Positions 1 to 64,000 of a stretch of 64,000 nucleotides of DNA are shown here, one piece after another; position 1 is the stretch's first letter; each line of letters starts with the position of its first letter. Position numbers and translations under genes: made by a program. The stretch is taken from the NCBI GenBank assembly GCA_017481725.1, contig JAFUOX010000055.1, positions 7,443 to 71,442 on the forward strand, in the 5' to 3' direction. Source of the stretch: Kiritimatiellia bacterium (lineage in GTDB: Bacteria > Verrucomicrobiota > Kiritimatiellia > RFP12 > UBA3636). The notes under the pieces were generated by a model that saw only the letters and a list, made by a program, of their open reading frames with translations, was not told the origin of the DNA and did no database searches.

Positions 1-1161
1 ATTGCACAAGATGAGGCACTGGCTTTTGATTACACAGCAAAGGGAGGTGTTGTTGCTGTGGTTTCTGATGGTACAGCGATTTTAGGTCTTGGAGATTTGG
101 GGGCAACTGCATCAATTCCAGTTATGGAGGGTAAGGCAGTGTTGTTTAAAACCTTTGCTGATGTTAATGCATGGCCAGTTGTTTTAAATCATTGCCGTGA
201 GAATGGAGAAAATACCGGTAAGACAGATCCTCAGCGTGTGATTGATGCGGTTATGGCGATTGCACCAATGTATGGAGGCATCAATCTTGAGGATATAGCT
301 TCTCCAGCATGCTTTGAGATAGAGGACCGTTTAAGCGAGCTATTAGATATTCCTGTATTTCATGATGACCAGTGGGGTACAGCAGTAATTGTTAGTGCGG
401 CTGTACGAAATTATGCGATTTATAGTGGTAAGGCACTAGAGGAATTGAAGGTGGTAATCAGTGGTGCTGGTGCCGCTGGTACACGCATTCGTGATGTTCT
501 TAAAGCTGCAGGTGTGAAAAGCGTAACAATGAGTGATATTGATGGCGTTATTTATAAGGGACGCCCATGCAATACAGAGCATCACGAACGCATCGCTGTT
601 GATACAGAGGCACGAGTAATTTCTGAGGCACTCGTTGGTGCAGATGTTTTAATAGGTGTTTCTGCAGCAAATTGTATTAAGCCAGAGTGGGTGCTTGCAA
701 TGGCAGAAAATCCAGCAATTTTTGCAATGGCAAATCCAGATCCCGAGATTCGCCCAGAGGTAGTCGCAGAGGCTTTTGGTAATCGCCCTTATGTAATGGC
801 AACTGGTCGCTCTGATTATCCAAATCAAATTAATAATGTTCTTTGTTTCCCATTTCTTTTCAGAGGAGCATTAGATGTTCGTGCTCGTAAGATTACTATG
901 GGTATGAAGCTTGCTGCGTCTAAGGCTCTAGCTGAGGCAGCACATCGCCCTGTAGGAGAAGCAACAAAGGCATTATATCCAAATGAAATATTGGAGTTTG
1001 GGCGTAATTATATTATTCCAAAGCCATTTGATAAGGATATTTTGGTAGATGTCTCAGCTGCAGTGGCTCAAGCAGCAGTTGATGAGGGTGTTGCTAGGGT
1101 TGAGTCCTTTGATATTGAGGCATATAAACAACAGCTTCGTGATCGACAGAAAAACATGTAA
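1..1161 (+). CDS. NAD(P)-dependent malic enzyme, 5'-truncated by window edge, no PTA domain
   Basis: Frame is open from base 1 ([31 protein letters not shown]). Motifs [49 protein letters not shown]. Confidence 0.93.
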
Positions 1162-1178
1162 TTTTAAAGGAGTTATTT

Positions 1179-2924
1179 ATGGTAGCTACAGAATATAAAC
1201 AAATTGATGAAGTACTTTCTACGTGGTTAAATGCACGCTTTCGTGAGGTTTTCCCAGAGACAGAAATTGGTGAAAATATTGGTCGTGTAATCCCATCTGC
1301 AAATGCAGCATTTGGTGATTTTCAGTGCAATGATGCGATGGCTCTTTCAAAGGTTTTGAAGCAGCCTCCACGCAATATTGCTACAAAGGTTGTTGAAGGG
1401 CTTGAATTGCCATCAATGATTTCAAAGCTTGAGATTGCTGGTCCAGGTTTTATAAATATAACAATTTCTTCTGATTTTATTGCAGAGAGCTTGCTTGCAA
1501 TGGCAGCAGCTGACAAGTGCGGCATCCCACAATGTGGTGTTGGCCACACCGTGGTTATTGACTATTCAAGCCCTAATGTGGCAAAACCAATGCACATTGG
1601 TCACATCCGTTCAACAGTAATTGGCTCTGCAATTGATAAATTGCATCGAGCACTAGGCTATAACGTAATTGCCGATAATCATCTAGGCGACTGGGGAACA
1701 CAGTTCGGCATTATCATTATGGGTTATCGTAACTTTGTTGACAAAGAGAAGCTTGCATCTGAGCCAGCAACAGAGCTAGAGCGCTGCTATGTGCAGAGCT
1801 ATGCCCGCGCAAAGGATGATGAAGAGTGGATGAATCGGTGCCGTGAGGAGCTGGTGAAGCTTCAGCAGGGCGATGAAGAGAATCTTGCTCTTTGGAAGGA
1901 ATTTATCCGTCTTTCAATGATTGAGTTTAATCGCGTTTTTGCACGTCTTGGTGTAAACTTTGATTTAACTCGTGGTGAGAGCTACTACCAGCCAGTATTG
2001 AAGAGCGTTGTTGACCGCCTAGAGGAGGCTGGTCTTGCTAAGGATAGCGAGGGAGCAAAGATTGTAGATCTTGAGGCAGAGAAGCTTGGCGTATGTATTG
2101 TGCGCAAGAGTGATGGTGGCTTTAACTATGCCACAACAGACATTGCCACAGTTGAGTCTCGTGTAACAGAGTTTAATCCAGAGAAGATTATCTACGTCAC
2201 TGACGAGCGCCAGCAGCTACACTTTAAGCAGTTCTTTAATATCTGCCGCAAGATGAATATCGCACCTGAGAGCACAGCACTTGAGCATGTTTGGTTTGGC
2301 TTAATGCGTTTGCCAGAGGGCACATTCTCCACACGTCAGGGTAATGTAATCAAGCTAGAGGCTTTACTTGATGAAGCAGAGAGTCGTGCTCGTAAGATTA
2401 TCTCAGAATCTCGCCCAGATATGCCAGAGGATGAGGCTGCTAAGCTTGCTGCTAAGATTGGTATTGGTGCAGTAAAGTATTCAGATTTAAGCCAAGATCC
2501 TCGTACTATGATCACATTTACTTGGGATAAGGCACTTTCTCTTGATGGCAATTCTGGCCCATATTTGCAGTACGCACATGCTCGTATTCGTAGTGTGCTA
2601 GAGAAGTACAAGGCACAGTTCCCTGAGCTTGATTATGAGAGCTATCCAATTGTGCTTAATGAGGATATTGAGCGTAGCCTAGCATTGAAGCTTGCAATGT
2701 ATCCATCTGCAGTTAAGAAGGCAGCTCAAAGCTATCGCCCATGCGTGCTAGCGGATTACCTCTATGAGCTTTCTCAACTCTATAGTAGCTTCTATCAGCG
2801 TGTGCCATTCCTTAAGGCAGATGAGGGCGTACGTGAGAGTCGCATCCGCATTTGCTCGATTGTGGCAAAGGTTCTTTCTCAAGGACTTGGTATCCTTGGA
2901 ATCGAAGCACCTGAGCGCATCTAA
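1179..2924 (+). CDS. argS: Arginyl-tRNA synthetase
   Basis: FGDFQCN, DYSSPNVAKPMHIGHIRS (HIGH), HLGDWGTQFG, GNSGPYLQYAHAR. AAGGAG RBS. Confidence 0.97.
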   Translation: MVATEYKQIDEVLSTWLNARFREVFPETEIGENIGRVIPSANAAFGDFQCNDAMALSKVLKQPPRNIATKVVEGLELPSMISKLEIAGPGFINITISSDFIAESLLAMAAADKCGIPQCGVGHTVVIDYSSPNVAKPMHIGHIRSTVIGSAIDKLHRALGYNVIADNHLGDWGTQFGIIIMGYRNFVDKEKLASEPATELERCYVQSYARAKDDEEWMNRCREELVKLQQGDEENLALWKEFIRLSMIEFNRVFARLGVNFDLTRGESYYQPVLKSVVDRLEEAGLAKDSEGAKIVDLEAEKLGVCIVRKSDGGFNYATTDIATVESRVTEFNPEKIIYVTDERQQLHFKQFFNICRKMNIAPESTALEHVWFGLMRLPEGTFSTRQGNVIKLEALLDEAESRARKIISESRPDMPEDEAAKLAAKIGIGAVKYSDLSQDPRTMITFTWDKALSLDGNSGPYLQYAHARIRSVLEKYKAQFPELDYESYPIVLNEDIERSLALKLAMYPSAVKKAAQSYRPCVLADYLYELSQLYSSFYQRVPFLKADEGVRESRIRICSIVAKVLSQGLGILGIEAPERI

Positions 2925-2929
2925 ATTAC

Positions 2930-2964
2930 AAAAGGCTGAATGGCAAAAACCATTCAGCCTTTTT
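2930..2964 (+). terminator. Intrinsic terminator after argS
   Basis: AAAGGCTGAATGG-CAAAAA-CCATTCAGCCTTT hairpin with T tail. Confidence 0.85.
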
Positions 2965-3007
2965 AAGTATATGTGCTGCTTCGTCCACCATTTAAATTAT
3001 TGCACGA

Positions 3008-3038
3008 CTAAATCCACCAAAAGAGGTGCATTTACTTT
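3008..3038. repeat. Short-form palindromic repeat (11-6-11), copy A
   Basis: CTAAATCCACC-AAAAGA-GGTGCATTTAC(TTT), 27/31 identical to 45619-45649. Confidence 0.6.
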
Positions 3039-3139
3039 TGCAAATTACACAATTTTTTCATTTTAGTGTGAATAAAAAATGTGTATAGACACCATTCTTA
3101 TTATTTGGTAAAATATAAGTTTAAATTTCAAGGTTTTTT

Positions 3140-4723
3140 ATGCTTACTTCATTAACTAATAAGAAAAACAAAATATTTTCAATAGCAGATGCCATGCTAT
3201 TAATTAAGGATGGTGATACTATTGTAACTAGTGGCTTTACGGGTACTGGCTCTCCAGAAACTCTCTTTCGCGGTTTGGCAAGAAGGTTTAAAGAGACAGG
3301 TTCTCCTCGTAATTTGACATATACATTTCCAGCAGCACCAGGCGATGGTAACCAGCGTGGTGTTAATAGCATTGCCCTTGAAGGTTTAGTTAAGCGTGTG
3401 ATTTTTGGTCACATAGGAATGATTCCTGCACTGCAAAAGCTTATCGTTGAAAATAAGGCAGAGGGGTATAATCTTCCTCTTGGTGTTATTGCACAGCTAT
3501 ATCGTGATATTGCTGCAGGTAAGCCTGGTACTCTTACTTCTGTTGGTTTGGGAACCTTTGCTGACCCAGATTTTGGTGGTGGCAAAATGAATGCTTCCTC
3601 CACAGATGATTTAGTGAAGAAAATAGATATAGAAGGTCAGCAATATTTGCTTTATAAATGCTTCCCTCTTAATATTGCTCTTGTTCGTGGAACAACTGCT
3701 GACCCAGATGGTAATGTTTCTTTGGAGCATGAGGCTCTAAACCATGGTTTGCGTGCAATAGCAGCCGCCGTACATAATTCAGGCGGTAAGGTAATTGTAC
3801 AAGTGAAGAAGATTGTTGAAAATGGCATGCTAACTGGTCGCCAAATTCATCTTCCTGCTTGCTTGGTAGATGCAGTTGTAATTTCAGAAGAGCGTGGTGA
3901 TGACGCACAGACATATCTTGATTATTTCAATCCAACCTTCTGCGGTGATATGCGTGTGCCAATGAATGAAATACCAATGATGCCACTTACAGAGCGCAAG
4001 GTTATCGCTCGTCGTGGAGCAATGGAGCTTTCTACTGATGCACTAGTAAATCTAGGTATTGGTATACCAGAGGGTGTTGCTTCTGTAGCTGCAGAGGAGG
4101 GATTGAGCAAAACCTTTACTCTAACAACAGAGGCTGGTGTAATTGGTGGTGTGCCATGTGGTGGCTTAAACTTTGGTGTTTCCTATAACCCAGAGGCATT
4201 CTTTGCTATTGGTGACCAATTTGATTTGTATGATGGCGGTGGTATTGATGCCGCATTCTTGGGCTTGGCACAGGTAGATGAAGAAGGGAATATCAACGTA
4301 AGTAAATTTGGAACAAAGATTCCAGGCTTTGGAGGTTTTATTAATATTAGCCAAAATTCCAAGAAGGTGGTATTTATGGGAACCTTCACAGCTGGTGGGC
4401 TTGAGGTGAAGATTGACGATGGTAAGCTAACTATTGTTAAAGAGGGTAAAGCACGTAAGTTCGTTAGAAATTTAGAACAGCGTACCTTCAATGGTAAGCT
4501 TGCAGCAAAGAAAAATGCAAATGTTCTTTATGTTACAGAACGTTGTGTTTTTAAATTGACAATTGATGGACTTGAGTTAATTGAGGTTGCTCCTGGAATT
4601 GATATTGAACGCGACATTATTGCGAATATGGATTTCCGTCCAATTATAAAAAATCCTCGACCTATGGATGAACGCATATTTATGAATCAGCCAATGGGTT
4701 TAAAGGCAGATGAATTGTATTAA
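3140..4723 (+). CDS. Acyl-CoA:acetate/propionate CoA-transferase (YdiF/Pct family)
   Basis: RGTTADPDGNVS, VNLGIGIPEGVA, catalytic E in TTEAGVIGG, GNINVSKF, GGFINISQ, YVTERCVF. Confidence 0.92.
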   Translation: MLTSLTNKKNKIFSIADAMLLIKDGDTIVTSGFTGTGSPETLFRGLARRFKETGSPRNLTYTFPAAPGDGNQRGVNSIALEGLVKRVIFGHIGMIPALQKLIVENKAEGYNLPLGVIAQLYRDIAAGKPGTLTSVGLGTFADPDFGGGKMNASSTDDLVKKIDIEGQQYLLYKCFPLNIALVRGTTADPDGNVSLEHEALNHGLRAIAAAVHNSGGKVIVQVKKIVENGMLTGRQIHLPACLVDAVVISEERGDDAQTYLDYFNPTFCGDMRVPMNEIPMMPLTERKVIARRGAMELSTDALVNLGIGIPEGVASVAAEEGLSKTFTLTTEAGVIGGVPCGGLNFGVSYNPEAFFAIGDQFDLYDGGGIDAAFLGLAQVDEEGNINVSKFGTKIPGFGGFINISQNSKKVVFMGTFTAGGLEVKIDDGKLTIVKEGKARKFVRNLEQRTFNGKLAAKKNANVLYVTERCVFKLTIDGLELIEVAPGIDIERDIIANMDFRPIIKNPRPMDERIFMNQPMGLKADELY

Positions 4724-4761
4724 AATGCTTTTGCCTAAGAATTTAAGGTTTGTGAGAAGAT

Positions 4762-5562
4762 ATGTATAAGGTTACCGTAATTACACCAAGCTATAATTCA
4801 GCAAAATTTATCGAAATTTGCATTAAGAGTATTGCAGCACAGCGTAGTGATACATTTAAGGTGCGTCACATTATTATGGATGGCGGAAGCACAGATGAAA
4901 CAGCAGAGGTTGTTAAACAATATCTTGGTGAGGATACTGAATTTATTTCTAAGCGCGATAAAGGTCCAGCAGATGCTATTAATCAAGGCTTTGCTCTTTC
5001 AAATAGTGATTATGTGTGTTGGTTAAACGCAGATGATGTTTATGAGCCTGGTGCTTTAGAGCGTGCAGCATCTGTTTTAGATGCTAATAAAAAAGCATCT
5101 TTTTGCTTTGGAAATTGTCCTATCATCAACGAACATGGAAATGAGATTCGCAAGTTTATAACTAGATTTAAAGAGTTCTTTTTTCCAATTTCTTCAAAGG
5201 TTGTAATCCAAACTCTTAACTATATTTCACAACCTTCTGTTCTTTTTAGAACATCAGCTGTGCGTGAGGTAGGTGATCTTCGCTTAGATTTAACAGCTGC
5301 ATGGGATTATGATTTCTTACTCCGTTTGTGGAATATAGGCCCAGCTGTTAGAATAAAGGCAACACAAGCATATTTTAGATGGACCCCACATTCTATTAGT
5401 GGACAAAATTTTGAGCGTCAATTTAAAGAAGAATTTGATTCTGCGGTCCGTCAGGCAGGGTATTGGAAGCCATGGATTTGGATTCATTGGTTCTGTATTA
5501 AGTTTATAATTCTATTGTACACTATAATGACTTTAAAGCATAGAAAGGCTGTAAAAGCATGA
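4762..5562 (+). CDS. Glycosyltransferase family 2
   Basis: VITPSYNS, DGGSTD, WLNADD. Confidence 0.9.
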   Translation: MYKVTVITPSYNSAKFIEICIKSIAAQRSDTFKVRHIIMDGGSTDETAEVVKQYLGEDTEFISKRDKGPADAINQGFALSNSDYVCWLNADDVYEPGALERAASVLDANKKASFCFGNCPIINEHGNEIRKFITRFKEFFFPISSKVVIQTLNYISQPSVLFRTSAVREVGDLRLDLTAAWDYDFLLRLWNIGPAVRIKATQAYFRWTPHSISGQNFERQFKEEFDSAVRQAGYWKPWIWIHWFCIKFIILLYTIMTLKHRKAVKA

Positions 5563-6788
5563 AGATAGGTGTTAATGCTTTATTTTTGATTCCTGGAGAG
5601 GTTGGCGGAACAGAAACATATTTAAGAAAAATACTTTCAAAGCTACCTCAATTAGCACCAGAGCATGAATTTGTTGTTTTTGCAAATGAAGAAAATCGCA
5701 ATATGCTTGCACGCGATTTGTCTGAGTATTCTAATGTATCAATAATAGATACACGCATTAAAGCAACCTCTCGTTTGAGAAGAGTTTTGCATGAGCAGTT
5801 TGTTTTACCGAAGGTGGTTGCTTCACAGAATCTAGATGTTCTTTGGAATCCTGGTAATGTTTGCCCATTGTATAAGCATGTTTGTCCATATGTGACAACA
5901 ATTCATGATATGCAATATGTGACTCATCCAGAGGATTTTACTAAGGCTGGTCTATTCTTTATGAAGCATTTTACTCCGAAGGCAATTTCTAAGAGTGATG
6001 CGATAATAACAATTTCTGAATTTTCTCGTCAGGAAATAGTAAAGCACTCAAAAGTAAAGGTCGATAGAGTACACGTCGTGCTTTCAGCAGTAGCAAAGAA
6101 TTTTTCTAATTCAATGGATTTAGATTTTATTAAGGAGCGCAAGCTGGCACTTCTTCATTCAACAGATCCTTATTTGTTGGTTGTTGCAAATAGCTATCCA
6201 CATAAGAGTATTGAGACAGCAATCGAAGCCTTTGGAAAATTAAATGCTGCTGGCACGATGAATCTAGTAATTCTTGGTCGCCCTAGACTTGGCGAGCCAG
6301 CGGTTCAAGCAGCTATTGATGCTTTACCAGACCCAAGCCGCGTAATTCGCTTACATTATGTTGTTGAGAGCGATTTGCGTGCATTGTATCAAGGTGCTGC
6401 TGTATTTGTTTTCCCTTCGAAATATGAGGGCTTTGGATTGCCTGTGTTAGAGGGTATGCAAGCAGGAGTTCCTGTTGTTGCTGCAAAGATTGCTTCTGTG
6501 CCAGAGGTTGGTGGAGATGTAATTGAGTATTTTAAGCCAAGTGATTCTGATGATTTGGTTGTAGCTATTAATAAGGTGTTCAATAAAAGCGATGCTCAAC
6601 GAGAAGCACAAATTTTGGCACAAAAGCAACGTGCGGAGCGCTTTACTTGGGAAGAGTCAGCAAAGAATACACTTGCGGTTATTTTAGATGCTGCAGCATT
6701 GGGTTCTGCTGCTAATAAGGCTAAAAAAACGAAAAAGTCAAACCATAAGGATAGCAGTGTTCCTTTGATTGGTACCCTTGAAAATTAA
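5559..6788 (+). CDS. Glycosyltransferase family 4
   Basis: GGTETY, TIHD, FPSKYEGFGLPVLEGM. ATGA overlap with the upstream GT2. Confidence 0.92.
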   Translation: MKIGVNALFLIPGEVGGTETYLRKILSKLPQLAPEHEFVVFANEENRNMLARDLSEYSNVSIIDTRIKATSRLRRVLHEQFVLPKVVASQNLDVLWNPGNVCPLYKHVCPYVTTIHDMQYVTHPEDFTKAGLFFMKHFTPKAISKSDAIITISEFSRQEIVKHSKVKVDRVHVVLSAVAKNFSNSMDLDFIKERKLALLHSTDPYLLVVANSYPHKSIETAIEAFGKLNAAGTMNLVILGRPRLGEPAVQAAIDALPDPSRVIRLHYVVESDLRALYQGAAVFVFPSKYEGFGLPVLEGMQAGVPVVAAKIASVPEVGGDVIEYFKPSDSDDLVVAINKVFNKSDAQREAQILAQKQRAERFTWEESAKNTLAVILDAAALGSAANKAKKTKKSNHKDSSVPLIGTLEN

Positions 6789-6818
6789 TTTATAGTATAG
6801 AAGCTTTTGGAGCAAGTT

Positions 6819-7403
6819 ATGGAAAAAAAGGTTTACATTATTAGTGTTTTAATTCAAGACCGAATTGGTATTATTCGTGATGTAACAGGCTGCGTAACTG
6901 AGCTTGGCGGAAACCTCACTGATTTAAACCAAATCGTTATGGGTGGCGTTTTTTCTCTAAATTGTTTGGCTGAATTTGAGGGCGAAATAGAGGTCTTTGT
7001 TATTCAAGAAAAATTAAACCAATTTTTCTCTGACACACCTGATGCTGTTAGAATTACTGCTGCAAATTCAAAGGCCGTTTCTTCTGCTCACAAGCTTGAT
7101 AATAGTAAGTATTATGTTGCTGCTATTTCAGGACCAGACCAGCCAGGACGTATTTATTTGATTACAAAGTTATTTGCTTCTTATGGTGTTAATGTTGAGG
7201 ATTGGCGCCACGATTTGTCTGATAAGAATAACGCTTTAACTATTGGACTTATCACAATTCCAGAGAATTGTAACCTAACTCAGCTCCAAGCAGAGCTTCG
7301 TGAAATTATGTCACCATTTGGTGTAAGCTGTAGCATTCGCCATGAAAATATCTTTAGAGCAACTAATGAGGTTGGTCCTATTAGTGCTTTGCTAACTCGC
7401 TAA
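6819..7403 (+). CDS. Tandem ACT-domain protein (GcvR-like), partner of DUF711
   Basis: Two ACT repeats (QDRIGII, GPDQPGRI) and a C-terminal HENIFRA. ATG 6819 follows GGAG (track start 6807 TTG). Confidence 0.8.
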   Translation: MEKKVYIISVLIQDRIGIIRDVTGCVTELGGNLTDLNQIVMGGVFSLNCLAEFEGEIEVFVIQEKLNQFFSDTPDAVRITAANSKAVSSAHKLDNSKYYVAAISGPDQPGRIYLITKLFASYGVNVEDWRHDLSDKNNALTIGLITIPENCNLTQLQAELREIMSPFGVSCSIRHENIFRATNEVGPISALLTR

Positions 7404-7431
7404 TATCCATTTTTTAAGGAGAGTATTTGAA

Positions 7432-8805
7432 ATGAGAAGTACTTCAGATTTGTCTGCCACATTAAGAATGATTGGCGAAGAGAATTTAGACGTTAGAACA
7501 GTTACACTTGGAGTCAATCTTAACGTTTGTGCTGATAGTGACCCAAAGAAGATGACTGAGGCTGTGTATGAGCGCATTTGCCGTAATGCTGAGAAGCTTG
7601 TTTCTACAGCAGATGAGGTTGGTGCACAATATGGTGTTGAGATTGTAAATAAGCGCCTTGCTATTTCTCCTGCATCTGTTCTTTTGGAAAGACATGACCA
7701 TGCCACAGCTGTTGAGCTTGCAAAGGCACTTGATCGTGCTTGTGAGACAGTTGGTATCAACCTACTCGGTGGCTTTACCGCTCTTGTACAAAAGGGTATG
7801 ACAAGAGGAGAGCGCATTCTTATTGAGTCACTACCAGCTGCACTTGCTGCTACAAAGCATGTTTGTGCATCAGTTAATATTGGCACAACAAAGGCAGGTA
7901 TTAATGTAGATGCAGTTTACCTAGTTGCTAAGCAGATTGTAGAGGTAGCACAGGCAACGAAATCAGATAATGGCTTTGGTGCCGCAAAGCTTGTTGTTTT
8001 TGCAAATCAGCCAGAGGATAATCCTTTTATGGCAGGAGCTTTACTTGGTCCAGGTGAGCCAGAGACTGTAATTAACGTTGGTGTAAGCGGTCCTGGTGTT
8101 GTTAAGCGTGCTTTGGATCGATTGTTTGCTAGAAAGCCAAACGCAACCTTTGATGAGATTGCTGAGGAGGCAAAGCACACTGCTTATCGTGTAACCCGCG
8201 TTGGTGAGCTAGTTGGTCACGAGGTTGCTGCACGCTTGGGTGTTCGCTTTGGTGTTGTTGATTTGGCTCTTGCACCTACACCAAAGGTTGGTGATTCAGT
8301 AGGCGAAATCTATCAAGCAATGGGTCTAAGCAAAATTGGTGCTCCTGGCACAACAGCTGCTGTTATGATGCTTAACGATGCTGTGAAGAAGGGTGGCTCT
8401 TTTGCTTCTGTTGCAGTAGGTGGATTGTCTGGAGCATTTATTCCTGTGATGGAGGATCATGCTCTATCACAGGCAGTTACAGATGGAACTCTTACACTTG
8501 AGAAGCTTGAGGCAATGACAGCAGTTTGCTCTGTTGGTCTAGATATGATTATGCTTCCTGGTGATACAACACCAGAGACAATTGCTGGCATTATCCTTGA
8601 TGAGGCTGCAATTGGTGTTACAAACCGTAAGACAACTGCTGTTCGTGTAATCCCTGTTCCTGGTGCAAAGGTTGGTGATTCATTTGATTTTGGTGGCCTA
8701 TTTGGCGGTGGAACTGTAACGGCTCCTGTTTGCCAAGATGGGAATGCTGCATTTGTTAAGCGAGGTGGACATATTCCTGCACCAATTCATAGCCTAAGTA
8801 ATTAG
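7432..8805 (+). CDS. DUF711/UPF0210 PFL-like family protein
   Basis: LDVRTVTLG, IVNKRLAISP, EDNPFMAGA, NDAVKKGG, VGGLSGAFIPV, AVCSVGLDM, RGGHIPAP. Confidence 0.93.
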   Translation: MRSTSDLSATLRMIGEENLDVRTVTLGVNLNVCADSDPKKMTEAVYERICRNAEKLVSTADEVGAQYGVEIVNKRLAISPASVLLERHDHATAVELAKALDRACETVGINLLGGFTALVQKGMTRGERILIESLPAALAATKHVCASVNIGTTKAGINVDAVYLVAKQIVEVAQATKSDNGFGAAKLVVFANQPEDNPFMAGALLGPGEPETVINVGVSGPGVVKRALDRLFARKPNATFDEIAEEAKHTAYRVTRVGELVGHEVAARLGVRFGVVDLALAPTPKVGDSVGEIYQAMGLSKIGAPGTTAAVMMLNDAVKKGGSFASVAVGGLSGAFIPVMEDHALSQAVTDGTLTLEKLEAMTAVCSVGLDMIMLPGDTTPETIAGIILDEAAIGVTNRKTTAVRVIPVPGAKVGDSFDFGGLFGGGTVTAPVCQDGNAAFVKRGGHIPAPIHSLSN

Positions 8806-8836
8806 AATATTAGTGTTTTCTCCAATTGACTAGGTG

Positions 8837-8869
8837 TTAGGGTGTGATGATAAAAGCATTACACCCTAA
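8837..8869 (+). terminator. Hairpin/terminator after DUF711 gene
   Basis: TTAGGGTGTGATG...CATTACACCCTAA. Confidence 0.7.
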
Positions 8870-8971
8870 ATATTTTCAGTAGTGGTATAATTAACCAAAT
8901 TTTTTTGATAATCATGCATTATAATGCCGATTGCACGACTAAGTTGGAGCATTGAGGCATAATTTAGGTTC

Positions 8972-9000
8972 TTGTATTTGGTTTTTGGGTTTGTTATAAT
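8972..9000 (+). promoter_or_regulatory. Sigma70-type promoter of clpC
   Basis: TTGTAT-17 bp-TATAAT with TGn extended -10. Confidence 0.65.
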
Positions 9001-9031
9001 ATAACAAAAAAGAATTTGTAGAGGGAAAAAT

Positions 9032-11722
9032 ATGGATTTTGATTTATTTACACCAAACGCTAAGAAAGCTATACAGATAGCAAATCGAGAAGCAATAGGA
9101 TATAGTCATGATGCTATTGGTTCTGAGCATATTATTATTGGATTAGTGTCCCTTACAGAGGGTATAATTGTAGATGTATTTGCAGCTTTAAATATTACTG
9201 TAGAGCAAGTCCGCCGTGGTGTTGATTCTGTTGTTTCTCATGGTGATGCAAATATTGCGGTTGCAGGAATCCTCCCACTTACACCACGTACAAAAAAGAT
9301 TCTTCAATGTGCAGCAGGTGAAGCACGTGCTTTAGGTGCTTCAATGGTGGATGCAGAGCATATCCTTATTGCTATACTCCGTGAGGGCGAAGGAGTTGGT
9401 GCAAAGGTTTTGGAAGGCTTAGGTGTAACTGTTGACTCCGTTGTAACCATCGTTAAGAAAATTATTGATGATTTCCGAGCTGCTCAAAATGAGGAAGATA
9501 AGGCATCAAATCCGTTTGGCTTAGATACAGATGATATGGAACAAATGCCGCCACCAGGAGAAGATTCTCTAGGAGATTTCCTCCGCTCATTAGGTTCAAA
9601 TATTGGTGATGCATCCAGAGCTCCACGCTTCCCATTAGGGAGAAAACTCCCTCCTAGTGCAAAGGTTGTGCCAGCAAAGCTTACTTATGATGCAAATCCT
9701 AATTCAATAAATGGAGGAAACCAACCTAAGCGCCCACCAACACCAGCTCTTGATGCCTTTGGCCGCAATCTTACAGTTTTGGCTTCAAATGGTCAAATGG
9801 ATCCAGTTGTTGGCAGAAAAGAAGAGCTTGCTCGTGTGATGCAGGTGCTTTCTCGTCGCACAAAAAATAATGTTGCATTGCTTGGTGAGGCAGGTGTTGG
9901 TAAAACAGCAGTAGCAGAAGGCCTAGCTCAAGCAATTGTTTCTGGCGAGGTTCCAGATAAACTTTTGAATAAACAAGTGATTGCGTTGGATATGACATTG
10001 CTTGTTGCTGGTACAAAGTATCGCGGACAATTTGAAGAACGCATTAAGGCAATTGTTGATGAAATTAAGCGCGTGAAGGATGTAATTCTATTTATTGATG
10101 AATTGCATAGTATTGTTGGTGCAGGTGATAATACAGGCTCTATGGATGCAGCAAATATTTTCAAACCAGCTATGGCACGCGGCGAGCTACAATGCATTGG
10201 TGCAACTACTCTAAAGGAATACCATAAGTTTATTGAAAAGGATGCTGCTTTGGAACGCCGTTTCCAAATGGTTAAGCTTGATGAGCCTTCAGTAGAGGAA
10301 GCAATTCAAATTCTTCAAGGAATTAAATCTAAGTATGAAGAGTTTCATCAAGTCACTTATACGGATGATGCTATTGAAGCAGCTGTGCGCTTGAGTGCAC
10401 GCTATCAAATTGGGCGTATGCTACCAGATAAGGCTATTGATGTTCTTGATGAGGCTGGTGCTCGCATTCAGATAGAAAATAATACAAGCCCAGAAAGCAT
10501 TCGAAATCTTAAGAGGAGCATTGCTGAGTTTGTTGCAAAGAAAAATGCAGCAGTTGAATTGCAAAATTTTGAAGAAGCTGCAGAACATAGAAATAAGGTT
10601 GAGGAGCTTAAAACAGCACTTCAATCAGAACAAGCTCTATGGGAAAAACGTAAGGGCGTAAGTGGCTCTGTGGTTACTGCGGAGGATATGGCAGAAACAA
10701 TCTCAAGTATTACAGGTGTCCCTGTTTCTCGCATGACAGAAGAGGAAAAGCAACAACTGTTTACACTTGAGGATGAGCTTCGTAAAACTGTTGTTGGTCA
10801 GGAGCAAGCAATTAGTGTTGTTTGCCGTGCGTTGCGCCGTGCACGTGCTGGCTTAAAGAATCCACGTCGCCCAATAGGCTCCTTCCTGTTCCTTGGCCCT
10901 ACAGGTGTTGGTAAAACACTTCTTGCAAAAACAATAGCCAAGGAATTCTTTGCAGATGAGAAAGCCCTTATTCAGCTTGATATGTCTGAATATATGGAGA
11001 AATTTAATGTCTCCCGCTTAGTTGGCTCTCCTCCAGGTTATGTTGGCTTTGAAGAGGGTGGTCAGCTTACTGAACAAGTGCGCCGCCGCCCTTATAGTGT
11101 TGTTCTATTTGATGAGGTAGAGAAAGCACACCCAGATGTAATGCATGTATTGCTACAGCTTCTAGAAGAGGGGCGCTTGACAGATAGCACAGGTCGAGAG
11201 GTGGACTTTAAGAATACAATTGTTATTCTAACTTCAAATCTTGGTGTAGATACTGGTAAGAGCTCACGTGCATTTGGCTTTGGTATGGCTGGTACAAACT
11301 CTCAGCTCGCTATGGAACAGGAGCACCTAAATAAGCGTATGCTTGAGGCTGCTAAGCTTGTATTTAAACCTGAGTTAATGAATCGCTTTGATGAAACAAT
11401 TTATTTCCGTAAGCTAGGTATAGATGACTTGAGAGTGATTATCAATAGCGAGCTAGAGTCTGTTCGAGCAAATTTGCGTGAAAAGCAGTTAGAGCTACAG
11501 CTTTCCAAGGCAGCAGAGGAGTTTATTATCAATCACGGAAATGATTCTGAGCTTGGTGCACGCCCTCTTCGTAGAGCAGTTGAACGCTTAATTGAGGATC
11601 CTCTTGCAGAAGAAATTTTAAAAGGTAATTTTGAGCCTCCATGCACAATCAAGGTTGATGTACAAAAGGATGGCGATAAATTGAAGTTTACAAAAGCAGT
11701 AGCTAAAAAGTCTAAGAAGTAA
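9032..11722 (+). CDS. clpC: ATP-dependent Clp protease ATPase ClpC
   Basis: Two Clp-N repeats, AAA1 [11 protein letters not shown] coiled coil ([10 protein letters not shown]), AAA2 [11 protein letters not shown] ClpP-binding loop, GARPLRR. Confidence 0.95.
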
Positions 11723-12609
11723 TGATTGATACAGCTGAACTCATGAAAAAAGTCGGGAGGATAAAAATTTTGACCTCCCGCTTAGTTGATGAACGCCTCA
11801 CAGGTGATTATCACTCTTCCTTTAAAGGTCAGGGCGTTGAATTTGATGAGGTGCGCGAATATAACGTTGGTGATGATATTCGTAGTATTGATTGGAATGT
11901 TACTGCACGTACAGGCTTCCCTTTTGTTAAGCGCTATTGTGAGGAGCGTGAGCTGACAGTTATCTTTTTGGTTGATGTTTCTGGCTCTCAGGCATATGGT
12001 TCTGGGGAGAAAACAAAGGCAGAGCGTGCTGCAGAGCTCACATGCCTACTTGCTATGACATCAATTCAGAACCAAGACAACATTGGCTTAATTCTTTTCT
12101 CTGATAAAATTTTAAAGACAATTCCTCCTCGGAAGGGGCGTACAGCAGTGATGCGCTTGGTGCGTGAGGTGCTCGCTGCCGATGAGTCTGTTGGTGGTAC
12201 TGATATTGCAGGAGCATTGCAATATCTTTGTCAGGTGCAGAAGCGTAAGTCTGTTGTTTTTCTAGTTTCTGATTTTCAAGCAGAGGGTTGGGAACAACAA
12301 TTGGCGGTTGCCTCTCGTAAGCATGATGTTATTTGCTGTAGGCTAGTGGATAAATGTGAACAGGAGCTACCTAATGCAGGATTGCTTGAATTAGAAGATC
12401 CAGAAACTGGTGAGCTTATTTGGATAGATACAGGTTCTCGCGAAATTAGAGCTGCTTTTGCAAAAGCCGCAGAAGAGCGTACCAGACAATTAAATACCAC
12501 CTTTAGACGCAATAAGGCAGATTCAATAACCTTTTTCACTGATGAAGACCCAATTGATAAGGTGCGTCAATTCTTTAGAAAGCGCATAAAAAAGCATGGT
12601 GTTAGATAG
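11722..12609 (+). CDS. DUF58 / vWA-domain protein (MoxR-associated family)
   Basis: FKGQGVEFDEVREY, GDDIRSIDWNVTAR, DVSGS MIDAS, VSDF. TAATG overlap with the clpC stop. Confidence 0.92.
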   Translation: MIDTAELMKKVGRIKILTSRLVDERLTGDYHSSFKGQGVEFDEVREYNVGDDIRSIDWNVTARTGFPFVKRYCEERELTVIFLVDVSGSQAYGSGEKTKAERAAELTCLLAMTSIQNQDNIGLILFSDKILKTIPPRKGRTAVMRLVREVLAADESVGGTDIAGALQYLCQVQKRKSVVFLVSDFQAEGWEQQLAVASRKHDVICCRLVDKCEQELPNAGLLELEDPETGELIWIDTGSREIRAAFAKAAEERTRQLNTTFRRNKADSITFFTDEDPIDKVRQFFRKRIKKHGVR

Positions 12610-12635
12610 GCTTGTAATAAATTAATGGGGATTTT

Positions 12636-13520
12636 ATGAGAAGTTTTATTTTAGGTTCAGATTGGTGCACTGATTGTGATGATGTGGTTGCTATGCGTGT
12701 ATTGTGTAGAGCACATAAGGCTGGAGAGATTAACCTACTTGGTGTTGGTATTAACACCTGCGTAGATGTTAGTGTTGCTTCTCTTTATGGCTTCTTGGCA
12801 ACTGAAGGTGTTACCGATGTTGCTGTTGGTATTGATATGAAATCTGCTGATGCTCGCAGGTTTGAGCCAAAATATCAGCCACGTCTTGCCAATTATGCTC
12901 CCGATAAAACAAATGCTGATGCCGAGGATGCCGTCCGCATGTATCGTAGACTAATTGCGAACTCTCCAACCCGTGTTGAGATTTTGGAAATAGGCTTTAC
13001 ACAAGTTATAGCAGGTGCTTTGATGAGCCAGCCTGATGATATTTCTCCTCTATCTGGTATTGAGCTCTTTAGGCAAAAGGTTGCAAAGGTATGGATGATG
13101 GCAGGTAAGTGGGATGAAGAGGGGGGCAAAGAATATAATTTCTGCTGTCATCAGTTGACCTCAACCAATGCAACAACCTTCTGTGATAATTGTCCAATTC
13201 CTGTTACATTCCTAGGTTGGGAGGTTGGAAATACAGTGATTTCTGGTAATGAGCTTCCTGATGACGATGTTCTTAAGCAAGCACTTATTGATCATGGAAG
13301 CCCTAATGGTCGCTCATCATGGGATCCAATGCTTGTTGTGCTAGCAATTATTGGTAATGAAAAAGCTGCTGGATATTCTGTAACTCGTGGCCGCGCTAGA
13401 GTTGATGCCTCTGATGGAAGTAATTATTTTACAGAGAATGCTGCAGGACCTCATCAGTATGTGACAAAGCTCTTTGATGATTCCTATTATCAGAAGCAAA
13501 TTAATGATAGAATTTCTTAA
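12636..13520 (+). CDS. Nucleoside hydrolase-like protein
   Basis: N-terminal SDWCTDCDDVVA, EYN, GWEVG, RSSWDP. Confidence 0.7.
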   Translation: MRSFILGSDWCTDCDDVVAMRVLCRAHKAGEINLLGVGINTCVDVSVASLYGFLATEGVTDVAVGIDMKSADARRFEPKYQPRLANYAPDKTNADAEDAVRMYRRLIANSPTRVEILEIGFTQVIAGALMSQPDDISPLSGIELFRQKVAKVWMMAGKWDEEGGKEYNFCCHQLTSTNATTFCDNCPIPVTFLGWEVGNTVISGNELPDDDVLKQALIDHGSPNGRSSWDPMLVVLAIIGNEKAAGYSVTRGRARVDASDGSNYFTENAAGPHQYVTKLFDDSYYQKQINDRIS

Positions 13521-13538
13521 TCAACTATGGAGAGCTTT

Positions 13539-14546
13539 ATGAATAAAGATCCACAAGTATTACATAATAAACTTTTAAGAGAAATAAAGCCCGCTTATCG
13601 TTATGACGGAAAAGAGGATTTCTCTGTATGGCAAAATCGAGCTCGCTCAAGACTTGCCTCATTATTGGGTATAGATAAACTCGTCCCAGCTAATGATGAT
13701 TGCTTCACAATTGAATACGAAAATGATTGTGGAGATTTTACCGATTACCGTATAACATTCCAGAGCGAGGAAGGCTACTTTGTTGTTTGCTCACTTTGGA
13801 AGCCAAACAATAAAGTAGGCAAAATTCCTATGGTAGTTTGTGTGCAGGGTCATTCAAAGGGCTACCATATTTCCTTAGGTAGACCAATCTATGAAAGTGA
13901 TGAAAGAGCAATCTCATGTGGAGACCGTGATTTTGCAGTACAGATTGTGAAGCAGGGCTATTGTGCTCTCGCTATTGAACAGCGTGCATTTGGTGAGTGT
14001 GGTGGAACACCAGAAGGACCAAATTGTCCGCTCCCTACTCTTGATGCTCTTTTGATGGGTAGAACAATGATTGGAGAAAGAGTTTTTGATATCTCCCGCA
14101 CAATTGATGTTGTTCTTGCTCACTTTGATTTTATTGATGAAAAATGCATTGGCTTGATGGGTAATTCAGGTGGTGGCACAGCAACAACCTATGCATCAGC
14201 TATTGATGAGCGAATCAAGGTTGCCATGCCATCATGTGCGGTTTGCACATATAAAGCTTCTATTGGTGCAATGAAGCATTGTACTTGCAATTATGTGCCA
14301 AATATCGCATTAGATTTTGATATGGGAGATTTGTGTGGCTTGATTGCTCCACGCAAGCTTGTTATTGTTTCTGGTGCTGAGGATCCTATTTTCCCTCGCG
14401 ATGGAGTAGTAGAGTGCTTTGAGGTTGCTAAGACATATTTTGCAGCTGCTGGAGTCCCAGATGACGTGCAATGGGTTGAGGGCCCAGAGGGGCATCGCTT
14501 CTATGCCGCACTAGCATGGCCAGTATTTAATAAGATGTTTTTATAA
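13539..14546 (+). CDS. Alpha/beta hydrolase (acetylxylan esterase/dienelactone hydrolase-like)
   Basis: GNSGGG nucleophile elbow, IAPRKL, D in EDPIFP, H in EGHRF. Alternative start 13527. Confidence 0.82.
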   Translation: MNKDPQVLHNKLLREIKPAYRYDGKEDFSVWQNRARSRLASLLGIDKLVPANDDCFTIEYENDCGDFTDYRITFQSEEGYFVVCSLWKPNNKVGKIPMVVCVQGHSKGYHISLGRPIYESDERAISCGDRDFAVQIVKQGYCALAIEQRAFGECGGTPEGPNCPLPTLDALLMGRTMIGERVFDISRTIDVVLAHFDFIDEKCIGLMGNSGGGTATTYASAIDERIKVAMPSCAVCTYKASIGAMKHCTCNYVPNIALDFDMGDLCGLIAPRKLVIVSGAEDPIFPRDGVVECFEVAKTYFAAAGVPDDVQWVEGPEGHRFYAALAWPVFNKMFL

Positions 14547-14665
14547 AGAAGGGTTGCAAAATTAAGGTATCTCCCTTTTTAGTTTGAATACTCATTAATG
14601 TTTGTGATACAATTATAAATATAAGGTTAAAACTAACACTTCCACATTTTACGGAGTAATTTTTT

Positions 14666-16603
14666 ATGGAGTATATTAATAAACCAAAATACCATTGCTA
14701 TAATGGTACATATATCGGTTTCGCAGTTCAAAAGGAAACTGGAAAAATTGGCTATTTAGGTATTGATGCAGGTGGACGCGACTTGTTTCGTAAAAACACA
14801 TATAATTTGCTAAAGCCTGGCTTTGGTGCATGGGCTCCTTGCTTCACAAAGAAGGGCGTTACTCCTGTTGTAGAAGCAGATGAAAAGCAAATTAAGGCTG
14901 CAACAGACACAAATACCCTTATAATTAAGCCAGAAGAAAAGACGATTTCTTTTGATTTAAGCTCTTCCTCTCCAATGAAGGGTACTGCATTTGAATTTTG
15001 TTTGGCAATTGAGGTTGCACCACCTTCTATTTGGGCAAAGACAAATTTTCCTAAGGAAGGAGAGGAACCACTAAAAACATCTAAGGATCCTTTGGTACAT
15101 GCAGAGCGCAATTATCAGCTCCCAATGTATATTCACTTCCCAGACTATGGTACTGTGAAGATTGAGGCAGAGGGTGCTCCTGTATATTGCCATGAGGAGC
15201 TAACACGTTCATCTGAGATGAATGGTCTATGCTTGGGTCTTTTAAATCATGGTGGTCACGTGCCAGAGCGTCAGCTACACAGTGGCTATAGCAAGCTTTC
15301 TTTTAAGCTTCGTAAGGCAACAGATAAGGTTTCTTTGAAGATAACTGTGCTAGAAGAACAGTATCCAAAAATTAATGGCATCGATTTTAATGATCCAGCT
15401 TGGAATGGCTTTAAGCGCTGCTGGTTAAATAACTTTACATTTAATCGTCAGACCTGCTCAATGGGTGATAATATCTACTTGCATGGAATGTCTCATCTTG
15501 TTATGCATAACCGAGCAGATACTCTCGCTGTAATGGATCCAAAGGATGAAATTACAAAGCTTATTCGCGGAGTGTTTGAATATACTCTTGATACTTCATG
15601 GGATCGCGGTCAGGCAGAGGATGGTGAAGTGAATATGGCTTACTTCGATAAGTGCAAGAAGGAAGGTCCATGTGCTGGCTTTATTGATTCTACTCCTGCT
15701 GCACTTATCTCATCTTGTGTTATTTCAACTTGGAAGCCATCACATGCAAAGAAGAATATCGATAAGATGCTAAAGGCTTGCGACTTCTTGATGGGCTTAG
15801 ATTCTGATGGCGATGGTATTATTGAGCTACCATTCTCTGGAAATAGCATGGATGCTGAATATCCACATAAGGGTGCTCGCCCTCGTATTTGGTGGGATAA
15901 CTTTGCTTGCGGTCATAAGGATATTTTCTTCAACTGCTTGTCACATCGTGCACTTCGTGGTACAGAGAAGCTTGCTCGTAAGCTTGGCCGCATAGACGGA
16001 GCAAATAAGGTGGCAGCTTTCCTAGAGAAGATGAATAAGAATTTCTTTGATACCTTCTATAACCCAGAGACAGGTGTTATGGCTGGATGGATTAGTGCTG
16101 ATGGCAATGTACATGATTATATGTTTACATATGCAACAGCTAACTCTATCGATGAAGGTCTTGTAGATAAGGTGCGTGGTCGCAAAATGATGGATATCTT
16201 GCTTGCTAAGCTTGATGAGCAAGGCTTTGGTAGCTATCGCTATGGTGTTCCTGGTCCAGTAATTCCAGTTGATGTATCAAAGGATACATTTGGTGGATTT
16301 ATGGGAGATTGGCCTCTATATGAGAATGGCGGTCTATGCGGTATGACAGCATATCACTTTATTAATGCATTGTGCTATGTTGGCTTGAAGGACAAAGCAG
16401 AGTTTATTCTTAAGACAATGCTTAATACCTTTGATAAGGGCTTGACACATTCAGGTTTGATGCCTGGTTATACACATAGTATCGATTGGCGAACAAAGGA
16501 TGGTGTTGCCTGCGGTTACAACTATTTGGCAGATAACTATCTATTCTTGTTGTCTCTATCAACTGGTATTGCTGGAAATAAGCATCCAGGTGTTGTTCGA
16601 TAA
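14666..16603 (+). CDS. Putative six-hairpin (alpha/alpha)6 glycoside hydrolase, no signal peptide
   Basis: C-terminal half with DSDGDGIIE, WWDNF, FYNPETG..AGW, YENGG resembles GH116/GH78-like catalytic barrels. Confidence 0.5.
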   Translation: MEYINKPKYHCYNGTYIGFAVQKETGKIGYLGIDAGGRDLFRKNTYNLLKPGFGAWAPCFTKKGVTPVVEADEKQIKAATDTNTLIIKPEEKTISFDLSSSSPMKGTAFEFCLAIEVAPPSIWAKTNFPKEGEEPLKTSKDPLVHAERNYQLPMYIHFPDYGTVKIEAEGAPVYCHEELTRSSEMNGLCLGLLNHGGHVPERQLHSGYSKLSFKLRKATDKVSLKITVLEEQYPKINGIDFNDPAWNGFKRCWLNNFTFNRQTCSMGDNIYLHGMSHLVMHNRADTLAVMDPKDEITKLIRGVFEYTLDTSWDRGQAEDGEVNMAYFDKCKKEGPCAGFIDSTPAALISSCVISTWKPSHAKKNIDKMLKACDFLMGLDSDGDGIIELPFSGNSMDAEYPHKGARPRIWWDNFACGHKDIFFNCLSHRALRGTEKLARKLGRIDGANKVAAFLEKMNKNFFDTFYNPETGVMAGWISADGNVHDYMFTYATANSIDEGLVDKVRGRKMMDILLAKLDEQGFGSYRYGVPGPVIPVDVSKDTFGGFMGDWPLYENGGLCGMTAYHFINALCYVGLKDKAEFILKTMLNTFDKGLTHSGLMPGYTHSIDWRTKDGVACGYNYLADNYLFLLSLSTGIAGNKHPGVVR

Positions 16604-16610
16604 AATAAGA

Positions 16611-16653
16611 AAAAAATTAGGTGTGAGTGTTTATAACTTACACCTAATTTTTT
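16611..16653. terminator. Bidirectional-type terminator
   Basis: AAAAAATTAGGTGTGAGT...ACTTACACCTAATTTTTT. Confidence 0.8.
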
Positions 16654-16680
16654 ATGAATACTATTGCTCGGAAATATGCT

Positions 16681-17769
16681 ATGAAATTTAAAAGTTTAAC
16701 CTTTGGTATGGGTGTTGGTGGCTGGCTAACAAATTATAAACGATTTAATGTCCTCCCCAAAGAATGGCGTACACCAATAACAATCGGTGATTTAGAGCAT
16801 TTCGAAAGCTATATTACCGAGGAAGATATAAAATATATTGCAAGTCTTGGTGTTGATCATATAAGGTTAGGCTTTGACCAAATTGTTTTAGAAGAAAAAC
16901 CACGAGTGTATCGTGAAGAGGTTTTTAGACATATTGATAATTTCATTTCTTGGTGTGAAGCTGTAAATGTATTCCCAATTCTCAATATGCATAAGGCTAT
17001 TGGCAATTATTGTGATATTAATGAGGAGGTCACTCTTTTTGATTCACCAGAATTACAGCAGGGCTTTGTTGATTTTTGGGCTGATTTTGAAAAGCGCTAT
17101 GCTCATAAGCCTAATGTAGCATTTGAACTTTTGAATGAGGTACGAGATGTTCCTCCTGAGCAATGGAATGATTTGGCAGATCGCACAATTTCTGCTATCC
17201 GTGCAATAAATAAGGATAGAATAATAATTCTTGGTAGCTGCCGTTGGGGTCATTGTGGATTGTTGAAGGCGCTTAAAATATATGATGACCCAAATATTAT
17301 TTACACCTATCATTTTTATGAACCTCACGAATTTACACACCAACGTGGTGTACTTCAAGCATCTGCACTTTACTACAACAGGGTAATGCCATATCCATGT
17401 GATGATATTGAAAAATATAGAGAGTTCTATAGGCTAGTTTATAATAGACAAGATGCATACAAAGAATACCAAAGAATAGATAAGCAATATTTGCGAGATT
17501 TGATGCAGCCTGCATTTGATTGGGCGGCTGAGCATCCAGATAAGGTGCTTTGGCTTGGCGAGTTTGGCTCAATTCGTCATGCTAAATTAGAGTGGCGTAT
17601 AAACTATATGCAGGATGTTATTAGCCTTGCAAAGGAGCATGATATTGGATACTGTGTTTGGAATTACCTTAGCACACCAAATGATGGGAATCGGTTTAGT
17701 CTTGTAGATGATGATACAAGAAAAATTCTTGATATGCGCCTAATTGGAGTCTCTGATTCTAAACGGTAA
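16681..17769 (+). CDS. Glycoside hydrolase family 5 (intracellular CelC-like endoglucanase)
   Basis: GVDHIRL, FELLNE acid/base, YHFYEP, LGEFG nucleophile, VWNY. No signal peptide. Confidence 0.88.
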   Translation: MKFKSLTFGMGVGGWLTNYKRFNVLPKEWRTPITIGDLEHFESYITEEDIKYIASLGVDHIRLGFDQIVLEEKPRVYREEVFRHIDNFISWCEAVNVFPILNMHKAIGNYCDINEEVTLFDSPELQQGFVDFWADFEKRYAHKPNVAFELLNEVRDVPPEQWNDLADRTISAIRAINKDRIIILGSCRWGHCGLLKALKIYDDPNIIYTYHFYEPHEFTHQRGVLQASALYYNRVMPYPCDDIEKYREFYRLVYNRQDAYKEYQRIDKQYLRDLMQPAFDWAAEHPDKVLWLGEFGSIRHAKLEWRINYMQDVISLAKEHDIGYCVWNYLSTPNDGNRFSLVDDDTRKILDMRLIGVSDSKR

Positions 17770-17776
17770 TGTTTTA

Positions 17777-18502
17777 ATGAATATAATATTAGTAAGCAAA
17801 GAAGAAGTTGGTCAAGATCAGTCTATTCTGCTTGAAGGAAGAAGGTTTGAGCATATAAAAAATGTGCTTAAACCTGCCGTTGGAGATTTTCTTCGTGTGG
17901 GGGTTATTGGAGAGGACCGTTATCAAGCAGAGCTTGTTGATATTTCTAATTCTCAATGTAATCTTAGACTTGTTGATAGGCTTCAACCATTTTCCGAGCC
18001 ATCACTTGATTTGATATTGGCGTTGCCACGACCTAAATGTATGAAGAGGCTTTGGGCACAGCTTTCTGCAGTGGGCTTTAAACGAATTTTTATAGTAAAT
18101 GCTGAAAAGGTAGAAAAAGTCTATTGGGGAAGTACAACCCTTTTGGAAGAGGTTTATAAACCATTATTGCTTGAAGGTTTGGAGCAGTGCGGTGATACAA
18201 TTCTGCCAGAGGTGCGTTTTGTTAAGCGTCTACGTCCTTTTTTAGAGGATGAAGTGCCTACTCTTTTTGCAAATCAACAAAAGGTAATTGCTCATCCGTA
18301 TAATAATGGAGTAGAAGAAGCTATACTGGCAGATGTGGCGTCAATAAATTCTCGAAAAGTAATTGCCGTGGGACCAGAGGGCGGATGGAATGATTTTGAA
18401 ATATCGCTATTTGCTAAGGCTGGCTTTAAATCATTTTCATTGGGTGAGAGAATCCTGCGGACAGATACCGCGGTAATCGCTCTTGCTGCATTGCTAAAAT
18501 AA
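17777..18502 (+). CDS. rsmE: 16S rRNA m3U1498 methyltransferase RsmE
   Basis: HIKNVLK, LEQCG, VGPEGG, SLGERILRTDTA. Confidence 0.92.
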   Translation: MNIILVSKEEVGQDQSILLEGRRFEHIKNVLKPAVGDFLRVGVIGEDRYQAELVDISNSQCNLRLVDRLQPFSEPSLDLILALPRPKCMKRLWAQLSAVGFKRIFIVNAEKVEKVYWGSTTLLEEVYKPLLLEGLEQCGDTILPEVRFVKRLRPFLEDEVPTLFANQQKVIAHPYNNGVEEAILADVASINSRKVIAVGPEGGWNDFEISLFAKAGFKSFSLGERILRTDTAVIALAALLK

Positions 18503-18568
18503 GCATTTGAATATTCTTGTGTGGTGGCGTGCAAGCGATTGATGGAGATAGTTAGATAATGAAGATGA

Positions 18569-18637
18569 GGGTGGCTATGCCACCCGGTGTTGTTGGGGCT
18601 CAAGGAGGCAAAGTGTCAAAACTTTGCCTCCTTGAGC
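18569..18637. repeat. Two GC-rich hairpins (REP-like or terminator) between rsmE and V-ATPase B
   Basis: GGGTGGC-TAT-GCCACCC and perfect 17-bp stem GCTCAAGGAGGCAAAGT-GTCAAA-ACTTTGCCTCCTTGAGC, no U tract. Confidence 0.6.
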
Positions 18638-18647
18638 ATCTAATCGG

Positions 18648-18676
18648 TTGAAAAAAATAGTTTAATATGCTAAAAT
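18648..18676 (+). promoter_or_regulatory. Sigma70-type promoter upstream of V-ATPase B
   Basis: TTGAAA-17 bp-TAAAAT with TGn extension. Confidence 0.55.
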
Positions 18677-18744
18677 ATTTTTTGTTTTTTAGGTGTACTG
18701 TCGGTATAAAATATGCTAAAATTTAGACAGTAAAGGAAATTAGT

Positions 18745-20043
18745 ATGAATAAGGTATATCATCGAATAGATAATAGCTCAGGTAGTGTTATTAATTTACG
18801 CGCTCAAGGAGTGCAATATAATGAGCTAGCAGAGGTTTCTTCTCGTGGAAATACATCCCTTGCACAGGTTATTAAAATTGATGGGGATAGTGTTTCTTTG
18901 CAGGTGTTTGCAGGTGCTCGTGGCATTGCAACAGATGCACGCGTGCGTTTTTTGGGCCACCCAATGCAAGTGCCTTTCTCTAGCAATTTGTTAGGTCGAA
19001 TTTTTGATGGCGGTGCACGCCCAAGAGATAATTCTCCAGAGCTTACCGAGAATATGATTAATATCGGTGGTCCATCAGTAAATCCAGCAAAGCGTATTAT
19101 TCCTCGCAATATGGTGCGCACAGGTATCCCAATGATTGATGTTTTCAATACATTGGTTGAAAGCCAGAAGCTGCCAGTTTTTGCAAAGGCAGGTGAGCCA
19201 TATAATGAGCTTCTTGCGCGTATTGCTCTTCAGGCAGAGGTTGATATTATTATTCTTGGTGGTATGGGCTTAAAGCATGACGATTATCTCTATTTTAAGG
19301 ATACACTAGATAAGAGTGGTGCACTTTCTCGTACAGTAATGTTTGTTCATACAGCTGCCGATCCTGTGGTAGAGTGCTTGCTTGTTCCAGATTTATCCCT
19401 AGCTGTTGCTGAGCAGTTTGCTATTGCGGGCAAGAAGGTGCTTGTGCTTTTGACTGATATGACATCTTTCTCAGATGCACTAAAAGAAATCGCAATTACT
19501 ATGGAGCAGATTCCTTCAAACCGTGGTTATCCTGGTGACTTGTATTCTCAGCTTGCATCACGATATGAGAAGGCTGTTGACTTTGAGGGTGCTGGCTCAA
19601 TTACAATTCTTGCTGTTACAACAATGCCAGGTGGAGATGTAACTCACCCAGTACCTGATAATACAGGCTACATTACAGAGGGTCAGTTCTATTTGAGTGG
19701 AGGACGCATTGAGCCATTTGGTTCATTGTCTCGCCTAAAGCAGCAGGTTAATAAGACAACTCGTGATGATCATAGAACTATTATGGATACTATGATTCAG
19801 CTGTTCTCTCAATATCGCTCTACACTTGAGAAGCAGTCAATGGGCTTCCGTATGAGTGCATGGGATAATAAACTCCTAAAGTATGGCGAGCGCTTTGAAA
19901 AGGAAATGATGGATATTACAGTTAATATCCCTCTTGAGAAGGCCCTTGATTTGGGTTGGGAGATTTTGGCAGATTGCTTTGACCCAGTAGAAACAGGTGT
20001 TCGCTCAGAGATTATTGAGAAATTCTGGCCTAAAAAGGGTTAA
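18745..20043 (+). CDS. ntpB: V/A-type ATP synthase subunit B
   Basis: [52 protein letters not shown]. Confidence 0.96.
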
Positions 20044-20065
20044 TTTATCAATTGGGTGTTAGCGT

Positions 20066-20710
20066 ATGGCTAAGGTAAAATTAACAAAAACAGAGCTTAA
20101 AGCCCAAAAAGAAGCACTTTCTCGCTATCAGCGCTTTCTGCCGATGCTTCAGCTGAAAAAGCAGCAGCTACAGATGGAAATTGCTGGTATTAGAGCAAAG
20201 GCAGAGGAGGCAATAGAGCAGCGTGATAAGGTGCTTGCAGATGTGTCTCCATGGATTGGTTTGTTTTCTACAGATTCTGTTGAACTGCCAGTTGTTTTTG
20301 ATGGAATTATAGAGAAAACTGGTAATATAGCTGGTGTCACAATTCCACTTTATGCTGGTATTAAAACACATCGTCCAGAAATAGATTTATTTTCTACACC
20401 TGCTTGGATTGATGAAGCAGCGGAAATAGCTATTAATTTAATGGAATTTAATGCACAGGTAGAAATTTATTCAAAGCAGCTTGAATTGATTACAGAAGAG
20501 CTCCGCACAACTTCTCAGAGAGTAAACCTTTTTGAAAAAGTAAAAATTCCTGAGTGCAAAGAGAATATTCGTGTGATTGGTATTGCATTAGGCGATGAAC
20601 AAACATCTGCTGTCGCCCGAGGTAAAATTGCAAAGGGACGCGGTAAGAATGATGCAGTAGCAGCGGAAGATTTGCCTGAGGCAATTGTAACAGAGGAGGA
20701 ATGGGTATGA
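20066..20710 (+). CDS. ntpD: V/A-type ATP synthase subunit D
   Basis: KLTKTELK, LPMLQLKK, NIAGV, ELRTTSQRVNLFEKVKIP. Confidence 0.94.
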   Translation: MAKVKLTKTELKAQKEALSRYQRFLPMLQLKKQQLQMEIAGIRAKAEEAIEQRDKVLADVSPWIGLFSTDSVELPVVFDGIIEKTGNIAGVTIPLYAGIKTHRPEIDLFSTPAWIDEAAEIAINLMEFNAQVEIYSKQLELITEELRTTSQRVNLFEKVKIPECKENIRVIGIALGDEQTSAVARGKIAKGRGKNDAVAAEDLPEAIVTEEEWV

Positions 20711-22545
20711 TAGTTCCGATGAAGCATGTTACAGTACTTTGCCTTGAATCAGAGAAAAATGATGCAATTGTTAAACTTTCAGATGCTGGTGTATTACATG
20801 TTAATGTAAGCGTAACAGATAGTGACTCTATTCAAAAATCAACTCATGATGAGGAGCTTGCAAAGCGAGCAATTTCTTGTATTAAGCTTGCTGCTTCAGC
20901 AAATGATGATTCTCGCTTTAAGCTTGAGTTCCCTCCTGCTATTTCTGGTGCAACTGACTTAAACGATTCAAATAGTGTGACAATTTCTATCTCTGTTGCC
21001 AATGCTATGGCTGATAATTATATTGCAGCAGCTGTAGAGAAACAGTCTTTAGATCAAGTTATCGCTAAATATTTGCCATTCGGTGATTTTAATCCAGAAT
21101 CAGCAACTGAGTTAATAGCAAAAGGAGTTAAGATTCGCTTGTTTTCTGCTCCTGCAAAAACAATTGTTGAAGGGATAAATAGTGATGCTATCTGCAATAT
21201 ACTACAAAGTGATGCAGAGGGTGTTTTTGGTGTGCTAATAGGCGATGGAGACCTTCCACAGGGTGCAATTGAGGTTCCTCTTCCTGTTGAAACACTTGCT
21301 AGAACAATTGAACGAGTTGATGCTTGTGTCGGCCGTATGAGCCAAGCTGTAAACAAATTAGTGGAGCTACAGCGTCATTTGGCTGGTATTGAAAATGAGC
21401 TTAAGAGCCGCGCTCAATCAACAGAATCTGTGGTTGTTTTGGAAAATATGCAAAATCTTGGTGAAGGGGTTGTATATTTGACAGGCTTTATTCCTGCACG
21501 CCGTAATGACTTGATTGTTGGCATTGCAAAACAAAATGGATGGGGTGTCGTGATTCGCAATCCTGAGGAAGGTGAAATGGTTCCAACATTACTTGAACCA
21601 CCAAAGCTTTTCCGTCCAATTACAAAGCTATTTGGTATGCTAGGTATTTTGCCAGCATATAATGAGACAGATGTTAGTGTCCCATTCTTTATTTTCTTCT
21701 CATTGTTTTTTGCAATGCTTATAGGTGATGCAGGTTATGGTTTAATAATTCTCTTGTTAGCCTTGTTTGCAAATAAAAAGCTAAAGAAAGCTGACAAATT
21801 AACGCCATATGTAAAATCAGTGCTTACAATGATGTATGTATTTGCTGGTTCAACAGTTTTTTATGGTGTCTTGAGCGGTACTTATTTTGGTATTCCTCAG
21901 ACTGCATTACCTGAGGTGCTTAAATTTAAGTCTGTTAGCTGGCTAGGAAAACAAGATAATATCATGCAACTTTGCTTGACAATTGGTGCTTTGCATCTTG
22001 TTATTGCAAGAGCTTGGAATGCGGTTGTCCTATTCCCATCAAAGAAGCTACTTGCCGAGGTTGGTTGGTGCGGTGTGATTGTGTCTATGTATTGTCTTGT
22101 TTGTGGAATCATTATTCAGGGCTTTACAACACCAAGCTGGAATACATATCTTCTCATCGTTTCTGCTTTGTTAATCTTATTCTTTATGCTAGATAAGTCT
22201 GAACTAAAGGAGAATGGTGTATCCTTGGGTATGCTTCCTCTTAATATTATCAGCTGTATGGGTGATATAATTTCATATATCCGCTTATTTGCTGTGGGCT
22301 TGGCATCAGTAAAGGTGGCAGAAAATTTCAATCTTATTGCTTCAGGGCTTGAAATGAGCCTCATTATTAAAATTCCAGCAATGATTTTGATCTTACTCCT
22401 TGGTCATGGCGTAAACTTTATTATGGGAGCATTGAGTGTGCTTGTTCATGCTGTGCGCTTGAATACACTTGAGTTTTCCTCTGCAAAGGGTGTCTCATGG
22501 TCAGGTGTGGCATATAAACCTTTTCGTATAGACAAGAAAAAATAA
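20707..22545 (+). CDS. ntpI: V/A-type ATP synthase subunit I (a)
   Basis: MIVPMK start (ATGA overlap), FFAMLIGDAGYG, DIISYIRLFAVGLA, HAVRLNTLEF. Confidence 0.94.
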   Translation: MIVPMKHVTVLCLESEKNDAIVKLSDAGVLHVNVSVTDSDSIQKSTHDEELAKRAISCIKLAASANDDSRFKLEFPPAISGATDLNDSNSVTISISVANAMADNYIAAAVEKQSLDQVIAKYLPFGDFNPESATELIAKGVKIRLFSAPAKTIVEGINSDAICNILQSDAEGVFGVLIGDGDLPQGAIEVPLPVETLARTIERVDACVGRMSQAVNKLVELQRHLAGIENELKSRAQSTESVVVLENMQNLGEGVVYLTGFIPARRNDLIVGIAKQNGWGVVIRNPEEGEMVPTLLEPPKLFRPITKLFGMLGILPAYNETDVSVPFFIFFSLFFAMLIGDAGYGLIILLLALFANKKLKKADKLTPYVKSVLTMMYVFAGSTVFYGVLSGTYFGIPQTALPEVLKFKSVSWLGKQDNIMQLCLTIGALHLVIARAWNAVVLFPSKKLLAEVGWCGVIVSMYCLVCGIIIQGFTTPSWNTYLLIVSALLILFFMLDKSELKENGVSLGMLPLNIISCMGDIISYIRLFAVGLASVKVAENFNLIASGLEMSLIIKIPAMILILLLGHGVNFIMGALSVLVHAVRLNTLEFSSAKGVSWSGVAYKPFRIDKKK

Positions 22546-22625
22546 TTTAATAAATCGAACGTTTAATTTAAAAATACAATAACTTAATTGGCAAAGCCAA
22601 TAATAAAAGAAAGTAGGAAAATATT

Positions 22626-23213
22626 ATGAATCCAGAAGTAGCATTAGGTGTCGCAGGAGCAATTGCAGCAATTAGCTTTAGTGCTGTAGGTTCAGCAATT
22701 GGTACAGGAAAGGCAGCTTCAGCTGCAATCGGAGCTTGGAAGAAATGCTATGCACAAAATAAGCCAGCACCTTTCCAGCTATTGTCTTTCGTAGGTGCTC
22801 CTATCACACAGACTCTATATGGTATGATTTTGATGTTCTCTATGATTGGTGTCGCTAAGGGTAATCCTGTTCCTGGTGCAGGCGTTGCAATGCTTATCAT
22901 TGGTATTGTCGCAGGTATCGGTATTGGTGCTTCTGCTGTATTTCAGGGCATTGCTGGTGCCGGTGCTTCCAATGCACAGGCAGAGACAGGTAAGGGCTTT
23001 ACAAACTATCTAGCATCTATCGGTATCGTTGAAACTGTTGCTATTTTCGTAATGGTTTTCGCACTCATCGGTGCTGGTAATCTTTCTCAGGAAGAGGTTG
23101 AAGCTCCAGCTCCAGCAGCAGTAGAAGCTCCAGTAGCAGCAGAAGAAGCTCCAGCAGCAGTAGAAACTCCAGCAGCAGTAGAAGCTCCAGTAGCAGTAGA
23201 AGCTGCTGAATAA
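22626..23213 (+). CDS. ntpK: V/A-type ATP synthase subunit K (c), 4-TM, with Ala/Pro/Glu-rich C-terminal tail
   Basis: GSAIGTG, APITQTLYG, FQG, GIVETVAIF. Confidence 0.93.
   Translation: MNPEVALGVAGAIAAISFSAVGSAIGTGKAASAAIGAWKKCYAQNKPAPFQLLSFVGAPITQTLYGMILMFSMIGVAKGNPVPGAGVAMLIIGIVAGIGIGASAVFQGIAGAGASNAQAETGKGFTNYLASIGIVETVAIFVMVFALIGAGNLSQEEVEAPAPAAVEAPVAAEEAPAAVETPAAVEAPVAVEAAE
23098..23210 (+). repeat. Degenerate 18-nt coding tandem repeat (CCAGCAGCAGTAGAAGCT = PAAVEA)
   Basis: About 5-6 imperfect copies at the 3' end of ntpK. Confidence 0.8.
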
Positions 23214-23237
23214 TTGTTTTAATTCTAAATTATTCTT

Positions 23238-23267
23238 AATAGGCGGTATTTTTTTATGCCGCCTATT
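23238..23267 (+). terminator. Terminator after ntpK
   Basis: AATAGGCGGTA...TGCCGCCTATT. Confidence 0.8.
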
Positions 23268-23298
23268 TGTATTATAATTATTTTAGGAGTTCAACCTA

Positions 23299-24297
23299 AT
23301 GGACGAAGCAAAGAAGATTGGTAAAGCATTGTGTATGTATTCAGGCGGCCTAGATAGCCAGCTTGCTATTTGTGTACTCAAGGAACAAGGAATAGAAGCC
23401 ACTGCACTAATATTTACAAGTCCTTTTTTTGCTGATTCTAATCAAGCTAAAAGATCTGCAGAGGCCCTTGGCGTTCCTGTAATGCTTGTCGATTTTACAG
23501 ATGATTTGGTTGAGCTTATTAAAGCACCAAAGCATGGTTTTGGTTCATGTATGAATCCATGCATTGATTGCCACGCTCGTATGATGACGCGTGCTGGTGA
23601 AATTATGGAAGAGCAGGGCTTTGATTTTGTGGCTACTGGCGAGGTTATGGGTCAGCGCCCTATGTCGCAGCAAAAGCATGCACTTATTGAGGTCCAAAAG
23701 ACCTCTGGCATTGGTGACCGTGTTTTGCGCCCTCTATCTGCTAAATTCCTAGAACCAACAGCACCAGAGCGCGATGGAATTGTTGATAGAGAGCGCTTGC
23801 TTGCTCTAGAAGGCCGTAATCGTAAGCCACAAATAGAGCTTGCTAAGAAATATGGCATTAAGAATTATCCGTCACCAGCTGGTGGATGCAAGCTTACTGA
23901 GCCACAATATTCTGCTCGTCTCCGCAATCTTATGAACAATGAAGGTCTTGATGATAAACGTTTAATCCGTTTATTGAACCATGGGCGTGTCTTCCGTCTT
24001 CCTGGTGGGACTCTTGTTTTTGCAGGACGCAATAAGTCCGATAATGAGGCAATACGTGCAGGTCTACGTGGTCCAGATATCCTTTTCCGCTCTTTTACAG
24101 TGGTTGGTCCTTCTGTTCTTGTTGTTTCACCAAAATGTGAAGGGGATATTGTTTTGGCGCAGCAAATTTGTGCCGCTTATGCAGATCATAAGGGCGCTAC
24201 TGAGGTGGGTGTGCGTTGCTTCAAGCCAGCCCGCAAGCCTGAGGATTTGCAAATAGGTGTTGTGGATCGTGAACAGCTTATTCCTTATATGATTTAG
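23299..24297 (+). CDS. PP-loop tRNA sulfurtransferase (ThiI/MnmA-like with C-terminal DUF814-like domain)
   Basis: SGGLDS, NPCIDCH, TGEVMGQRPMSQ, PAGGC, GRN...N. Confidence 0.82.
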   Translation: MDEAKKIGKALCMYSGGLDSQLAICVLKEQGIEATALIFTSPFFADSNQAKRSAEALGVPVMLVDFTDDLVELIKAPKHGFGSCMNPCIDCHARMMTRAGEIMEEQGFDFVATGEVMGQRPMSQQKHALIEVQKTSGIGDRVLRPLSAKFLEPTAPERDGIVDRERLLALEGRNRKPQIELAKKYGIKNYPSPAGGCKLTEPQYSARLRNLMNNEGLDDKRLIRLLNHGRVFRLPGGTLVFAGRNKSDNEAIRAGLRGPDILFRSFTVVGPSVLVVSPKCEGDIVLAQQICAAYADHKGATEVGVRCFKPARKPEDLQIGVVDREQLIPYMI

Positions 24298-24320
24298 TCA
24301 TTACAAGAGGCAATAAGATT

Positions 24321-24863
24321 ATGCATGATTTCTTGGAAGCATCATTTTACGGAATAAGCCTTGCAATGGATGCTATGGCTGTCGCTGTGGGAATGTTTTC
24401 TGTACGTCATACTTGCTCAGCTATTTGGCAAGCAATTGCTGTTTCTTTTGTGTTTGCCTTTTTCCAGTTTCTAATGCCTGTAATTGGTTATGGTTGCTGT
24501 AATATTCTTCCTCTTGCTTCAATTCAAACGGTTGGCAAATTTATTGCCTGTGCTTTGCTGCTCTTTTTAGGTATACGTATGGTGCTTGCAAAGGAGGAAT
24601 GCACCGTGCCACAGTTCGGTGTTGTTTCGGTGTTGTCTCTTGCCGTAGCAACAAGCATTGATGCTCTGATTGTTGGTGTTGGGTTTGCCGTTACAGCTAA
24701 TGCGGAGTATCTCTATTTTTCCACTATAATTGGTGTTGTAACTTTTTTTATTGCTCTTTTTGGTTGTTTCTTGGGCAGTGTACTCGGTGTTCATTGTCTC
24801 AGTAAAAGCACTCTTATAGGTGGCGTAGTGCTTATAGGTATTGCAATTAAGCAGCTCTTTTAA
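24321..24863 (+). CDS. mntP: Manganese efflux pump MntP
   Basis: SLAMDAMAV, FQFLMP, LAVATSIDAL, GGVVLIGIAIK. Confidence 0.88.
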   Translation: MHDFLEASFYGISLAMDAMAVAVGMFSVRHTCSAIWQAIAVSFVFAFFQFLMPVIGYGCCNILPLASIQTVGKFIACALLLFLGIRMVLAKEECTVPQFGVVSVLSLAVATSIDALIVGVGFAVTANAEYLYFSTIIGVVTFFIALFGCFLGSVLGVHCLSKSTLIGGVVLIGIAIKQLF

Positions 24864-24886
24864 TTGTTCTTCAGGAAGAAGGTTTT

Positions 24887-26068
24887 ATGAATATAGCTCC
24901 AAATAGCGAAAGAGTTCGTATATCAATTTTTGGTCGACGTAATGCAGGTAAGTCGTCACTTCTAAATGCTATTCTTGGTCAGGACGTTGCCACGGTTTCT
25001 CCTGTTCCAGGAACAACTACAGATGCTGTATTTAAGGCAATGGAGCTTTTACCATTAGGCCCTGTTTTGTTGGTTGATACACCAGGAATTGATGATGATC
25101 AAGCTGAGATTGGTGCTTTGAGAATTAAGCGAACACAGGAGGAGCTTCGCCGCGTCGATATTGCGATTGTGGTTACTTCTCCAAAGATTGGCCTTGGTGA
25201 GTTTGAGGCAAATTTAATCTCTGATTTGCGAGCAAAGGGCATTGCATTTGTCGTTGCGGTTAATAAGCTTGATGAAGAACCTTTATCTGCAGAACGCACG
25301 AATGAATTAGAACGAGCATTTGCAGCTCCTATTTATCCAGTCTCTGCAAAGACAGGAGAGGGCATTAACGAATTTAAGGAAGCTCTTGCCAAATTAAAGC
25401 CTGATGAGCCAGTAAGTCAGCATATCATTGGAGATAGATTGTCTCCCGGTGATATAGCTATTCTTGTTGTACCTATAGATAAGGCAGCACCAAAGGGACG
25501 TCTAATTCTTCCTCAGCAGCAGACCATCCGTGATTTGCTTGATTGTGGCTGCAATGCTTTGGTTTGTCAGGTTCCAGAGCTGGAGCATATGCTTTCTTCG
25601 CTCACAACACCTCCTGCAATAGTTATTACAGATTCTCAGGTGTTTGCAGAGGTTCGTAAGCTTGTCCCTCCTACTATTAAGTTGACTTCATTCTCAATTC
25701 TAATGGCTCAATATAAGGGCAATTATGAATTACAGAAGCGTGGAGCAGCAAAGCTTGATTCTCTAAAGGATGGCGATACTATACTCATTGCTGAGGGTTG
25801 TACACATCATCGTCAGTGTAATGATATAGGAACTGTGAAGCTGCCTAATTGGATAAAGAAATACACAGGCAAAGAGATTAATTTTGAATTTACATCTGGG
25901 CAAGGCTGGAAGGAAGATTTAAGCAAATATGCTCTTATAGTTCATTGCGGTGCTTGTATGCTTAACCGCAAGGAGATGCGTAACCGCCTAGCTGATGCGG
26001 AGGCTGCGGGCATCCCAATCACCAATTATGGCATTGCTATAGCTAAACTGCAGGGTGTAGAGCTGTAA
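24887..26068 (+). CDS. hydF: [FeFe]-hydrogenase maturation GTPase HydF
   Basis: GRRNAGKSS, PGTTTD, DTPG, NKLD, PKGRLILPQ, EGCTHH and HCGAC Fe-S ligands, TNYG. Confidence 0.96.
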   Translation: MNIAPNSERVRISIFGRRNAGKSSLLNAILGQDVATVSPVPGTTTDAVFKAMELLPLGPVLLVDTPGIDDDQAEIGALRIKRTQEELRRVDIAIVVTSPKIGLGEFEANLISDLRAKGIAFVVAVNKLDEEPLSAERTNELERAFAAPIYPVSAKTGEGINEFKEALAKLKPDEPVSQHIIGDRLSPGDIAILVVPIDKAAPKGRLILPQQQTIRDLLDCGCNALVCQVPELEHMLSSLTTPPAIVITDSQVFAEVRKLVPPTIKLTSFSILMAQYKGNYELQKRGAAKLDSLKDGDTILIAEGCTHHRQCNDIGTVKLPNWIKKYTGKEINFEFTSGQGWKEDLSKYALIVHCGACMLNRKEMRNRLADAEAAGIPITNYGIAIAKLQGVEL

Positions 26069-26404
26069 TTTGAGCGTGACTTTGTCATCGCAAAGAGTTT
26101 CACACTAAACACGTTCGTTAGAGAGTTCTCCATTAAACTATCGCATTATGAGCGGGTGAATTAAGTCTTAAACCCGCCCAATCTCTTTTTGCTCTTCAGT
26201 CACAATTACCAGTGCCAAGTCTATAATAGGTGATAATCTATGAAAATTTGTGTTTCCAACATAGACATAAATCGTTATGGCTCGGTTATTCCGTTTACAA
26301 TCTCATTTTAATTGTTGAATTAAGGTTAATATAATTGACTTTTTGATTGTGAAAAAGGTAAAATATTATCCATAAAATGTAAATTAGTACTAAAGGATAT
26401 TTAT

Positions 26405-28720
26405 ATGAAATTAAAGTTTATTTTTTGGGGCATGTTAGCACTAGCTATACCAATGTTTTTGCAAGCAGAAATTATTAGACCATTTGGTAATGTTACTCTT
26501 GTAGATGAAATTGATTGCACTCAGGATACTCATGATATGGAGGTATATCCAAAAGGGGCATCAAGAATTGAAAATATTTTAGGCGTTCCTCATCGCGTGC
26601 TTGAAGTACAGGCTGAGGAAGGCTCTTATATCAAATTTAGAGTAGGTAAGGGTAAAAACCTAAAGCCACATGGCTCTTATGTGCTTGTAATCGATTATCC
26701 AGATGATTTGCCTCGTAACTATTTAGTTCGTAATAACGCAATGGAATCAAAGCGTTCTTTTTATACCGGACGTAATGGCGGCGACTGCTTTGGTGCTCAC
26801 TATGTAGATCATAATATTGAATCCTTAAATATCCCTCAATCTGGAAAAATTGAAAAATGGACAGCATATATGTCTATCATGGATTATACAATTGACAAGG
26901 ATGAGGATGGAAAGAATCTCCGCTCTACAGCGAAAAATGACGGCTTTGATTTAATTATTGCACAATACAATCGCAAGCAAGACCCAAATACTCAAGGTGT
27001 TGCATTAAGCAAGATTTATCTATATGAAATTCCTAATGAAGAGCAGGTTTATGCAAAAATCCATCTTCCTCCAAAAGGTTTACCACGTCGCCACCTATTT
27101 TGGCGTGAAGAAATGTCAGATGGTGCGATGGCTAGAAATGATCCTAAAATTGGATACTATCGCCATAAGTTCCGTCAGCTTAAAATGATGGGTATGGACA
27201 CATATTGTAAGGACTTGTTTGAGTTTGGTCATGTTCAGCACTGGAATCCAGGAAAGGCTGGATTATACATGTGGGATAGTGATGACCGAGATGTTTGGGA
27301 TTCTATCGTTAAGGAAGCAGCAGATTATGGGCTAAACATTCTTCCTTATTACGAATATGCTGGTGCAAACTATATGGATAGAAATGGTAAGCCATCTTTA
27401 GGTCGCCAACTAAAGGCTGAGCCATTGAATAAGGATATTTGGACAGATACAAAGAATTGCTATACTCATATTTGGTGGTCAGAAAAGCTTCGTGTTGATA
27501 TCACAGATGAGGATACCTATGAGGAGTTTAGAAAGGTTATCTATGGCACAATCCTTAGATATACTGACCAAAAGGACAATATGCTAGGTGTGTGGATTCG
27601 CCCACGCCCAGCACAGATGGCAGTTGGCTTTGCAGATGCTACACGTGCACGCTTTGCAAAGGAGGCAAACAATGGTGTAGCTGTTTCTCGTGAGGATTTG
27701 CGCAAAAATAAGGCACTATACGATAAATACATTAAATGGTGGGGTAGAAAGCGTGCAGAATTCCTTGTTGGTATGCGTGATTATATGGCTCAAAATGGCA
27801 TTAAGAACCCTATTGCAATTATTGATGGTGATACATCAGAGCCTGGTGATGGTATGGATAATCAGCGTGGTATTATTACTGATGACCCAGATTATTGGAG
27901 AGAGATTTTTAGAAAGCCACCTTTCAATAAGTCTAATCCAGATGATTCCATTACAGATATAACAAACAAGAGATTTATAAATCAGCATTGGTTCTTGAGC
28001 GGTCTAAAGCGTCCAAGTGGCACTTGGGGTCATTGGGAATGGCATCATGCATGCCCTGGTGCCGATCCAGAGAATTATCATGATTTGAAAAATGTGTGGA
28101 TAACAATGACATTCCATCGTGCATATTCAGTGATGGATCCATACTGCTTGGAAATGTTTAGTAATGCTAATGGCGGACAGACTCTTATTCGTCACTATGG
28201 CTTGAATGAAAACAATCTTGTTAAGTTTACTCGTGATGCAAATGGTACCCCACAGAAGGATGAAAAGGGTAACTACAAGTTTGAGCGCCTTTGTGGTTAT
28301 GCAATTCATGACTCAGAGCGTGCAGGCCGTGCTTGTATGCAGTCTGAGGTTTTAGCTATGGCAAATGGTAACCCATACAATATTGGTTATTTGATTGGCT
28401 CAACCTTTACTCGTGGCTTCCCTGTGGCTGTTCGTGAATTTAATACAAATTATCTGGCACTCCCAGCTGTTCCTTCTGAGATTGTTAAAGGTGCATGTGC
28501 AGATCCAGAGGTTGTTGTTCGTCGCTATAGAACACCAAATAATGGCACTTACTATGCAATTATTCATACAGGCTATGTACACAAGAAGCATGTAAAAATC
28601 ACCTTCCCAGAGGATATTCAAAATTTAACAATTATCAACTCTGGGCGTAAAATTTCAAGAAACAAGATTGCAATTGATTTGAAGCCATGGCAGCTATTGT
28701 CATTGCATTCAGATAAGTAA
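26405..28720 (+). CDS. Secreted hypothetical protein, possibly a glycoside hydrolase-like enzyme
   Basis: Signal peptide MKLKFIFWGMLALAIPMFLQA, 771 aa, Trp/Tyr/Asp-rich. No family recognised. Confidence 0.6.
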   Translation: MKLKFIFWGMLALAIPMFLQAEIIRPFGNVTLVDEIDCTQDTHDMEVYPKGASRIENILGVPHRVLEVQAEEGSYIKFRVGKGKNLKPHGSYVLVIDYPDDLPRNYLVRNNAMESKRSFYTGRNGGDCFGAHYVDHNIESLNIPQSGKIEKWTAYMSIMDYTIDKDEDGKNLRSTAKNDGFDLIIAQYNRKQDPNTQGVALSKIYLYEIPNEEQVYAKIHLPPKGLPRRHLFWREEMSDGAMARNDPKIGYYRHKFRQLKMMGMDTYCKDLFEFGHVQHWNPGKAGLYMWDSDDRDVWDSIVKEAADYGLNILPYYEYAGANYMDRNGKPSLGRQLKAEPLNKDIWTDTKNCYTHIWWSEKLRVDITDEDTYEEFRKVIYGTILRYTDQKDNMLGVWIRPRPAQMAVGFADATRARFAKEANNGVAVSREDLRKNKALYDKYIKWWGRKRAEFLVGMRDYMAQNGIKNPIAIIDGDTSEPGDGMDNQRGIITDDPDYWREIFRKPPFNKSNPDDSITDITNKRFINQHWFLSGLKRPSGTWGHWEWHHACPGADPENYHDLKNVWITMTFHRAYSVMDPYCLEMFSNANGGQTLIRHYGLNENNLVKFTRDANGTPQKDEKGNYKFERLCGYAIHDSERAGRACMQSEVLAMANGNPYNIGYLIGSTFTRGFPVAVREFNTNYLALPAVPSEIVKGACADPEVVVRRYRTPNNGTYYAIIHTGYVHKKHVKITFPEDIQNLTIINSGRKISRNKIAIDLKPWQLLSLHSDK

Positions 28721-28778
28721 TCCAGTAACAATATTTTTCACAAAAATTTGATGGAATATTGTAAAAAAAAGAGGTTGT

Positions 28779-29618
28779 ATGAAAATTAAATTTACGAAAA
28801 TGCATGGAGCTGGGAATGATTTTATTATTATCGATGACCGTGCTCAAAAATTTGATTTAACTGCGACCTCTTTGATTGCCAAGATATCAGCACGCGACAA
28901 AGGGATTGGCTGCGAGGGTGTGTTAATAATTCGAATGGCAGAGACTTTTTCTGGCAATGATTTCAGAATGATATTTTTTAATCCAGATGGTTCTCGAGTT
29001 GGAATGTGTGGCAATGCAGCACGTTGTGTGGCATTATATGCATACAATAATGGCATAGCTGGTGAGTCTCAGCATATTTTAACAGATAGCGGAGTAATCA
29101 TTGCAACGATTAAATCTGCTGAGTCGGGTGCTGAGGTTGTATCAATAAAAATGCCACAGCCTTCTGCAATAACTGAGTATGAAATTGATGGAATGAAATT
29201 TAATTGCATCAATACAGGTGTACCTCACGCAGTAACATTTTCTGAAAAGACATATACTCATGCAGAAGTTTATAGCATAGGTCGTTCTGTGCGTTATAAT
29301 TCAAAGCTATTCCCAGAAGGAACAAATGTTGATTTTGTTTCTGCTGTAAATCAAAGCTTTTCAAGATATTCTTTGCATACATATGAGCGTGGAGTAGAGG
29401 CAGAGACAGGTGCTTGTGGAACTGGGGCCACTGCTTCTGCATTGGTTATGATTGCAAGGTTTGGTGCAATTTCTCCTGTTCGTTTTGATGTTCTATCAGG
29501 TGATGTTCTTGAGGTTTCTGCAGATTATGATGCAGCGAATGATGTTTTTTCTAATGTGTGTCTCACAGGGCCCGCTCGCATTGTTTCTGAAGGATTCTTT
29601 GATACTAATTGGTTTTAA
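28779..29618 (+). CDS. dapF: Diaminopimelate epimerase
   Basis: KMHGAGNDF, NPDGS..MCGN, GVPH, ERGVEAETGACGTG. Confidence 0.96.
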   Translation: MKIKFTKMHGAGNDFIIIDDRAQKFDLTATSLIAKISARDKGIGCEGVLIIRMAETFSGNDFRMIFFNPDGSRVGMCGNAARCVALYAYNNGIAGESQHILTDSGVIIATIKSAESGAEVVSIKMPQPSAITEYEIDGMKFNCINTGVPHAVTFSEKTYTHAEVYSIGRSVRYNSKLFPEGTNVDFVSAVNQSFSRYSLHTYERGVEAETGACGTGATASALVMIARFGAISPVRFDVLSGDVLEVSADYDAANDVFSNVCLTGPARIVSEGFFDTNWF

Positions 29619-29678
29619 TTAATGTGTAATAAATTGGTTTTGTACTGAAAAACAAAAACGTTAAATTTGGATATTAAT

Positions 29679-30875
29679 ATGAAAAAAACAACAGCTGTTA
29701 ATATGGTTATTGCTCAGAGTGGTGGCCCTTCAATGGTTATTAATCAAAGCCTTGTTGGTGCTGTGGTTACAGCCTTGAACCAAAAGAAAATTGGCAAGAT
29801 TTATGGTGCAGTACATGGAATTGATGGCATTTTAAATGAGAATTTCTTAGACATGCGTGCATATGATGAGGCAACTCTGCTTGGTGTAGCACAAACTCCA
29901 TCATCTGCTTTAGGAAGTGTTCGCAAAAAACCTACAGAGGAAGATTGTAAAAAAATATTTGAGGTACTTAAGAAATACGAGATTGGTTATTTTTTCTATA
30001 TAGGTGGAAATGATTCTGCTGAAACAGCATATATTGTTAGTGAGATGGCAAAAAAACACTCCTTCCCATTGAAGTGCTTTCATATTCCAAAGACAATTGA
30101 TAATGATCTAAGAGAGAATGATCACACACCAGGCTATGGTAGTGCAGCTCGCTATGTTGCTATGGCTTTTATGGGAGATAATCTTGATAATGTTGCTCTT
30201 GGAGGAGTAAAAATCAACATTGTTATGGGTAGGCACGCAGGCTTTCTCACCGCAGCATCTGCATTGGCTCGTCAGCACGATGATGATGGCCCTCATCTCG
30301 TTTATTTGCCAGAGGTGCCATTTTCAATGGATAAGTTTTTAAAGGATATAGCTGCTATGATGAAAAAGTTTGGTCGCTGTGTTGTGGCAGTGTCAGAGGG
30401 TATAGCAGATAAATCTGGCAAGCCAATAGCAACCTTGTTGGGTGGCACTGAGAAGGATTCTCATGGAAATGTTCAGCTTAGTGGCACAGGTGCTTTGGGT
30501 GATATGCTTGCTCGTGAGATTAAAGCAAAGCTTGGTATTAAGCGTGTTCGTGCAGATACATTTGGTTATATTCAGCGCTCTTTCCCGGGTGCTCCTTCGT
30601 ATCCTGATAGAGCAGATGCTTTTGCAGTAGGTGAGACTGCTGTTAAGCTTGCTGTTGGTGGAAGGTTTGATTGTGGCTCTATTGCGATTAAGCGCTTGGC
30701 TGGCAAAAAGTATAAAGCAAAGTATGAGTGCGTGCCTTTAAAGAGTGTGGCTGGAAAAACAAAGACAATGCCACGTAGCTTTATTAATCGAGCTGGAAAT
30801 AATGTGACACAAGCATTTATTGATTATGCTGCACCTTTAGTTGGCGAGTTGCCAAAGATGGAAAGACTAATCTAA
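29679..30875 (+). CDS. pfp: 6-phosphofructokinase, probably PPi-dependent
   Basis: AQSGGP, IGGNDS (Asp variant), PKTIDND, MGRHAG. Confidence 0.88.
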   Translation: MKKTTAVNMVIAQSGGPSMVINQSLVGAVVTALNQKKIGKIYGAVHGIDGILNENFLDMRAYDEATLLGVAQTPSSALGSVRKKPTEEDCKKIFEVLKKYEIGYFFYIGGNDSAETAYIVSEMAKKHSFPLKCFHIPKTIDNDLRENDHTPGYGSAARYVAMAFMGDNLDNVALGGVKINIVMGRHAGFLTAASALARQHDDDGPHLVYLPEVPFSMDKFLKDIAAMMKKFGRCVVAVSEGIADKSGKPIATLLGGTEKDSHGNVQLSGTGALGDMLAREIKAKLGIKRVRADTFGYIQRSFPGAPSYPDRADAFAVGETAVKLAVGGRFDCGSIAIKRLAGKKYKAKYECVPLKSVAGKTKTMPRSFINRAGNNVTQAFIDYAAPLVGELPKMERLI

Positions 30876-30901
30876 ATCTCATCTCAATTTAAATTTATAA
30901 A

Positions 30902-32731
30902 ATGGTGTCGCTATCAACAAAAGAATGTCTCGGCAAAAATGGCCGTTTGAGTGTTATATTGCCAGCCTATAATTTAGGCTCGTGCATATATGACAATATT
31001 CTTGCAGTTGCTAAAGAATTAAATGACATTCCTTTTGAGCTGGTGCCAGTTGATGATGGAAGCACTGATAATACAGCACTTGAAATAGAGCGTGCAATGT
31101 CAGCATTGCCAGATGGCGTAGTAGTTCCAGTAGTGCTTAAAAAGAATAAAGGCAAGGGTGCTGCTTTGACTGCCGGCTTGCGGGCTTCAAGTGGTTCGCA
31201 TATTATGCTTCTTGATGGCGATTTGGATTTGAACCCAAATCATGTTTGGGGCTTCTTTGATGTGATGAAAGAAGCCAATGCAGATGTGGTTATTGGCTCA
31301 AAGCTCCATAAGAAATCAAATATAAAATATCCTTTTCGTAGGCGCGTTGCAAGCTTTGTATATTATAGCTTGGTGCGTTTGTTAGTTAAGCTTCCTGTGC
31401 ATGACACGCAAACTGGAGCTAAACTTTTTAAGAGGGAAGCTCTACAATATGCCTTTGACCGTATGCTAGCAAAGCGCTTTGCTTTTGATTTTGAGGTTTT
31501 GACAATTCTTTATAACAAGGGGTATAAGATTGCAGAGGCTCCTGTTGAATTTGATTTTGGCGAGAAAATGGGGTGCTTGACGGCATCAAATGTAAAAAAT
31601 GTAATGCTCGACACTCTAGGCGTTTTCTATAGGCAAAGACTTTTGCATTATTATGATTCGGTAGAGGTTTGCCCAATGCCTAAACCAGTTCCAGGTGTTT
31701 CTATTATCATTGCTTGCCCAAATCATGCGTCGTGCTTAGATGAATGCATTGAAAAAATCTCTTTACAGGATTGGGGTCGTGAGCTTGAGGTAATTATTCT
31801 TCCAAATGAAGCTTTTCCTATGCCAAAAGAATATCCTGAATTTGTGAGAATTGTCCCAACAGGAAAAATTCGCCCTGCAGAGAAGCGTAATATTGGTATA
31901 AAAGAAGCTAAATACGAGCTTTTGGCTTTTGTCGATGATGATGCTGCACCTCTCGATGGTTGGTTGGAGCATGCTGTCCCATATTTTTCAGATGACACAG
32001 TTGTAGGTGTTGGAGGCCCTGCATTGACGCCTTCTACTGATAGCTTCCTTTCAGCAGCTGGTGGCAGGGTCTATGCAAATATTTTTGTTTCAGGAGGCTA
32101 TCGGAGACGTTATATTCCAACTCGAGTATGCAACGATGATGATTTGCCAAGCTGTAATTTGTTTGTGCGCAAAGCTGCGGTAGAGTCAGTTGGTGGTTAT
32201 GATGTCCGATATTGGCCCGGTGAGGATACTCAGCTATGCATGGCACTTACAGAAAACACAGGAAAGCGTATTGTATATGATCCGTGGGTTCAGGTTACCC
32301 ACCATAGACGTTCGTTGTTCTTGCCGCATTTGCGTCAGGTGTCTAGGTATGCACGTCATAGAGGACATTTTGCACGTCGAGGCTTCAGCACCTCTTTCCG
32401 CCTCTGCTATATGGTGCCAACAGCGTTTGTGATTGGTGTTTTGCTTGGAGGTATTGTTGTAACCATTGCAAATGCTTCGTGGCTAACATGGCTTTATATG
32501 ATTTGTTGCGGTGCGTATTTGTTTCTTACTCTAATTAGCTCTTTCTCATTAAATTTATTTATGTGGATTGTGACATGGTTAGGTGTTGTCGCCACACATT
32601 TTGCTTATGGTATTAATTTTGCCTATGGATGGTTTGCTCCAAGAATGGAAACAAAGGTGAAATCCTTTGATCATTTTGGAGATAAAGCACCATCGTCAAA
32701 TTCTTCAAATAATGATAGGAACAAAGACTAA
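30902..32731 (+). CDS. Tandem GT2-GT2 glycosyltransferase with C-terminal TM helices
   Basis: First DPM-synthase-like domain (PAYN, VDDGSTD, NKGKG, DGDL, DTQTGAK). Second GT2 (AFVDDD, GEDT). Hydrophobic C-terminus. Confidence 0.85.
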   Translation: MVSLSTKECLGKNGRLSVILPAYNLGSCIYDNILAVAKELNDIPFELVPVDDGSTDNTALEIERAMSALPDGVVVPVVLKKNKGKGAALTAGLRASSGSHIMLLDGDLDLNPNHVWGFFDVMKEANADVVIGSKLHKKSNIKYPFRRRVASFVYYSLVRLLVKLPVHDTQTGAKLFKREALQYAFDRMLAKRFAFDFEVLTILYNKGYKIAEAPVEFDFGEKMGCLTASNVKNVMLDTLGVFYRQRLLHYYDSVEVCPMPKPVPGVSIIIACPNHASCLDECIEKISLQDWGRELEVIILPNEAFPMPKEYPEFVRIVPTGKIRPAEKRNIGIKEAKYELLAFVDDDAAPLDGWLEHAVPYFSDDTVVGVGGPALTPSTDSFLSAAGGRVYANIFVSGGYRRRYIPTRVCNDDDLPSCNLFVRKAAVESVGGYDVRYWPGEDTQLCMALTENTGKRIVYDPWVQVTHHRRSLFLPHLRQVSRYARHRGHFARRGFSTSFRLCYMVPTAFVIGVLLGGIVVTIANASWLTWLYMICCGAYLFLTLISSFSLNLFMWIVTWLGVVATHFAYGINFAYGWFAPRMETKVKSFDHFGDKAPSSNSSNNDRNKD

Positions 32732-34188
32732 TGAAGCTACTAATCGGATATGTCCCATTGATTTCTGAAAAGGGTGTTCCTTTGCTATCACAGAATCGTC
32801 AATTCCAATGGTTTTCAAAACCAACCTATGTTTATCCTATGGTGCCGGCCTCTGCTGCAACACTGCTTAAAAGCTTAGGACATGATGTCTATTGGCTTGA
32901 TGGTATTGCAGAAAATCTTTCGGAAGAACAGTTTTTATCTCGTTATCTAGAGATTGGTGCAGATTTGTTTCTTTTAGAAACTAAGACACCTGTGATTAAG
33001 CAAACATGGGCTGCAATTGATAAGCTTAAAGAATTGGCTCCTTCTACACGTATAGTCATTTGTGGTGACCATGTTACAGCAATGCCGGAGGAGACACTTA
33101 AAAATTGTAAAGTTGATTATGTGCTTTTAGGTGGCGATTATGATTTCTCTTTGAGAGCATTGGTTGATTCTATTGAAGTTGGGGCTATGCCTCCAAGTGG
33201 CTTTATGTGGCATGGTGCTGATGGAGAAATTTGTGGAGAAAAGTCCTTTTGTATTGCTAATAATGATTTAAATACCCTGCCACTAATTGATAGAGAGCTA
33301 ACAAAATGGGAGCTTTATAGCAAGGAAAATGGTAACTTTCGTTATACTCCAGGCACTTATACAATGGTAGGTCGCGATTGCTGGTGGGGTAAATGTAAAT
33401 TTTGCTCATGGACTACAATTTATCCAGAATGGCGCACACGTACCCCACAAAGTCTCCTTGATGAAATAGGGGAGATTATTGAAAAATATTATGTAAAGGA
33501 AATTTTTGATGATACTGGATGTTTTCCTGCGGGTGCATGGCTAAGGGAATTTTGTGAGGGGATGATTTCTCGCGGCTACAATAAAAAGGTAATTCTTGGT
33601 TGCAATATGATACCTGGTGCCGTAGATTTTGAGCTTTATAAGCTTATGGCAAAGGCAGGCTTCAGGTTTGTGCTTTTTGGATTGGAATCCGCATCAGAAG
33701 CAACTCTTGATCGTATTCGCAAATGTCCTAAGGCTAAGGCCATCGAAGAGTCTATGGCGATGGCTCACAAAGCAGGCTTGCGCCCTCATGTGACTTGTAT
33801 GGTTGGTTATCCATGGGAAACGCTTGAGGAGGCAAAGCAAACTATTGCAATGACAAAGCGCATGTTTGATAATGGTAGTATTGATACTCTTCAAGGAACA
33901 ATTGTTATGCCTTATCCTGGCACTCCTCTGTTTAGAGAATGTGAAGAAAATGGATGGCTTAAAACTCGTGATTGGGAACGCTATGATATGCGTGAACCAA
34001 TTATGAAGTGTGAAATACCGGATGAAGAGCTATTTTCTTTAATCCGCGGACTTTATACCTCATTTATTTCTCCAAAATTTATTTGGCGACAGCTAGTTTC
34101 TATAAGAAATTGGCGGGATTTTGTATTTCTTTGGCGTGCAGGCCTTAGAGTATTAGGGCATTTACTTGACTTTAAGTCAAAAAAATAG
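32731..34188 (+). CDS. B12-binding domain radical SAM protein
   Basis: N-terminal B12 domain (CGDHVTA), CWWGKCKFC, FGLES, VGYPWET, PYPGTPLF. TAATG coupling to the GT. Confidence 0.88.
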   Translation: MKLLIGYVPLISEKGVPLLSQNRQFQWFSKPTYVYPMVPASAATLLKSLGHDVYWLDGIAENLSEEQFLSRYLEIGADLFLLETKTPVIKQTWAAIDKLKELAPSTRIVICGDHVTAMPEETLKNCKVDYVLLGGDYDFSLRALVDSIEVGAMPPSGFMWHGADGEICGEKSFCIANNDLNTLPLIDRELTKWELYSKENGNFRYTPGTYTMVGRDCWWGKCKFCSWTTIYPEWRTRTPQSLLDEIGEIIEKYYVKEIFDDTGCFPAGAWLREFCEGMISRGYNKKVILGCNMIPGAVDFELYKLMAKAGFRFVLFGLESASEATLDRIRKCPKAKAIEESMAMAHKAGLRPHVTCMVGYPWETLEEAKQTIAMTKRMFDNGSIDTLQGTIVMPYPGTPLFRECEENGWLKTRDWERYDMREPIMKCEIPDEELFSLIRGLYTSFISPKFIWRQLVSIRNWRDFVFLWRAGLRVLGHLLDFKSKK

Positions 34189-34279
34189 CAAAATATTGGT
34201 TGTAAATATTTGTTTTAGTGATTTGGATTATATTGATTTATAGAAAAAGTATCCAAATTGATAAAAAAAAGGATAAAAA

Positions 34280-34750
34280 GTGAACGAAGAAGTTAAAGAG
34301 CTACCAGAGATACTTGAAAATACAATTTTCATTCCTGCTCTAAAGGCGACAACAAAAGAGGATGTGTTAGCTGAGCTTTCAGATACATTAGTTGAGCGTG
34401 GAGCAATTTCTAAAGAAGCCCGCAATTCTATTTGTGCAGCCTTGAAGGAACGTGAAGAAAAAATGTCAACAGGTATGCAATATGGAATAGCAATACCTCA
34501 TGCAAAGTCAGATCTTGTATCCAGCTTAATTACGATGATTGCAATCTCTCCTAATGGAGTTGATTTTGATTCTTTGGATGGCGATTTATCTACTATTTTC
34601 GTTGCCACATTAAGTCCTACTGCCGATACAAATTCGCATATCAAGTTTTTGGCAGAGGTTAGTAGAAATCTCTCTAGCAAGAAGATCCGTGAAATGCTTT
34701 TGTCAGCAAAAAATCTTCAAGAGATGAAAGCTGCAATCTGTGGTGAATAA
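34280..34750 (+). CDS. PTS EIIA component (fructose/mannitol/Ntr family)
   Basis: REEKMSTG, GIAIPHAK phospho-His, GVDFDSLDG. Confidence 0.9.
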   Translation: MNEEVKELPEILENTIFIPALKATTKEDVLAELSDTLVERGAISKEARNSICAALKEREEKMSTGMQYGIAIPHAKSDLVSSLITMIAISPNGVDFDSLDGDLSTIFVATLSPTADTNSHIKFLAEVSRNLSSKKIREMLLSAKNLQEMKAAICGE

Positions 34751-34894
34751 CAAAAAAAACGTGGGCAGTTTGTTCACACTTTTTTCACTTTTACAAAATG
34801 CAAAAAAATATTAAAGTTATAGTTGATTATTTGTCAAAAAAGGCTTACAATACCGAGCCAATTTTTTAAGCAAGTAAAGGAGAAAAAACATAAT

Positions 34895-35968
34895 ATGAAA
34901 AATGTATTATTTATTATATTGTGCTTAATATCTGTAATTTCATTAGCAGAAACAAAGTTTGATTCACTTTCTTATTGGACAAACTTTGATGATGAAGATG
35001 TAAAGGACGATTTCGTTCCTTGTAGTGTTGCTGAAGACAAGTATCCTGGTCCATCAACAAATGCTAGACATTCTTTTGAGGACGGAGTTTTATTGATGGA
35101 GTCTGCTTACGATAAGAAGGTTGCTGTTGCTCTTATTGAGGGTGGTGCTCAGTCAGAAGAAGAGGTACTCATTCAACACGTTCATGAGATGGTAGATGGT
35201 AAGGAAGTAGAAAAATCTATCATAGGTAAACCATTTGGAGTTTATACAAATACAGTTATCCAAATGAGCTATGAGCTTACAATACCTAATACATATCTAC
35301 ATACGAATCATTTGGTTTATGTTGTGTCAAGAAAAGGTTCTTCTGTTGAAAATCCTTTGGCAAAAGATCAGTATGATGGACCACATAGTTATCGTGTTCC
35401 ATTCTATAGAGCACAATATAATGGAAAAACATTATCTATTTGTGAATACACATTTTTTAATTATGCAGATAACCCAGCATTTGAAGGGAATGTCCGTGTT
35501 TTAGCTAGTGCACCTGCGACTACAGAAACCGCTGATGGTACATATACAATTAAGTTTACTACAATGGGTGGCTATGATGGTGATAACAATGGTATAGGTG
35601 GTCAGCCTTGCAATCTATATGCAGAGCTACGTTATGCAGGTAAATTGATAGCAAAGGTTTCTGCTGTTGATTATCCATTCAATTGGAATAGTGGACCAGA
35701 AGTTTCTGGTGACTATGTTCCACAGTTTGATCCAACAGGTGATTCAGGAACTTATCCAATTTGGACTCATGCAGGAGGAGAGTGGGAGAGAAGAACTGCA
35801 CGTGATGTTCAACACCCTAATACAGATATTCGCATTCCAGGATGGACAACAATCGGTATTATTCCTATAACAAAAATTGGCGGAACAAAGCATGGTATTA
35901 AGGTTACAAACTTCTCTGTTTCTAACATTGACAGAAGTGCCTTTGAGAATGTCCTGATTATCCGTTAG
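34895..35968 (+). CDS. Secreted hypothetical protein ending in -VLIIR
   Basis: AAGGAG RBS before ATG 34895, signal peptide MKNVLFIILCLISVISLA. Confidence 0.65.
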   Translation: MKNVLFIILCLISVISLAETKFDSLSYWTNFDDEDVKDDFVPCSVAEDKYPGPSTNARHSFEDGVLLMESAYDKKVAVALIEGGAQSEEEVLIQHVHEMVDGKEVEKSIIGKPFGVYTNTVIQMSYELTIPNTYLHTNHLVYVVSRKGSSVENPLAKDQYDGPHSYRVPFYRAQYNGKTLSICEYTFFNYADNPAFEGNVRVLASAPATTETADGTYTIKFTTMGGYDGDNNGIGGQPCNLYAELRYAGKLIAKVSAVDYPFNWNSGPEVSGDYVPQFDPTGDSGTYPIWTHAGGEWERRTARDVQHPNTDIRIPGWTTIGIIPITKIGGTKHGIKVTNFSVSNIDRSAFENVLIIR

Positions 35969-35999
35969 TTTTGATTAAGACAACAGTTTTATGAGTTGG

Positions 36000-36038
36000 T
36001 GAGCATCCTTTATAAAGAGGGTGCTCATTTCTTTTTTT
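36000..36038 (+). terminator. Intrinsic terminator
   Basis: TGAGCATCCT...AGGGTGCTCA followed by a T tract. Confidence 0.8.
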
Positions 36039-36134
36039 CTGGTGGCGTGATGGATAGCTGAAAGATAGATTTTGGCTTTTGTTGTCGTTTTTTATTAAAT
36101 ATAAATTTAATGATTTGATATGTTATATTTTCTT

Positions 36135-36163
36135 TTGCATTGAAGGTCTAATTATCATATAAT
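36135..36163 (+). promoter_or_regulatory. Sigma70 promoter, copy 1 (duplicate of the rpiB-glyA promoter)
   Basis: TTGCAT-17-TATAAT, homologous to 37245-37273. Confidence 0.7.
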
Positions 36164-36245
36164 TAGAGCGTGCTTTTTTAAGAATTTCGCTTGATATTAT
36201 AAGTGAAAGAATAATGTTATACAAAATACTTGAAAGGTAAGTAAA

Positions 36246-36389
36246 ATGATTATCGCAATTGGTTCAGATCATGGTAGATTTGTTCAGAAGGAAGCAGTAA
36301 AGAAATTGCTTGAAGCAAAAGGATATGAGGTTGTAGATTTTGGTTGTTATAGGCATGAAGAATTTAGGTGCATCACGTGTGCTAGTTAA
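36246..36389 (+). pseudogene. rpiB: Truncated duplicate of the rpiB 5' end (47 codons)
   Basis: [35 protein letters not shown] then diverges. 36291-36352 is identical to 37392-37453 (62 bp). Confidence 0.88.
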
Positions 36390-36451
36390 GTAATCAAGAC
36401 CAGAAGAAAAGTAGACGATATTTGAATTAAAAAGATATTAGGGGTGAGTTT

Positions 36452-37090
36452 ATGTCAGAGATGCGAGAAAAATTGCATACCACAGAGCTGTATTTCCCAG
36501 AGGACGAGGAGATAATGGCGGAGCAGCTTCAATGTCTTGATAGGCTTTATGATTATAATCAGACGCGACCCACTCAGTTGGGGAAAAGAGTTGAGATGCT
36601 CAAGGAAATGTTTGCGGAAATCGGGGAAGGAAGCTACATTGAGCCACCTTTACATGCTAATTGGGGCGGTAAATTTGTTCATTTTGGCAGAAATGTTTAT
36701 GCTAATTTTAATTTAACACTTGTGGATGATACGCATATTTTTGTTGGTGATTGTACATTGTTAGGACCCAATGTGGTGTTAGCGACGGCAGGTCATCCAT
36801 TGGTGCCGGAGCTTCGTGAAAAGGCATATCAATTTAATGCACCAATACGGATTGGACGCAACTGTTGGTTGGGGGCAGGAGTTATTGTGTTACCAGGAAT
36901 GACGATTGGAGACAATGTTGTTGTGGGAGCCGGTGCCGTTGTAACAAAGGATTTGCCAGATGGAGTTGTTGCGGTAGGTAATCCTTGTCGCATTTTGCGT
37001 GAGATTGGGCAACAAGATAGAGAAACCTATTTTAAGGGGCGTAAGATAGACGAATCTGTATTTGAGAAGGCAAAATCGATTCAGCGATAG
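36452..37090 (+). CDS. maa: Maltose/galactoside O-acetyltransferase (hexapeptide repeat)
   Basis: IEPPLHANWG, NFNLTLVD, TAGHP, PIRIGRNCWLG, VGAGAVVTKD, VGNPCR. Confidence 0.9.
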   Translation: MSEMREKLHTTELYFPEDEEIMAEQLQCLDRLYDYNQTRPTQLGKRVEMLKEMFAEIGEGSYIEPPLHANWGGKFVHFGRNVYANFNLTLVDDTHIFVGDCTLLGPNVVLATAGHPLVPELREKAYQFNAPIRIGRNCWLGAGVIVLPGMTIGDNVVVGAGAVVTKDLPDGVVAVGNPCRILREIGQQDRETYFKGRKIDESVFEKAKSIQR

Positions 37091-37244
37091 GGTAATAATG
37101 CAGGTATATGGCAGCCTACGAATAGTGAGGGGTAAACCGTAGTGTTAACTCCAGTATATTTGGAAAAATGAGCTGTATTTGTGTTTTTACTGGCGAATAT
37201 AATGATAATTATGTTGGATAAGGCTCAATAGGTAACATTTTCCT

Positions 37245-37273
37245 TTGCATTGGGATGCTAATTATTATATAAT
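37245..37273 (+). promoter_or_regulatory. Sigma70 promoter of rpiB-glyA, copy 2
   Basis: TTGCAT-17-TATAAT. Confidence 0.7.
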
Positions 37274-37346
37274 TAAAGCGTGTTTTTTATTAGCATTTGC
37301 CCTATATTGTTAGGGCAGATATTTGTAATTGAGTGAAAGGTATTTT

Positions 37347-39017
37347 ATGAAAATAGCAGTTGGTTCAGACCATGGTGGATATGCACAAAAAGAAGCAGTA
37401 AAGAAATTGCTTGAAGCAAAAGGATATGAGGTTGTAGATTTTGGTTGTTATAGTGCAGAATCATGCGATTATCCTATTTATGCGGATAAGGTTGCTGGTG
37501 CAGTTGAGACAGACAAGGTAGATTGTGGTGTATTAGTTTGTACCTCTGGCATAGGTATGTCAATTGCAGCAAACCGCTATCCTCATGTACGAGCAGCACT
37601 TTGTGCAGATGCAAATCTTGCAAAGATGTCCCGTGAGCATAATGCTGCCAATGTGCTTGTTCTTTCAAGCACAGCTCCTGCTGCAGAAATTATTGATGCG
37701 TGGTTTGAAACACCAGTAGCAAGTGCAGAACGTCATGTTCGCCGTGTAGCAGAGACTGCAACAGTAGGTAATCGTATTACAGAGGTTTCTTTCCTTAAGG
37801 ACTATGATCGTGATGTCTATGATTCAATTATGAAGCACGAGGCACAGGAGGCTGCTTGCGTAAATCTTATCGCTTCTGAAAATTTGACCTCACGTGCAGT
37901 TCGTGCTGCTCAGGGCTCTGTGCTAACAAACAAGTATGCAGAGGGCTATCCTGGTAAGCGCTGGTACAGTGGCTGCAAGTACGTTGATGAGGTTGAGACA
38001 ATGGCTATTGAGCGCGCAAAGGAGCTATTTGGTGCTGAGGCAGCAAATGTTCAGCCTCACTGTGGCTCTTCTGCAAATATGGCAGTTTATTTGGCAGTGC
38101 TAAATCCAGGTGATACAATTATGTCAATGAGTTTGGATCAGGGTGGACACCTTTCTCATGGTTCTCCTGTAAACTTCTCTGGTAGATTGTACAACATTGT
38201 TCCTTACACAGTAAATCCAGAAACAGAGGTTCTTGATTATGATCAGCTTGAGGAGCAGGCAATGCAGGTTAAGCCAAAGCTAATCGTTGCTGGTGCTAGT
38301 GCATATCCTCGCCGCATAGATTTTGCTCGCTGGCGCAAGATTGCTGATGCTTGCGGAGCAATGCTTCTTGTAGATATGGCTCATATTGCTGGCCTAGTTG
38401 CTGGTGGTTCACATGAGAGCCCAGTTCCTTATGCAGAGTTTGTGACAACAACAACTCATAAGACACTTCGTGGCCCTCGCAGTGGTCTTGTTCTATGCCG
38501 CAAGGAGTTTGAGGCTGCAATTAATAAGGCAGTTTTCCCTGGTATGCAGGGCGGTCCTCTAATGCAGGTTACAGCAGCAAAGGCTATTTGCTTCAAGGAG
38601 GCAATGAGCCAAGAGTTTAAGGATTATGCTCATCAGATTGTTAAGAATTGTAAGACACTTGCTGATGTTATCATGAAGCGTGGCTTCCGCCTAGTTTCTG
38701 GTGGCACAGATAACCACCTACTTCTAGTTGACGTAGCAGCAGCTGGTTTAACAGGTAAGGTTGCAGCAGCTGCCCTCGATGAGACTGGTATTATCGTGAA
38801 TAAGAATACAATTCCATTCGATAAGAACAGCCCATTCGTCACATCTGGTATTCGTATCGGTACAGCAACAGCTGCAACTCGTGGCATGAAGGAAGCAGAT
38901 ATGGAATTTATCGGCGACAAGATTTGCACCGTTCTTGAGAATATCGACGATGTTGAGCTACGCACAAAGATTCGTGCTGAGGTTGCTGAGTTCGCATCTA
39001 AGTTTATGGTTCCATAA
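37347..39017 (+). CDS. glyA: RpiB - serine hydroxymethyltransferase fusion
   Basis: N-terminal GSDHGG, DYP, CTSGIG, REHNAAN, RHVRRV. Then [32 protein letters not shown] (PLP Lys), PGMQGGP, all in one frame. Confidence 0.95.
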
Positions 39018-39067
39018 TTCTTTCAATTAGGTGCTACTGTTAGGTGTTAAAATTGGAATTTGACAAA

Positions 39068-40333
39068 ATGAATATTATTGATACATTAAAAGAACGTGGT
39101 CTATTTGATAATTGGACAAACCCAGCAGTCTATGAAGAGCTAAATAAGCCAATGACTGTTTATTGCGGCTTTGACCCTTCTGCAGATAGCCTCCAGGCAG
39201 GAAACTTTGTTGCTATTCAGACACTCTGCCACTTCCAGCGTGCAGGCCATAAGGTTGTTGCTCTAGTTGGTGGTGCAACAGGTCTAATCGGTGACCCATC
39301 TGGCAAGACCTCTGAGCGTAAGCTTCTTTCTGAAGAGATGGTAAATCACAATATCGAGGGAATTAAGGAAAATCTTTCTCGCTTCCTAGATTTTGGTGAT
39401 GGTCCAAATCAAGCAATCCTAGTTAATAACTACGATTGGCACAAGAATTTTACTTTTATCTCATACTTGCGTGATGTTGGCCGCTACTTCCGCATGGGCA
39501 CAATGCTTGGAAAGGAGAGCGTAAAGCAGCGCCTTGCTTCTGAGAATGGCATGAGCTTTACTGAGTTCTGCTATCAGACACTTCAGGGCTATGATTTTAT
39601 GCATTTATATGATAATTATGGCTGTCGTATTGAGGTAGGTGGTTCAGATCAGTGGGGCAATATTACTGCTGGTACAGATTTGATTCATCGTCATCGTGAT
39701 CAAGAGGCTTATGGAGTGACAATTCCTCTAATTACAGATAGCCAAGGCAGAAAGTTCGGTAAGTCTGAGGGTAATGCGATGTATCTTGATAAGAACAAAA
39801 CATCAATTTACAGCTTCTACCAGTTCTTTATGCGCTCAGAGGATGCTGATGTAATTCGCTATTTGAAGGCATTTACATTCTTGCCATTGGATCAGATTGC
39901 AGAGCTAGAGGAGCAGGTAAGGATTGCTCCAGAGAAGCGTGAGGCACAGCGTGTGCTTGCTGCAGATGTTGTCCGCCGCGTACATGGTGAAGAGGGCTTG
40001 CGTCAGGCTGTTCAGGCTTCTGAGGTGCTTTTTGGTGGCTCTATTGACGGAATGTCCGCTGCAGATTTGATACCTATTTTCGCTGATGCACCATCCGCAG
40101 AGGTTCCAGCAGCAGAGGTTTTAAATAATCCTCTTTCTAAGCTTGCTGTGGCGTCAGGTCTTTGCAAGAGCGTTGGCGAGGTTCGTCGCCTAGCAGATGG
40201 CGGTGGCTTCTATGTAAACAACAAGCGTGCCAGCGGTCAGGATGTTCTAACAGAGGATATGCTTGTAGATGGTGAGGTGCTTGTTCTTCGTTCTGGTAAG
40301 AAAAACTATCGTCTAGTAAAGCTACAAAAATAA
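39068..40333 (+). CDS. tyrS: Tyrosyl-tRNA synthetase
   Basis: YCGFDPSADSL, IGDPSGK, GGSDQWGNI, KFGKS, C-terminal S4 domain (GKK). Track start 39044. Confidence 0.96.
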   Translation: MNIIDTLKERGLFDNWTNPAVYEELNKPMTVYCGFDPSADSLQAGNFVAIQTLCHFQRAGHKVVALVGGATGLIGDPSGKTSERKLLSEEMVNHNIEGIKENLSRFLDFGDGPNQAILVNNYDWHKNFTFISYLRDVGRYFRMGTMLGKESVKQRLASENGMSFTEFCYQTLQGYDFMHLYDNYGCRIEVGGSDQWGNITAGTDLIHRHRDQEAYGVTIPLITDSQGRKFGKSEGNAMYLDKNKTSIYSFYQFFMRSEDADVIRYLKAFTFLPLDQIAELEEQVRIAPEKREAQRVLAADVVRRVHGEEGLRQAVQASEVLFGGSIDGMSAADLIPIFADAPSAEVPAAEVLNNPLSKLAVASGLCKSVGEVRRLADGGGFYVNNKRASGQDVLTEDMLVDGEVLVLRSGKKNYRLVKLQK

Positions 40334-40343
40334 GTAAAATCTG

Positions 40344-40387
40344 TCTTGGGTGATAAATTAATTTTTTTATATAATCATCACCCAAGA
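40344..40387. terminator. Inverted repeat after tyrS
   Basis: TCTTGGGTGAT...ATCACCCAAGA. Confidence 0.55.
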
Positions 40388-40426
40388 AATTGGCTTGAAT
40401 ATATATCATCGTAAAAGGAGAGAGCA

Positions 40427-40789
40427 ATGCTATCATTCTTTTTGAAAGCAAAATTACATCATCTAACAGTGACCGCTGCTGAATTACATTATCAGGGCAG
40501 CATGACACTTGATGTAGATTTTATGGAGGCAGTTGGTCTTCAACCATTTGAAAAGATACTTGTTGCTAATGTTGAAAATGGTGAGCGTTTTGAAACATAT
40601 GCTATTCCAGGTGAACGTGGTTCAAAGGTTTGCTGCTTAAATGGTGCAACTGCACATAAAGGAAAACCTGGCGATAAAGTTATTGTTTTCTCTTTTTGTA
40701 TGCTTTCTAATGATGAAATTGCTACTCATAAGCCACGTGTTTTGATTTTCGGCGAAAATAATGAGCCTGTTCGCGAAAGCAAAATCTAA
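40427..40789 (+). CDS. panD: Aspartate 1-decarboxylase
   Basis: KAKLH, YQGS autocleavage site, NGERFETY, LNGA. Confidence 0.95.
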   Translation: MLSFFLKAKLHHLTVTAAELHYQGSMTLDVDFMEAVGLQPFEKILVANVENGERFETYAIPGERGSKVCCLNGATAHKGKPGDKVIVFSFCMLSNDEIATHKPRVLIFGENNEPVRESKI

Positions 40790-40822
40790 TTTTGTTAAGT
40801 GGGGAAAAAAAAGGAGGCGGAT

Positions 40823-41311
40823 ATGCAAGTGCTAGTTGATTCAATAAAGGTCTCTGACCGAGTACGTAAGGATTTGGGAAATTTAAATAGCCTTATGGAA
40901 AGCTTAAAGACATGTGGTCAGCTTAATCCAATTACAGTAACACGTGATATGTGCCTTGTTGCTGGATTTCGTCGCTTAGCTGCAGCAAAAGCCCTTGGCT
41001 GGAAAATGATTAATGCCAATGTTGTAGATGCTGCAGATGCCGCCCGTATCCTTCAAATGGAAATGGAAGAAAATTTCTGCAGAAAGGATTTTACTCCAGA
41101 GGAGCTACTTGCAGGCTATAAGCGACTTGAGGAGCTTAGAAACCCAAAGCTTTCAAAGCGGATTGTTGATGTTTTAAAGAAATTTGCTGGAAAGCTTGCT
41201 TTTTGGAAGTGGTTTAAGAAGGATAAAAAAAAGAGTAATCTTCCTTCTACGGCAATTGATTTTGTGCCTCAGGCTTCTGAGGATATAGACACATCTGAGC
41301 TTGGTATTTAA
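40823..41311 (+). CDS. Stand-alone ParB/Srx N-terminal domain protein
   Basis: RVRKDLG, GQLNPI, AGFRRL, EMEEN..RKDF. AAGGAGG RBS before ATG 40823. Confidence 0.85.
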   Translation: MQVLVDSIKVSDRVRKDLGNLNSLMESLKTCGQLNPITVTRDMCLVAGFRRLAAAKALGWKMINANVVDAADAARILQMEMEENFCRKDFTPEELLAGYKRLEELRNPKLSKRIVDVLKKFAGKLAFWKWFKKDKKKSNLPSTAIDFVPQASEDIDTSELGI

Positions 41312-41325
41312 GTCCCTTGTTGCAA

Positions 41326-42075
41326 ATGAATAAGGAAGCTTCTGCACGTACCCGAAGGCTTATTGGAGAGCAAGCACAGGAGGCTCTTGAGTCCTCTTCT
41401 GTGCTAATTGTTGGACTAGGAGGCGTTGGTGCTTTTGCAGCAGAGGCGATTGCTCGTGCAGGGGTTGGAAAAATCGGACTTCTCGATTTTGATTCTGTTT
41501 CTATTTCAAATATAAATCGTCAACTTCTAGCCACACATTCAACAGTTGGCAAGCCAAAGGTTGAAGTAATGAAGGCTCGTATCCTTGATATCAACCCACA
41601 GGCAGAGGTGTGTTGTTATAATCTTAAATATACTGTTGATTCAGCTGATAGCATTCCATTGTCTGAGTATAACTATATTGTTGATGCTATTGATACAGTT
41701 AAGTGTAAGGTGGAATTGATTGTTCGTGCAAAGCATAGTGGTGTACCAATAATTAGTGCAATGGGAACAGGTAATAAGCTTGCAGCAGAGCGTTTTGAAC
41801 TAACAGATTTATTCTCCACGGACAAATGTCATCTTGCACGCATAATGCGTAAGCGTTTACGAAAATTTGATATTACATCTCTTCCTGTTGTTTTCTCCAG
41901 TGAACATGTGCTTGATCCAATCGAGGAAGATGAAAATGCAGAGATTGGTCGTCATGTAGATCCAGGAAGTATTTCTTATATGCCAGGCACTGCGGGGCTG
42001 TTGATGGCTTCCTATGTTATTCGAGAACTAATAAAGCCATATTTACCTATGCAAGGGGGTAAGCATGAAGCATAA
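41326..42075 (+). CDS. tcdA: tRNA threonylcarbamoyladenosine dehydratase (ThiF family)
   Basis: GLGGVG, SNINRQ, DAID, SAMGTG, LARIMRKRLR, VFSSE, GSISYMP. Confidence 0.9.
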   Translation: MNKEASARTRRLIGEQAQEALESSSVLIVGLGGVGAFAAEAIARAGVGKIGLLDFDSVSISNINRQLLATHSTVGKPKVEVMKARILDINPQAEVCCYNLKYTVDSADSIPLSEYNYIVDAIDTVKCKVELIVRAKHSGVPIISAMGTGNKLAAERFELTDLFSTDKCHLARIMRKRLRKFDITSLPVVFSSEHVLDPIEEDENAEIGRHVDPGSISYMPGTAGLLMASYVIRELIKPYLPMQGGKHEA

Positions 42076-42796
42076 AGCAGGGTGGCTAACTTTGTTTTTT
42101 GCCGCTATTGCAGCAGCAACTCTCTTTCAAGGCTTTATTTGTCGCTTGGTTTCTGGTGATTTTTTTTGTGGTGTTTTATTAATTACAGCTTTGTTTTTAC
42201 CAAAGCTTTTAGACTGGATATGGCACTTACCTTTAAGACCAATAGATATCTCAATCTCATGTGATCCACTAAAACCTAACGCGTCAGAGCTTTGTCAGCA
42301 TGTTCGCGAGATTTTTCGTCGTGTATATTCTGATGGTGGTAATTATTTGGTGTATATAGCACCAATGCCTAATACGGGTATGCGTATTGCATTTAATTTA
42401 GTGAAGCAACGAATAGAAGCCAAATGTGGTTCTGAATGCTTTGGTTTGGGTGAGAGCAATTATCAATTGCCTCCATTTGCCTTTGATGAGAGTCCTGTTG
42501 TGTATCGACTCAGTGGGAGAGAAGGGGAACATACGGATGGAGTATATTTGTATTTGTCTGCTGAGCGAGGAAAACGAATTCAGGTATCTAAGTTAAGAGT
42601 TAACAAGCATGCAATAACCATAGCAGATATTTCACTAATAGGAATTGCGGCTTTGTTAGATGTTTGGCCAATGATTTTATGTGCTATTATTTTGCGAAAA
42701 TCAAATATTTCAAACGCAACGGGCTACTGGCGTTTTATTTTTTTTATTGTGTCAATAGCTGTGGTAGTGTGGCAAATGTATTCATTTAACTGGTAG
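42065..42796 (+). CDS. Hypothetical membrane protein
   Basis: 243-aa ORF overlapping the tcdA end, hydrophobic N- and C-terminal segments. Confidence 0.55.
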   Translation: MKHKAGWLTLFFAAIAAATLFQGFICRLVSGDFFCGVLLITALFLPKLLDWIWHLPLRPIDISISCDPLKPNASELCQHVREIFRRVYSDGGNYLVYIAPMPNTGMRIAFNLVKQRIEAKCGSECFGLGESNYQLPPFAFDESPVVYRLSGREGEHTDGVYLYLSAERGKRIQVSKLRVNKHAITIADISLIGIAALLDVWPMILCAIILRKSNISNATGYWRFIFFIVSIAVVVWQMYSFNW

Positions 42797-42889
42797 AGGC
42801 GAGCACTAAAATACAACATAGTGCGATAAATCATACCATATCATCTATTGTTGTATTATAATGTTAATCTAAATTTGAATGAAGCGATT

Positions 42890-42966
42890 TATGGAGAAGC
42901 GACTTAAATAGTATGGAGAAGCGACTTCCAGTCGCTTTAAAGCGGCAGGATGCCGCTTCTCCACAC
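42890..42966. repeat. REP doublet (REPIN) left of RAYT
   Basis: TGGAGAAGCGAC-TTCCA-GTCGCTT-TA-AAGCGGC-AGGAT-GCCGCTTCTCCAC. 75/77 identical direct repeat of 43746-43822. Confidence 0.9.
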
Positions 42967-43026
42967 ATTTATTATTGAGAATAAAAAAGAGAGTTGTAAT
43001 AACCTAATAGAAGTAATTCATTTTAT

Positions 43027-43767
43027 ATGAAAGAAAATCTAAATTTGAATGATGATGCGATTTATGGAGAAGTGACTTCCAGTCGCTTTGATAATAAGAA
43101 AATTAAGCTGCAGAATGCCGCTTCTCCTCGTTATATGTCTGATACTCCTATGGAGCAGACTCGTGCAAATCTTCCGCATTGGAGTCAAGGGGAAACATGT
43201 ATCTTTGTCACATTCAGACTTGCAGATTCGATACCGAAAGAGAATCGGATTCAATGGGGAGCGGAACGAGACGAATGGATGGACAAACATCCGCAACCGT
43301 GGGATGAAAATACGTCAATTGAATATAATGAACGCTTTGGAGGCAAATTAGAACAATGGCTTGATGATGGGTTTGGTTCTTGTGTATTAAAAGATTCCTG
43401 TTGTCGTGAAATTATTGAAAGAGCTCTTAGTTATTTTGACGGACAACGATATATTCTTTATGCATTTGTTGTTATGCCGAATCATGTTCACGTTTTGTTT
43501 GCACCATTGGCACCTCACACAATGTCAACAATTATTCAATCGTGGAAGAGTTTTACGGCTAGGATTATGAGAAAACGAATTGGAGGGATAGGTCCTTTTT
43601 GGCAGAAAGAGTCGTGGGATCGTCTAATACGTAGTGAATCGCATTTCCGATATGTAGCCAATTACATTCGTAATAATCCAGGAAAAAGTAATATACCTGT
43701 TTATGCTTCAGAAACTTGTGCGAAAATATGTAATTGGGATGACAGTATGGAGAAGCAACTTAAATAG
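43027..43767 (+). mobile_element. REP-associated tyrosine transposase (RAYT, Y1 HUH)
   Basis: LPHW, FVTFRLADS, VVMPNHVH (HUH), WKSFTA, FWQKESWDRLIR, YIRNNP (catalytic Tyr). Flanked by REPs. True start may be 43135. Confidence 0.92.
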
Positions 43768-43822
43768 TATGGAGAAGCGACTTTCAGTCGCTTTAAAGCG
43801 GCAGGATGCCGCTTCTCCACAC
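43746..43822. repeat. REP doublet (REPIN) right of RAYT
   Basis: Direct copy of 42890-42966, overlapping the RAYT stop codon. Confidence 0.9.
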
Positions 43823-44068
43823 CTTTTCCACCCCTTCATCCAACATTTATTATTGAGAATAAAATGTGTGAAAAAATATTGTTGATAAACAAAACAACCC
43901 TAATTCTGTCTATAGTTCCCCTGCAAATTGCAAGCTAAATGAGTATAGCAATTTCAAATTAATATGCAATTTTTCAAGTTTATTTTGCCTTGATTTGTGG
44001 TGTCTGATTTGGTTTAATTTGTGTGTGAGAATTTATTTATGTAATTTGTGATAATATGGTTATTTATA

Positions 44069-45523
44069 ATGAAAAATTGGTTTTCGAAGAATAAAGATTG
44101 TTTTTGGTTGTTGTCGATCGTTGTTGTTTCTGTTGTATTACATTTTTGGGAGTTAGGTAAGCAGTCGGTATGGATTGATGAAATATTTACGCTTCGTAAT
44201 ATAGAATGCAAATGGTCAGAAGTCTTGCATACATCTATTTCACTTAATAATTCTCCGCCATTATATTATTATTGCAATAAATTATTTTGCTCAGTATTTG
44301 GGTATAGCGAGATAGCGTTGCGTTTTTTGTCGGCATTGTTTGCTACACTAAGTGTTGTAATGCTTTATTTTTTCACAAAGGAAGTTTTTTCAAAGAAAAT
44401 AGCCTTATTGTCGGCATTTTTGTTAGCGATAAATCCTTTGGCATTGTGGTTTGCACATGAGGCGAGAAACTACACAATGGTTGTATTTCTTTTGTTATTT
44501 TCCTTGTTGTTTGCTTTAAAATACTGGAAAACAAAAGAAATAAAGCATTTATTACTTTTTGCTTTGAGTGCAGTGATGTGTACCATAACATCGGTTCAAG
44601 GGATGACTATTTTCCCTTTGTGTATATTATTTTATTTTTATTCTCATAGAGAGAAAAAAATAGATTATGTATTTTGGGGAGTTTATTCTTTTTTGTTAAT
44701 AATAGCACTGACTGTTTTTGTAGTGTTGTTTTCTGTGAAAGGGCCACTTCCTCCAGCACGAAATTTTACGGGCTTGGAAATATTCTATACATTTTACTGT
44801 TATATTTTTGGGTATAGCTTTGGTCCATCAATATCTGAGTTGCAGCTATCCGCTAAGAATGCTTTATTTGCAAATAAAGGAGCAATAGTATTAGCTATTT
44901 TGTCTTTAGGCACTTTTGTCATATTTTCTGTTAGAAAACTTGATTGGAAGAAGTTACTCCCCTCTATATTCTTTGTCTCGGTTTTTATAGGTTATGCTAT
45001 TTGTATAGAGATGTTTACTGAGCATAGCTATAATGTTAGATATGCATTTCCAGGAATCATTGGTGTTATTATTGGTGTATCCATATTATTCAACAATGCG
45101 TTAGAACGGGAACCGAAGGTTTTTTCGAAAAATGGTCTTATGTTATCAATGGGTTTGTTTGTGATGTTATCTTTGTTGGCTTGTTATAATTTCTTATGCG
45201 ATACAAAATATTCCAAAGAGATGGTTCGTGAGGCAGCAAAAGAGATAGTAGAGCAGGATGTTGAAGTTCTTTATATAGCACCGCGTTATATGGATAGGGT
45301 ATTCCTTTATTATTTACAACAATCAGATATAGAGATACTTCCATTAACTTATGAATCTGATTTTGATCAAATAGATTTTAGTAATAAGAATTTTGCAATA
45401 GCCACTACCCGTACCCACCATATTCCATTTTACAAGCAGATGATGGAAAAACTCAAAGAAGAAGCTTTTTCATCGAACCAACAACGAAAGCTTCAAAATA
45501 TTTCCATTTTCTATTCCAAATAA
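44069..45523 (+). CDS. GT-C fold membrane glycosyltransferase (GT39/PMT_2, ArnT-like)
   Basis: SVWIDE, SPPLYY, ALRFLSA, EARNY, RY, multiple TM helices. Confidence 0.85.
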   Translation: MKNWFSKNKDCFWLLSIVVVSVVLHFWELGKQSVWIDEIFTLRNIECKWSEVLHTSISLNNSPPLYYYCNKLFCSVFGYSEIALRFLSALFATLSVVMLYFFTKEVFSKKIALLSAFLLAINPLALWFAHEARNYTMVVFLLLFSLLFALKYWKTKEIKHLLLFALSAVMCTITSVQGMTIFPLCILFYFYSHREKKIDYVFWGVYSFLLIIALTVFVVLFSVKGPLPPARNFTGLEIFYTFYCYIFGYSFGPSISELQLSAKNALFANKGAIVLAILSLGTFVIFSVRKLDWKKLLPSIFFVSVFIGYAICIEMFTEHSYNVRYAFPGIIGVIIGVSILFNNALEREPKVFSKNGLMLSMGLFVMLSLLACYNFLCDTKYSKEMVREAAKEIVEQDVEVLYIAPRYMDRVFLYYLQQSDIEILPLTYESDFDQIDFSNKNFAIATTRTHHIPFYKQMMEKLKEEAFSSNQQRKLQNISIFYSK

Positions 45524-45557
45524 AATCAATTCAGCGGGTTTGTGATATTCATATTTG

Positions 45558-45581
45558 AAATGCTACATCGCCCATAATTTT
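45558..45581. repeat. 24-bp direct repeat, left of DUF2971 module
   Basis: AAATGCTACATCGCCCATAATTTT, 22/24 identical to 46719-46742. Confidence 0.75.
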
Positions 45582-45618
45582 TAGTTGAATCTCATAAACT
45601 AGAACGCCATAGATGCTG

Positions 45619-45649
45619 CTAAATGCACCCAATGAGGTGCATTTATTTT
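45619..45649. repeat. Short-form palindromic repeat (11-6-11), copy B
   Basis: CTAAATGCACC-CAATGA-GGTGCATTTAT. Confidence 0.65.
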
Positions 45650-45691
45650 CGAAAACAGTTGTAAAATAAACAAGAATATCTGTCAATAGAC

Positions 45692-45774
45692 AAAGTAAAT
45701 GCAACTAGCCAGTTCGACAGACTAAATGCAACGCATAACTTCAGAGGTAGTTGCATTTAGTTTGTCTTTTCACC
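45692..45774 (-). repeat. Long-form palindromic repeat, copy 1 (with extra half-site)
   Basis: AAAGTAAATGCAAC..GACAGACTAAATGCAAC-17-GTTGCATTTAGTTTGTCTTTTCACC. 45751-45774 is the exact reverse complement of 62041-62064. Confidence 0.85.
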
Positions 45775-45778
45775 CACT

Positions 45779-45818
45779 AAATATGAGAACACACGAATAT
45801 TTGCGTGTTCTCATATTT
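45779..45818 (-). terminator. Hairpin downstream of DUF2971 gene
   Basis: 14-bp perfect stem AAATATGAGAACAC...GTGTTCTCATATTT. Confidence 0.7.
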
Positions 45819-45840
45819 ATATGCTATAATGTTGCAAAAG

Positions 45841-46704
45841 TTATTTGTGTTTTTTTAAAATGTTACAAATCTTTTTTTTACAACAATGTTTGCATTTTGT
45901 TCTTAATACAAGTTTATTTAAAAGGAATGAGTTATCTACGGTGTTGTGCTTTTCAAAATCTAACGTTATAGTATCAGGATGGTTTTTATAAAAAGAATTC
46001 ATCTTTTTTATAAAATCCTCTTTTGGGAGACACGGGCCACAAAGGATTTTAGCACTTTTCCAAAGTGGCATAACATCTATATCAATTTTTTGGGGTGGAT
46101 TTGTAGATGTTATATCTAATTCCACAAGAATGCGGACTTCTGTTTCGTATTCCCATGCAATATTTTTTATTGCCCCAGTGAAATCACCATCTTCACAAAT
46201 ATGTTTTAAATTAGAGCATTTGTTGGTAGTAAGAAGAGATCTATTCCATCTAATGGAATTAGTTTTGTCGTTAAAATAAGTAATGTCAACTAGTTTAATA
46301 TTTTTTATTTTATATTTTTCCCGAGTTTCTGGATCATGACAGCATACAGTGTTTTTAATGGTTTTTAAAATGGATGCTTTTGTAAATTTGATACGGATGG
46401 CCTTGTTAAGACTACTATTATATATACTCCAAAGTGCAACGCTTTCATGACTGCTAAATGAGAAGCTCCCTACATATAAATTCTTTAAATCATTATTATG
46501 ATTAAATCCTTCTGTAAGATCGTTCAATTTTGTTATATGTGATAAACGTAATGTTTTGCTTTGTAGCATACTTTTTAATGCGTCAATACTAGTGTAATGA
46601 TAGTAGTAACTATGCCTTTCTGCTCTATCAATTAAAAATTCTTTTATCTCTTTTAAAGTTGTTAAATTTTTAAATTCATTTCTAATGTTATCTATTGTTG
46701 CCAT
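45841..46704 (-). CDS. DUF2971-like protein (putative defence-associated)
   Basis: YYHYTS, LRLS....LND, SFS...ESVALWSIY, K..AWEYETEVRI. Strong GGGAGGAG RBS. Confidence 0.75.
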   Translation of the reverse strand: MATIDNIRNEFKNLTTLKEIKEFLIDRAERHSYYYHYTSIDALKSMLQSKTLRLSHITKLNDLTEGFNHNNDLKNLYVGSFSFSSHESVALWSIYNSSLNKAIRIKFTKASILKTIKNTVCCHDPETREKYKIKNIKLVDITYFNDKTNSIRWNRSLLTTNKCSNLKHICEDGDFTGAIKNIAWEYETEVRILVELDITSTNPPQKIDIDVMPLWKSAKILCGPCLPKEDFIKKMNSFYKNHPDTITLDFEKHNTVDNSFLLNKLVLRTKCKHCCKKKICNILKKHK

Positions 46705-46718
46705 TTTATCTCCTCCCT

Positions 46719-46742
46719 AAATGCTATATCGCTCATAATTTT
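46719..46742. repeat. 24-bp direct repeat, right of DUF2971 module
   Basis: AAATGCTATATCGCTCATAATTTT. Confidence 0.75.
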
Positions 46743-46854
46743 GAATATTTGTAAATTACTTAAATATTATATTGATATGTAGTTTGCAAAGGTAATAGCT
46801 GAAATTTTATATTCTAATGATACTATAATTAACAATACATTAATCTGTATTTTT

Positions 46855-48075
46855 TTATTTTAGATTGTTGAATTTATGAGAAATAATCTTGTCTGTCAGT
46901 TGTAAAACAATATTTTCCCAAAGAAGTTTTTTGTTGAATAATGGCTTAGGTGGAGGTGATTTTATAACCTCAATCATTTTTTCTGAGAAGGAAGAAATAG
47001 ATTCTTCTTCTGTGTCTTTCACAGGAACAGCAGTTCCGTTGTTTTCTGTAATAATACCAGGGCCACCCCAATCCCAACAAATAACTGGTGTACCAAGAGC
47101 TTGAGCTTCAACGCAAACTTGTCCAAATGCCTCATGTAAGGCCGGATGTAATAATGCCGTTGATTTTGCTATCTCTGTGTATACTTCTTCAAGAGTGTCT
47201 AATCTATTTATGAATGTTATATTATTAGATATTTGAAGCCTATTTGCTAAATCAATAAGATTCCTTTTCTCCGGACCATCACCAATTACTTCAAGTCTAG
47301 CATTGGGATAGTCTTGAAGTATGTTTTTAAACGCTTTTATGGCTAAATGTACTGCTTTCCAATGTTCTAATCTACATGCTGTAACAAAAAGGGGGTAGTT
47401 TTCTTTTTGTGTTGAATTTGATATGTTTTCTAATGCGATAAGTTGTTCTTGATTTAGCCCTGATTGGGGAATGATTTCAATAGTAGATATATCAACGAAT
47501 TTGGATAGTTTTGATGCTGTTTCTTTTGTTGCTGCAAATGATAGTGTGATATGGTTATATGCAGATTTGAATAATGGGAGTCTTGGAATTAAGTATGAAA
47601 ATAGATTTTTTATGTTCTCTTTTGTTTTACCGGATATAGAATAAGATTTTTTAAAACAAGGAGGAGTAGTGTCTCCACCACCAACAGGACCAAAAAATGT
47701 AGGGATACCAGTCTTGCCAAGAAAAGTTGGAACCCAATATTTACCGAATGTGATGTGGTGAATACAATCTGGTGATAGATTTTTAAGATTTTTCTTTATA
47801 TATTTAAGGGCAGAAATTTGCCATATTATGTAAAAAAGTTGTACACCAAATCCTTTTCTTTTCCAAAAAGTCAAATATTTTGGTGGATCAAAAAATAACC
47901 ATTGAACATTTGTAACCCAGATTTCGTTGCTGTTTAAAATATTATCCTTGTTGTTTTTTCATGTAAGAACTGTAACATTATGTTTTTTTGCAAGTTCATT
48001 GACAAAAGACCACCCAACACCAGGCTCTGAACCTTTCCCTGGTTCACATGCATAAGCTGATACTAAAATTTTCAT
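46855..48075 (-). pseudogene. GT4 glycosyltransferase interrupted by an in-frame TGA at codon 39
   Basis: ATG at 48075 reads MKILVSAYACEPGKGSEPGVGW...VTVLT*KNN, continuing in frame into the 46855-47874 ORF (HEAFGQVCVEA). Stop at 47959-47961. Confidence 0.85.
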
Positions 48076-48132
48076 ATAAAATGTAAAGAATGCGTTTTGT
48101 TTAATTATAATTTAATTTTCTATTATTAGTAA

Positions 48133-49074
48133 TTATTTAGTTATTTCGAATAATGTAGAATTCATTTTTTTTGTGAGAACATCATCGGGAAAATAAATTA
48201 TTAGAGGCTTGATAAAAAAACTTTTAATCCATAATTGTTTAGGTTGAACATGAATAATGGTTGCTCTTTGTCTTCCTTGCATTTGTCTACGCTTGATACA
48301 AGAAAATAACAAAGATAACTTTTTTTTCTTTCGGAAATCCATATAGGATAATTTTGTAAGAACACCCTTTTTAGACGAAATATTAGTAGTAAAATCTTTA
48401 TAGTTATAATCCCCCAAAGCTAATACTATTATTCCGCAAGGAGCAAAAAACATCCAAAAAAAAGTTTGCACTTTTCTAAAGAGATATCTTAAAAAAGAAA
48501 ATGGGTGTTTGTATGTGTTTTGTATGATTTTTTGCTTTAAAAAAATATGGGCATCTAGGATTTTATTATTTTTAATAAAATTTAAAAAAGTTTCAAACTC
48601 TATTTTGTTGAGTATTTTTCTTTCTGTATTTAGATGAATATATAAATTGTTTATGTCTTCGTTAGTTAAAGGATTAGTATTTAATTCCTCATAAATTTTT
48701 ACTATGTTTTTTGCTAATAATGGCATTGTAAATCTTTTATGAGTACTAAATGATGAACTAAGTTTCGGAGGGGGTAAATAAAACCAGTTGAGGTAACTTA
48801 CAATGTGTAACTCAAAAAAACCACATTGGGTATCGTTTTCTTTAAAAAAAAGGTATCGTAGGCCAAATGGAGAATTAACAATTGATAATAAGAAGTTGAG
48901 TTTTTCTGATATTAGTTTAATTGGTTTTTTTGTTTTTCCCCAGTCTGTTTTCTTTATCCAAACATCAACATCCCTACCGATGTTTCCATTATGGTTCCCA
49001 TGAAGAATTGTTACTTCTATATTGTTAATATGTAATATATTTATGATTTTGTTAAATAATTCTAATTTTTCCAT
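48133..49074 (-). CDS. Hypothetical protein with N-terminal nucleotidyltransferase-like motif
   Basis: ILHG....IGRDVDVWI (G-x-DxD) and ELH strand. Assignment is tentative. Confidence 0.5.
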   Translation of the reverse strand: MEKLELFNKIINILHINNIEVTILHGNHNGNIGRDVDVWIKKTDWGKTKKPIKLISEKLNFLLSIVNSPFGLRYLFFKENDTQCGFFELHIVSYLNWFYLPPPKLSSSFSTHKRFTMPLLAKNIVKIYEELNTNPLTNEDINNLYIHLNTERKILNKIEFETFLNFIKNNKILDAHIFLKQKIIQNTYKHPFSFLRYLFRKVQTFFWMFFAPCGIIVLALGDYNYKDFTTNISSKKGVLTKLSYMDFRKKKKLSLLFSCIKRRQMQGRQRATIIHVQPKQLWIKSFFIKPLIIYFPDDVLTKKMNSTLFEITK

Positions 49075-49078
49075 GTTT

Positions 49079-50014
49079 TTAAATTTTTGATTTTATTTTA
49101 TGAAGAAAGAATTTTGGTCGAATTACAAATGCAAAAAAAATAAAAATAATAGTTTGTATATATTTTTTTTCAGCAATTAAATAGCCTATATCATGAAATA
49201 ATTTTTTGCTTAAAACTTTTCTATAATCTTTTATTTTTATTAAAATTGGTCTGTTTTTTTCTAAAGTTTCAAATTCTTCTAAGGATAATTCTTTTTTGTT
49301 GTTCCTTCTACGCACTATGCAGTTTTTTATATATTTTAAATAAAATTGAGAACGGAAGAATTTAGTTGTAGTGACAGACCCAGAGTGAATTCTATATCTA
49401 GTTAAAAATTCGGGTTGTGCTATAACTACATATTTTTCGCTGATTCTATTCCACAAATCAATATCTTGAGCTTGTTTAAATTGTGGACGAAATCTTAAGT
49501 TACTTTCATTAAGCATTGACATTCTAACAATAGAGGCCGGAGAATATAATCCAATGATTTCGTTTGTTCTCATATATTCTGTATAGATTTCTCTTGTTAA
49601 TACATCTAGTTTCCCTTTCCCAAAAATATCTCCTTTTGAATTTATGTATTTAACAAACGAAGATGAGGCACAAACATCTTTGTTTTGATCCATAAATTGA
49701 ACTTGTTTTTCCAGTCTGTTTGGTTCTGCGATATCATCTGCATCTATCATTAAACAGTAATCTGTTTTTACAATATCTAGTGCAGAGTTGCAGGCCATAG
49801 ATCTACCTAAATTTTCTTTGTGTTTAATTATTGTTATTAATTTAGGATGTTGTTTCTTATATTCTTCTAGGATGAAAATTGTTCTATCTGTAGAACAGTC
49901 GTCAACAATGATAATTTGCTCAGGTAAAACAGTTTGGGATAGAATACTATCAATAGTTTTTGCAATTAATTTCTCACCATTATAAACTGGAATTATAAAA
50001 GTTGCTGTAGACAT
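49079..50014 (-). CDS. Glycosyltransferase family 2
   Basis: IPVYNGE, VDDCSTD, NLG, IDADD, RLEKQ, QDIDLW. Confidence 0.92.
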   Translation of the reverse strand: MSTATFIIPVYNGEKLIAKTIDSILSQTVLPEQIIIVDDCSTDRTIFILEEYKKQHPKLITIIKHKENLGRSMACNSALDIVKTDYCLMIDADDIAEPNRLEKQVQFMDQNKDVCASSSFVKYINSKGDIFGKGKLDVLTREIYTEYMRTNEIIGLYSPASIVRMSMLNESNLRFRPQFKQAQDIDLWNRISEKYVVIAQPEFLTRYRIHSGSVTTTKFFRSQFYLKYIKNCIVRRRNNKKELSLEEFETLEKNRPILIKIKDYRKVLSKKLFHDIGYLIAEKKYIQTIIFIFFAFVIRPKFFLHKIKSKI

Positions 50015-51108
50015 TATGATTTTCCTTTTCTATTGAATGGATTAATAGCTAACATTTTTTCTTGAAAAAATGCCGAAATATGTGTTTTATATAAATAACA
50101 AAACAATATTAGGAAAAAAAACAAAACAATTATTGCGATAATGTTGATTAGGCAATGTTCTTGTAGATTAAAAAAAAGAAGAACAAAACGTAGGGTTCTA
50201 AGAGAAATTTGATGTAAAAGGAAAAATGGCAAAGAAATAGAGCTTAAGAAAACAATAATTTTGTGTTGACTAAGGTTATAAAATAAACCTTTTCTAGTTA
50301 TTGCAAGGAGATAAACAACGAATGCCGTAAATGGTGTAAACATTGTTTTTGTTGCAACTATCATATATAAAAATGGAAATTGAGTTTTTAAAATAACAAT
50401 ACAAAAAATTAGTAAAAAAGAAGTGAAAATCAAAATATCAATATTGTGTGACTTCGTTTTTCCGTATGGTAATAAATAGATTGCTATATATATGCCTAAT
50501 AAAAATTCATAAACACGATAAAGAGGAAATGAATAGAAAAAAGTATAAAGGAAGTCGGAATAAAAAAATGGCGAAAAGAAAAATGGTATAAGATACATAA
50601 TAAAGATAAAAAGTAAAGAATATGTTTTCCCAAGAGTATTTATTAAATTTAATAATAAAGGGAAAAATAAATAGGCAAAACACAATGTAGAAAGGAACCA
50701 GCACACGCCTGAGAAATTTGATAAAGGGAAGTAGCTTTGAAGCAAAAGTAAATTTATAGGTACAGAAAACCAATTTACTCTGTCACTTAAAGATCCTAAC
50801 AAAGCAAACGGAATCCCAATAATTGTTATTAATAGTGCAAGAGGATAAAATTTAGCAAGTCTTATCCAAAAAGAATAAAGATGAAATAGTAACCCTCTCT
50901 TTGTAGCGTTTTTATGATTGTGAGCCATAACAAGGCCTGAAATAATAAAGAAAATACTTACAGGTATAGCACCAATATCAGTAAAAACACCACTTATTTT
51001 ATAGTAATCTCTGAAATTTTTTATACTAGGAACAATAGGGGTATGGCAAATAAAAACCATAATCATTGATATTGCTCTTAAAAGATTTAAGCCGTGTAAT
51101 TTATTCAT
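50014..51108 (-). CDS. Acyltransferase_3 (OafA-like O-acyltransferase)
   Basis: LNLLRAI, H, FFIISG, RLAKFYP, WFLS, FFLLHQ, multiple TM helices. Confidence 0.88.
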   Translation of the reverse strand: MNKLHGLNLLRAISMIMVFICHTPIVPSIKNFRDYYKISGVFTDIGAIPVSIFFIISGLVMAHNHKNATKRGLLFHLYSFWIRLAKFYPLALLITIIGIPFALLGSLSDRVNWFSVPINLLLLQSYFPLSNFSGVCWFLSTLCFAYLFFPLLLNLINTLGKTYSLLFIFIMYLIPFFFSPFFYSDFLYTFFYSFPLYRVYEFLLGIYIAIYLLPYGKTKSHNIDILIFTSFLLIFCIVILKTQFPFLYMIVATKTMFTPFTAFVVYLLAITRKGLFYNLSQHKIIVFLSSISLPFFLLHQISLRTLRFVLLFFNLQEHCLINIIAIIVLFFFLILFCYLYKTHISAFFQEKMLAINPFNRKGKS

Positions 51109-51115
51109 ATTTAAT

Positions 51116-51742
51116 TCATCTAGGTATATCGGTTGTTGAAATATTTATATTTTTTAAAAGCTGATTAATAATCTCATCTGGCGAGGCTTCTGCATTTTGA
51201 ATAATTAGCCTTTTAATGAGATTATGTTTGGTTAGTAAATCTTGGTATTGTTCAATTTCCGTTTTTGAAAGTTCTGGCTTTCGAGAAATAATTACCTCAG
51301 GTGCAGCAACTAACGCAATTGTTGTATGTGGCAGAGGAGTCATTCCAATAAAAAGTTTTAATATCCATTTAGGAAGTTTTAGTCGAAAGCGAGTAGGATC
51401 GAGAAAAATGTCATATGCATACCGATCTGCAATTACTAGACGATTTTTTCTTAAATTTGGCTTAATTATAAAGATGTAGCCGTATATGTAACATAAATAA
51501 TGATAAAAAAGAAATGCGAGGCTTGCAATAGGATTTCTTATTGATTTTCCTCTTGGATTTTGTGCAGCAGAAGAAGGGACACGATTAAAACAAATTTCTT
51601 TTTTTATTGGTTTCCAATGGAAATATAGATATTCATGGAAGTTATTTTCTTCCATAAGTTTAGGAATTGTTTTATTTATAATTGTACTTTTCCCAACGCC
51701 ATCAGCGCCTTCAAAACAAATAAATAGTCCTTTTTTATTCAT
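51116..51742 (-). CDS. Thymidylate kinase-like P-loop kinase (polysaccharide-locus type)
   Basis: EGADGVGKST, HWKP, IADRYAYD, DPTR.R, RKPEL. Confidence 0.8.
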   Translation of the reverse strand: MNKKGLFICFEGADGVGKSTIINKTIPKLMEENNFHEYLYFHWKPIKKEICFNRVPSSAAQNPRGKSIRNPIASLAFLFYHYLCYIYGYIFIIKPNLRKNRLVIADRYAYDIFLDPTRFRLKLPKWILKLFIGMTPLPHTTIALVAAPEVIISRKPELSKTEIEQYQDLLTKHNLIKRLIIQNAEASPDEIINQLLKNINISTTDIPR

Positions 51743-51748
51743 GTCGTA

Positions 51749-51778
51749 ATTGTAATAAAATGATTCGTATTATGTCAA
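51749..51778 (-). promoter_or_regulatory. Internal sigma70 promoter, probably producing a leaderless mRNA
   Basis: TTGACA-18-TACAAT, with the -10 element 6 nt before the ATG at 51742. Confidence 0.55.
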
Positions 51779-51808
51779 TTTAAATGGTCTAGATGTAGAA
51801 GAATAAGT

Positions 51809-52579
51809 TTATTCATTGGAAACAAAATCTTGCATCCATTTACATTTTGATATGGTTGTTTTTACAAATTCATCAATCCTGTCCTCAGGAATTTTGTTAA
51901 CCAATGTTCCAATGCGTTTAATTGCATATATTAAATCGTATGAAGAATCGTCTTTTTCTTCTGCCCATTCCCAGTCGATGGCAACTAATTCTCCAAAATC
52001 GGTTTCTCTAAGATTCCACGGAGCAAAATCGCCATGAATAATCTTATGTTTTCGCCATTCAAGAAGTAATTCGTGAATTCGCTTGTCTTCGATAGATATG
52101 TTTTTTGCTTTTTTGTAATAAGGCATTTCAAAATAAAAAACTTTATCTATTTCTGCAGAAGATATAACTTTAGGGATACCTAGAATCCCATTAAATTTGG
52201 AAATATTATCAAATTCTTTCTGAATAGATGTTTTCTTATCAATAGTTGTGGCTTTAATTATTGAGAACTTTGAGCCATCTCGTTTTACTGCAATAACTCT
52301 ATCTCCATGATCTGGATTACATACTAAAAATCCTAAACAGCCTTTCTGAAAATCTTTATTAAATATTTTGCAAAGCTCTGCAGCAACACCACTTAGAGTG
52401 TGTTGCTTTAATAGTGGTTTAACAAAATTTAATCGAATGGCTATGCTTAAAATGTGGTATACAAGCTTAGCCTTAGTTGTTTGAGGGAGATATGTTTGTA
52501 GTGTTTTTAATGCTACTTTTTTGTCTGTTGGCAAAAGAAGTAGTGGAACCCCATGTCTTTTAAATACGTACAGATTCAT
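51809..52579 (-). CDS. APH/choline-kinase-like phosphotransferase
   Basis: IIK, E helix, HGDFAPWN, IDWE. Confidence 0.8.
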   Translation of the reverse strand: MNLYVFKRHGVPLLLLPTDKKVALKTLQTYLPQTTKAKLVYHILSIAIRLNFVKPLLKQHTLSGVAAELCKIFNKDFQKGCLGFLVCNPDHGDRVIAVKRDGSKFSIIKATTIDKKTSIQKEFDNISKFNGILGIPKVISSAEIDKVFYFEMPYYKKAKNISIEDKRIHELLLEWRKHKIIHGDFAPWNLRETDFGELVAIDWEWAEEKDDSSYDLIYAIKRIGTLVNKIPEDRIDEFVKTTISKCKWMQDFVSNE

Positions 52580-52586
52580 ACTCTTC

Positions 52587-53423
52587 CTATTTGTAGAATA
52601 TTCTGCGTATGATTTTAAAAAATTGTCTCAAAAAGTACCTGGCAAAGTTTTTATGTATATTTACATACAATAGCCAAAATTTTTCTCCAAATGGAATTTT
52701 GGGAGCATATAGGTGCTGAACGCGTAGGCGTTCTTGATAGCGTCGTTCTGCAAATACTTCTGATACATTGTTTTCGTGCCATGCAAAACAAGCTAGCGTT
52801 TTTGGTATAAAGCCAAATTTGCAACCAAGCTTATAAAATCTACACCAATATTCAAAGTCCATTGTTACCTTGTAATGGATATCAAGTGGACCGACTTTTT
52901 CAAAGGCATTTCTTGCCCAAAATGTGCCAGCTGATGGAATATAGCATCCATGATATAGTAAAATATATCCGCAAAATATGTGATTATATTTCTTTTTTAT
53001 GAATTTACCATCTTTATCAACAAATTCAATCTCTCCATATACGATATCTTTTTTAGGATGAGACGTGAAATAATCAGATATGGTTTTCAATGTGCCTTCT
53101 TTATATATTTCATCTGCATTGAGCCAACACATAATTTCACCAGTGGAGCGTAATAGTCCTTTATTGATAGCATCAGTTTGTCCGCGATCCTTTTCGGATA
53201 CCCAAGAAAAAGAGTAGCGAGCTTTTCTTTCTTCTGGAATTGTGGCAATAAAGTTATCCCACTCCTGCATGTATTTGACGCTATTGTCTGTTGAACCACC
53301 ATCAATTACAATGTGTTCTACAATAGGAGAGTCCTCTGCCTCTGTTTGGGCAAAAACATTCTTTATGGCTTTGATTAAAAAATCGCCGTAGTTATAGTTA
53401 GGAGTTACAATTGAAATTTTCAT
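52587..53423 (-). CDS. Glycosyltransferase family 2 (WcaE-like)
   Basis: IVTPNYN, DGGSTD, EKDRGQTDAINKG, WLNADE. Confidence 0.92.
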   Translation of the reverse strand: MKISIVTPNYNYGDFLIKAIKNVFAQTEAEDSPIVEHIVIDGGSTDNSVKYMQEWDNFIATIPEERKARYSFSWVSEKDRGQTDAINKGLLRSTGEIMCWLNADEIYKEGTLKTISDYFTSHPKKDIVYGEIEFVDKDGKFIKKKYNHIFCGYILLYHGCYIPSAGTFWARNAFEKVGPLDIHYKVTMDFEYWCRFYKLGCKFGFIPKTLACFAWHENNVSEVFAERRYQERLRVQHLYAPKIPFGEKFWLLYVNIHKNFARYFLRQFFKIIRRIFYK

Positions 53424-53474
53424 AAAATGGATTAAAAGATAATATGTGTTTTTAGAAATTTTATTTTTAACATC

Positions 53475-53546
53475 ATTATATTAAAAAATTGGTCTTTGGT
53501 CAAACGATAATTGCTTGTTGAAAAAAAAATACAGATTTGGTAATAT
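53475..53546. promoter_or_regulatory. Divergent sigma70 promoters of the glycan locus
   Basis: Minus: TTGACC-17-TATAAT (53503-53475). Plus: TTGAAA-17-TAATAT (53518-53546). Confidence 0.55.
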
Positions 53547-53592
53547 TTTGCTAAAAATCATTAGTTAACTCTTATTTCGGTTGCAAACTACA

Positions 53593-54990
53593 ATGAAAGC
53601 AAATTTATCCTCCATTCAGACAAAAATAATGCCAATTATTTTTGGATTGGCATTATTTGCCATCGCTTTTTTAGCTGTCAAGGGAATGGTATATGGCAAT
53701 GTTACAAATGTTAAATTGCTAGTAGCAATGGTTGTTGCTATAGGTGTGGTATTACTGCTTGATAAAAATTATTGGATGCTATGTCCGATATTGGTGGTTG
53801 TTTCACTTAGAATACCTGGATTGCCTTTTTCTTCTGCGGAATTAGGGTGTCTTGCTCTAATAGGAATGTTTCTTTTACGTTCCTCAATGCATATGGATCG
53901 AGTGACTCCACTAAAAAAAGAAGTTATTTTTGCTGCCCCGTATTTTTTTTGGGTGTGTGTAGTTTGGTGCTTGAACCCTACGGGAATGCATATCTTTGGC
54001 TCAAATACAATTGGAGGTAGGTTCTATTTTAAAATAGTATTAGCATTTGCTACTCTTTGTGTTTTATCTCGAATTATAACATCAGAACGACAATGTAAAG
54101 TTATATTTTGGTCAATAATAATTGGAAATTTTATTAGTATTTTGTTTAGTTTGAGTTCTTTCGGTGTAGATGCACTTCAAGAGTCAATTGAAACGGATGC
54201 AAATACAAAGTATTATTTGGAAACTTTTGGGAATATTTTGTTGCTTTTACTTTGTCATTACAGAATAGGCGAATTTATAAAATTAAGTTGGAAATTTTTT
54301 GTTGCAGTAATTTTATTTCTCACTGTCGCATATGCTGGACGTAGAACAATGATGGGGCGTGTCCTTATAACGCCATTTATTCTAATGTTTTTCAAGGGTA
54401 AGGATAAAATTAAAACAATCGTAATTGCACTATTTGCATGTTTTATTCTTGGTTTTGTACTAGTTGGACAGGGTAGAGTATATGAGTTGCCATATTCTAT
54501 GCAACGTGCGATGAGTTTTTTGCCTGCGAAATGGGATTCTAGATTTGATAACTACGGAACAAAAGATTTGTTTAGAGAGGAGTTGCATAAACGAGCAAAA
54601 GAAAGAATTAAAGAAAGTCCGTTGTTCGGCAGGAAAGGTTTTTCGATGGATTTAAGGGATACGCTATGGATTAATTCACGAGATGTAGCAGTAAACTATG
54701 AGGGACATGAATATGCAGGCAATTGGCACAATAAATTTTGGGGGATGGGTGCAGATTTTGGACTTCCAGCGTCTTTTGCTTGGTACTTTTTCTCTATTTC
54801 CACTGTTTTAATTTGTTGGAAACGACGCTATTGGACAAAATTTGGAACATTTCGAAATACGTTGTTTTTGTATTATTCTTTATTTATGGTTTATGATTTA
54901 ATTTTTGCCTATGGTCATAGTGCAGTAACACCTTTTGGTCAATGGATTAATTTTGCAATGTTGTTAGCATTATTTAATAAGAATGATTAA
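53593..54990 (+). CDS. Wzy/O-antigen ligase-like membrane protein
   Basis: About 11 TM helices, AGRR, large periplasmic loop, GNWHN...FGLP. Confidence 0.7.
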   Translation: MKANLSSIQTKIMPIIFGLALFAIAFLAVKGMVYGNVTNVKLLVAMVVAIGVVLLLDKNYWMLCPILVVVSLRIPGLPFSSAELGCLALIGMFLLRSSMHMDRVTPLKKEVIFAAPYFFWVCVVWCLNPTGMHIFGSNTIGGRFYFKIVLAFATLCVLSRIITSERQCKVIFWSIIIGNFISILFSLSSFGVDALQESIETDANTKYYLETFGNILLLLLCHYRIGEFIKLSWKFFVAVILFLTVAYAGRRTMMGRVLITPFILMFFKGKDKIKTIVIALFACFILGFVLVGQGRVYELPYSMQRAMSFLPAKWDSRFDNYGTKDLFREELHKRAKERIKESPLFGRKGFSMDLRDTLWINSRDVAVNYEGHEYAGNWHNKFWGMGADFGLPASFAWYFFSISTVLICWKRRYWTKFGTFRNTLFLYYSLFMVYDLIFAYGHSAVTPFGQWINFAMLLALFNKND

Positions 54991-55014
54991 TTTTAAAAAG
55001 AGGATTTGTAATTC

Positions 55015-56217
55015 ATGAAAGTTTTATGGTTTTCTCCAACACCATCATGTTATATGAAAAATGCAAGAGGTTATAATGGTGGTGGGTGGATTAGTTCACT
55101 GGAAAAGCAAATTAAGAGTAAAGATGGTATTAAATTAGCAATTGCTTTTTTTCATAATGATGAAGCATTTAAAATAGAAAAAGAAGGAGTAGTATATTAT
55201 CCAATTAGGCGAAATAAATCTTTTGTTTCACGGTTGTTACGCTTTTCCTTTTTTAAAAGGGAAGATAAAAAAGATTTAGAACTATTGAAAAAAATAGTTG
55301 ACGACTTCAATCCAGATTTGATTCATATCTGGGGAACCGAAAACTCTTTAGGATTAGTCGCTTCGTATAAACAAATACCAACAATATTTCATTTACAAGG
55401 TTTAATGTCTCCTTGTCTTAATGCTTGGTTACCTCCAAATTATTCTCTTTTTGATTATTTTATTTCTCAGGGGTTATCACCAATAAAGATTTTGTTTCGT
55501 ATTCGTGCTTATTTGTTTAATAAGCATGCTGCAAAAAGGGAAATAGAGATACTAAAAAAGGCAAACGCAATAATGGGAAGAACGGAATGGGATAAGGCTT
55601 ATTCATCTTTATATGCTCCGCAAGCTATGTATTTCCATTGTCAAGAAATACTACGTGATATTTTTTATAAAAAGGAAGAAAGAAAACTTGGGAAGAAACC
55701 TATAATTGTTTCAACATTATCTGGCCCCTTGTATAAAGGACATGATATGGTTTTAAAAACGGCTAAGGTTTTAAAAGAAATCGGTCTAACAGATTTTGAA
55801 TGGAGAGTTTTTGGCGTTAATAATCTCCGTTTTGCAGAGAAAAAAACAAAAATAAAGACTCAAGACGTTAATGTTAAGGCATGTGGAGTTGTTTCTGCAG
55901 AATCACTGAAGCAAGAACTGTTACAAAGCACTGCTTATGTTCATACTTCTTACATTGACAACAGTCCTAATAGTGTTTGTGAAGCCTTGCTAGTTGGAGT
56001 TCCTGTTGTTGCTACAAATGTTGGAGGAGTTTCTTCAATCGTGAAAGATAAACATAATGGTTTCTTAGTGCCAGCTAATGATCCATTTGCAGCAGCTTCA
56101 AAAATACTAAAAATTATAAATAATGATTTTAATTTTGATTTTACAAATAACATAAAAAAAGTCAATGAAATAGCTGAAAATGTGCTTTCTATTTATAAAT
56201 CATTAATTTCTATTTAA
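55015..56217 (+). CDS. Glycosyltransferase family 4
   Basis: GGGWI, IHIWGTE, SYIDNSPNSVCEA, TNVGG. Confidence 0.9.
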   Translation: MKVLWFSPTPSCYMKNARGYNGGGWISSLEKQIKSKDGIKLAIAFFHNDEAFKIEKEGVVYYPIRRNKSFVSRLLRFSFFKREDKKDLELLKKIVDDFNPDLIHIWGTENSLGLVASYKQIPTIFHLQGLMSPCLNAWLPPNYSLFDYFISQGLSPIKILFRIRAYLFNKHAAKREIEILKKANAIMGRTEWDKAYSSLYAPQAMYFHCQEILRDIFYKKEERKLGKKPIIVSTLSGPLYKGHDMVLKTAKVLKEIGLTDFEWRVFGVNNLRFAEKKTKIKTQDVNVKACGVVSAESLKQELLQSTAYVHTSYIDNSPNSVCEALLVGVPVVATNVGGVSSIVKDKHNGFLVPANDPFAAASKILKIINNDFNFDFTNNIKKVNEIAENVLSIYKSLISI

Positions 56218-56229
56218 TAAGGAAAGTTT

Positions 56230-57315
56230 ATGTCTCAAAATAAAAAAGTACCACGAAAAATGTTTCTTTATCTCAATGTTTTATTCAAAATATTTTTCCG
56301 AATAAAACCTTGTGCATATTTCATCGCAGCAACTTCAAATAATAATTTAGGGGATAATGCTCAATTAATGTGCATAGAAAAATGGATTAAAGAAAACTAT
56401 CCACCATTAAAAATTATACGCATACCAATATCTGTAATGGGATGTGACGTTGCCCTTGTTAGGGGATGGTTGAGAAACGCTTTAATATCGTGGATTTTGA
56501 TTAATTGTATTAGAATTACACAAAGAAAAGGTGATGTTTTCTTTGGTAATAGTGGGTATCACTTTGTTGACCATAGTTCTTGTTGGTTAGCATTTTGTAG
56601 GATAGCAACATCATGTAGAAAAACACCTTTAGTAATATTTCCTGTTACTATTAACTTTTTTAATAAATGGGTAGGTATGAGAGCTTCAAAGGAGCTTAAC
56701 TCTTGTGATAACGTTACAATTTTGTGCCGAGATAAAGTGTCGTACACTAACGCTAAAGAATTGTTTAATAGATGTCGTATTTTGTTGTTTCCCGATATTG
56801 TTACATCTATGATTGGTACATGTCAATTACCAAAGGTTCAAGAAAAGAAAGGCTTCTTTTTTTGTTTACGAAATGATGGAGAAGAGTTTTATTCTCAAAG
56901 CGATTTATTTTCTCTTTCTGAGCGTCTTAAATCCATCGATGAGGTGACTTTCGGTGATACACAACCATTGTATAATCAGGTATGCTCTGATGAAAATCGT
57001 GAAAAACTTATTGGTGAATTCATTGAATTTTTATCAAAATTTAAGGTGATAGTTACAGATAGATACCATGGTACAATTTTTTCTGTAATTTCGTCGACTC
57101 CTGTTGTTGTTGTATCTTCAATAGACCACAAATTAAGTAGTGGAGTTAAATGGTATCCAGAAACTTTTTCCAAAAGAGTTGTTTTTGCTGAAAATCTTTC
57201 AGATGCATATGAATTAGCCTTAACATTTTATAATCAAGGGATTTTAACTTCACCAGAATCGTATTTTAAGAATAATTATTATGATAAATTAAAGAATTTA
57301 ATTGAAGAGAATTAA
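56230..57315 (+). CDS. Polysaccharide pyruvyltransferase family protein
   Basis: NLGD, CRDKVS, PDIV, LRND.E, VTDRYHG, HK. Confidence 0.85.
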   Translation: MSQNKKVPRKMFLYLNVLFKIFFRIKPCAYFIAATSNNNLGDNAQLMCIEKWIKENYPPLKIIRIPISVMGCDVALVRGWLRNALISWILINCIRITQRKGDVFFGNSGYHFVDHSSCWLAFCRIATSCRKTPLVIFPVTINFFNKWVGMRASKELNSCDNVTILCRDKVSYTNAKELFNRCRILLFPDIVTSMIGTCQLPKVQEKKGFFFCLRNDGEEFYSQSDLFSLSERLKSIDEVTFGDTQPLYNQVCSDENREKLIGEFIEFLSKFKVIVTDRYHGTIFSVISSTPVVVVSSIDHKLSSGVKWYPETFSKRVVFAENLSDAYELALTFYNQGILTSPESYFKNNYYDKLKNLIEEN

Positions 57316-57340
57316 AATTAAGTATTTTTGGAGATTTTGT

Positions 57341-58225
57341 ATGTCTTTATGTAGAACACTTAAAAATATAGTGAAAAGAATTTGTGATAGACGTCCTAAA
57401 ATTGAAGCAAAAATTGTATCTTTAGCTAAAAATGAATTGCTAAAGGATAGGGTTATTCTTATTACAGGAGGTTCTTCTGGTATAGGATATAGTATAGCAA
57501 AAGCTTTTCTAAATTCAGGTTCTTTTGTTATAATTACAGGACGGAATCAACAAAAATTGCAACTTGCGTTAGAACAATTAGCTCGTGAAACAAATTCAAA
57601 TAGAATTATTTGTCAAGTGTTTGATAATATTGATTATCCTAAATTTCAATCGGTCGTAGATCAAATAAATTCAGAGTTAGAAAAAAAAGGTGAAAAAAAA
57701 ATTGATGGGTTTGTAAATAATGCCGGTATTAATTCTACAGAAGTATTCCCCAATTTTACATCGGAAAAATATGATGAGATAATGACTGTTGACTTAAAAA
57801 GTGTCATTTTTATGACACAAGCATTTGGTAAATATATGGTTGCAAATAAAATTAAAGGAAATATTTTAAATATCAATTCAGTGTCTTGTATCCGACCTAA
57901 TAACACAATATATGGAATTGCAAAAAGAGGTGTATTAGGAATAACGTTAGGTGCAGCAAAATCACTTGCTCCTTTCGGAATTGTAGTAAACGGGATTGCT
58001 CCTGGTCCAGTTGCGACTGGTATGATGAATAAAAATATAAATGACGAGATAACATTGAATAGAGTTTTACTTGGTAGATATATTTTACCAGAAGAAATAG
58101 CAAATATGGCTGTCTTTTTAGTTTCAGAAATGGGTAACTCAATGATAGGAGAAACAATTTTTATGACGGCTGGAGCGGGTCGCTTGACATTAGACGATGT
58201 TTCATATGATTATAATTTAAATTAA
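57341..58225 (+). CDS. SDR family oxidoreductase
   Basis: TGGSSGIG, NNAG, YGIAK, NGIAPG. Track start 57302 TTG. Confidence 0.9.
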   Translation: MSLCRTLKNIVKRICDRRPKIEAKIVSLAKNELLKDRVILITGGSSGIGYSIAKAFLNSGSFVIITGRNQQKLQLALEQLARETNSNRIICQVFDNIDYPKFQSVVDQINSELEKKGEKKIDGFVNNAGINSTEVFPNFTSEKYDEIMTVDLKSVIFMTQAFGKYMVANKIKGNILNINSVSCIRPNNTIYGIAKRGVLGITLGAAKSLAPFGIVVNGIAPGPVATGMMNKNINDEITLNRVLLGRYILPEEIANMAVFLVSEMGNSMIGETIFMTAGAGRLTLDDVSYDYNLN

Positions 58226-58259
58226 TTATTTTAGTGTTTGTTTTTTTAAGGAATATGTT

Positions 58260-59987
58260 ATGAAGTATACAATACAGGAAAATGTTCAAATAGTTGTTGC
58301 TCTTTTAAAAAAATATTTTATACGGCATATTGTTATTAGTCCAGGAGGAACTAATATCCCTTTTGTTCAAGCTGTTCAAGATGATTCCTTTTTTAAATGT
58401 TATTCCGTTGTTGATGAAAGAAGTGCAATGTATTTTGCAATCGGTTTATATTTAGAAACTGGTGAAGTTGTTGCAACATCTTGCACAAGTGCACAAGCTA
58501 CTAGAAATTATATACCAGGTTTAACAGAAGCTTTTTATAAACATGTGCCGATAGTTGCAATTACTACATCAAAACTAGAATGTTTTCTATATCAAGAATA
58601 TATGCAAGCTCCAGAACAATGTTCTCTGCCTTGCGATTGTGTGAAAAAATCTTTTGATTTACCACCTGTAGTAGATGATAATACTCGTATGCTTTGCATT
58701 TCTAGAACACGAAATGCTTTACTTGAGCTTAATCATAATGTTCCTGGTCCAATACAGTTAAATCTTAGAATCGCAGATAACCAACAAGGAAAATATTTAG
58801 AAATTGATTTGCCTGAAATAGAAAAAGTAAATCGCTATATGTGTTGGGATAAATGGGATACAGAAAATCTTGATAAAGCAAAAATCCTTATAGTAATAGG
58901 AGAGCATAGGGTGTTTTCTCAGAAAGAGCAGGAATCACTAGAGGCTTTTTGTGAATGTTATAATGCTGTAGTTTATTCAAATCATTTATCAAATTTTTCA
59001 GGAAAGTATTCTATAAAAGGTAATTTATTGTTAGAATGTGGGTATATCTCTATTCTTGATCCTGATATAGTAATAACGATTGGTGGTCAAACAGGAGATT
59101 ATCCTTTGTTTTTTGCTCTTAATTCTAGGAAGAATTTTAAACATTGGCGGGTTTCTGAAGGTGGAGAATACGTTGATACATATGGAAAGTTAAATAAAAT
59201 TTTTGAATGTCCTACTGAATTTTTCTTTAATCGTTTAAAACAAAGTAAATCAATATGTAATCATACATATTATCAAGAATGGATTCATGCACAAAATAGA
59301 CTAGATAAAACTATAGAATTACCATTTTCTAATTTATGGGTTGCACAAAATCTTAGTAAAAGAATACCCAAGAATAGTATTATGAATTTTGCAATTTTAA
59401 ATAGTTTACGATGTTGGAATTATTTTGATTTACCTTCTAATGTTAAATGTTTTTCAAATGTTGCAGCATTTGGTATTGATGGTTGTAATTCAATGCTGTT
59501 TGGAGAAAGTGTTTTAACTAAAGAGTTGTGTTTTATAGTTACTGGTGATTTAGCATTTTTTTATGATATGAATGTATTAGGAATCCGTAATATAAATAAC
59601 AATATTCGAATTTTGTTGATAAATAATAATGGTGGTGCAGAATTTAGGTATATGACACGGAATTGGATTGATAAGTTTGATGTAGATAATTTTGTTGCCG
59701 CTATGGGGCATAATGGAATCGCAAAGGGGTGGTCACAAGATTGTAATTTTGAATATTTGACAGCGAAAACAAAAGAGGAATTTATTGAAAATTCAAAAAA
59801 ATTTGTTGGATATAATCCAAAACCTATTATATTTGAGGTGTTTACAGATTCAAATATTGAAGTTGAGGCTTTAAATCTTTTTTTGTCACATAATTCTTTG
59901 CATAAAAATACAGCGCATATAAAAAAAATAATAAAAAAAGTTATTGGTCAAAAAAAAATTGAATTAGTTAAAAAAATCATTAGATAG
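58260..59987 (+). CDS. menD: MenD-like ThDP-dependent enzyme in polysaccharide locus
   Basis: ISPG, VDERSA.YFA.G, CTSA.A..NY.P...EA, GPIQLN, FGIDG, GDLAFFYD...NNNGG. Family clear, role probably not menaquinone synthesis. Confidence 0.8.
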   Translation: MKYTIQENVQIVVALLKKYFIRHIVISPGGTNIPFVQAVQDDSFFKCYSVVDERSAMYFAIGLYLETGEVVATSCTSAQATRNYIPGLTEAFYKHVPIVAITTSKLECFLYQEYMQAPEQCSLPCDCVKKSFDLPPVVDDNTRMLCISRTRNALLELNHNVPGPIQLNLRIADNQQGKYLEIDLPEIEKVNRYMCWDKWDTENLDKAKILIVIGEHRVFSQKEQESLEAFCECYNAVVYSNHLSNFSGKYSIKGNLLLECGYISILDPDIVITIGGQTGDYPLFFALNSRKNFKHWRVSEGGEYVDTYGKLNKIFECPTEFFFNRLKQSKSICNHTYYQEWIHAQNRLDKTIELPFSNLWVAQNLSKRIPKNSIMNFAILNSLRCWNYFDLPSNVKCFSNVAAFGIDGCNSMLFGESVLTKELCFIVTGDLAFFYDMNVLGIRNINNNIRILLINNNGGAEFRYMTRNWIDKFDVDNFVAAMGHNGIAKGWSQDCNFEYLTAKTKEEFIENSKKFVGYNPKPIIFEVFTDSNIEVEALNLFLSHNSLHKNTAHIKKIIKKVIGQKKIELVKKIIR

Positions 59988-60350
59988 TTTTATCATTTTT
60001 TAGATTGTTTTTTGTAAATCTTAAGCTCTGCAGTTTGTTTCGTAATTTTAAATACGCAATTCAAGAGTTATGAATCACTTTGTATTAAGTGCACTGATTG
60101 TATTATATATATGCAAATGAGAGTACATTGTCTCAATAATTTGATATAATAAAATATTACTAAAATCACATAAAATAAGTTTTTTATTATTGGAAAAATA
60201 TATCATTTTTATTCCAGTAATGATTTATAAATAAACTGTATTTTTAAATTATATTGGTTTCCTTTTTTAACTTATAAAATTCGTTTAAAATTTTATTTGT
60301 TATTATAAAGGCTTCTTTTATTTATTAGAATTAATGAGTAATCTATTTTG

Positions 60351-61892
60351 CTATTTTTTTAATATACATTTTAATTTGTATATAATATTTTCAGATCTAA
60401 ATTTTTTGTACCATAATATGATAGAAACTATTACTATTGAGAAATTTGTAATTAAAGAAATTAAGAATCCGGTAATTGACTTAAATATATCTATAGAATT
60501 TAATAATGCACAAATAGATAGTAATAAAAGGATTAGCGATGTAATAGGAATTAATAACTGATATAAAAATATTGATAATTTTATTTTGAACATTTTTTTA
60601 ACTATAATTATTCTTAAAGCGGAGGTTAGAACGTGAGAAAAAATCAAAATTATTCCTAAAGAAAGAAAATGGTTTATTTCTAGTTTTAATAATACAATTA
60701 ATAAAATTAGTGAAAATAATATTATTAGGCATAATATTTTTTGGTATTTTTTTATTTTACCAGAAGCATGTATCAATATCATATATCCGTTTGTGGAGTA
60801 TAGTATCAAGGATTTAAGTGTAAATATGAAAATAATTAGAGGTAGACCTTGAGGAGGCTTGTCTAACCATAAATCTATTACATCGGTACACCATATCCAT
60901 AATGATGTTAGTACACCTCCGAGAACAGCAGAAGAAATAAAACATGATGAAATAGCTAAGGACTTAGAATGTTCAACGTTGTTAGAACCTAATCTAGTTG
61001 TTATTTCAGGAGAAATAGCTGAAGAAAATGCTTCTGCTATTGTGTTGATTTTAGTTGATAAATGGATACTAAGATTTAAGAGTGCATTGATTGATATTCC
61101 AACAAATGAGTTCATTATTATATTTATTAACGGATTGAACAATGTAGCTGCAACAATGCCAAACATGGAATAAAGTGTGTATGAGAACATTTCTTTAATT
61201 TTTTTTGTATTTACTAATTCTTTCAGAACTATTCGGCAATCTGTAAAAGAATAGATAGCAAGTAGCGACATTGTTATAGAAATTATGGACATTATACTTG
61301 CAGTTAGAATTGAGTGCATAATAAGTTTGTCGCCGGAGTATTTTAAAATAAACCAGGCTGCTAGTCCTAGAAGCAAAGATTGTATTACATATGAAATGTT
61401 TCTTACAAAAATTAGTTGTTTTGCTGTGTAAATGGCATGAAAAGGTATATTGAGAATAGAAAAAAACATTGCAATAATTGAAATCCTAAAAATAATTATT
61501 GAAGAAGATAAAAAATTATTAGGTATGTTTAGAGTGTTGTTGATTATGTATATGCCTATTGGATATAAAGTTAAGCATAAAATAAATGCCATAATTAAAT
61601 GAATAAAAAAAGCACAATTAAACCATTCTCGTAATTCGTTTTTTTCGTTTGTATATGAATTCGTTTTTGCCTTTCCAATTGCATATGCAAAAAAACGAGT
61701 ACAACTTGTAGTCATTAGACCATTAAAAATTCCAACAAAAGAAATTACTGAACCAACAACACAAAAAACACCATATTGTGTTTCTCCAAGAGCAGAAAGC
61801 ACCCACCGTATTGTAAAAAAACCAATAATTATTGAAAGAAAATTTTGCACCCAAGTAGCAAATACATTTCCAGCTATACGTTTTGTAGACAT
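60351..61892 (-). CDS. wzx: Wzx-type polysaccharide flippase (MOP superfamily)
   Basis: KRIAGN, LGETQYG..CVVGS, RFFAYAIG, about 12-14 TM helices. Confidence 0.82.
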   Translation of the reverse strand: MSTKRIAGNVFATWVQNFLSIIIGFFTIRWVLSALGETQYGVFCVVGSVISFVGIFNGLMTTSCTRFFAYAIGKAKTNSYTNEKNELREWFNCAFFIHLIMAFILCLTLYPIGIYIINNTLNIPNNFLSSSIIIFRISIIAMFFSILNIPFHAIYTAKQLIFVRNISYVIQSLLLGLAAWFILKYSGDKLIMHSILTASIMSIISITMSLLAIYSFTDCRIVLKELVNTKKIKEMFSYTLYSMFGIVAATLFNPLINIIMNSFVGISINALLNLSIHLSTKINTIAEAFSSAISPEITTRLGSNNVEHSKSLAISSCFISSAVLGGVLTSLWIWCTDVIDLWLDKPPQGLPLIIFIFTLKSLILYSTNGYMILIHASGKIKKYQKILCLIILFSLILLIVLLKLEINHFLSLGIILIFSHVLTSALRIIIVKKMFKIKLSIFLYQLLIPITSLILLLLSICALLNSIDIFKSITGFLISLITNFSIVIVSIILWYKKFRSENIIYKLKCILKK

Positions 61893-61921
61893 TGTTTAAA
61901 AAGAAAATTAGCCTATTGGTT

Positions 61922-61955
61922 CGCGTGACTTAAAAAAATACGCGTGACTTAAAAA
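61922..61955. repeat. 15-bp tandem direct repeat upstream of wzx
   Basis: CGCGTGACTTAAAAA at 61922 and 61941. Confidence 0.7.
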
Positions 61956-62040
61956 TTTAATTTATTTTACTTTTTATCTCAGACATTAAAACATTTTATT
62001 TGTTCAATTGTCAAGGTTAAATTAATCATGAAATTTGCGA

Positions 62041-62097
62041 GGTGAAAAGACAAACTAAATGCAATGACTTATAAAACTGGGTGTTGAATTTGCTTTG
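62041..62097 (+). repeat. Long-form palindromic repeat, copy 2
   Basis: GGTGAAAAGACAAACTAAATGCAAT-17-GTTGAATTTGCTTTG. Confidence 0.85.
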
Positions 62098-62322
62098 GCC
62101 AGTAATCATAATAAATTAAAGCACAAAGGCTCACAAAATCACGAAAAGGAATTGAAGAAAGTGTCGAGTATCTAATAAACCAATTCGACCAACCTAACAC
62201 TATTGTTTCTCTTTTCTGCGTTGCTCTTAGTTTGCCAACTAGGGCAAAGACACAGTATTAAATACAATATCTCAATTTTCTAATTCGAAGTAAAATTATA
62301 TTAGTGAAAATGGTATAACAAA

Positions 62323-63222
62323 CTAATTTCCACTAATAAAGGTGCCTACACCCATTTGGTTTTCAACTATTTTGTGAAGATTAGGGGATTGGCTAAATGT
62401 ATGCATACATGCATGGTGAACTGTTAGCACTAAATCTTGCAATTTTTGGTCTTTTTCAAGCATATTTATTTTTAAACCCATTTCTATTGCTTGAACACTA
62501 TCTATATGACGATCGTGAGCTTTTGTGTCTCGATGATTGTTTAATGCATTTACAATTTTTCTTGCTTCGGCTTCAGCGTTTTTGCTTTGGTAGAACATTC
62601 CTGAAATTAACCATTCTTTGACCAATGTTTGAGACAAATCTACTGCCTGTTGACAATTTACTAAAAAACCAGGGGGAATTTTTGCAAATATTGATTGCCA
62701 AAGCGGAGTTGATGCAGGGTTTTTAGCAATTTCCGAAGTAGCTTTTTTAAATTCATCGATAACTGCAAGCGCAGCCATTGACCCAAACTGGGGATCAATT
62801 GGACCAATACTAGATTGTTTACCCATAAAAATTTCTTTACTTGCACAAGCAATCATTGTTCCTCCAGACATAGCCAATTGCGGGATAAAACATCGTATGT
62901 CTCGATCAAATTTTTTACGTAAATAAGAAACAATAGCCTCGGTTGCCGATGTAACACCCCCAGGTGTATGCAAAATCAAATCAAGTCCTAGAGAGGTGTC
63001 CATGTTATTGACGGCTGCCATAAAACAATTTATATCACCATCATAAATCATTGACTGTATTGGAGAGTCTCCACGCTGTAACCATCCAGAATAGTATAAA
63101 ATTATATTTCGTTTGGTGTATTTATGTAACTCTTTTGTATATTTACGGCGAACTAAATCAACAGGACCAGGTTGTTGCCCCACAATTTGTATCTCGTTTA
63201 AAACATCACCCCAATTAGGCAT
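62323..63222 (-). CDS. SDH_sah family ClpP/S49-class serine protease
   Basis: RNIILYYSGWL, LDLILHTPGG, AMSGGT, GPIDPQ, H in AHDRHI. Confidence 0.88.
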   Translation of the reverse strand: MPNWGDVLNEIQIVGQQPGPVDLVRRKYTKELHKYTKRNIILYYSGWLQRGDSPIQSMIYDGDINCFMAAVNNMDTSLGLDLILHTPGGVTSATEAIVSYLRKKFDRDIRCFIPQLAMSGGTMIACASKEIFMGKQSSIGPIDPQFGSMAALAVIDEFKKATSEIAKNPASTPLWQSIFAKIPPGFLVNCQQAVDLSQTLVKEWLISGMFYQSKNAEAEARKIVNALNNHRDTKAHDRHIDSVQAIEMGLKINMLEKDQKLQDLVLTVHHACMHTFSQSPNLHKIVENQMGVGTFISGN

Positions 63223-63225
63223 AAT

Positions 63226-63414
63226 TCATACTCCTGAATTTGTGCTTTCTGATATTTCTATTTTATTAATAAATTTGAATTCACAAGGGAATGGACATAT
63301 TTGAGTATTAGAATATGGTTGAAGTTTTTTATAGAACTCCAAAACTCTATCTTTTGTTATCCGTTTCGACTGTGAGGATTTTTTTTGTTGTTGAGATGTT
63401 TTTTTAGCACCCAT
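63226..63414 (-). CDS. Small basic hypothetical protein cotranscribed with the protease
   Basis: GGAGAG RBS, upstream TTGACA promoter, stop 3 nt before the protease ATG. Confidence 0.55.
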   Translation of the reverse strand: MGAKKTSQQQKKSSQSKRITKDRVLEFYKKLQPYSNTQICPFPCEFKFINKIEISESTNSGV

Positions 63415-63488
63415 GATAAACTCTCCATATGTTTATTAAGATAATATATCATAAATGCTCCAATTGTCAACACGGAAAAATTATAGTA

Positions 63489-63543
63489 TGAAAAGGCAAA
63501 CTAAACGCAACTTTCTTTTTAAGCTAGGTGTTGCATTTACTTT
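63489..63543 (+). repeat. Long-form palindromic repeat, copy 3
   Basis: TGAAAAGGCAAACTAAACGCAAC-18-GTTGCATTTACTTT. Confidence 0.85.
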
Positions 63544-63795
63544 ATCTAGTAACAGTGTAAAAAACACAGATGTTTTCCATAAAAAGGAAATGTCCAACAA
63601 ATGACCAAAAATAATGAGAAAAGCAATGGAAACAATGTCTTATTATGATATAAATGAATGAAAATTGTATGTTTATTTATTAAAAATGCAGTTTGAAATG
63701 TCCAATTTATGTTCAATAATAAGGGGTTGTTAAGGTAATAATGAGATGTTATAGGGGGCAACCCATGGGCTTGTGTGATGGCTAGAAGTGCGAGG

Positions 63796-64000
63796 TGAGA
63801 CGATAGACGATTGAACGACGTTAGACGTGAGACAACCACTGTAGACGATAGACACTGAGACGTTGAACGGACAATCAGACGATAGACGATTAGACTTCGC
63901 CTCGCGTTGACACGCGACACACAGTGTGTGCTTTTCTCGCGTTGACACGCATCCTTGGACATGAGACATGAGACGTGGGTCGTGAGACAAGGACAATAGA
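63796..64000. repeat. Degenerate heptamer array (about TGAGACR/ATAGACR) with embedded hairpins, running to the window end
   Basis: TGAGACG ATAGACG ... TTAGACG TGAGACA ... TGAGACA TGAGACG. CTCGCGTTGACACGC occurs twice (63901, 63936). Confidence 0.8.

Follow-up and report, generated by a model that had tools for sequence, protein, structure and literature searches.

The 64,000-nucleotide stretch of Kiritimatiellia DNA analyzed here (the window) contains five copies of a palindromic repeat, and the question is what kind of element they represent. The initial annotation regarded them as an unrecognised family at junctions beside apparently acquired genes, and offered three readings: recombination sites of a cassette-like system, a MITE-like family, or binding sites for one dimeric protein. 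All five copies were found again; they lie between genes and belong to a dispersed family, and the asymmetric consensus described for the long form is correct. We conclude that the repeats are very probably non-autonomous derivatives (MITEs of 56–96 bp and single-end stumps) of insertion sequences (ISs) that form a divergent subgroup of the IS30 family, with two related types, A and B, of terminal inverted repeat (TIR). The copies and the class proposed for each are as follows:

45681–45774, minus strand: long-form type A MITE, complete, 94 bp; TIRs with 0 and 1 mismatches
62041–62105, plus strand: short-form type A MITE, decayed (TIR, 17-nt spacer, TIR); left TIR with 1 mismatch, right TIR with more than 5
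63487–63554, plus strand: short-form type A MITE, decayed, 68 bp, 18-nt spacer; 4 mismatches per TIR
3009–3049, no strand assigned: type B end stump forming a 6-nt-loop hairpin; terminal inverted repeat at 3025–3049, minus strand, with 0 mismatches
45620–45645, no strand assigned: 6-nt-loop hairpin with two inverted TAAATGCACC core sites

The copy at 45681–45774 consists of GGTGAAAAGACAAACTAAATGCAAC, a 17-nt spacer, GTTGCATTTAGTCTGTCGAACTGGCTA and then GTTGCATTTACTTTGTCTATTGAC, and contains the 17-mer GACARASTAAATGCAAC three times, within the left TIR, at an inverted inner site and within the right TIR. It is retained in a strain contig of about 96.5% identity from metagenome run X6. Neither of the other two type A copies has the inner site, and at 62041–62105 the left TIR alone can still be recognised. 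At 3009–3049, the terminal inverted repeat TGTAATTTGCAAAAGTAAATGCACC pairs over the 6-nt loop with the inverted inner site TTGCACGACTAAATCCACC, and the inner 19-mer of this copy is seen again next to an IS end in a genome of the same genus (G004). The hairpin at 45620–45645 may be either a degenerate relative of type B or a terminator-like hairpin made from the same core. A hand count gives just 17 of 25 bases in common between its outer flank and the type B TIR, and numerous sites in all four congeners match a surrounding stretch of 37 nt at 86%.

The family extends well beyond the window. The genome of this uncultured gut bacterium is a 2.59-Mb MAG, 88% complete, in 104 contigs. A search of it with the two 25-bp TIRs, allowing up to five mismatches, returned 61 matches (36 of type A and 25 of type B) that group into 45 loci, while the reversed-pattern controls gave none for either type. 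With a 20-mer and at most one mismatch, 19 matches were obtained versus none for the reversed control, and the palindrome pattern matched twice in the window versus a mean of 0.00 in 100 shuffles. The palindromic repeat family is therefore above chance in this genome. Forty-two of the 45 loci are intergenic, although ORFs of at least 120 aa cover 87% of the genome. The units are short (56–96 bp), contain no ORF and are dispersed singly over many contigs, many of them no more than a few hundred bases from the end of a contig; one copy, on contig C99, is a hybrid whose two ends are of type A and type B. All four other genomes of the genus carry the repeat, and the scan of genome and relatives thus reveals a larger family than was first seen. 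Both the 25-bp terminal inverted repeats and the many dispersed copies (45 loci, versus none in the control) are traits of MITEs.

A further trait of MITEs, ends in common with an autonomous, transposase-encoding element, was found in other genomes. The type A TIR, GGTSAAWAGACAAASTAAATGCAAC, is identical at 22–24 of 25 bases to the ends of complete ISs of about 1.8 kb in genomes G041 and G100. The first of these, an Acetivibrionales MAG, contains five inverted TIR pairs at a spacing of 1,765–1,784 bp, whose TIRs match type A at 24/25 and 22/25 bases. Each pair encloses an ORF of 433 aa with an HTH_38 domain (E 2.5e-13), which scores 98.1 bits against the IS30 family transposase model NF033563 (cut-off 80). 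Flanking direct repeats of 12–14 bp, unusually long, are present at all three G041 copies examined, the third being imperfect. Relatives of the G041 transposase occur in 21 of 121 genomes from the order of the window's organism (E ≤ 1e-15), with an identity that reaches 57% over the full length, and score 75–93 bits with the IS30 model (cut-off 80). In G100, which belongs to this order, the IS ends GGTCACTGGACAAAGTAAATGCAAC and GGTCACAAGACAAAGTAAATGCAAC match the type A TIR at 23 of 25 bases each; the left end has the site order of the long MITE, with a mean column identity of 73% in alignment A1, and the right end is composed of an inner site, an 18-nt loop and the TIR. When the window copy at 45681–45774 is aligned with the left ends of two ISs of the IS30 family, the sites correspond one by one in collinear order.

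The type B TIR, which characterises the 6-nt-loop short form, is matched at 22–23 of 25 bases by the ends of ISs from the same family and from the same genus. An end in G015, from the same family, reads ...GCGAAAGTAAACGCACC-AAATCA-GGTGCGTTTACTTTTGCAAACTACA, which is the short-form structure, and agrees with the type B TIR at 23 of 25 bases. In G004, TGTAGTATGCAAAAGTAAATGCAAC (22/25) lies about 340 bp from a C-terminal transposase piece, cut by the contig end, that is 52% identical to the G041 protein over residues 349–432. Fragments of IS30-like genes followed by the related end CGTGCATTTARTCTTGCAAT are found on contig C46 of G004 and contig C102 of G000. The repeats accordingly have their ends, in collinear layout, in common with elements in G041, G100, G004 and G015; a model-matching transposase inside inverted repeats was seen in other genomes and not in that of the window. 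The MITE-like reading of the initial annotation is borne out by these TIRs and subterminal sites, and its term "unrecognised" has to be abandoned, since the ends match those of ISs as far as the family (IS30) is concerned: the repeats are a known kind of selfish DNA. The TAAATGCAMC motif is absent from the 12 best-scoring classical IS30 loci in the order and is carried only by relatives of the divergent G041 transposase, so that the link is limited to one divergent subgroup, with transposases of 75–98 bits, near the family cut-off. A homologue on a Butyrivibrio fibrisolvens plasmid has six one-mismatch matches to the motif; one on a Clostridium beijerinckii plasmid was rejected as a carrier, as its ends lack a clear motif and there are just two one-mismatch matches.

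These layouts suggest how the repeats may have arisen. The IS ends of the subgroup hold multiple extra direct and inverted core sites. Each end comprises a 25-bp TIR and then additional copies of the core TAAAYGCAMC in both orientations, so that a single IS end already contains a hairpin. Deletion of the transposase gene would place two ends back to back, giving TIR, 17–18-nt spacer, TIR in the short type A product, the same layout with one extra inner site in the long type A product, and TIR, 6-nt loop, TIR in the type B product. The remnants of such multi-site ends would then have the appearance of an asymmetric palindromic repeat in which the spacer falls into two classes. Spread would have occurred in trans, by the DDE transposase of the full-length element binding these ends; the idea that the copies are binding sites for one protein would hold in this trivial sense only. 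The proposal builds on the observed identity of sequence and layout with complete ISs, together with the copy number, the distribution and the intergenic position.

The loci could also be mere debris of full-length IS30-type elements, left by single-end deletion and never mobilised as miniature units. Such an origin would agree with the single recognisable TIR at 30 of the 45 loci (two inverted TIRs within 140 bp were found at the other 15), with the TIR-loop-inner-site hairpin already present inside one IS end, with the failure to find target duplications, and with the truncated transposase fragments and related ends on C102 and C46. Paired copies, however, begin and end at identical bases (GGTGA... 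and ...TTGACC) within unrelated flanks at at least nine loci, which is not expected from independent deletions. In addition, the arm derived from the inner site has gained the outer GGTSAAWAG of the true terminus, and units of 67–96 bp recur in the four congeners and in Syntrophomonadaceae. An origin as debris throughout is consequently improbable.

Alternatively, selection could maintain the repeats as hairpins with a function in RNA or DNA, for instance as intrinsic terminators acting in both directions, as stabilisers of mRNA or as operators for a dimeric regulator, the likeness to IS ends being secondary. This would explain why the intact copies fold better than shuffled sequences (z −3.8 and −4.3 for 45681–45774, −2.7 for the hairpin at 45620 and −3.9 for that at 3008). 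Both short forms lie 3′ of plus-strand genes with T-rich tracts after them, and some copies occupy the same place in sister species. By contrast, two of the three long-form copies fold like shuffles (z +0.49 at 62041–62105 and +0.34 at 63487–63554), which indicates decay instead of maintenance. The whole window has no Rfam match at gathering score, and a terminator scan of 45400–45900 called only an unrelated hairpin at 45791–45808 and not the one at 45620. Copies are found among convergent, tandem and divergent genes alike (ORF table read by eye). Selected hairpins are thus a very unlikely explanation of the family, and derivation from the IS30 subgroup is preferred.

The synteny data bear on the suggestion that the repeats are attC-like or similar recombination sites, at which a recombinase encoded elsewhere exchanges accessory genes. 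DNA synteny with the congeners stops within a few hundred bases at all six tested loci of the window's genome, and two direct copies (62041 and 63487) bracket the SDH-type protease gene at 62323–63222. Such breaks are almost as frequent at control sites: 23 of 25 repeat loci of one congener are non-collinear with the window's genome, and so are 9 of 13 intergenic sites used as controls (not significant, Fisher p = 0.15), in a small control with 13 of 20 windows usable and with some "different contig" cases near contig ends of a fragmented assembly. Compared with the closest congener, the first 45.6 kb of the window contains at least 11 breakpoints (read by eye), two of them at repeats. The copy at 3009–3049 lies in a 143-bp segment without an orthologue, with argS on one side and, on the other, a block that has a different position in all four congeners; the CoA-transferase block by this copy is conserved in all four, at other genome positions. 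The link between repeats and accessory or acquired modules is weak, because synteny is broken at almost all operon boundaries of the window. There are no one-per-gene arrays of copies, and the ends are those of IS30-family elements. An attC- or integron-like array was likewise discarded, the copies being single, in mixed gene contexts and on many contigs, with no same-orientation array. A cassette-like system with a distant recombinase is therefore exceedingly unlikely.

A RAYT-like gene is present in the window at 43027–43767 (Y1_Tnp, E 1.7e-8), and the REP/BIME elements associated with RAYT (Y1) transposases resemble the present repeats in being short intergenic palindromes. The hairpins that flank this gene (AGTATGGAGAAGCGACTT...) are unrelated, the present repeats having 25-bp TIRs that match DDE-type IS ends, and the two families are distinct, as initially proposed.

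The IS30 family includes the prototype IS30 of Escherichia coli and IS1630 of Mycoplasma fermentans, a member with long target duplications. Its likeness to the elements described here comprises the NF033563 and HTH_38 matches of the genes flanked by the repeats' ends, the RefSeq naming of the C. beijerinckii and B. fibrisolvens plasmid homologues as IS30 family transposases, and terminal repeats of 25–26 bp with 14–16 gapless matches in 25 bases to those of E. coli IS30A, as a raw count. The latter likeness includes an inner GTNAAYGCAAC, and the terminal TGTA is common to type B only. Such long target duplications are reported as 19–26 bp for IS1630 (PMC2853133) and as 16–26 bp in PMC3317919; those of the present subgroup are 12–14 bp. 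The subgroup differs from the family in a longer transposase (430–500 aa) with a Cys-rich insert (translation read by eye), in scores close to the cut-off and in the several extra core sites per end, and the window elements differ in having no transposase gene at all.

Miniature elements with IS30-family parents have been described in Spiroplasma of Morpho butterflies, where a preprint reports MITEs formed by internal deletion (10.1101/2024.02.22.581604). Like the present repeats, they are non-autonomous and keep the ends of the parent. According to that report they have 25% of the parental length and occur alongside many intact parents, whereas the window units, at 56–96 bp, correspond to about 3–5% of a 1.8-kb parent, are old and decayed, and the nearest complete parent found is in another genome of the order. 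The Correia elements of Neisseria are described as gene-less, 100–155 bp long, with 26-bp inverted repeats, scattered between genes, with a TA target duplication and a tie to an IS5-family transposase (PMC3898611); their ends are unrelated in sequence to those found here. No publication on the repeat was found in the literature on IS30 and MITEs or on Kiritimatiellae and insertion sequences; the IS may already be named in ISfinder.

No IS30-family transposase above the cut-off was found in the five genus genomes, which are MAGs 78–94% complete, but only fragments, and tblastn of the G041 transposase against the window's genome gave a best E of 0.023. Multi-copy ISs are often not assembled in MAGs. 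No target-site duplication was detected at nine complete type A copies: the mean best match of 5.78 in 13 positions equals that of permuted flanks (a value reached in 1,084 of 2,000 permutations), and a duplication of 2–3 bp is not visible by eye in the same flanks. In old copies, erosion may account for this. A base-precise pair of filled and empty sites was found neither among five loci compared with the congeners nor among 33 loci of G001 and G004 compared with the window's genome, and contigs of four metagenome runs have no form without the 45681–45774 copy. At one orthologous intergenic spacer a copy is present in G001 (207 bp) and absent from G000 (99 bp), in a spacer too diverged for base-precise comparison. 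A joint between 62064 and 63517, present in runs X2 and X5, was rejected as a deletion, since its shorter side has 25 letters with five foreign letters between, and was read as other copies of the family. G000 and G004 have copies at the same place on C102/C52 and C71/C60. Most copies in the genome are probably old and immobile by now, because no intact transposase is assembled in the genus, the target duplications appear eroded and several copies occupy the same place in sister species.

We regard a more active role as doubtful, though conceivable: the IS30 subgroup may have moved recently between distant phyla of anaerobes from gut and digesters (Clostridia and Kiritimatiellia, with 22–24 of 25 TIR bases in common), and its miniature copies may even now be of consequence for the host. 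The direct copies bracketing the protease gene could form a mobilisable composite, and the intact hairpins at gene ends could have been co-opted to terminate transcription in both directions where the variable glycan locus begins and ends.

The analysis makes it possible to annotate a repeat family at which assemblies of gut Kiritimatiellia MAGs break, and removes a false lead, as there is no hidden cassette-exchange system at this locus. It also documents a poorly described IS30 subgroup with several direct and inverted core sites per end. That these ends are nearly identical in different phyla hints, modestly, at the exchange of mobile DNA among anaerobes of the gut.

All five copies of the unrecognised palindromic repeat listed in the initial annotation are present in the window. 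They belong to a family of 25-bp terminal inverted repeats (TIRs) of two types, A and B, found in MITE-like units and as solo ends:

45681–45774, minus strand: long type A unit, the best-preserved, with GGTGAAAAGACAAACTAAATGCAAC, a 17-nt spacer, GTTGCATTTAGTCTGTCGAACTGGCTA and GTTGCATTTACTTTGTCTATTGAC
62041–62105, plus strand: worn type A unit without the inner site; the left TIR alone is recognisable
63487–63554, plus strand: worn type A unit without the inner site, with four mismatches per TIR
3009–3049 and 45620–45645, no strand assigned: short forms, hairpins with the core TAAATSCACC / GGTGCATTTA and a 6-nt loop

The unit at 45681–45774 spans 94 bp bounded by 25-bp inverted repeats, and contains the 17-mer GACARASTAAATGCAAC (also given as GACAAAGTAAATGCAAC) three times, once at the left and twice, inverted, at the right. 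It folds better than shuffled sequence, whereas the units at 62041–62105 and 63487–63554 fold no better. The short forms with a 6-nt loop are members of the same family as the long forms; complete examples read TGTAATTTGCAAAAGTAAATGCACC-TCTTTT-GGTGCATTTACTTTTGCAAATTACA, and on contig C99 a hybrid copy pairs a type A end with a type B end. Directly after the long unit, and separate from it, lies a perfect hairpin (ATATGAGAACAC...GTGTTCTCATAT, 45784–45819) at the 3' end of the minus-strand DUF2971 gene, the sole terminator-like site called there by the scan.

The palindrome pattern matches the window twice, against 0.00 expected. In the whole assembly (2.59 Mb, 104 contigs, 39% G+C), nhmmer with one copy as the query returned 13 loci at E < 0.05, and a scan with the two TIR 25-mers at up to five mismatches yielded 36 matches for type A (GGTSAAWAGACAAASTAAATGCAAC) and 25 for type B (TGTAATTTGCAAAAGTAAATGCACC), the reversed control patterns giving 0 in both cases. 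The copies first noticed are thus part of a larger set, which comprises 45 loci in this genome and extends to all four congeners by a 20-mer scan (up to one mismatch; controls 0 throughout). Paired inverted TIRs occur at 15 of the loci, in units of 56, 67–70, 83 and 94–96 bp and, in one case, a 42-bp remnant. ORFs of at least 120 aa cover 87% of the genome, yet 42 of the 45 loci are intergenic; each of the other three is a lone match with five mismatches, one of them in a Wzy-like ORF of the window (54240–54264), and these are probably due to chance.

The autonomous parents of the repeats belong to the IS30 family of DDE transposons. An Acetivibrionales MAG (G041) contains five inverted pairs of the motif, spaced 1,765–1,784 bp apart. 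One such element carries an ORF of 433 aa whose product has an HTH_38 domain and reaches 98.1 bits with the IS30 family transposase model NF033563 (cut-off 80). The element ends, GGTGAATAGACAAAGTAAATGCAAC and AGTTAATTGACAAAGTAAATGCAAC, share 24 and 22 of 25 positions with the type A TIR, with additional TAAATGCRAC sites immediately interior to both. Direct repeats of 12–14 bp flank all three copies examined, the third imperfectly; IS1630, an IS30-family member with target duplications of 16–26 bp according to the available excerpts of two reports (PMC2853133, PMC3317919), is a precedent within the family for such long duplications. Relatives of the G041 transposase, at no more than 57% identity over the full length, were found in 21 of 121 genomes of the window's order. 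An element in G100, a genome of this order, is bounded by GGTCACTGGACAAAGTAAATGCAAC and GGTCACAAGACAAAGTAAATGCAAC, each matching the type A TIR at 23 of 25 positions. Its left end runs from the TIR through a direct inner site and a short loop to an inverted inner site, the same order of sites as in the long units of the window's genome, and its right end (inner site, 18-nt loop, TIR) has the short-unit layout. An IS end in G015, of the same taxonomic family (GCGAAAGTAAACGCACC-AAATCA-GGTGCGTTTACTTTTGCAAACTACA), has the 6-nt-loop form and is 23/25 identical to type B. The congener G004 contains a C-terminal transposase piece truncated at the edge of its contig; TGTAGTATGCAAAAGTAAATGCAAC (22/25 to type B) lies about 340 bp from this piece, and the 19-mer TTGCACGACTAAACGCACC adjoining this IS end recurs in the window copy at 3008. 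The repeats of E. coli IS30A have 14–16 of 25 gapless positions in common with this family.

Such multi-site IS ends explain the asymmetric consensus described initially: as we in part infer, the arm …AAAGTAAATGCAAC corresponds to the IS terminal repeat, and the arm …AAACTAAATGCAAC to the inverted site just inside the IS end, lengthened into a complete terminus. The match of both TIRs and site layout to IS30-family ends bears out the suggestion of a MITE-like family. Another proposal, recombination sites of a cassette-like system whose recombinase lies elsewhere, is judged wrong, because the ends are those of IS30-family elements.

The miniature units would consist of just the ends recognised by the transposase; since these ends are retained, a full-length copy could move them in trans, which from the general behaviour of MITEs is the most likely mode of mobilisation. 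The family looks old in the window's genome. Within the limits set by MAG completeness (78–94%) and by the habit of repeats of breaking assemblies, no IS30-family gene above the cut-off was found in the five genomes of the genus, three of which hold fragments only, and no target duplication was detectable at nine complete copies. Transposase pieces lie at contig edges, one cut at the end of G004:C2 and one at the very start of G004:C46. The copies on contigs C102 and C71 occupy the same positions in G004, and the 45681–45774 copy is retained in a strain of about 96.5% identity in a metagenome run (X6). One spacer holds a copy in the congener G001 and none in the window's genome, which indicates gain or loss within the genus.

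By the 20-mer scan (up to one mismatch), the family is absent from the 20 searched genomes of other genera of the same taxonomic family, and one additional genome of the order was positive. Across 185,579 species genomes, exact matching found 54 stretches. Their record titles assign 20 to Kiritimatiellia/Verrucomicrobia gut MAGs, nine to Syntrophomonas and relatives, four to a single Acetivibrionales MAG and four to one other bacterium; the remaining 17 are single matches, several of which, in coding-looking sequence, look like chance. Two short contigs, L029 (titled Gastranaerophilaceae) and L061 (titled Kiritimatiellae), share a common unit with nearly identical flanks, and one or the other has probably been binned into the wrong MAG.

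The initial annotation placed the copies at junctions beside apparently acquired genes. The DNA around the repeats is indeed variable, a common setting for mobile-element debris, but synteny breaks are not special to them. At six loci of the window's genome compared with congeners, DNA-level synteny stops no more than a few hundred bases from the repeat. Genomes differ in the glycan locus downstream of 45.6 kb, and region 58200–63750 has no DNA-level match in congeners apart from the repeats. Against the closest congener, the first 45.6 kb of the window falls into at least 11 blocks (by reading alignments), with repeats at only two boundaries; the blocks are spread over eight of its contigs at 71–96% identity (window against G004 and G001). 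Non-collinearity with the window's genome was found at 23 of 25 repeat loci of G001 versus 9 of 13 control intergenic sites 6–8 kb away (Fisher p = 0.15; one repeat locus and seven control windows unscorable). The extreme shuffling of gene order in the genus, evident from the scattered blocks, could be genuine or an artefact of mis-assembled and mis-binned MAGs. All four congeners retain the CoA-transferase block (80–83% identity), which was therefore relocated rather than acquired. Two kilobases including a partial type A unit (C50:29284–31284 in the window's genome, C16:94700–96700 in G001) are 99% identical, and a neighbouring 628-bp stretch 99.7%, between genomes otherwise at ~70–90%, which suggests recent transfer or cross-binning.

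Other repeats and genes were also observed. The family is unrelated to the REPs of the window's RAYT-like gene (43027–43767; Y1_Tnp, E 1.7e-8), whose own hairpin repeats (AGTATGGAGAAGCGACTT...) lie on both flanks (42890–42990 and 43740–43830). A second repeat family (~150–200 bp, with a long hairpin, CACTAGCGGAATGAGCTTTGCC...) is far more abundant and often tandem:

Window, 63754–64000 and beyond
C71:6044–6250
C67:3009–3233
C98:28507–28717
C73:129567–129795
C102:15399–15597

It adjoins GC-rich GAGAC-type short repeats. Dozens of matches occur in the window's genome and in the congeners; contig ends and the vicinity of IS30-type units are frequent locations. At C67:3600–3640 and C98:16780–16823, the spacer and right TIR that normally come after a type A left TIR are missing, and GC-rich short repeats and the long-hairpin repeat directly adjoin this TIR, as though a different array of repeats had been inserted into the unit or had taken the place of its remainder. 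A tRNA-like gene (by eye; C87:3010–3100, minus strand) lies beside a complete type A unit (3188–3281), and this ~200-bp piece is found on other contigs in each of the four congeners, with 90–92% conservation. A 562-aa ORF at 37329–39017 of the window combines LacAB_rpiB (residues 9–141) with a complete serine hydroxymethyltransferase domain (156–530), and represents a gene fusion or else an ORF call over-extended from a TTG start.

Both IS30-family elements and MITEs of IS30 origin have been described before. IS30-derived MITEs are reported in Spiroplasma in the available text of a preprint (10.1101/2024.02.22.581604). Rfam gave no match in the window at gathering score, and a literature search, with ISfinder outside its scope, found no paper on this IS30 subgroup or on Kiritimatiellia repeats. 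The family is of use for the annotation of these MAGs, and provides an example of multi-site IS ends decaying into palindromic repeats.
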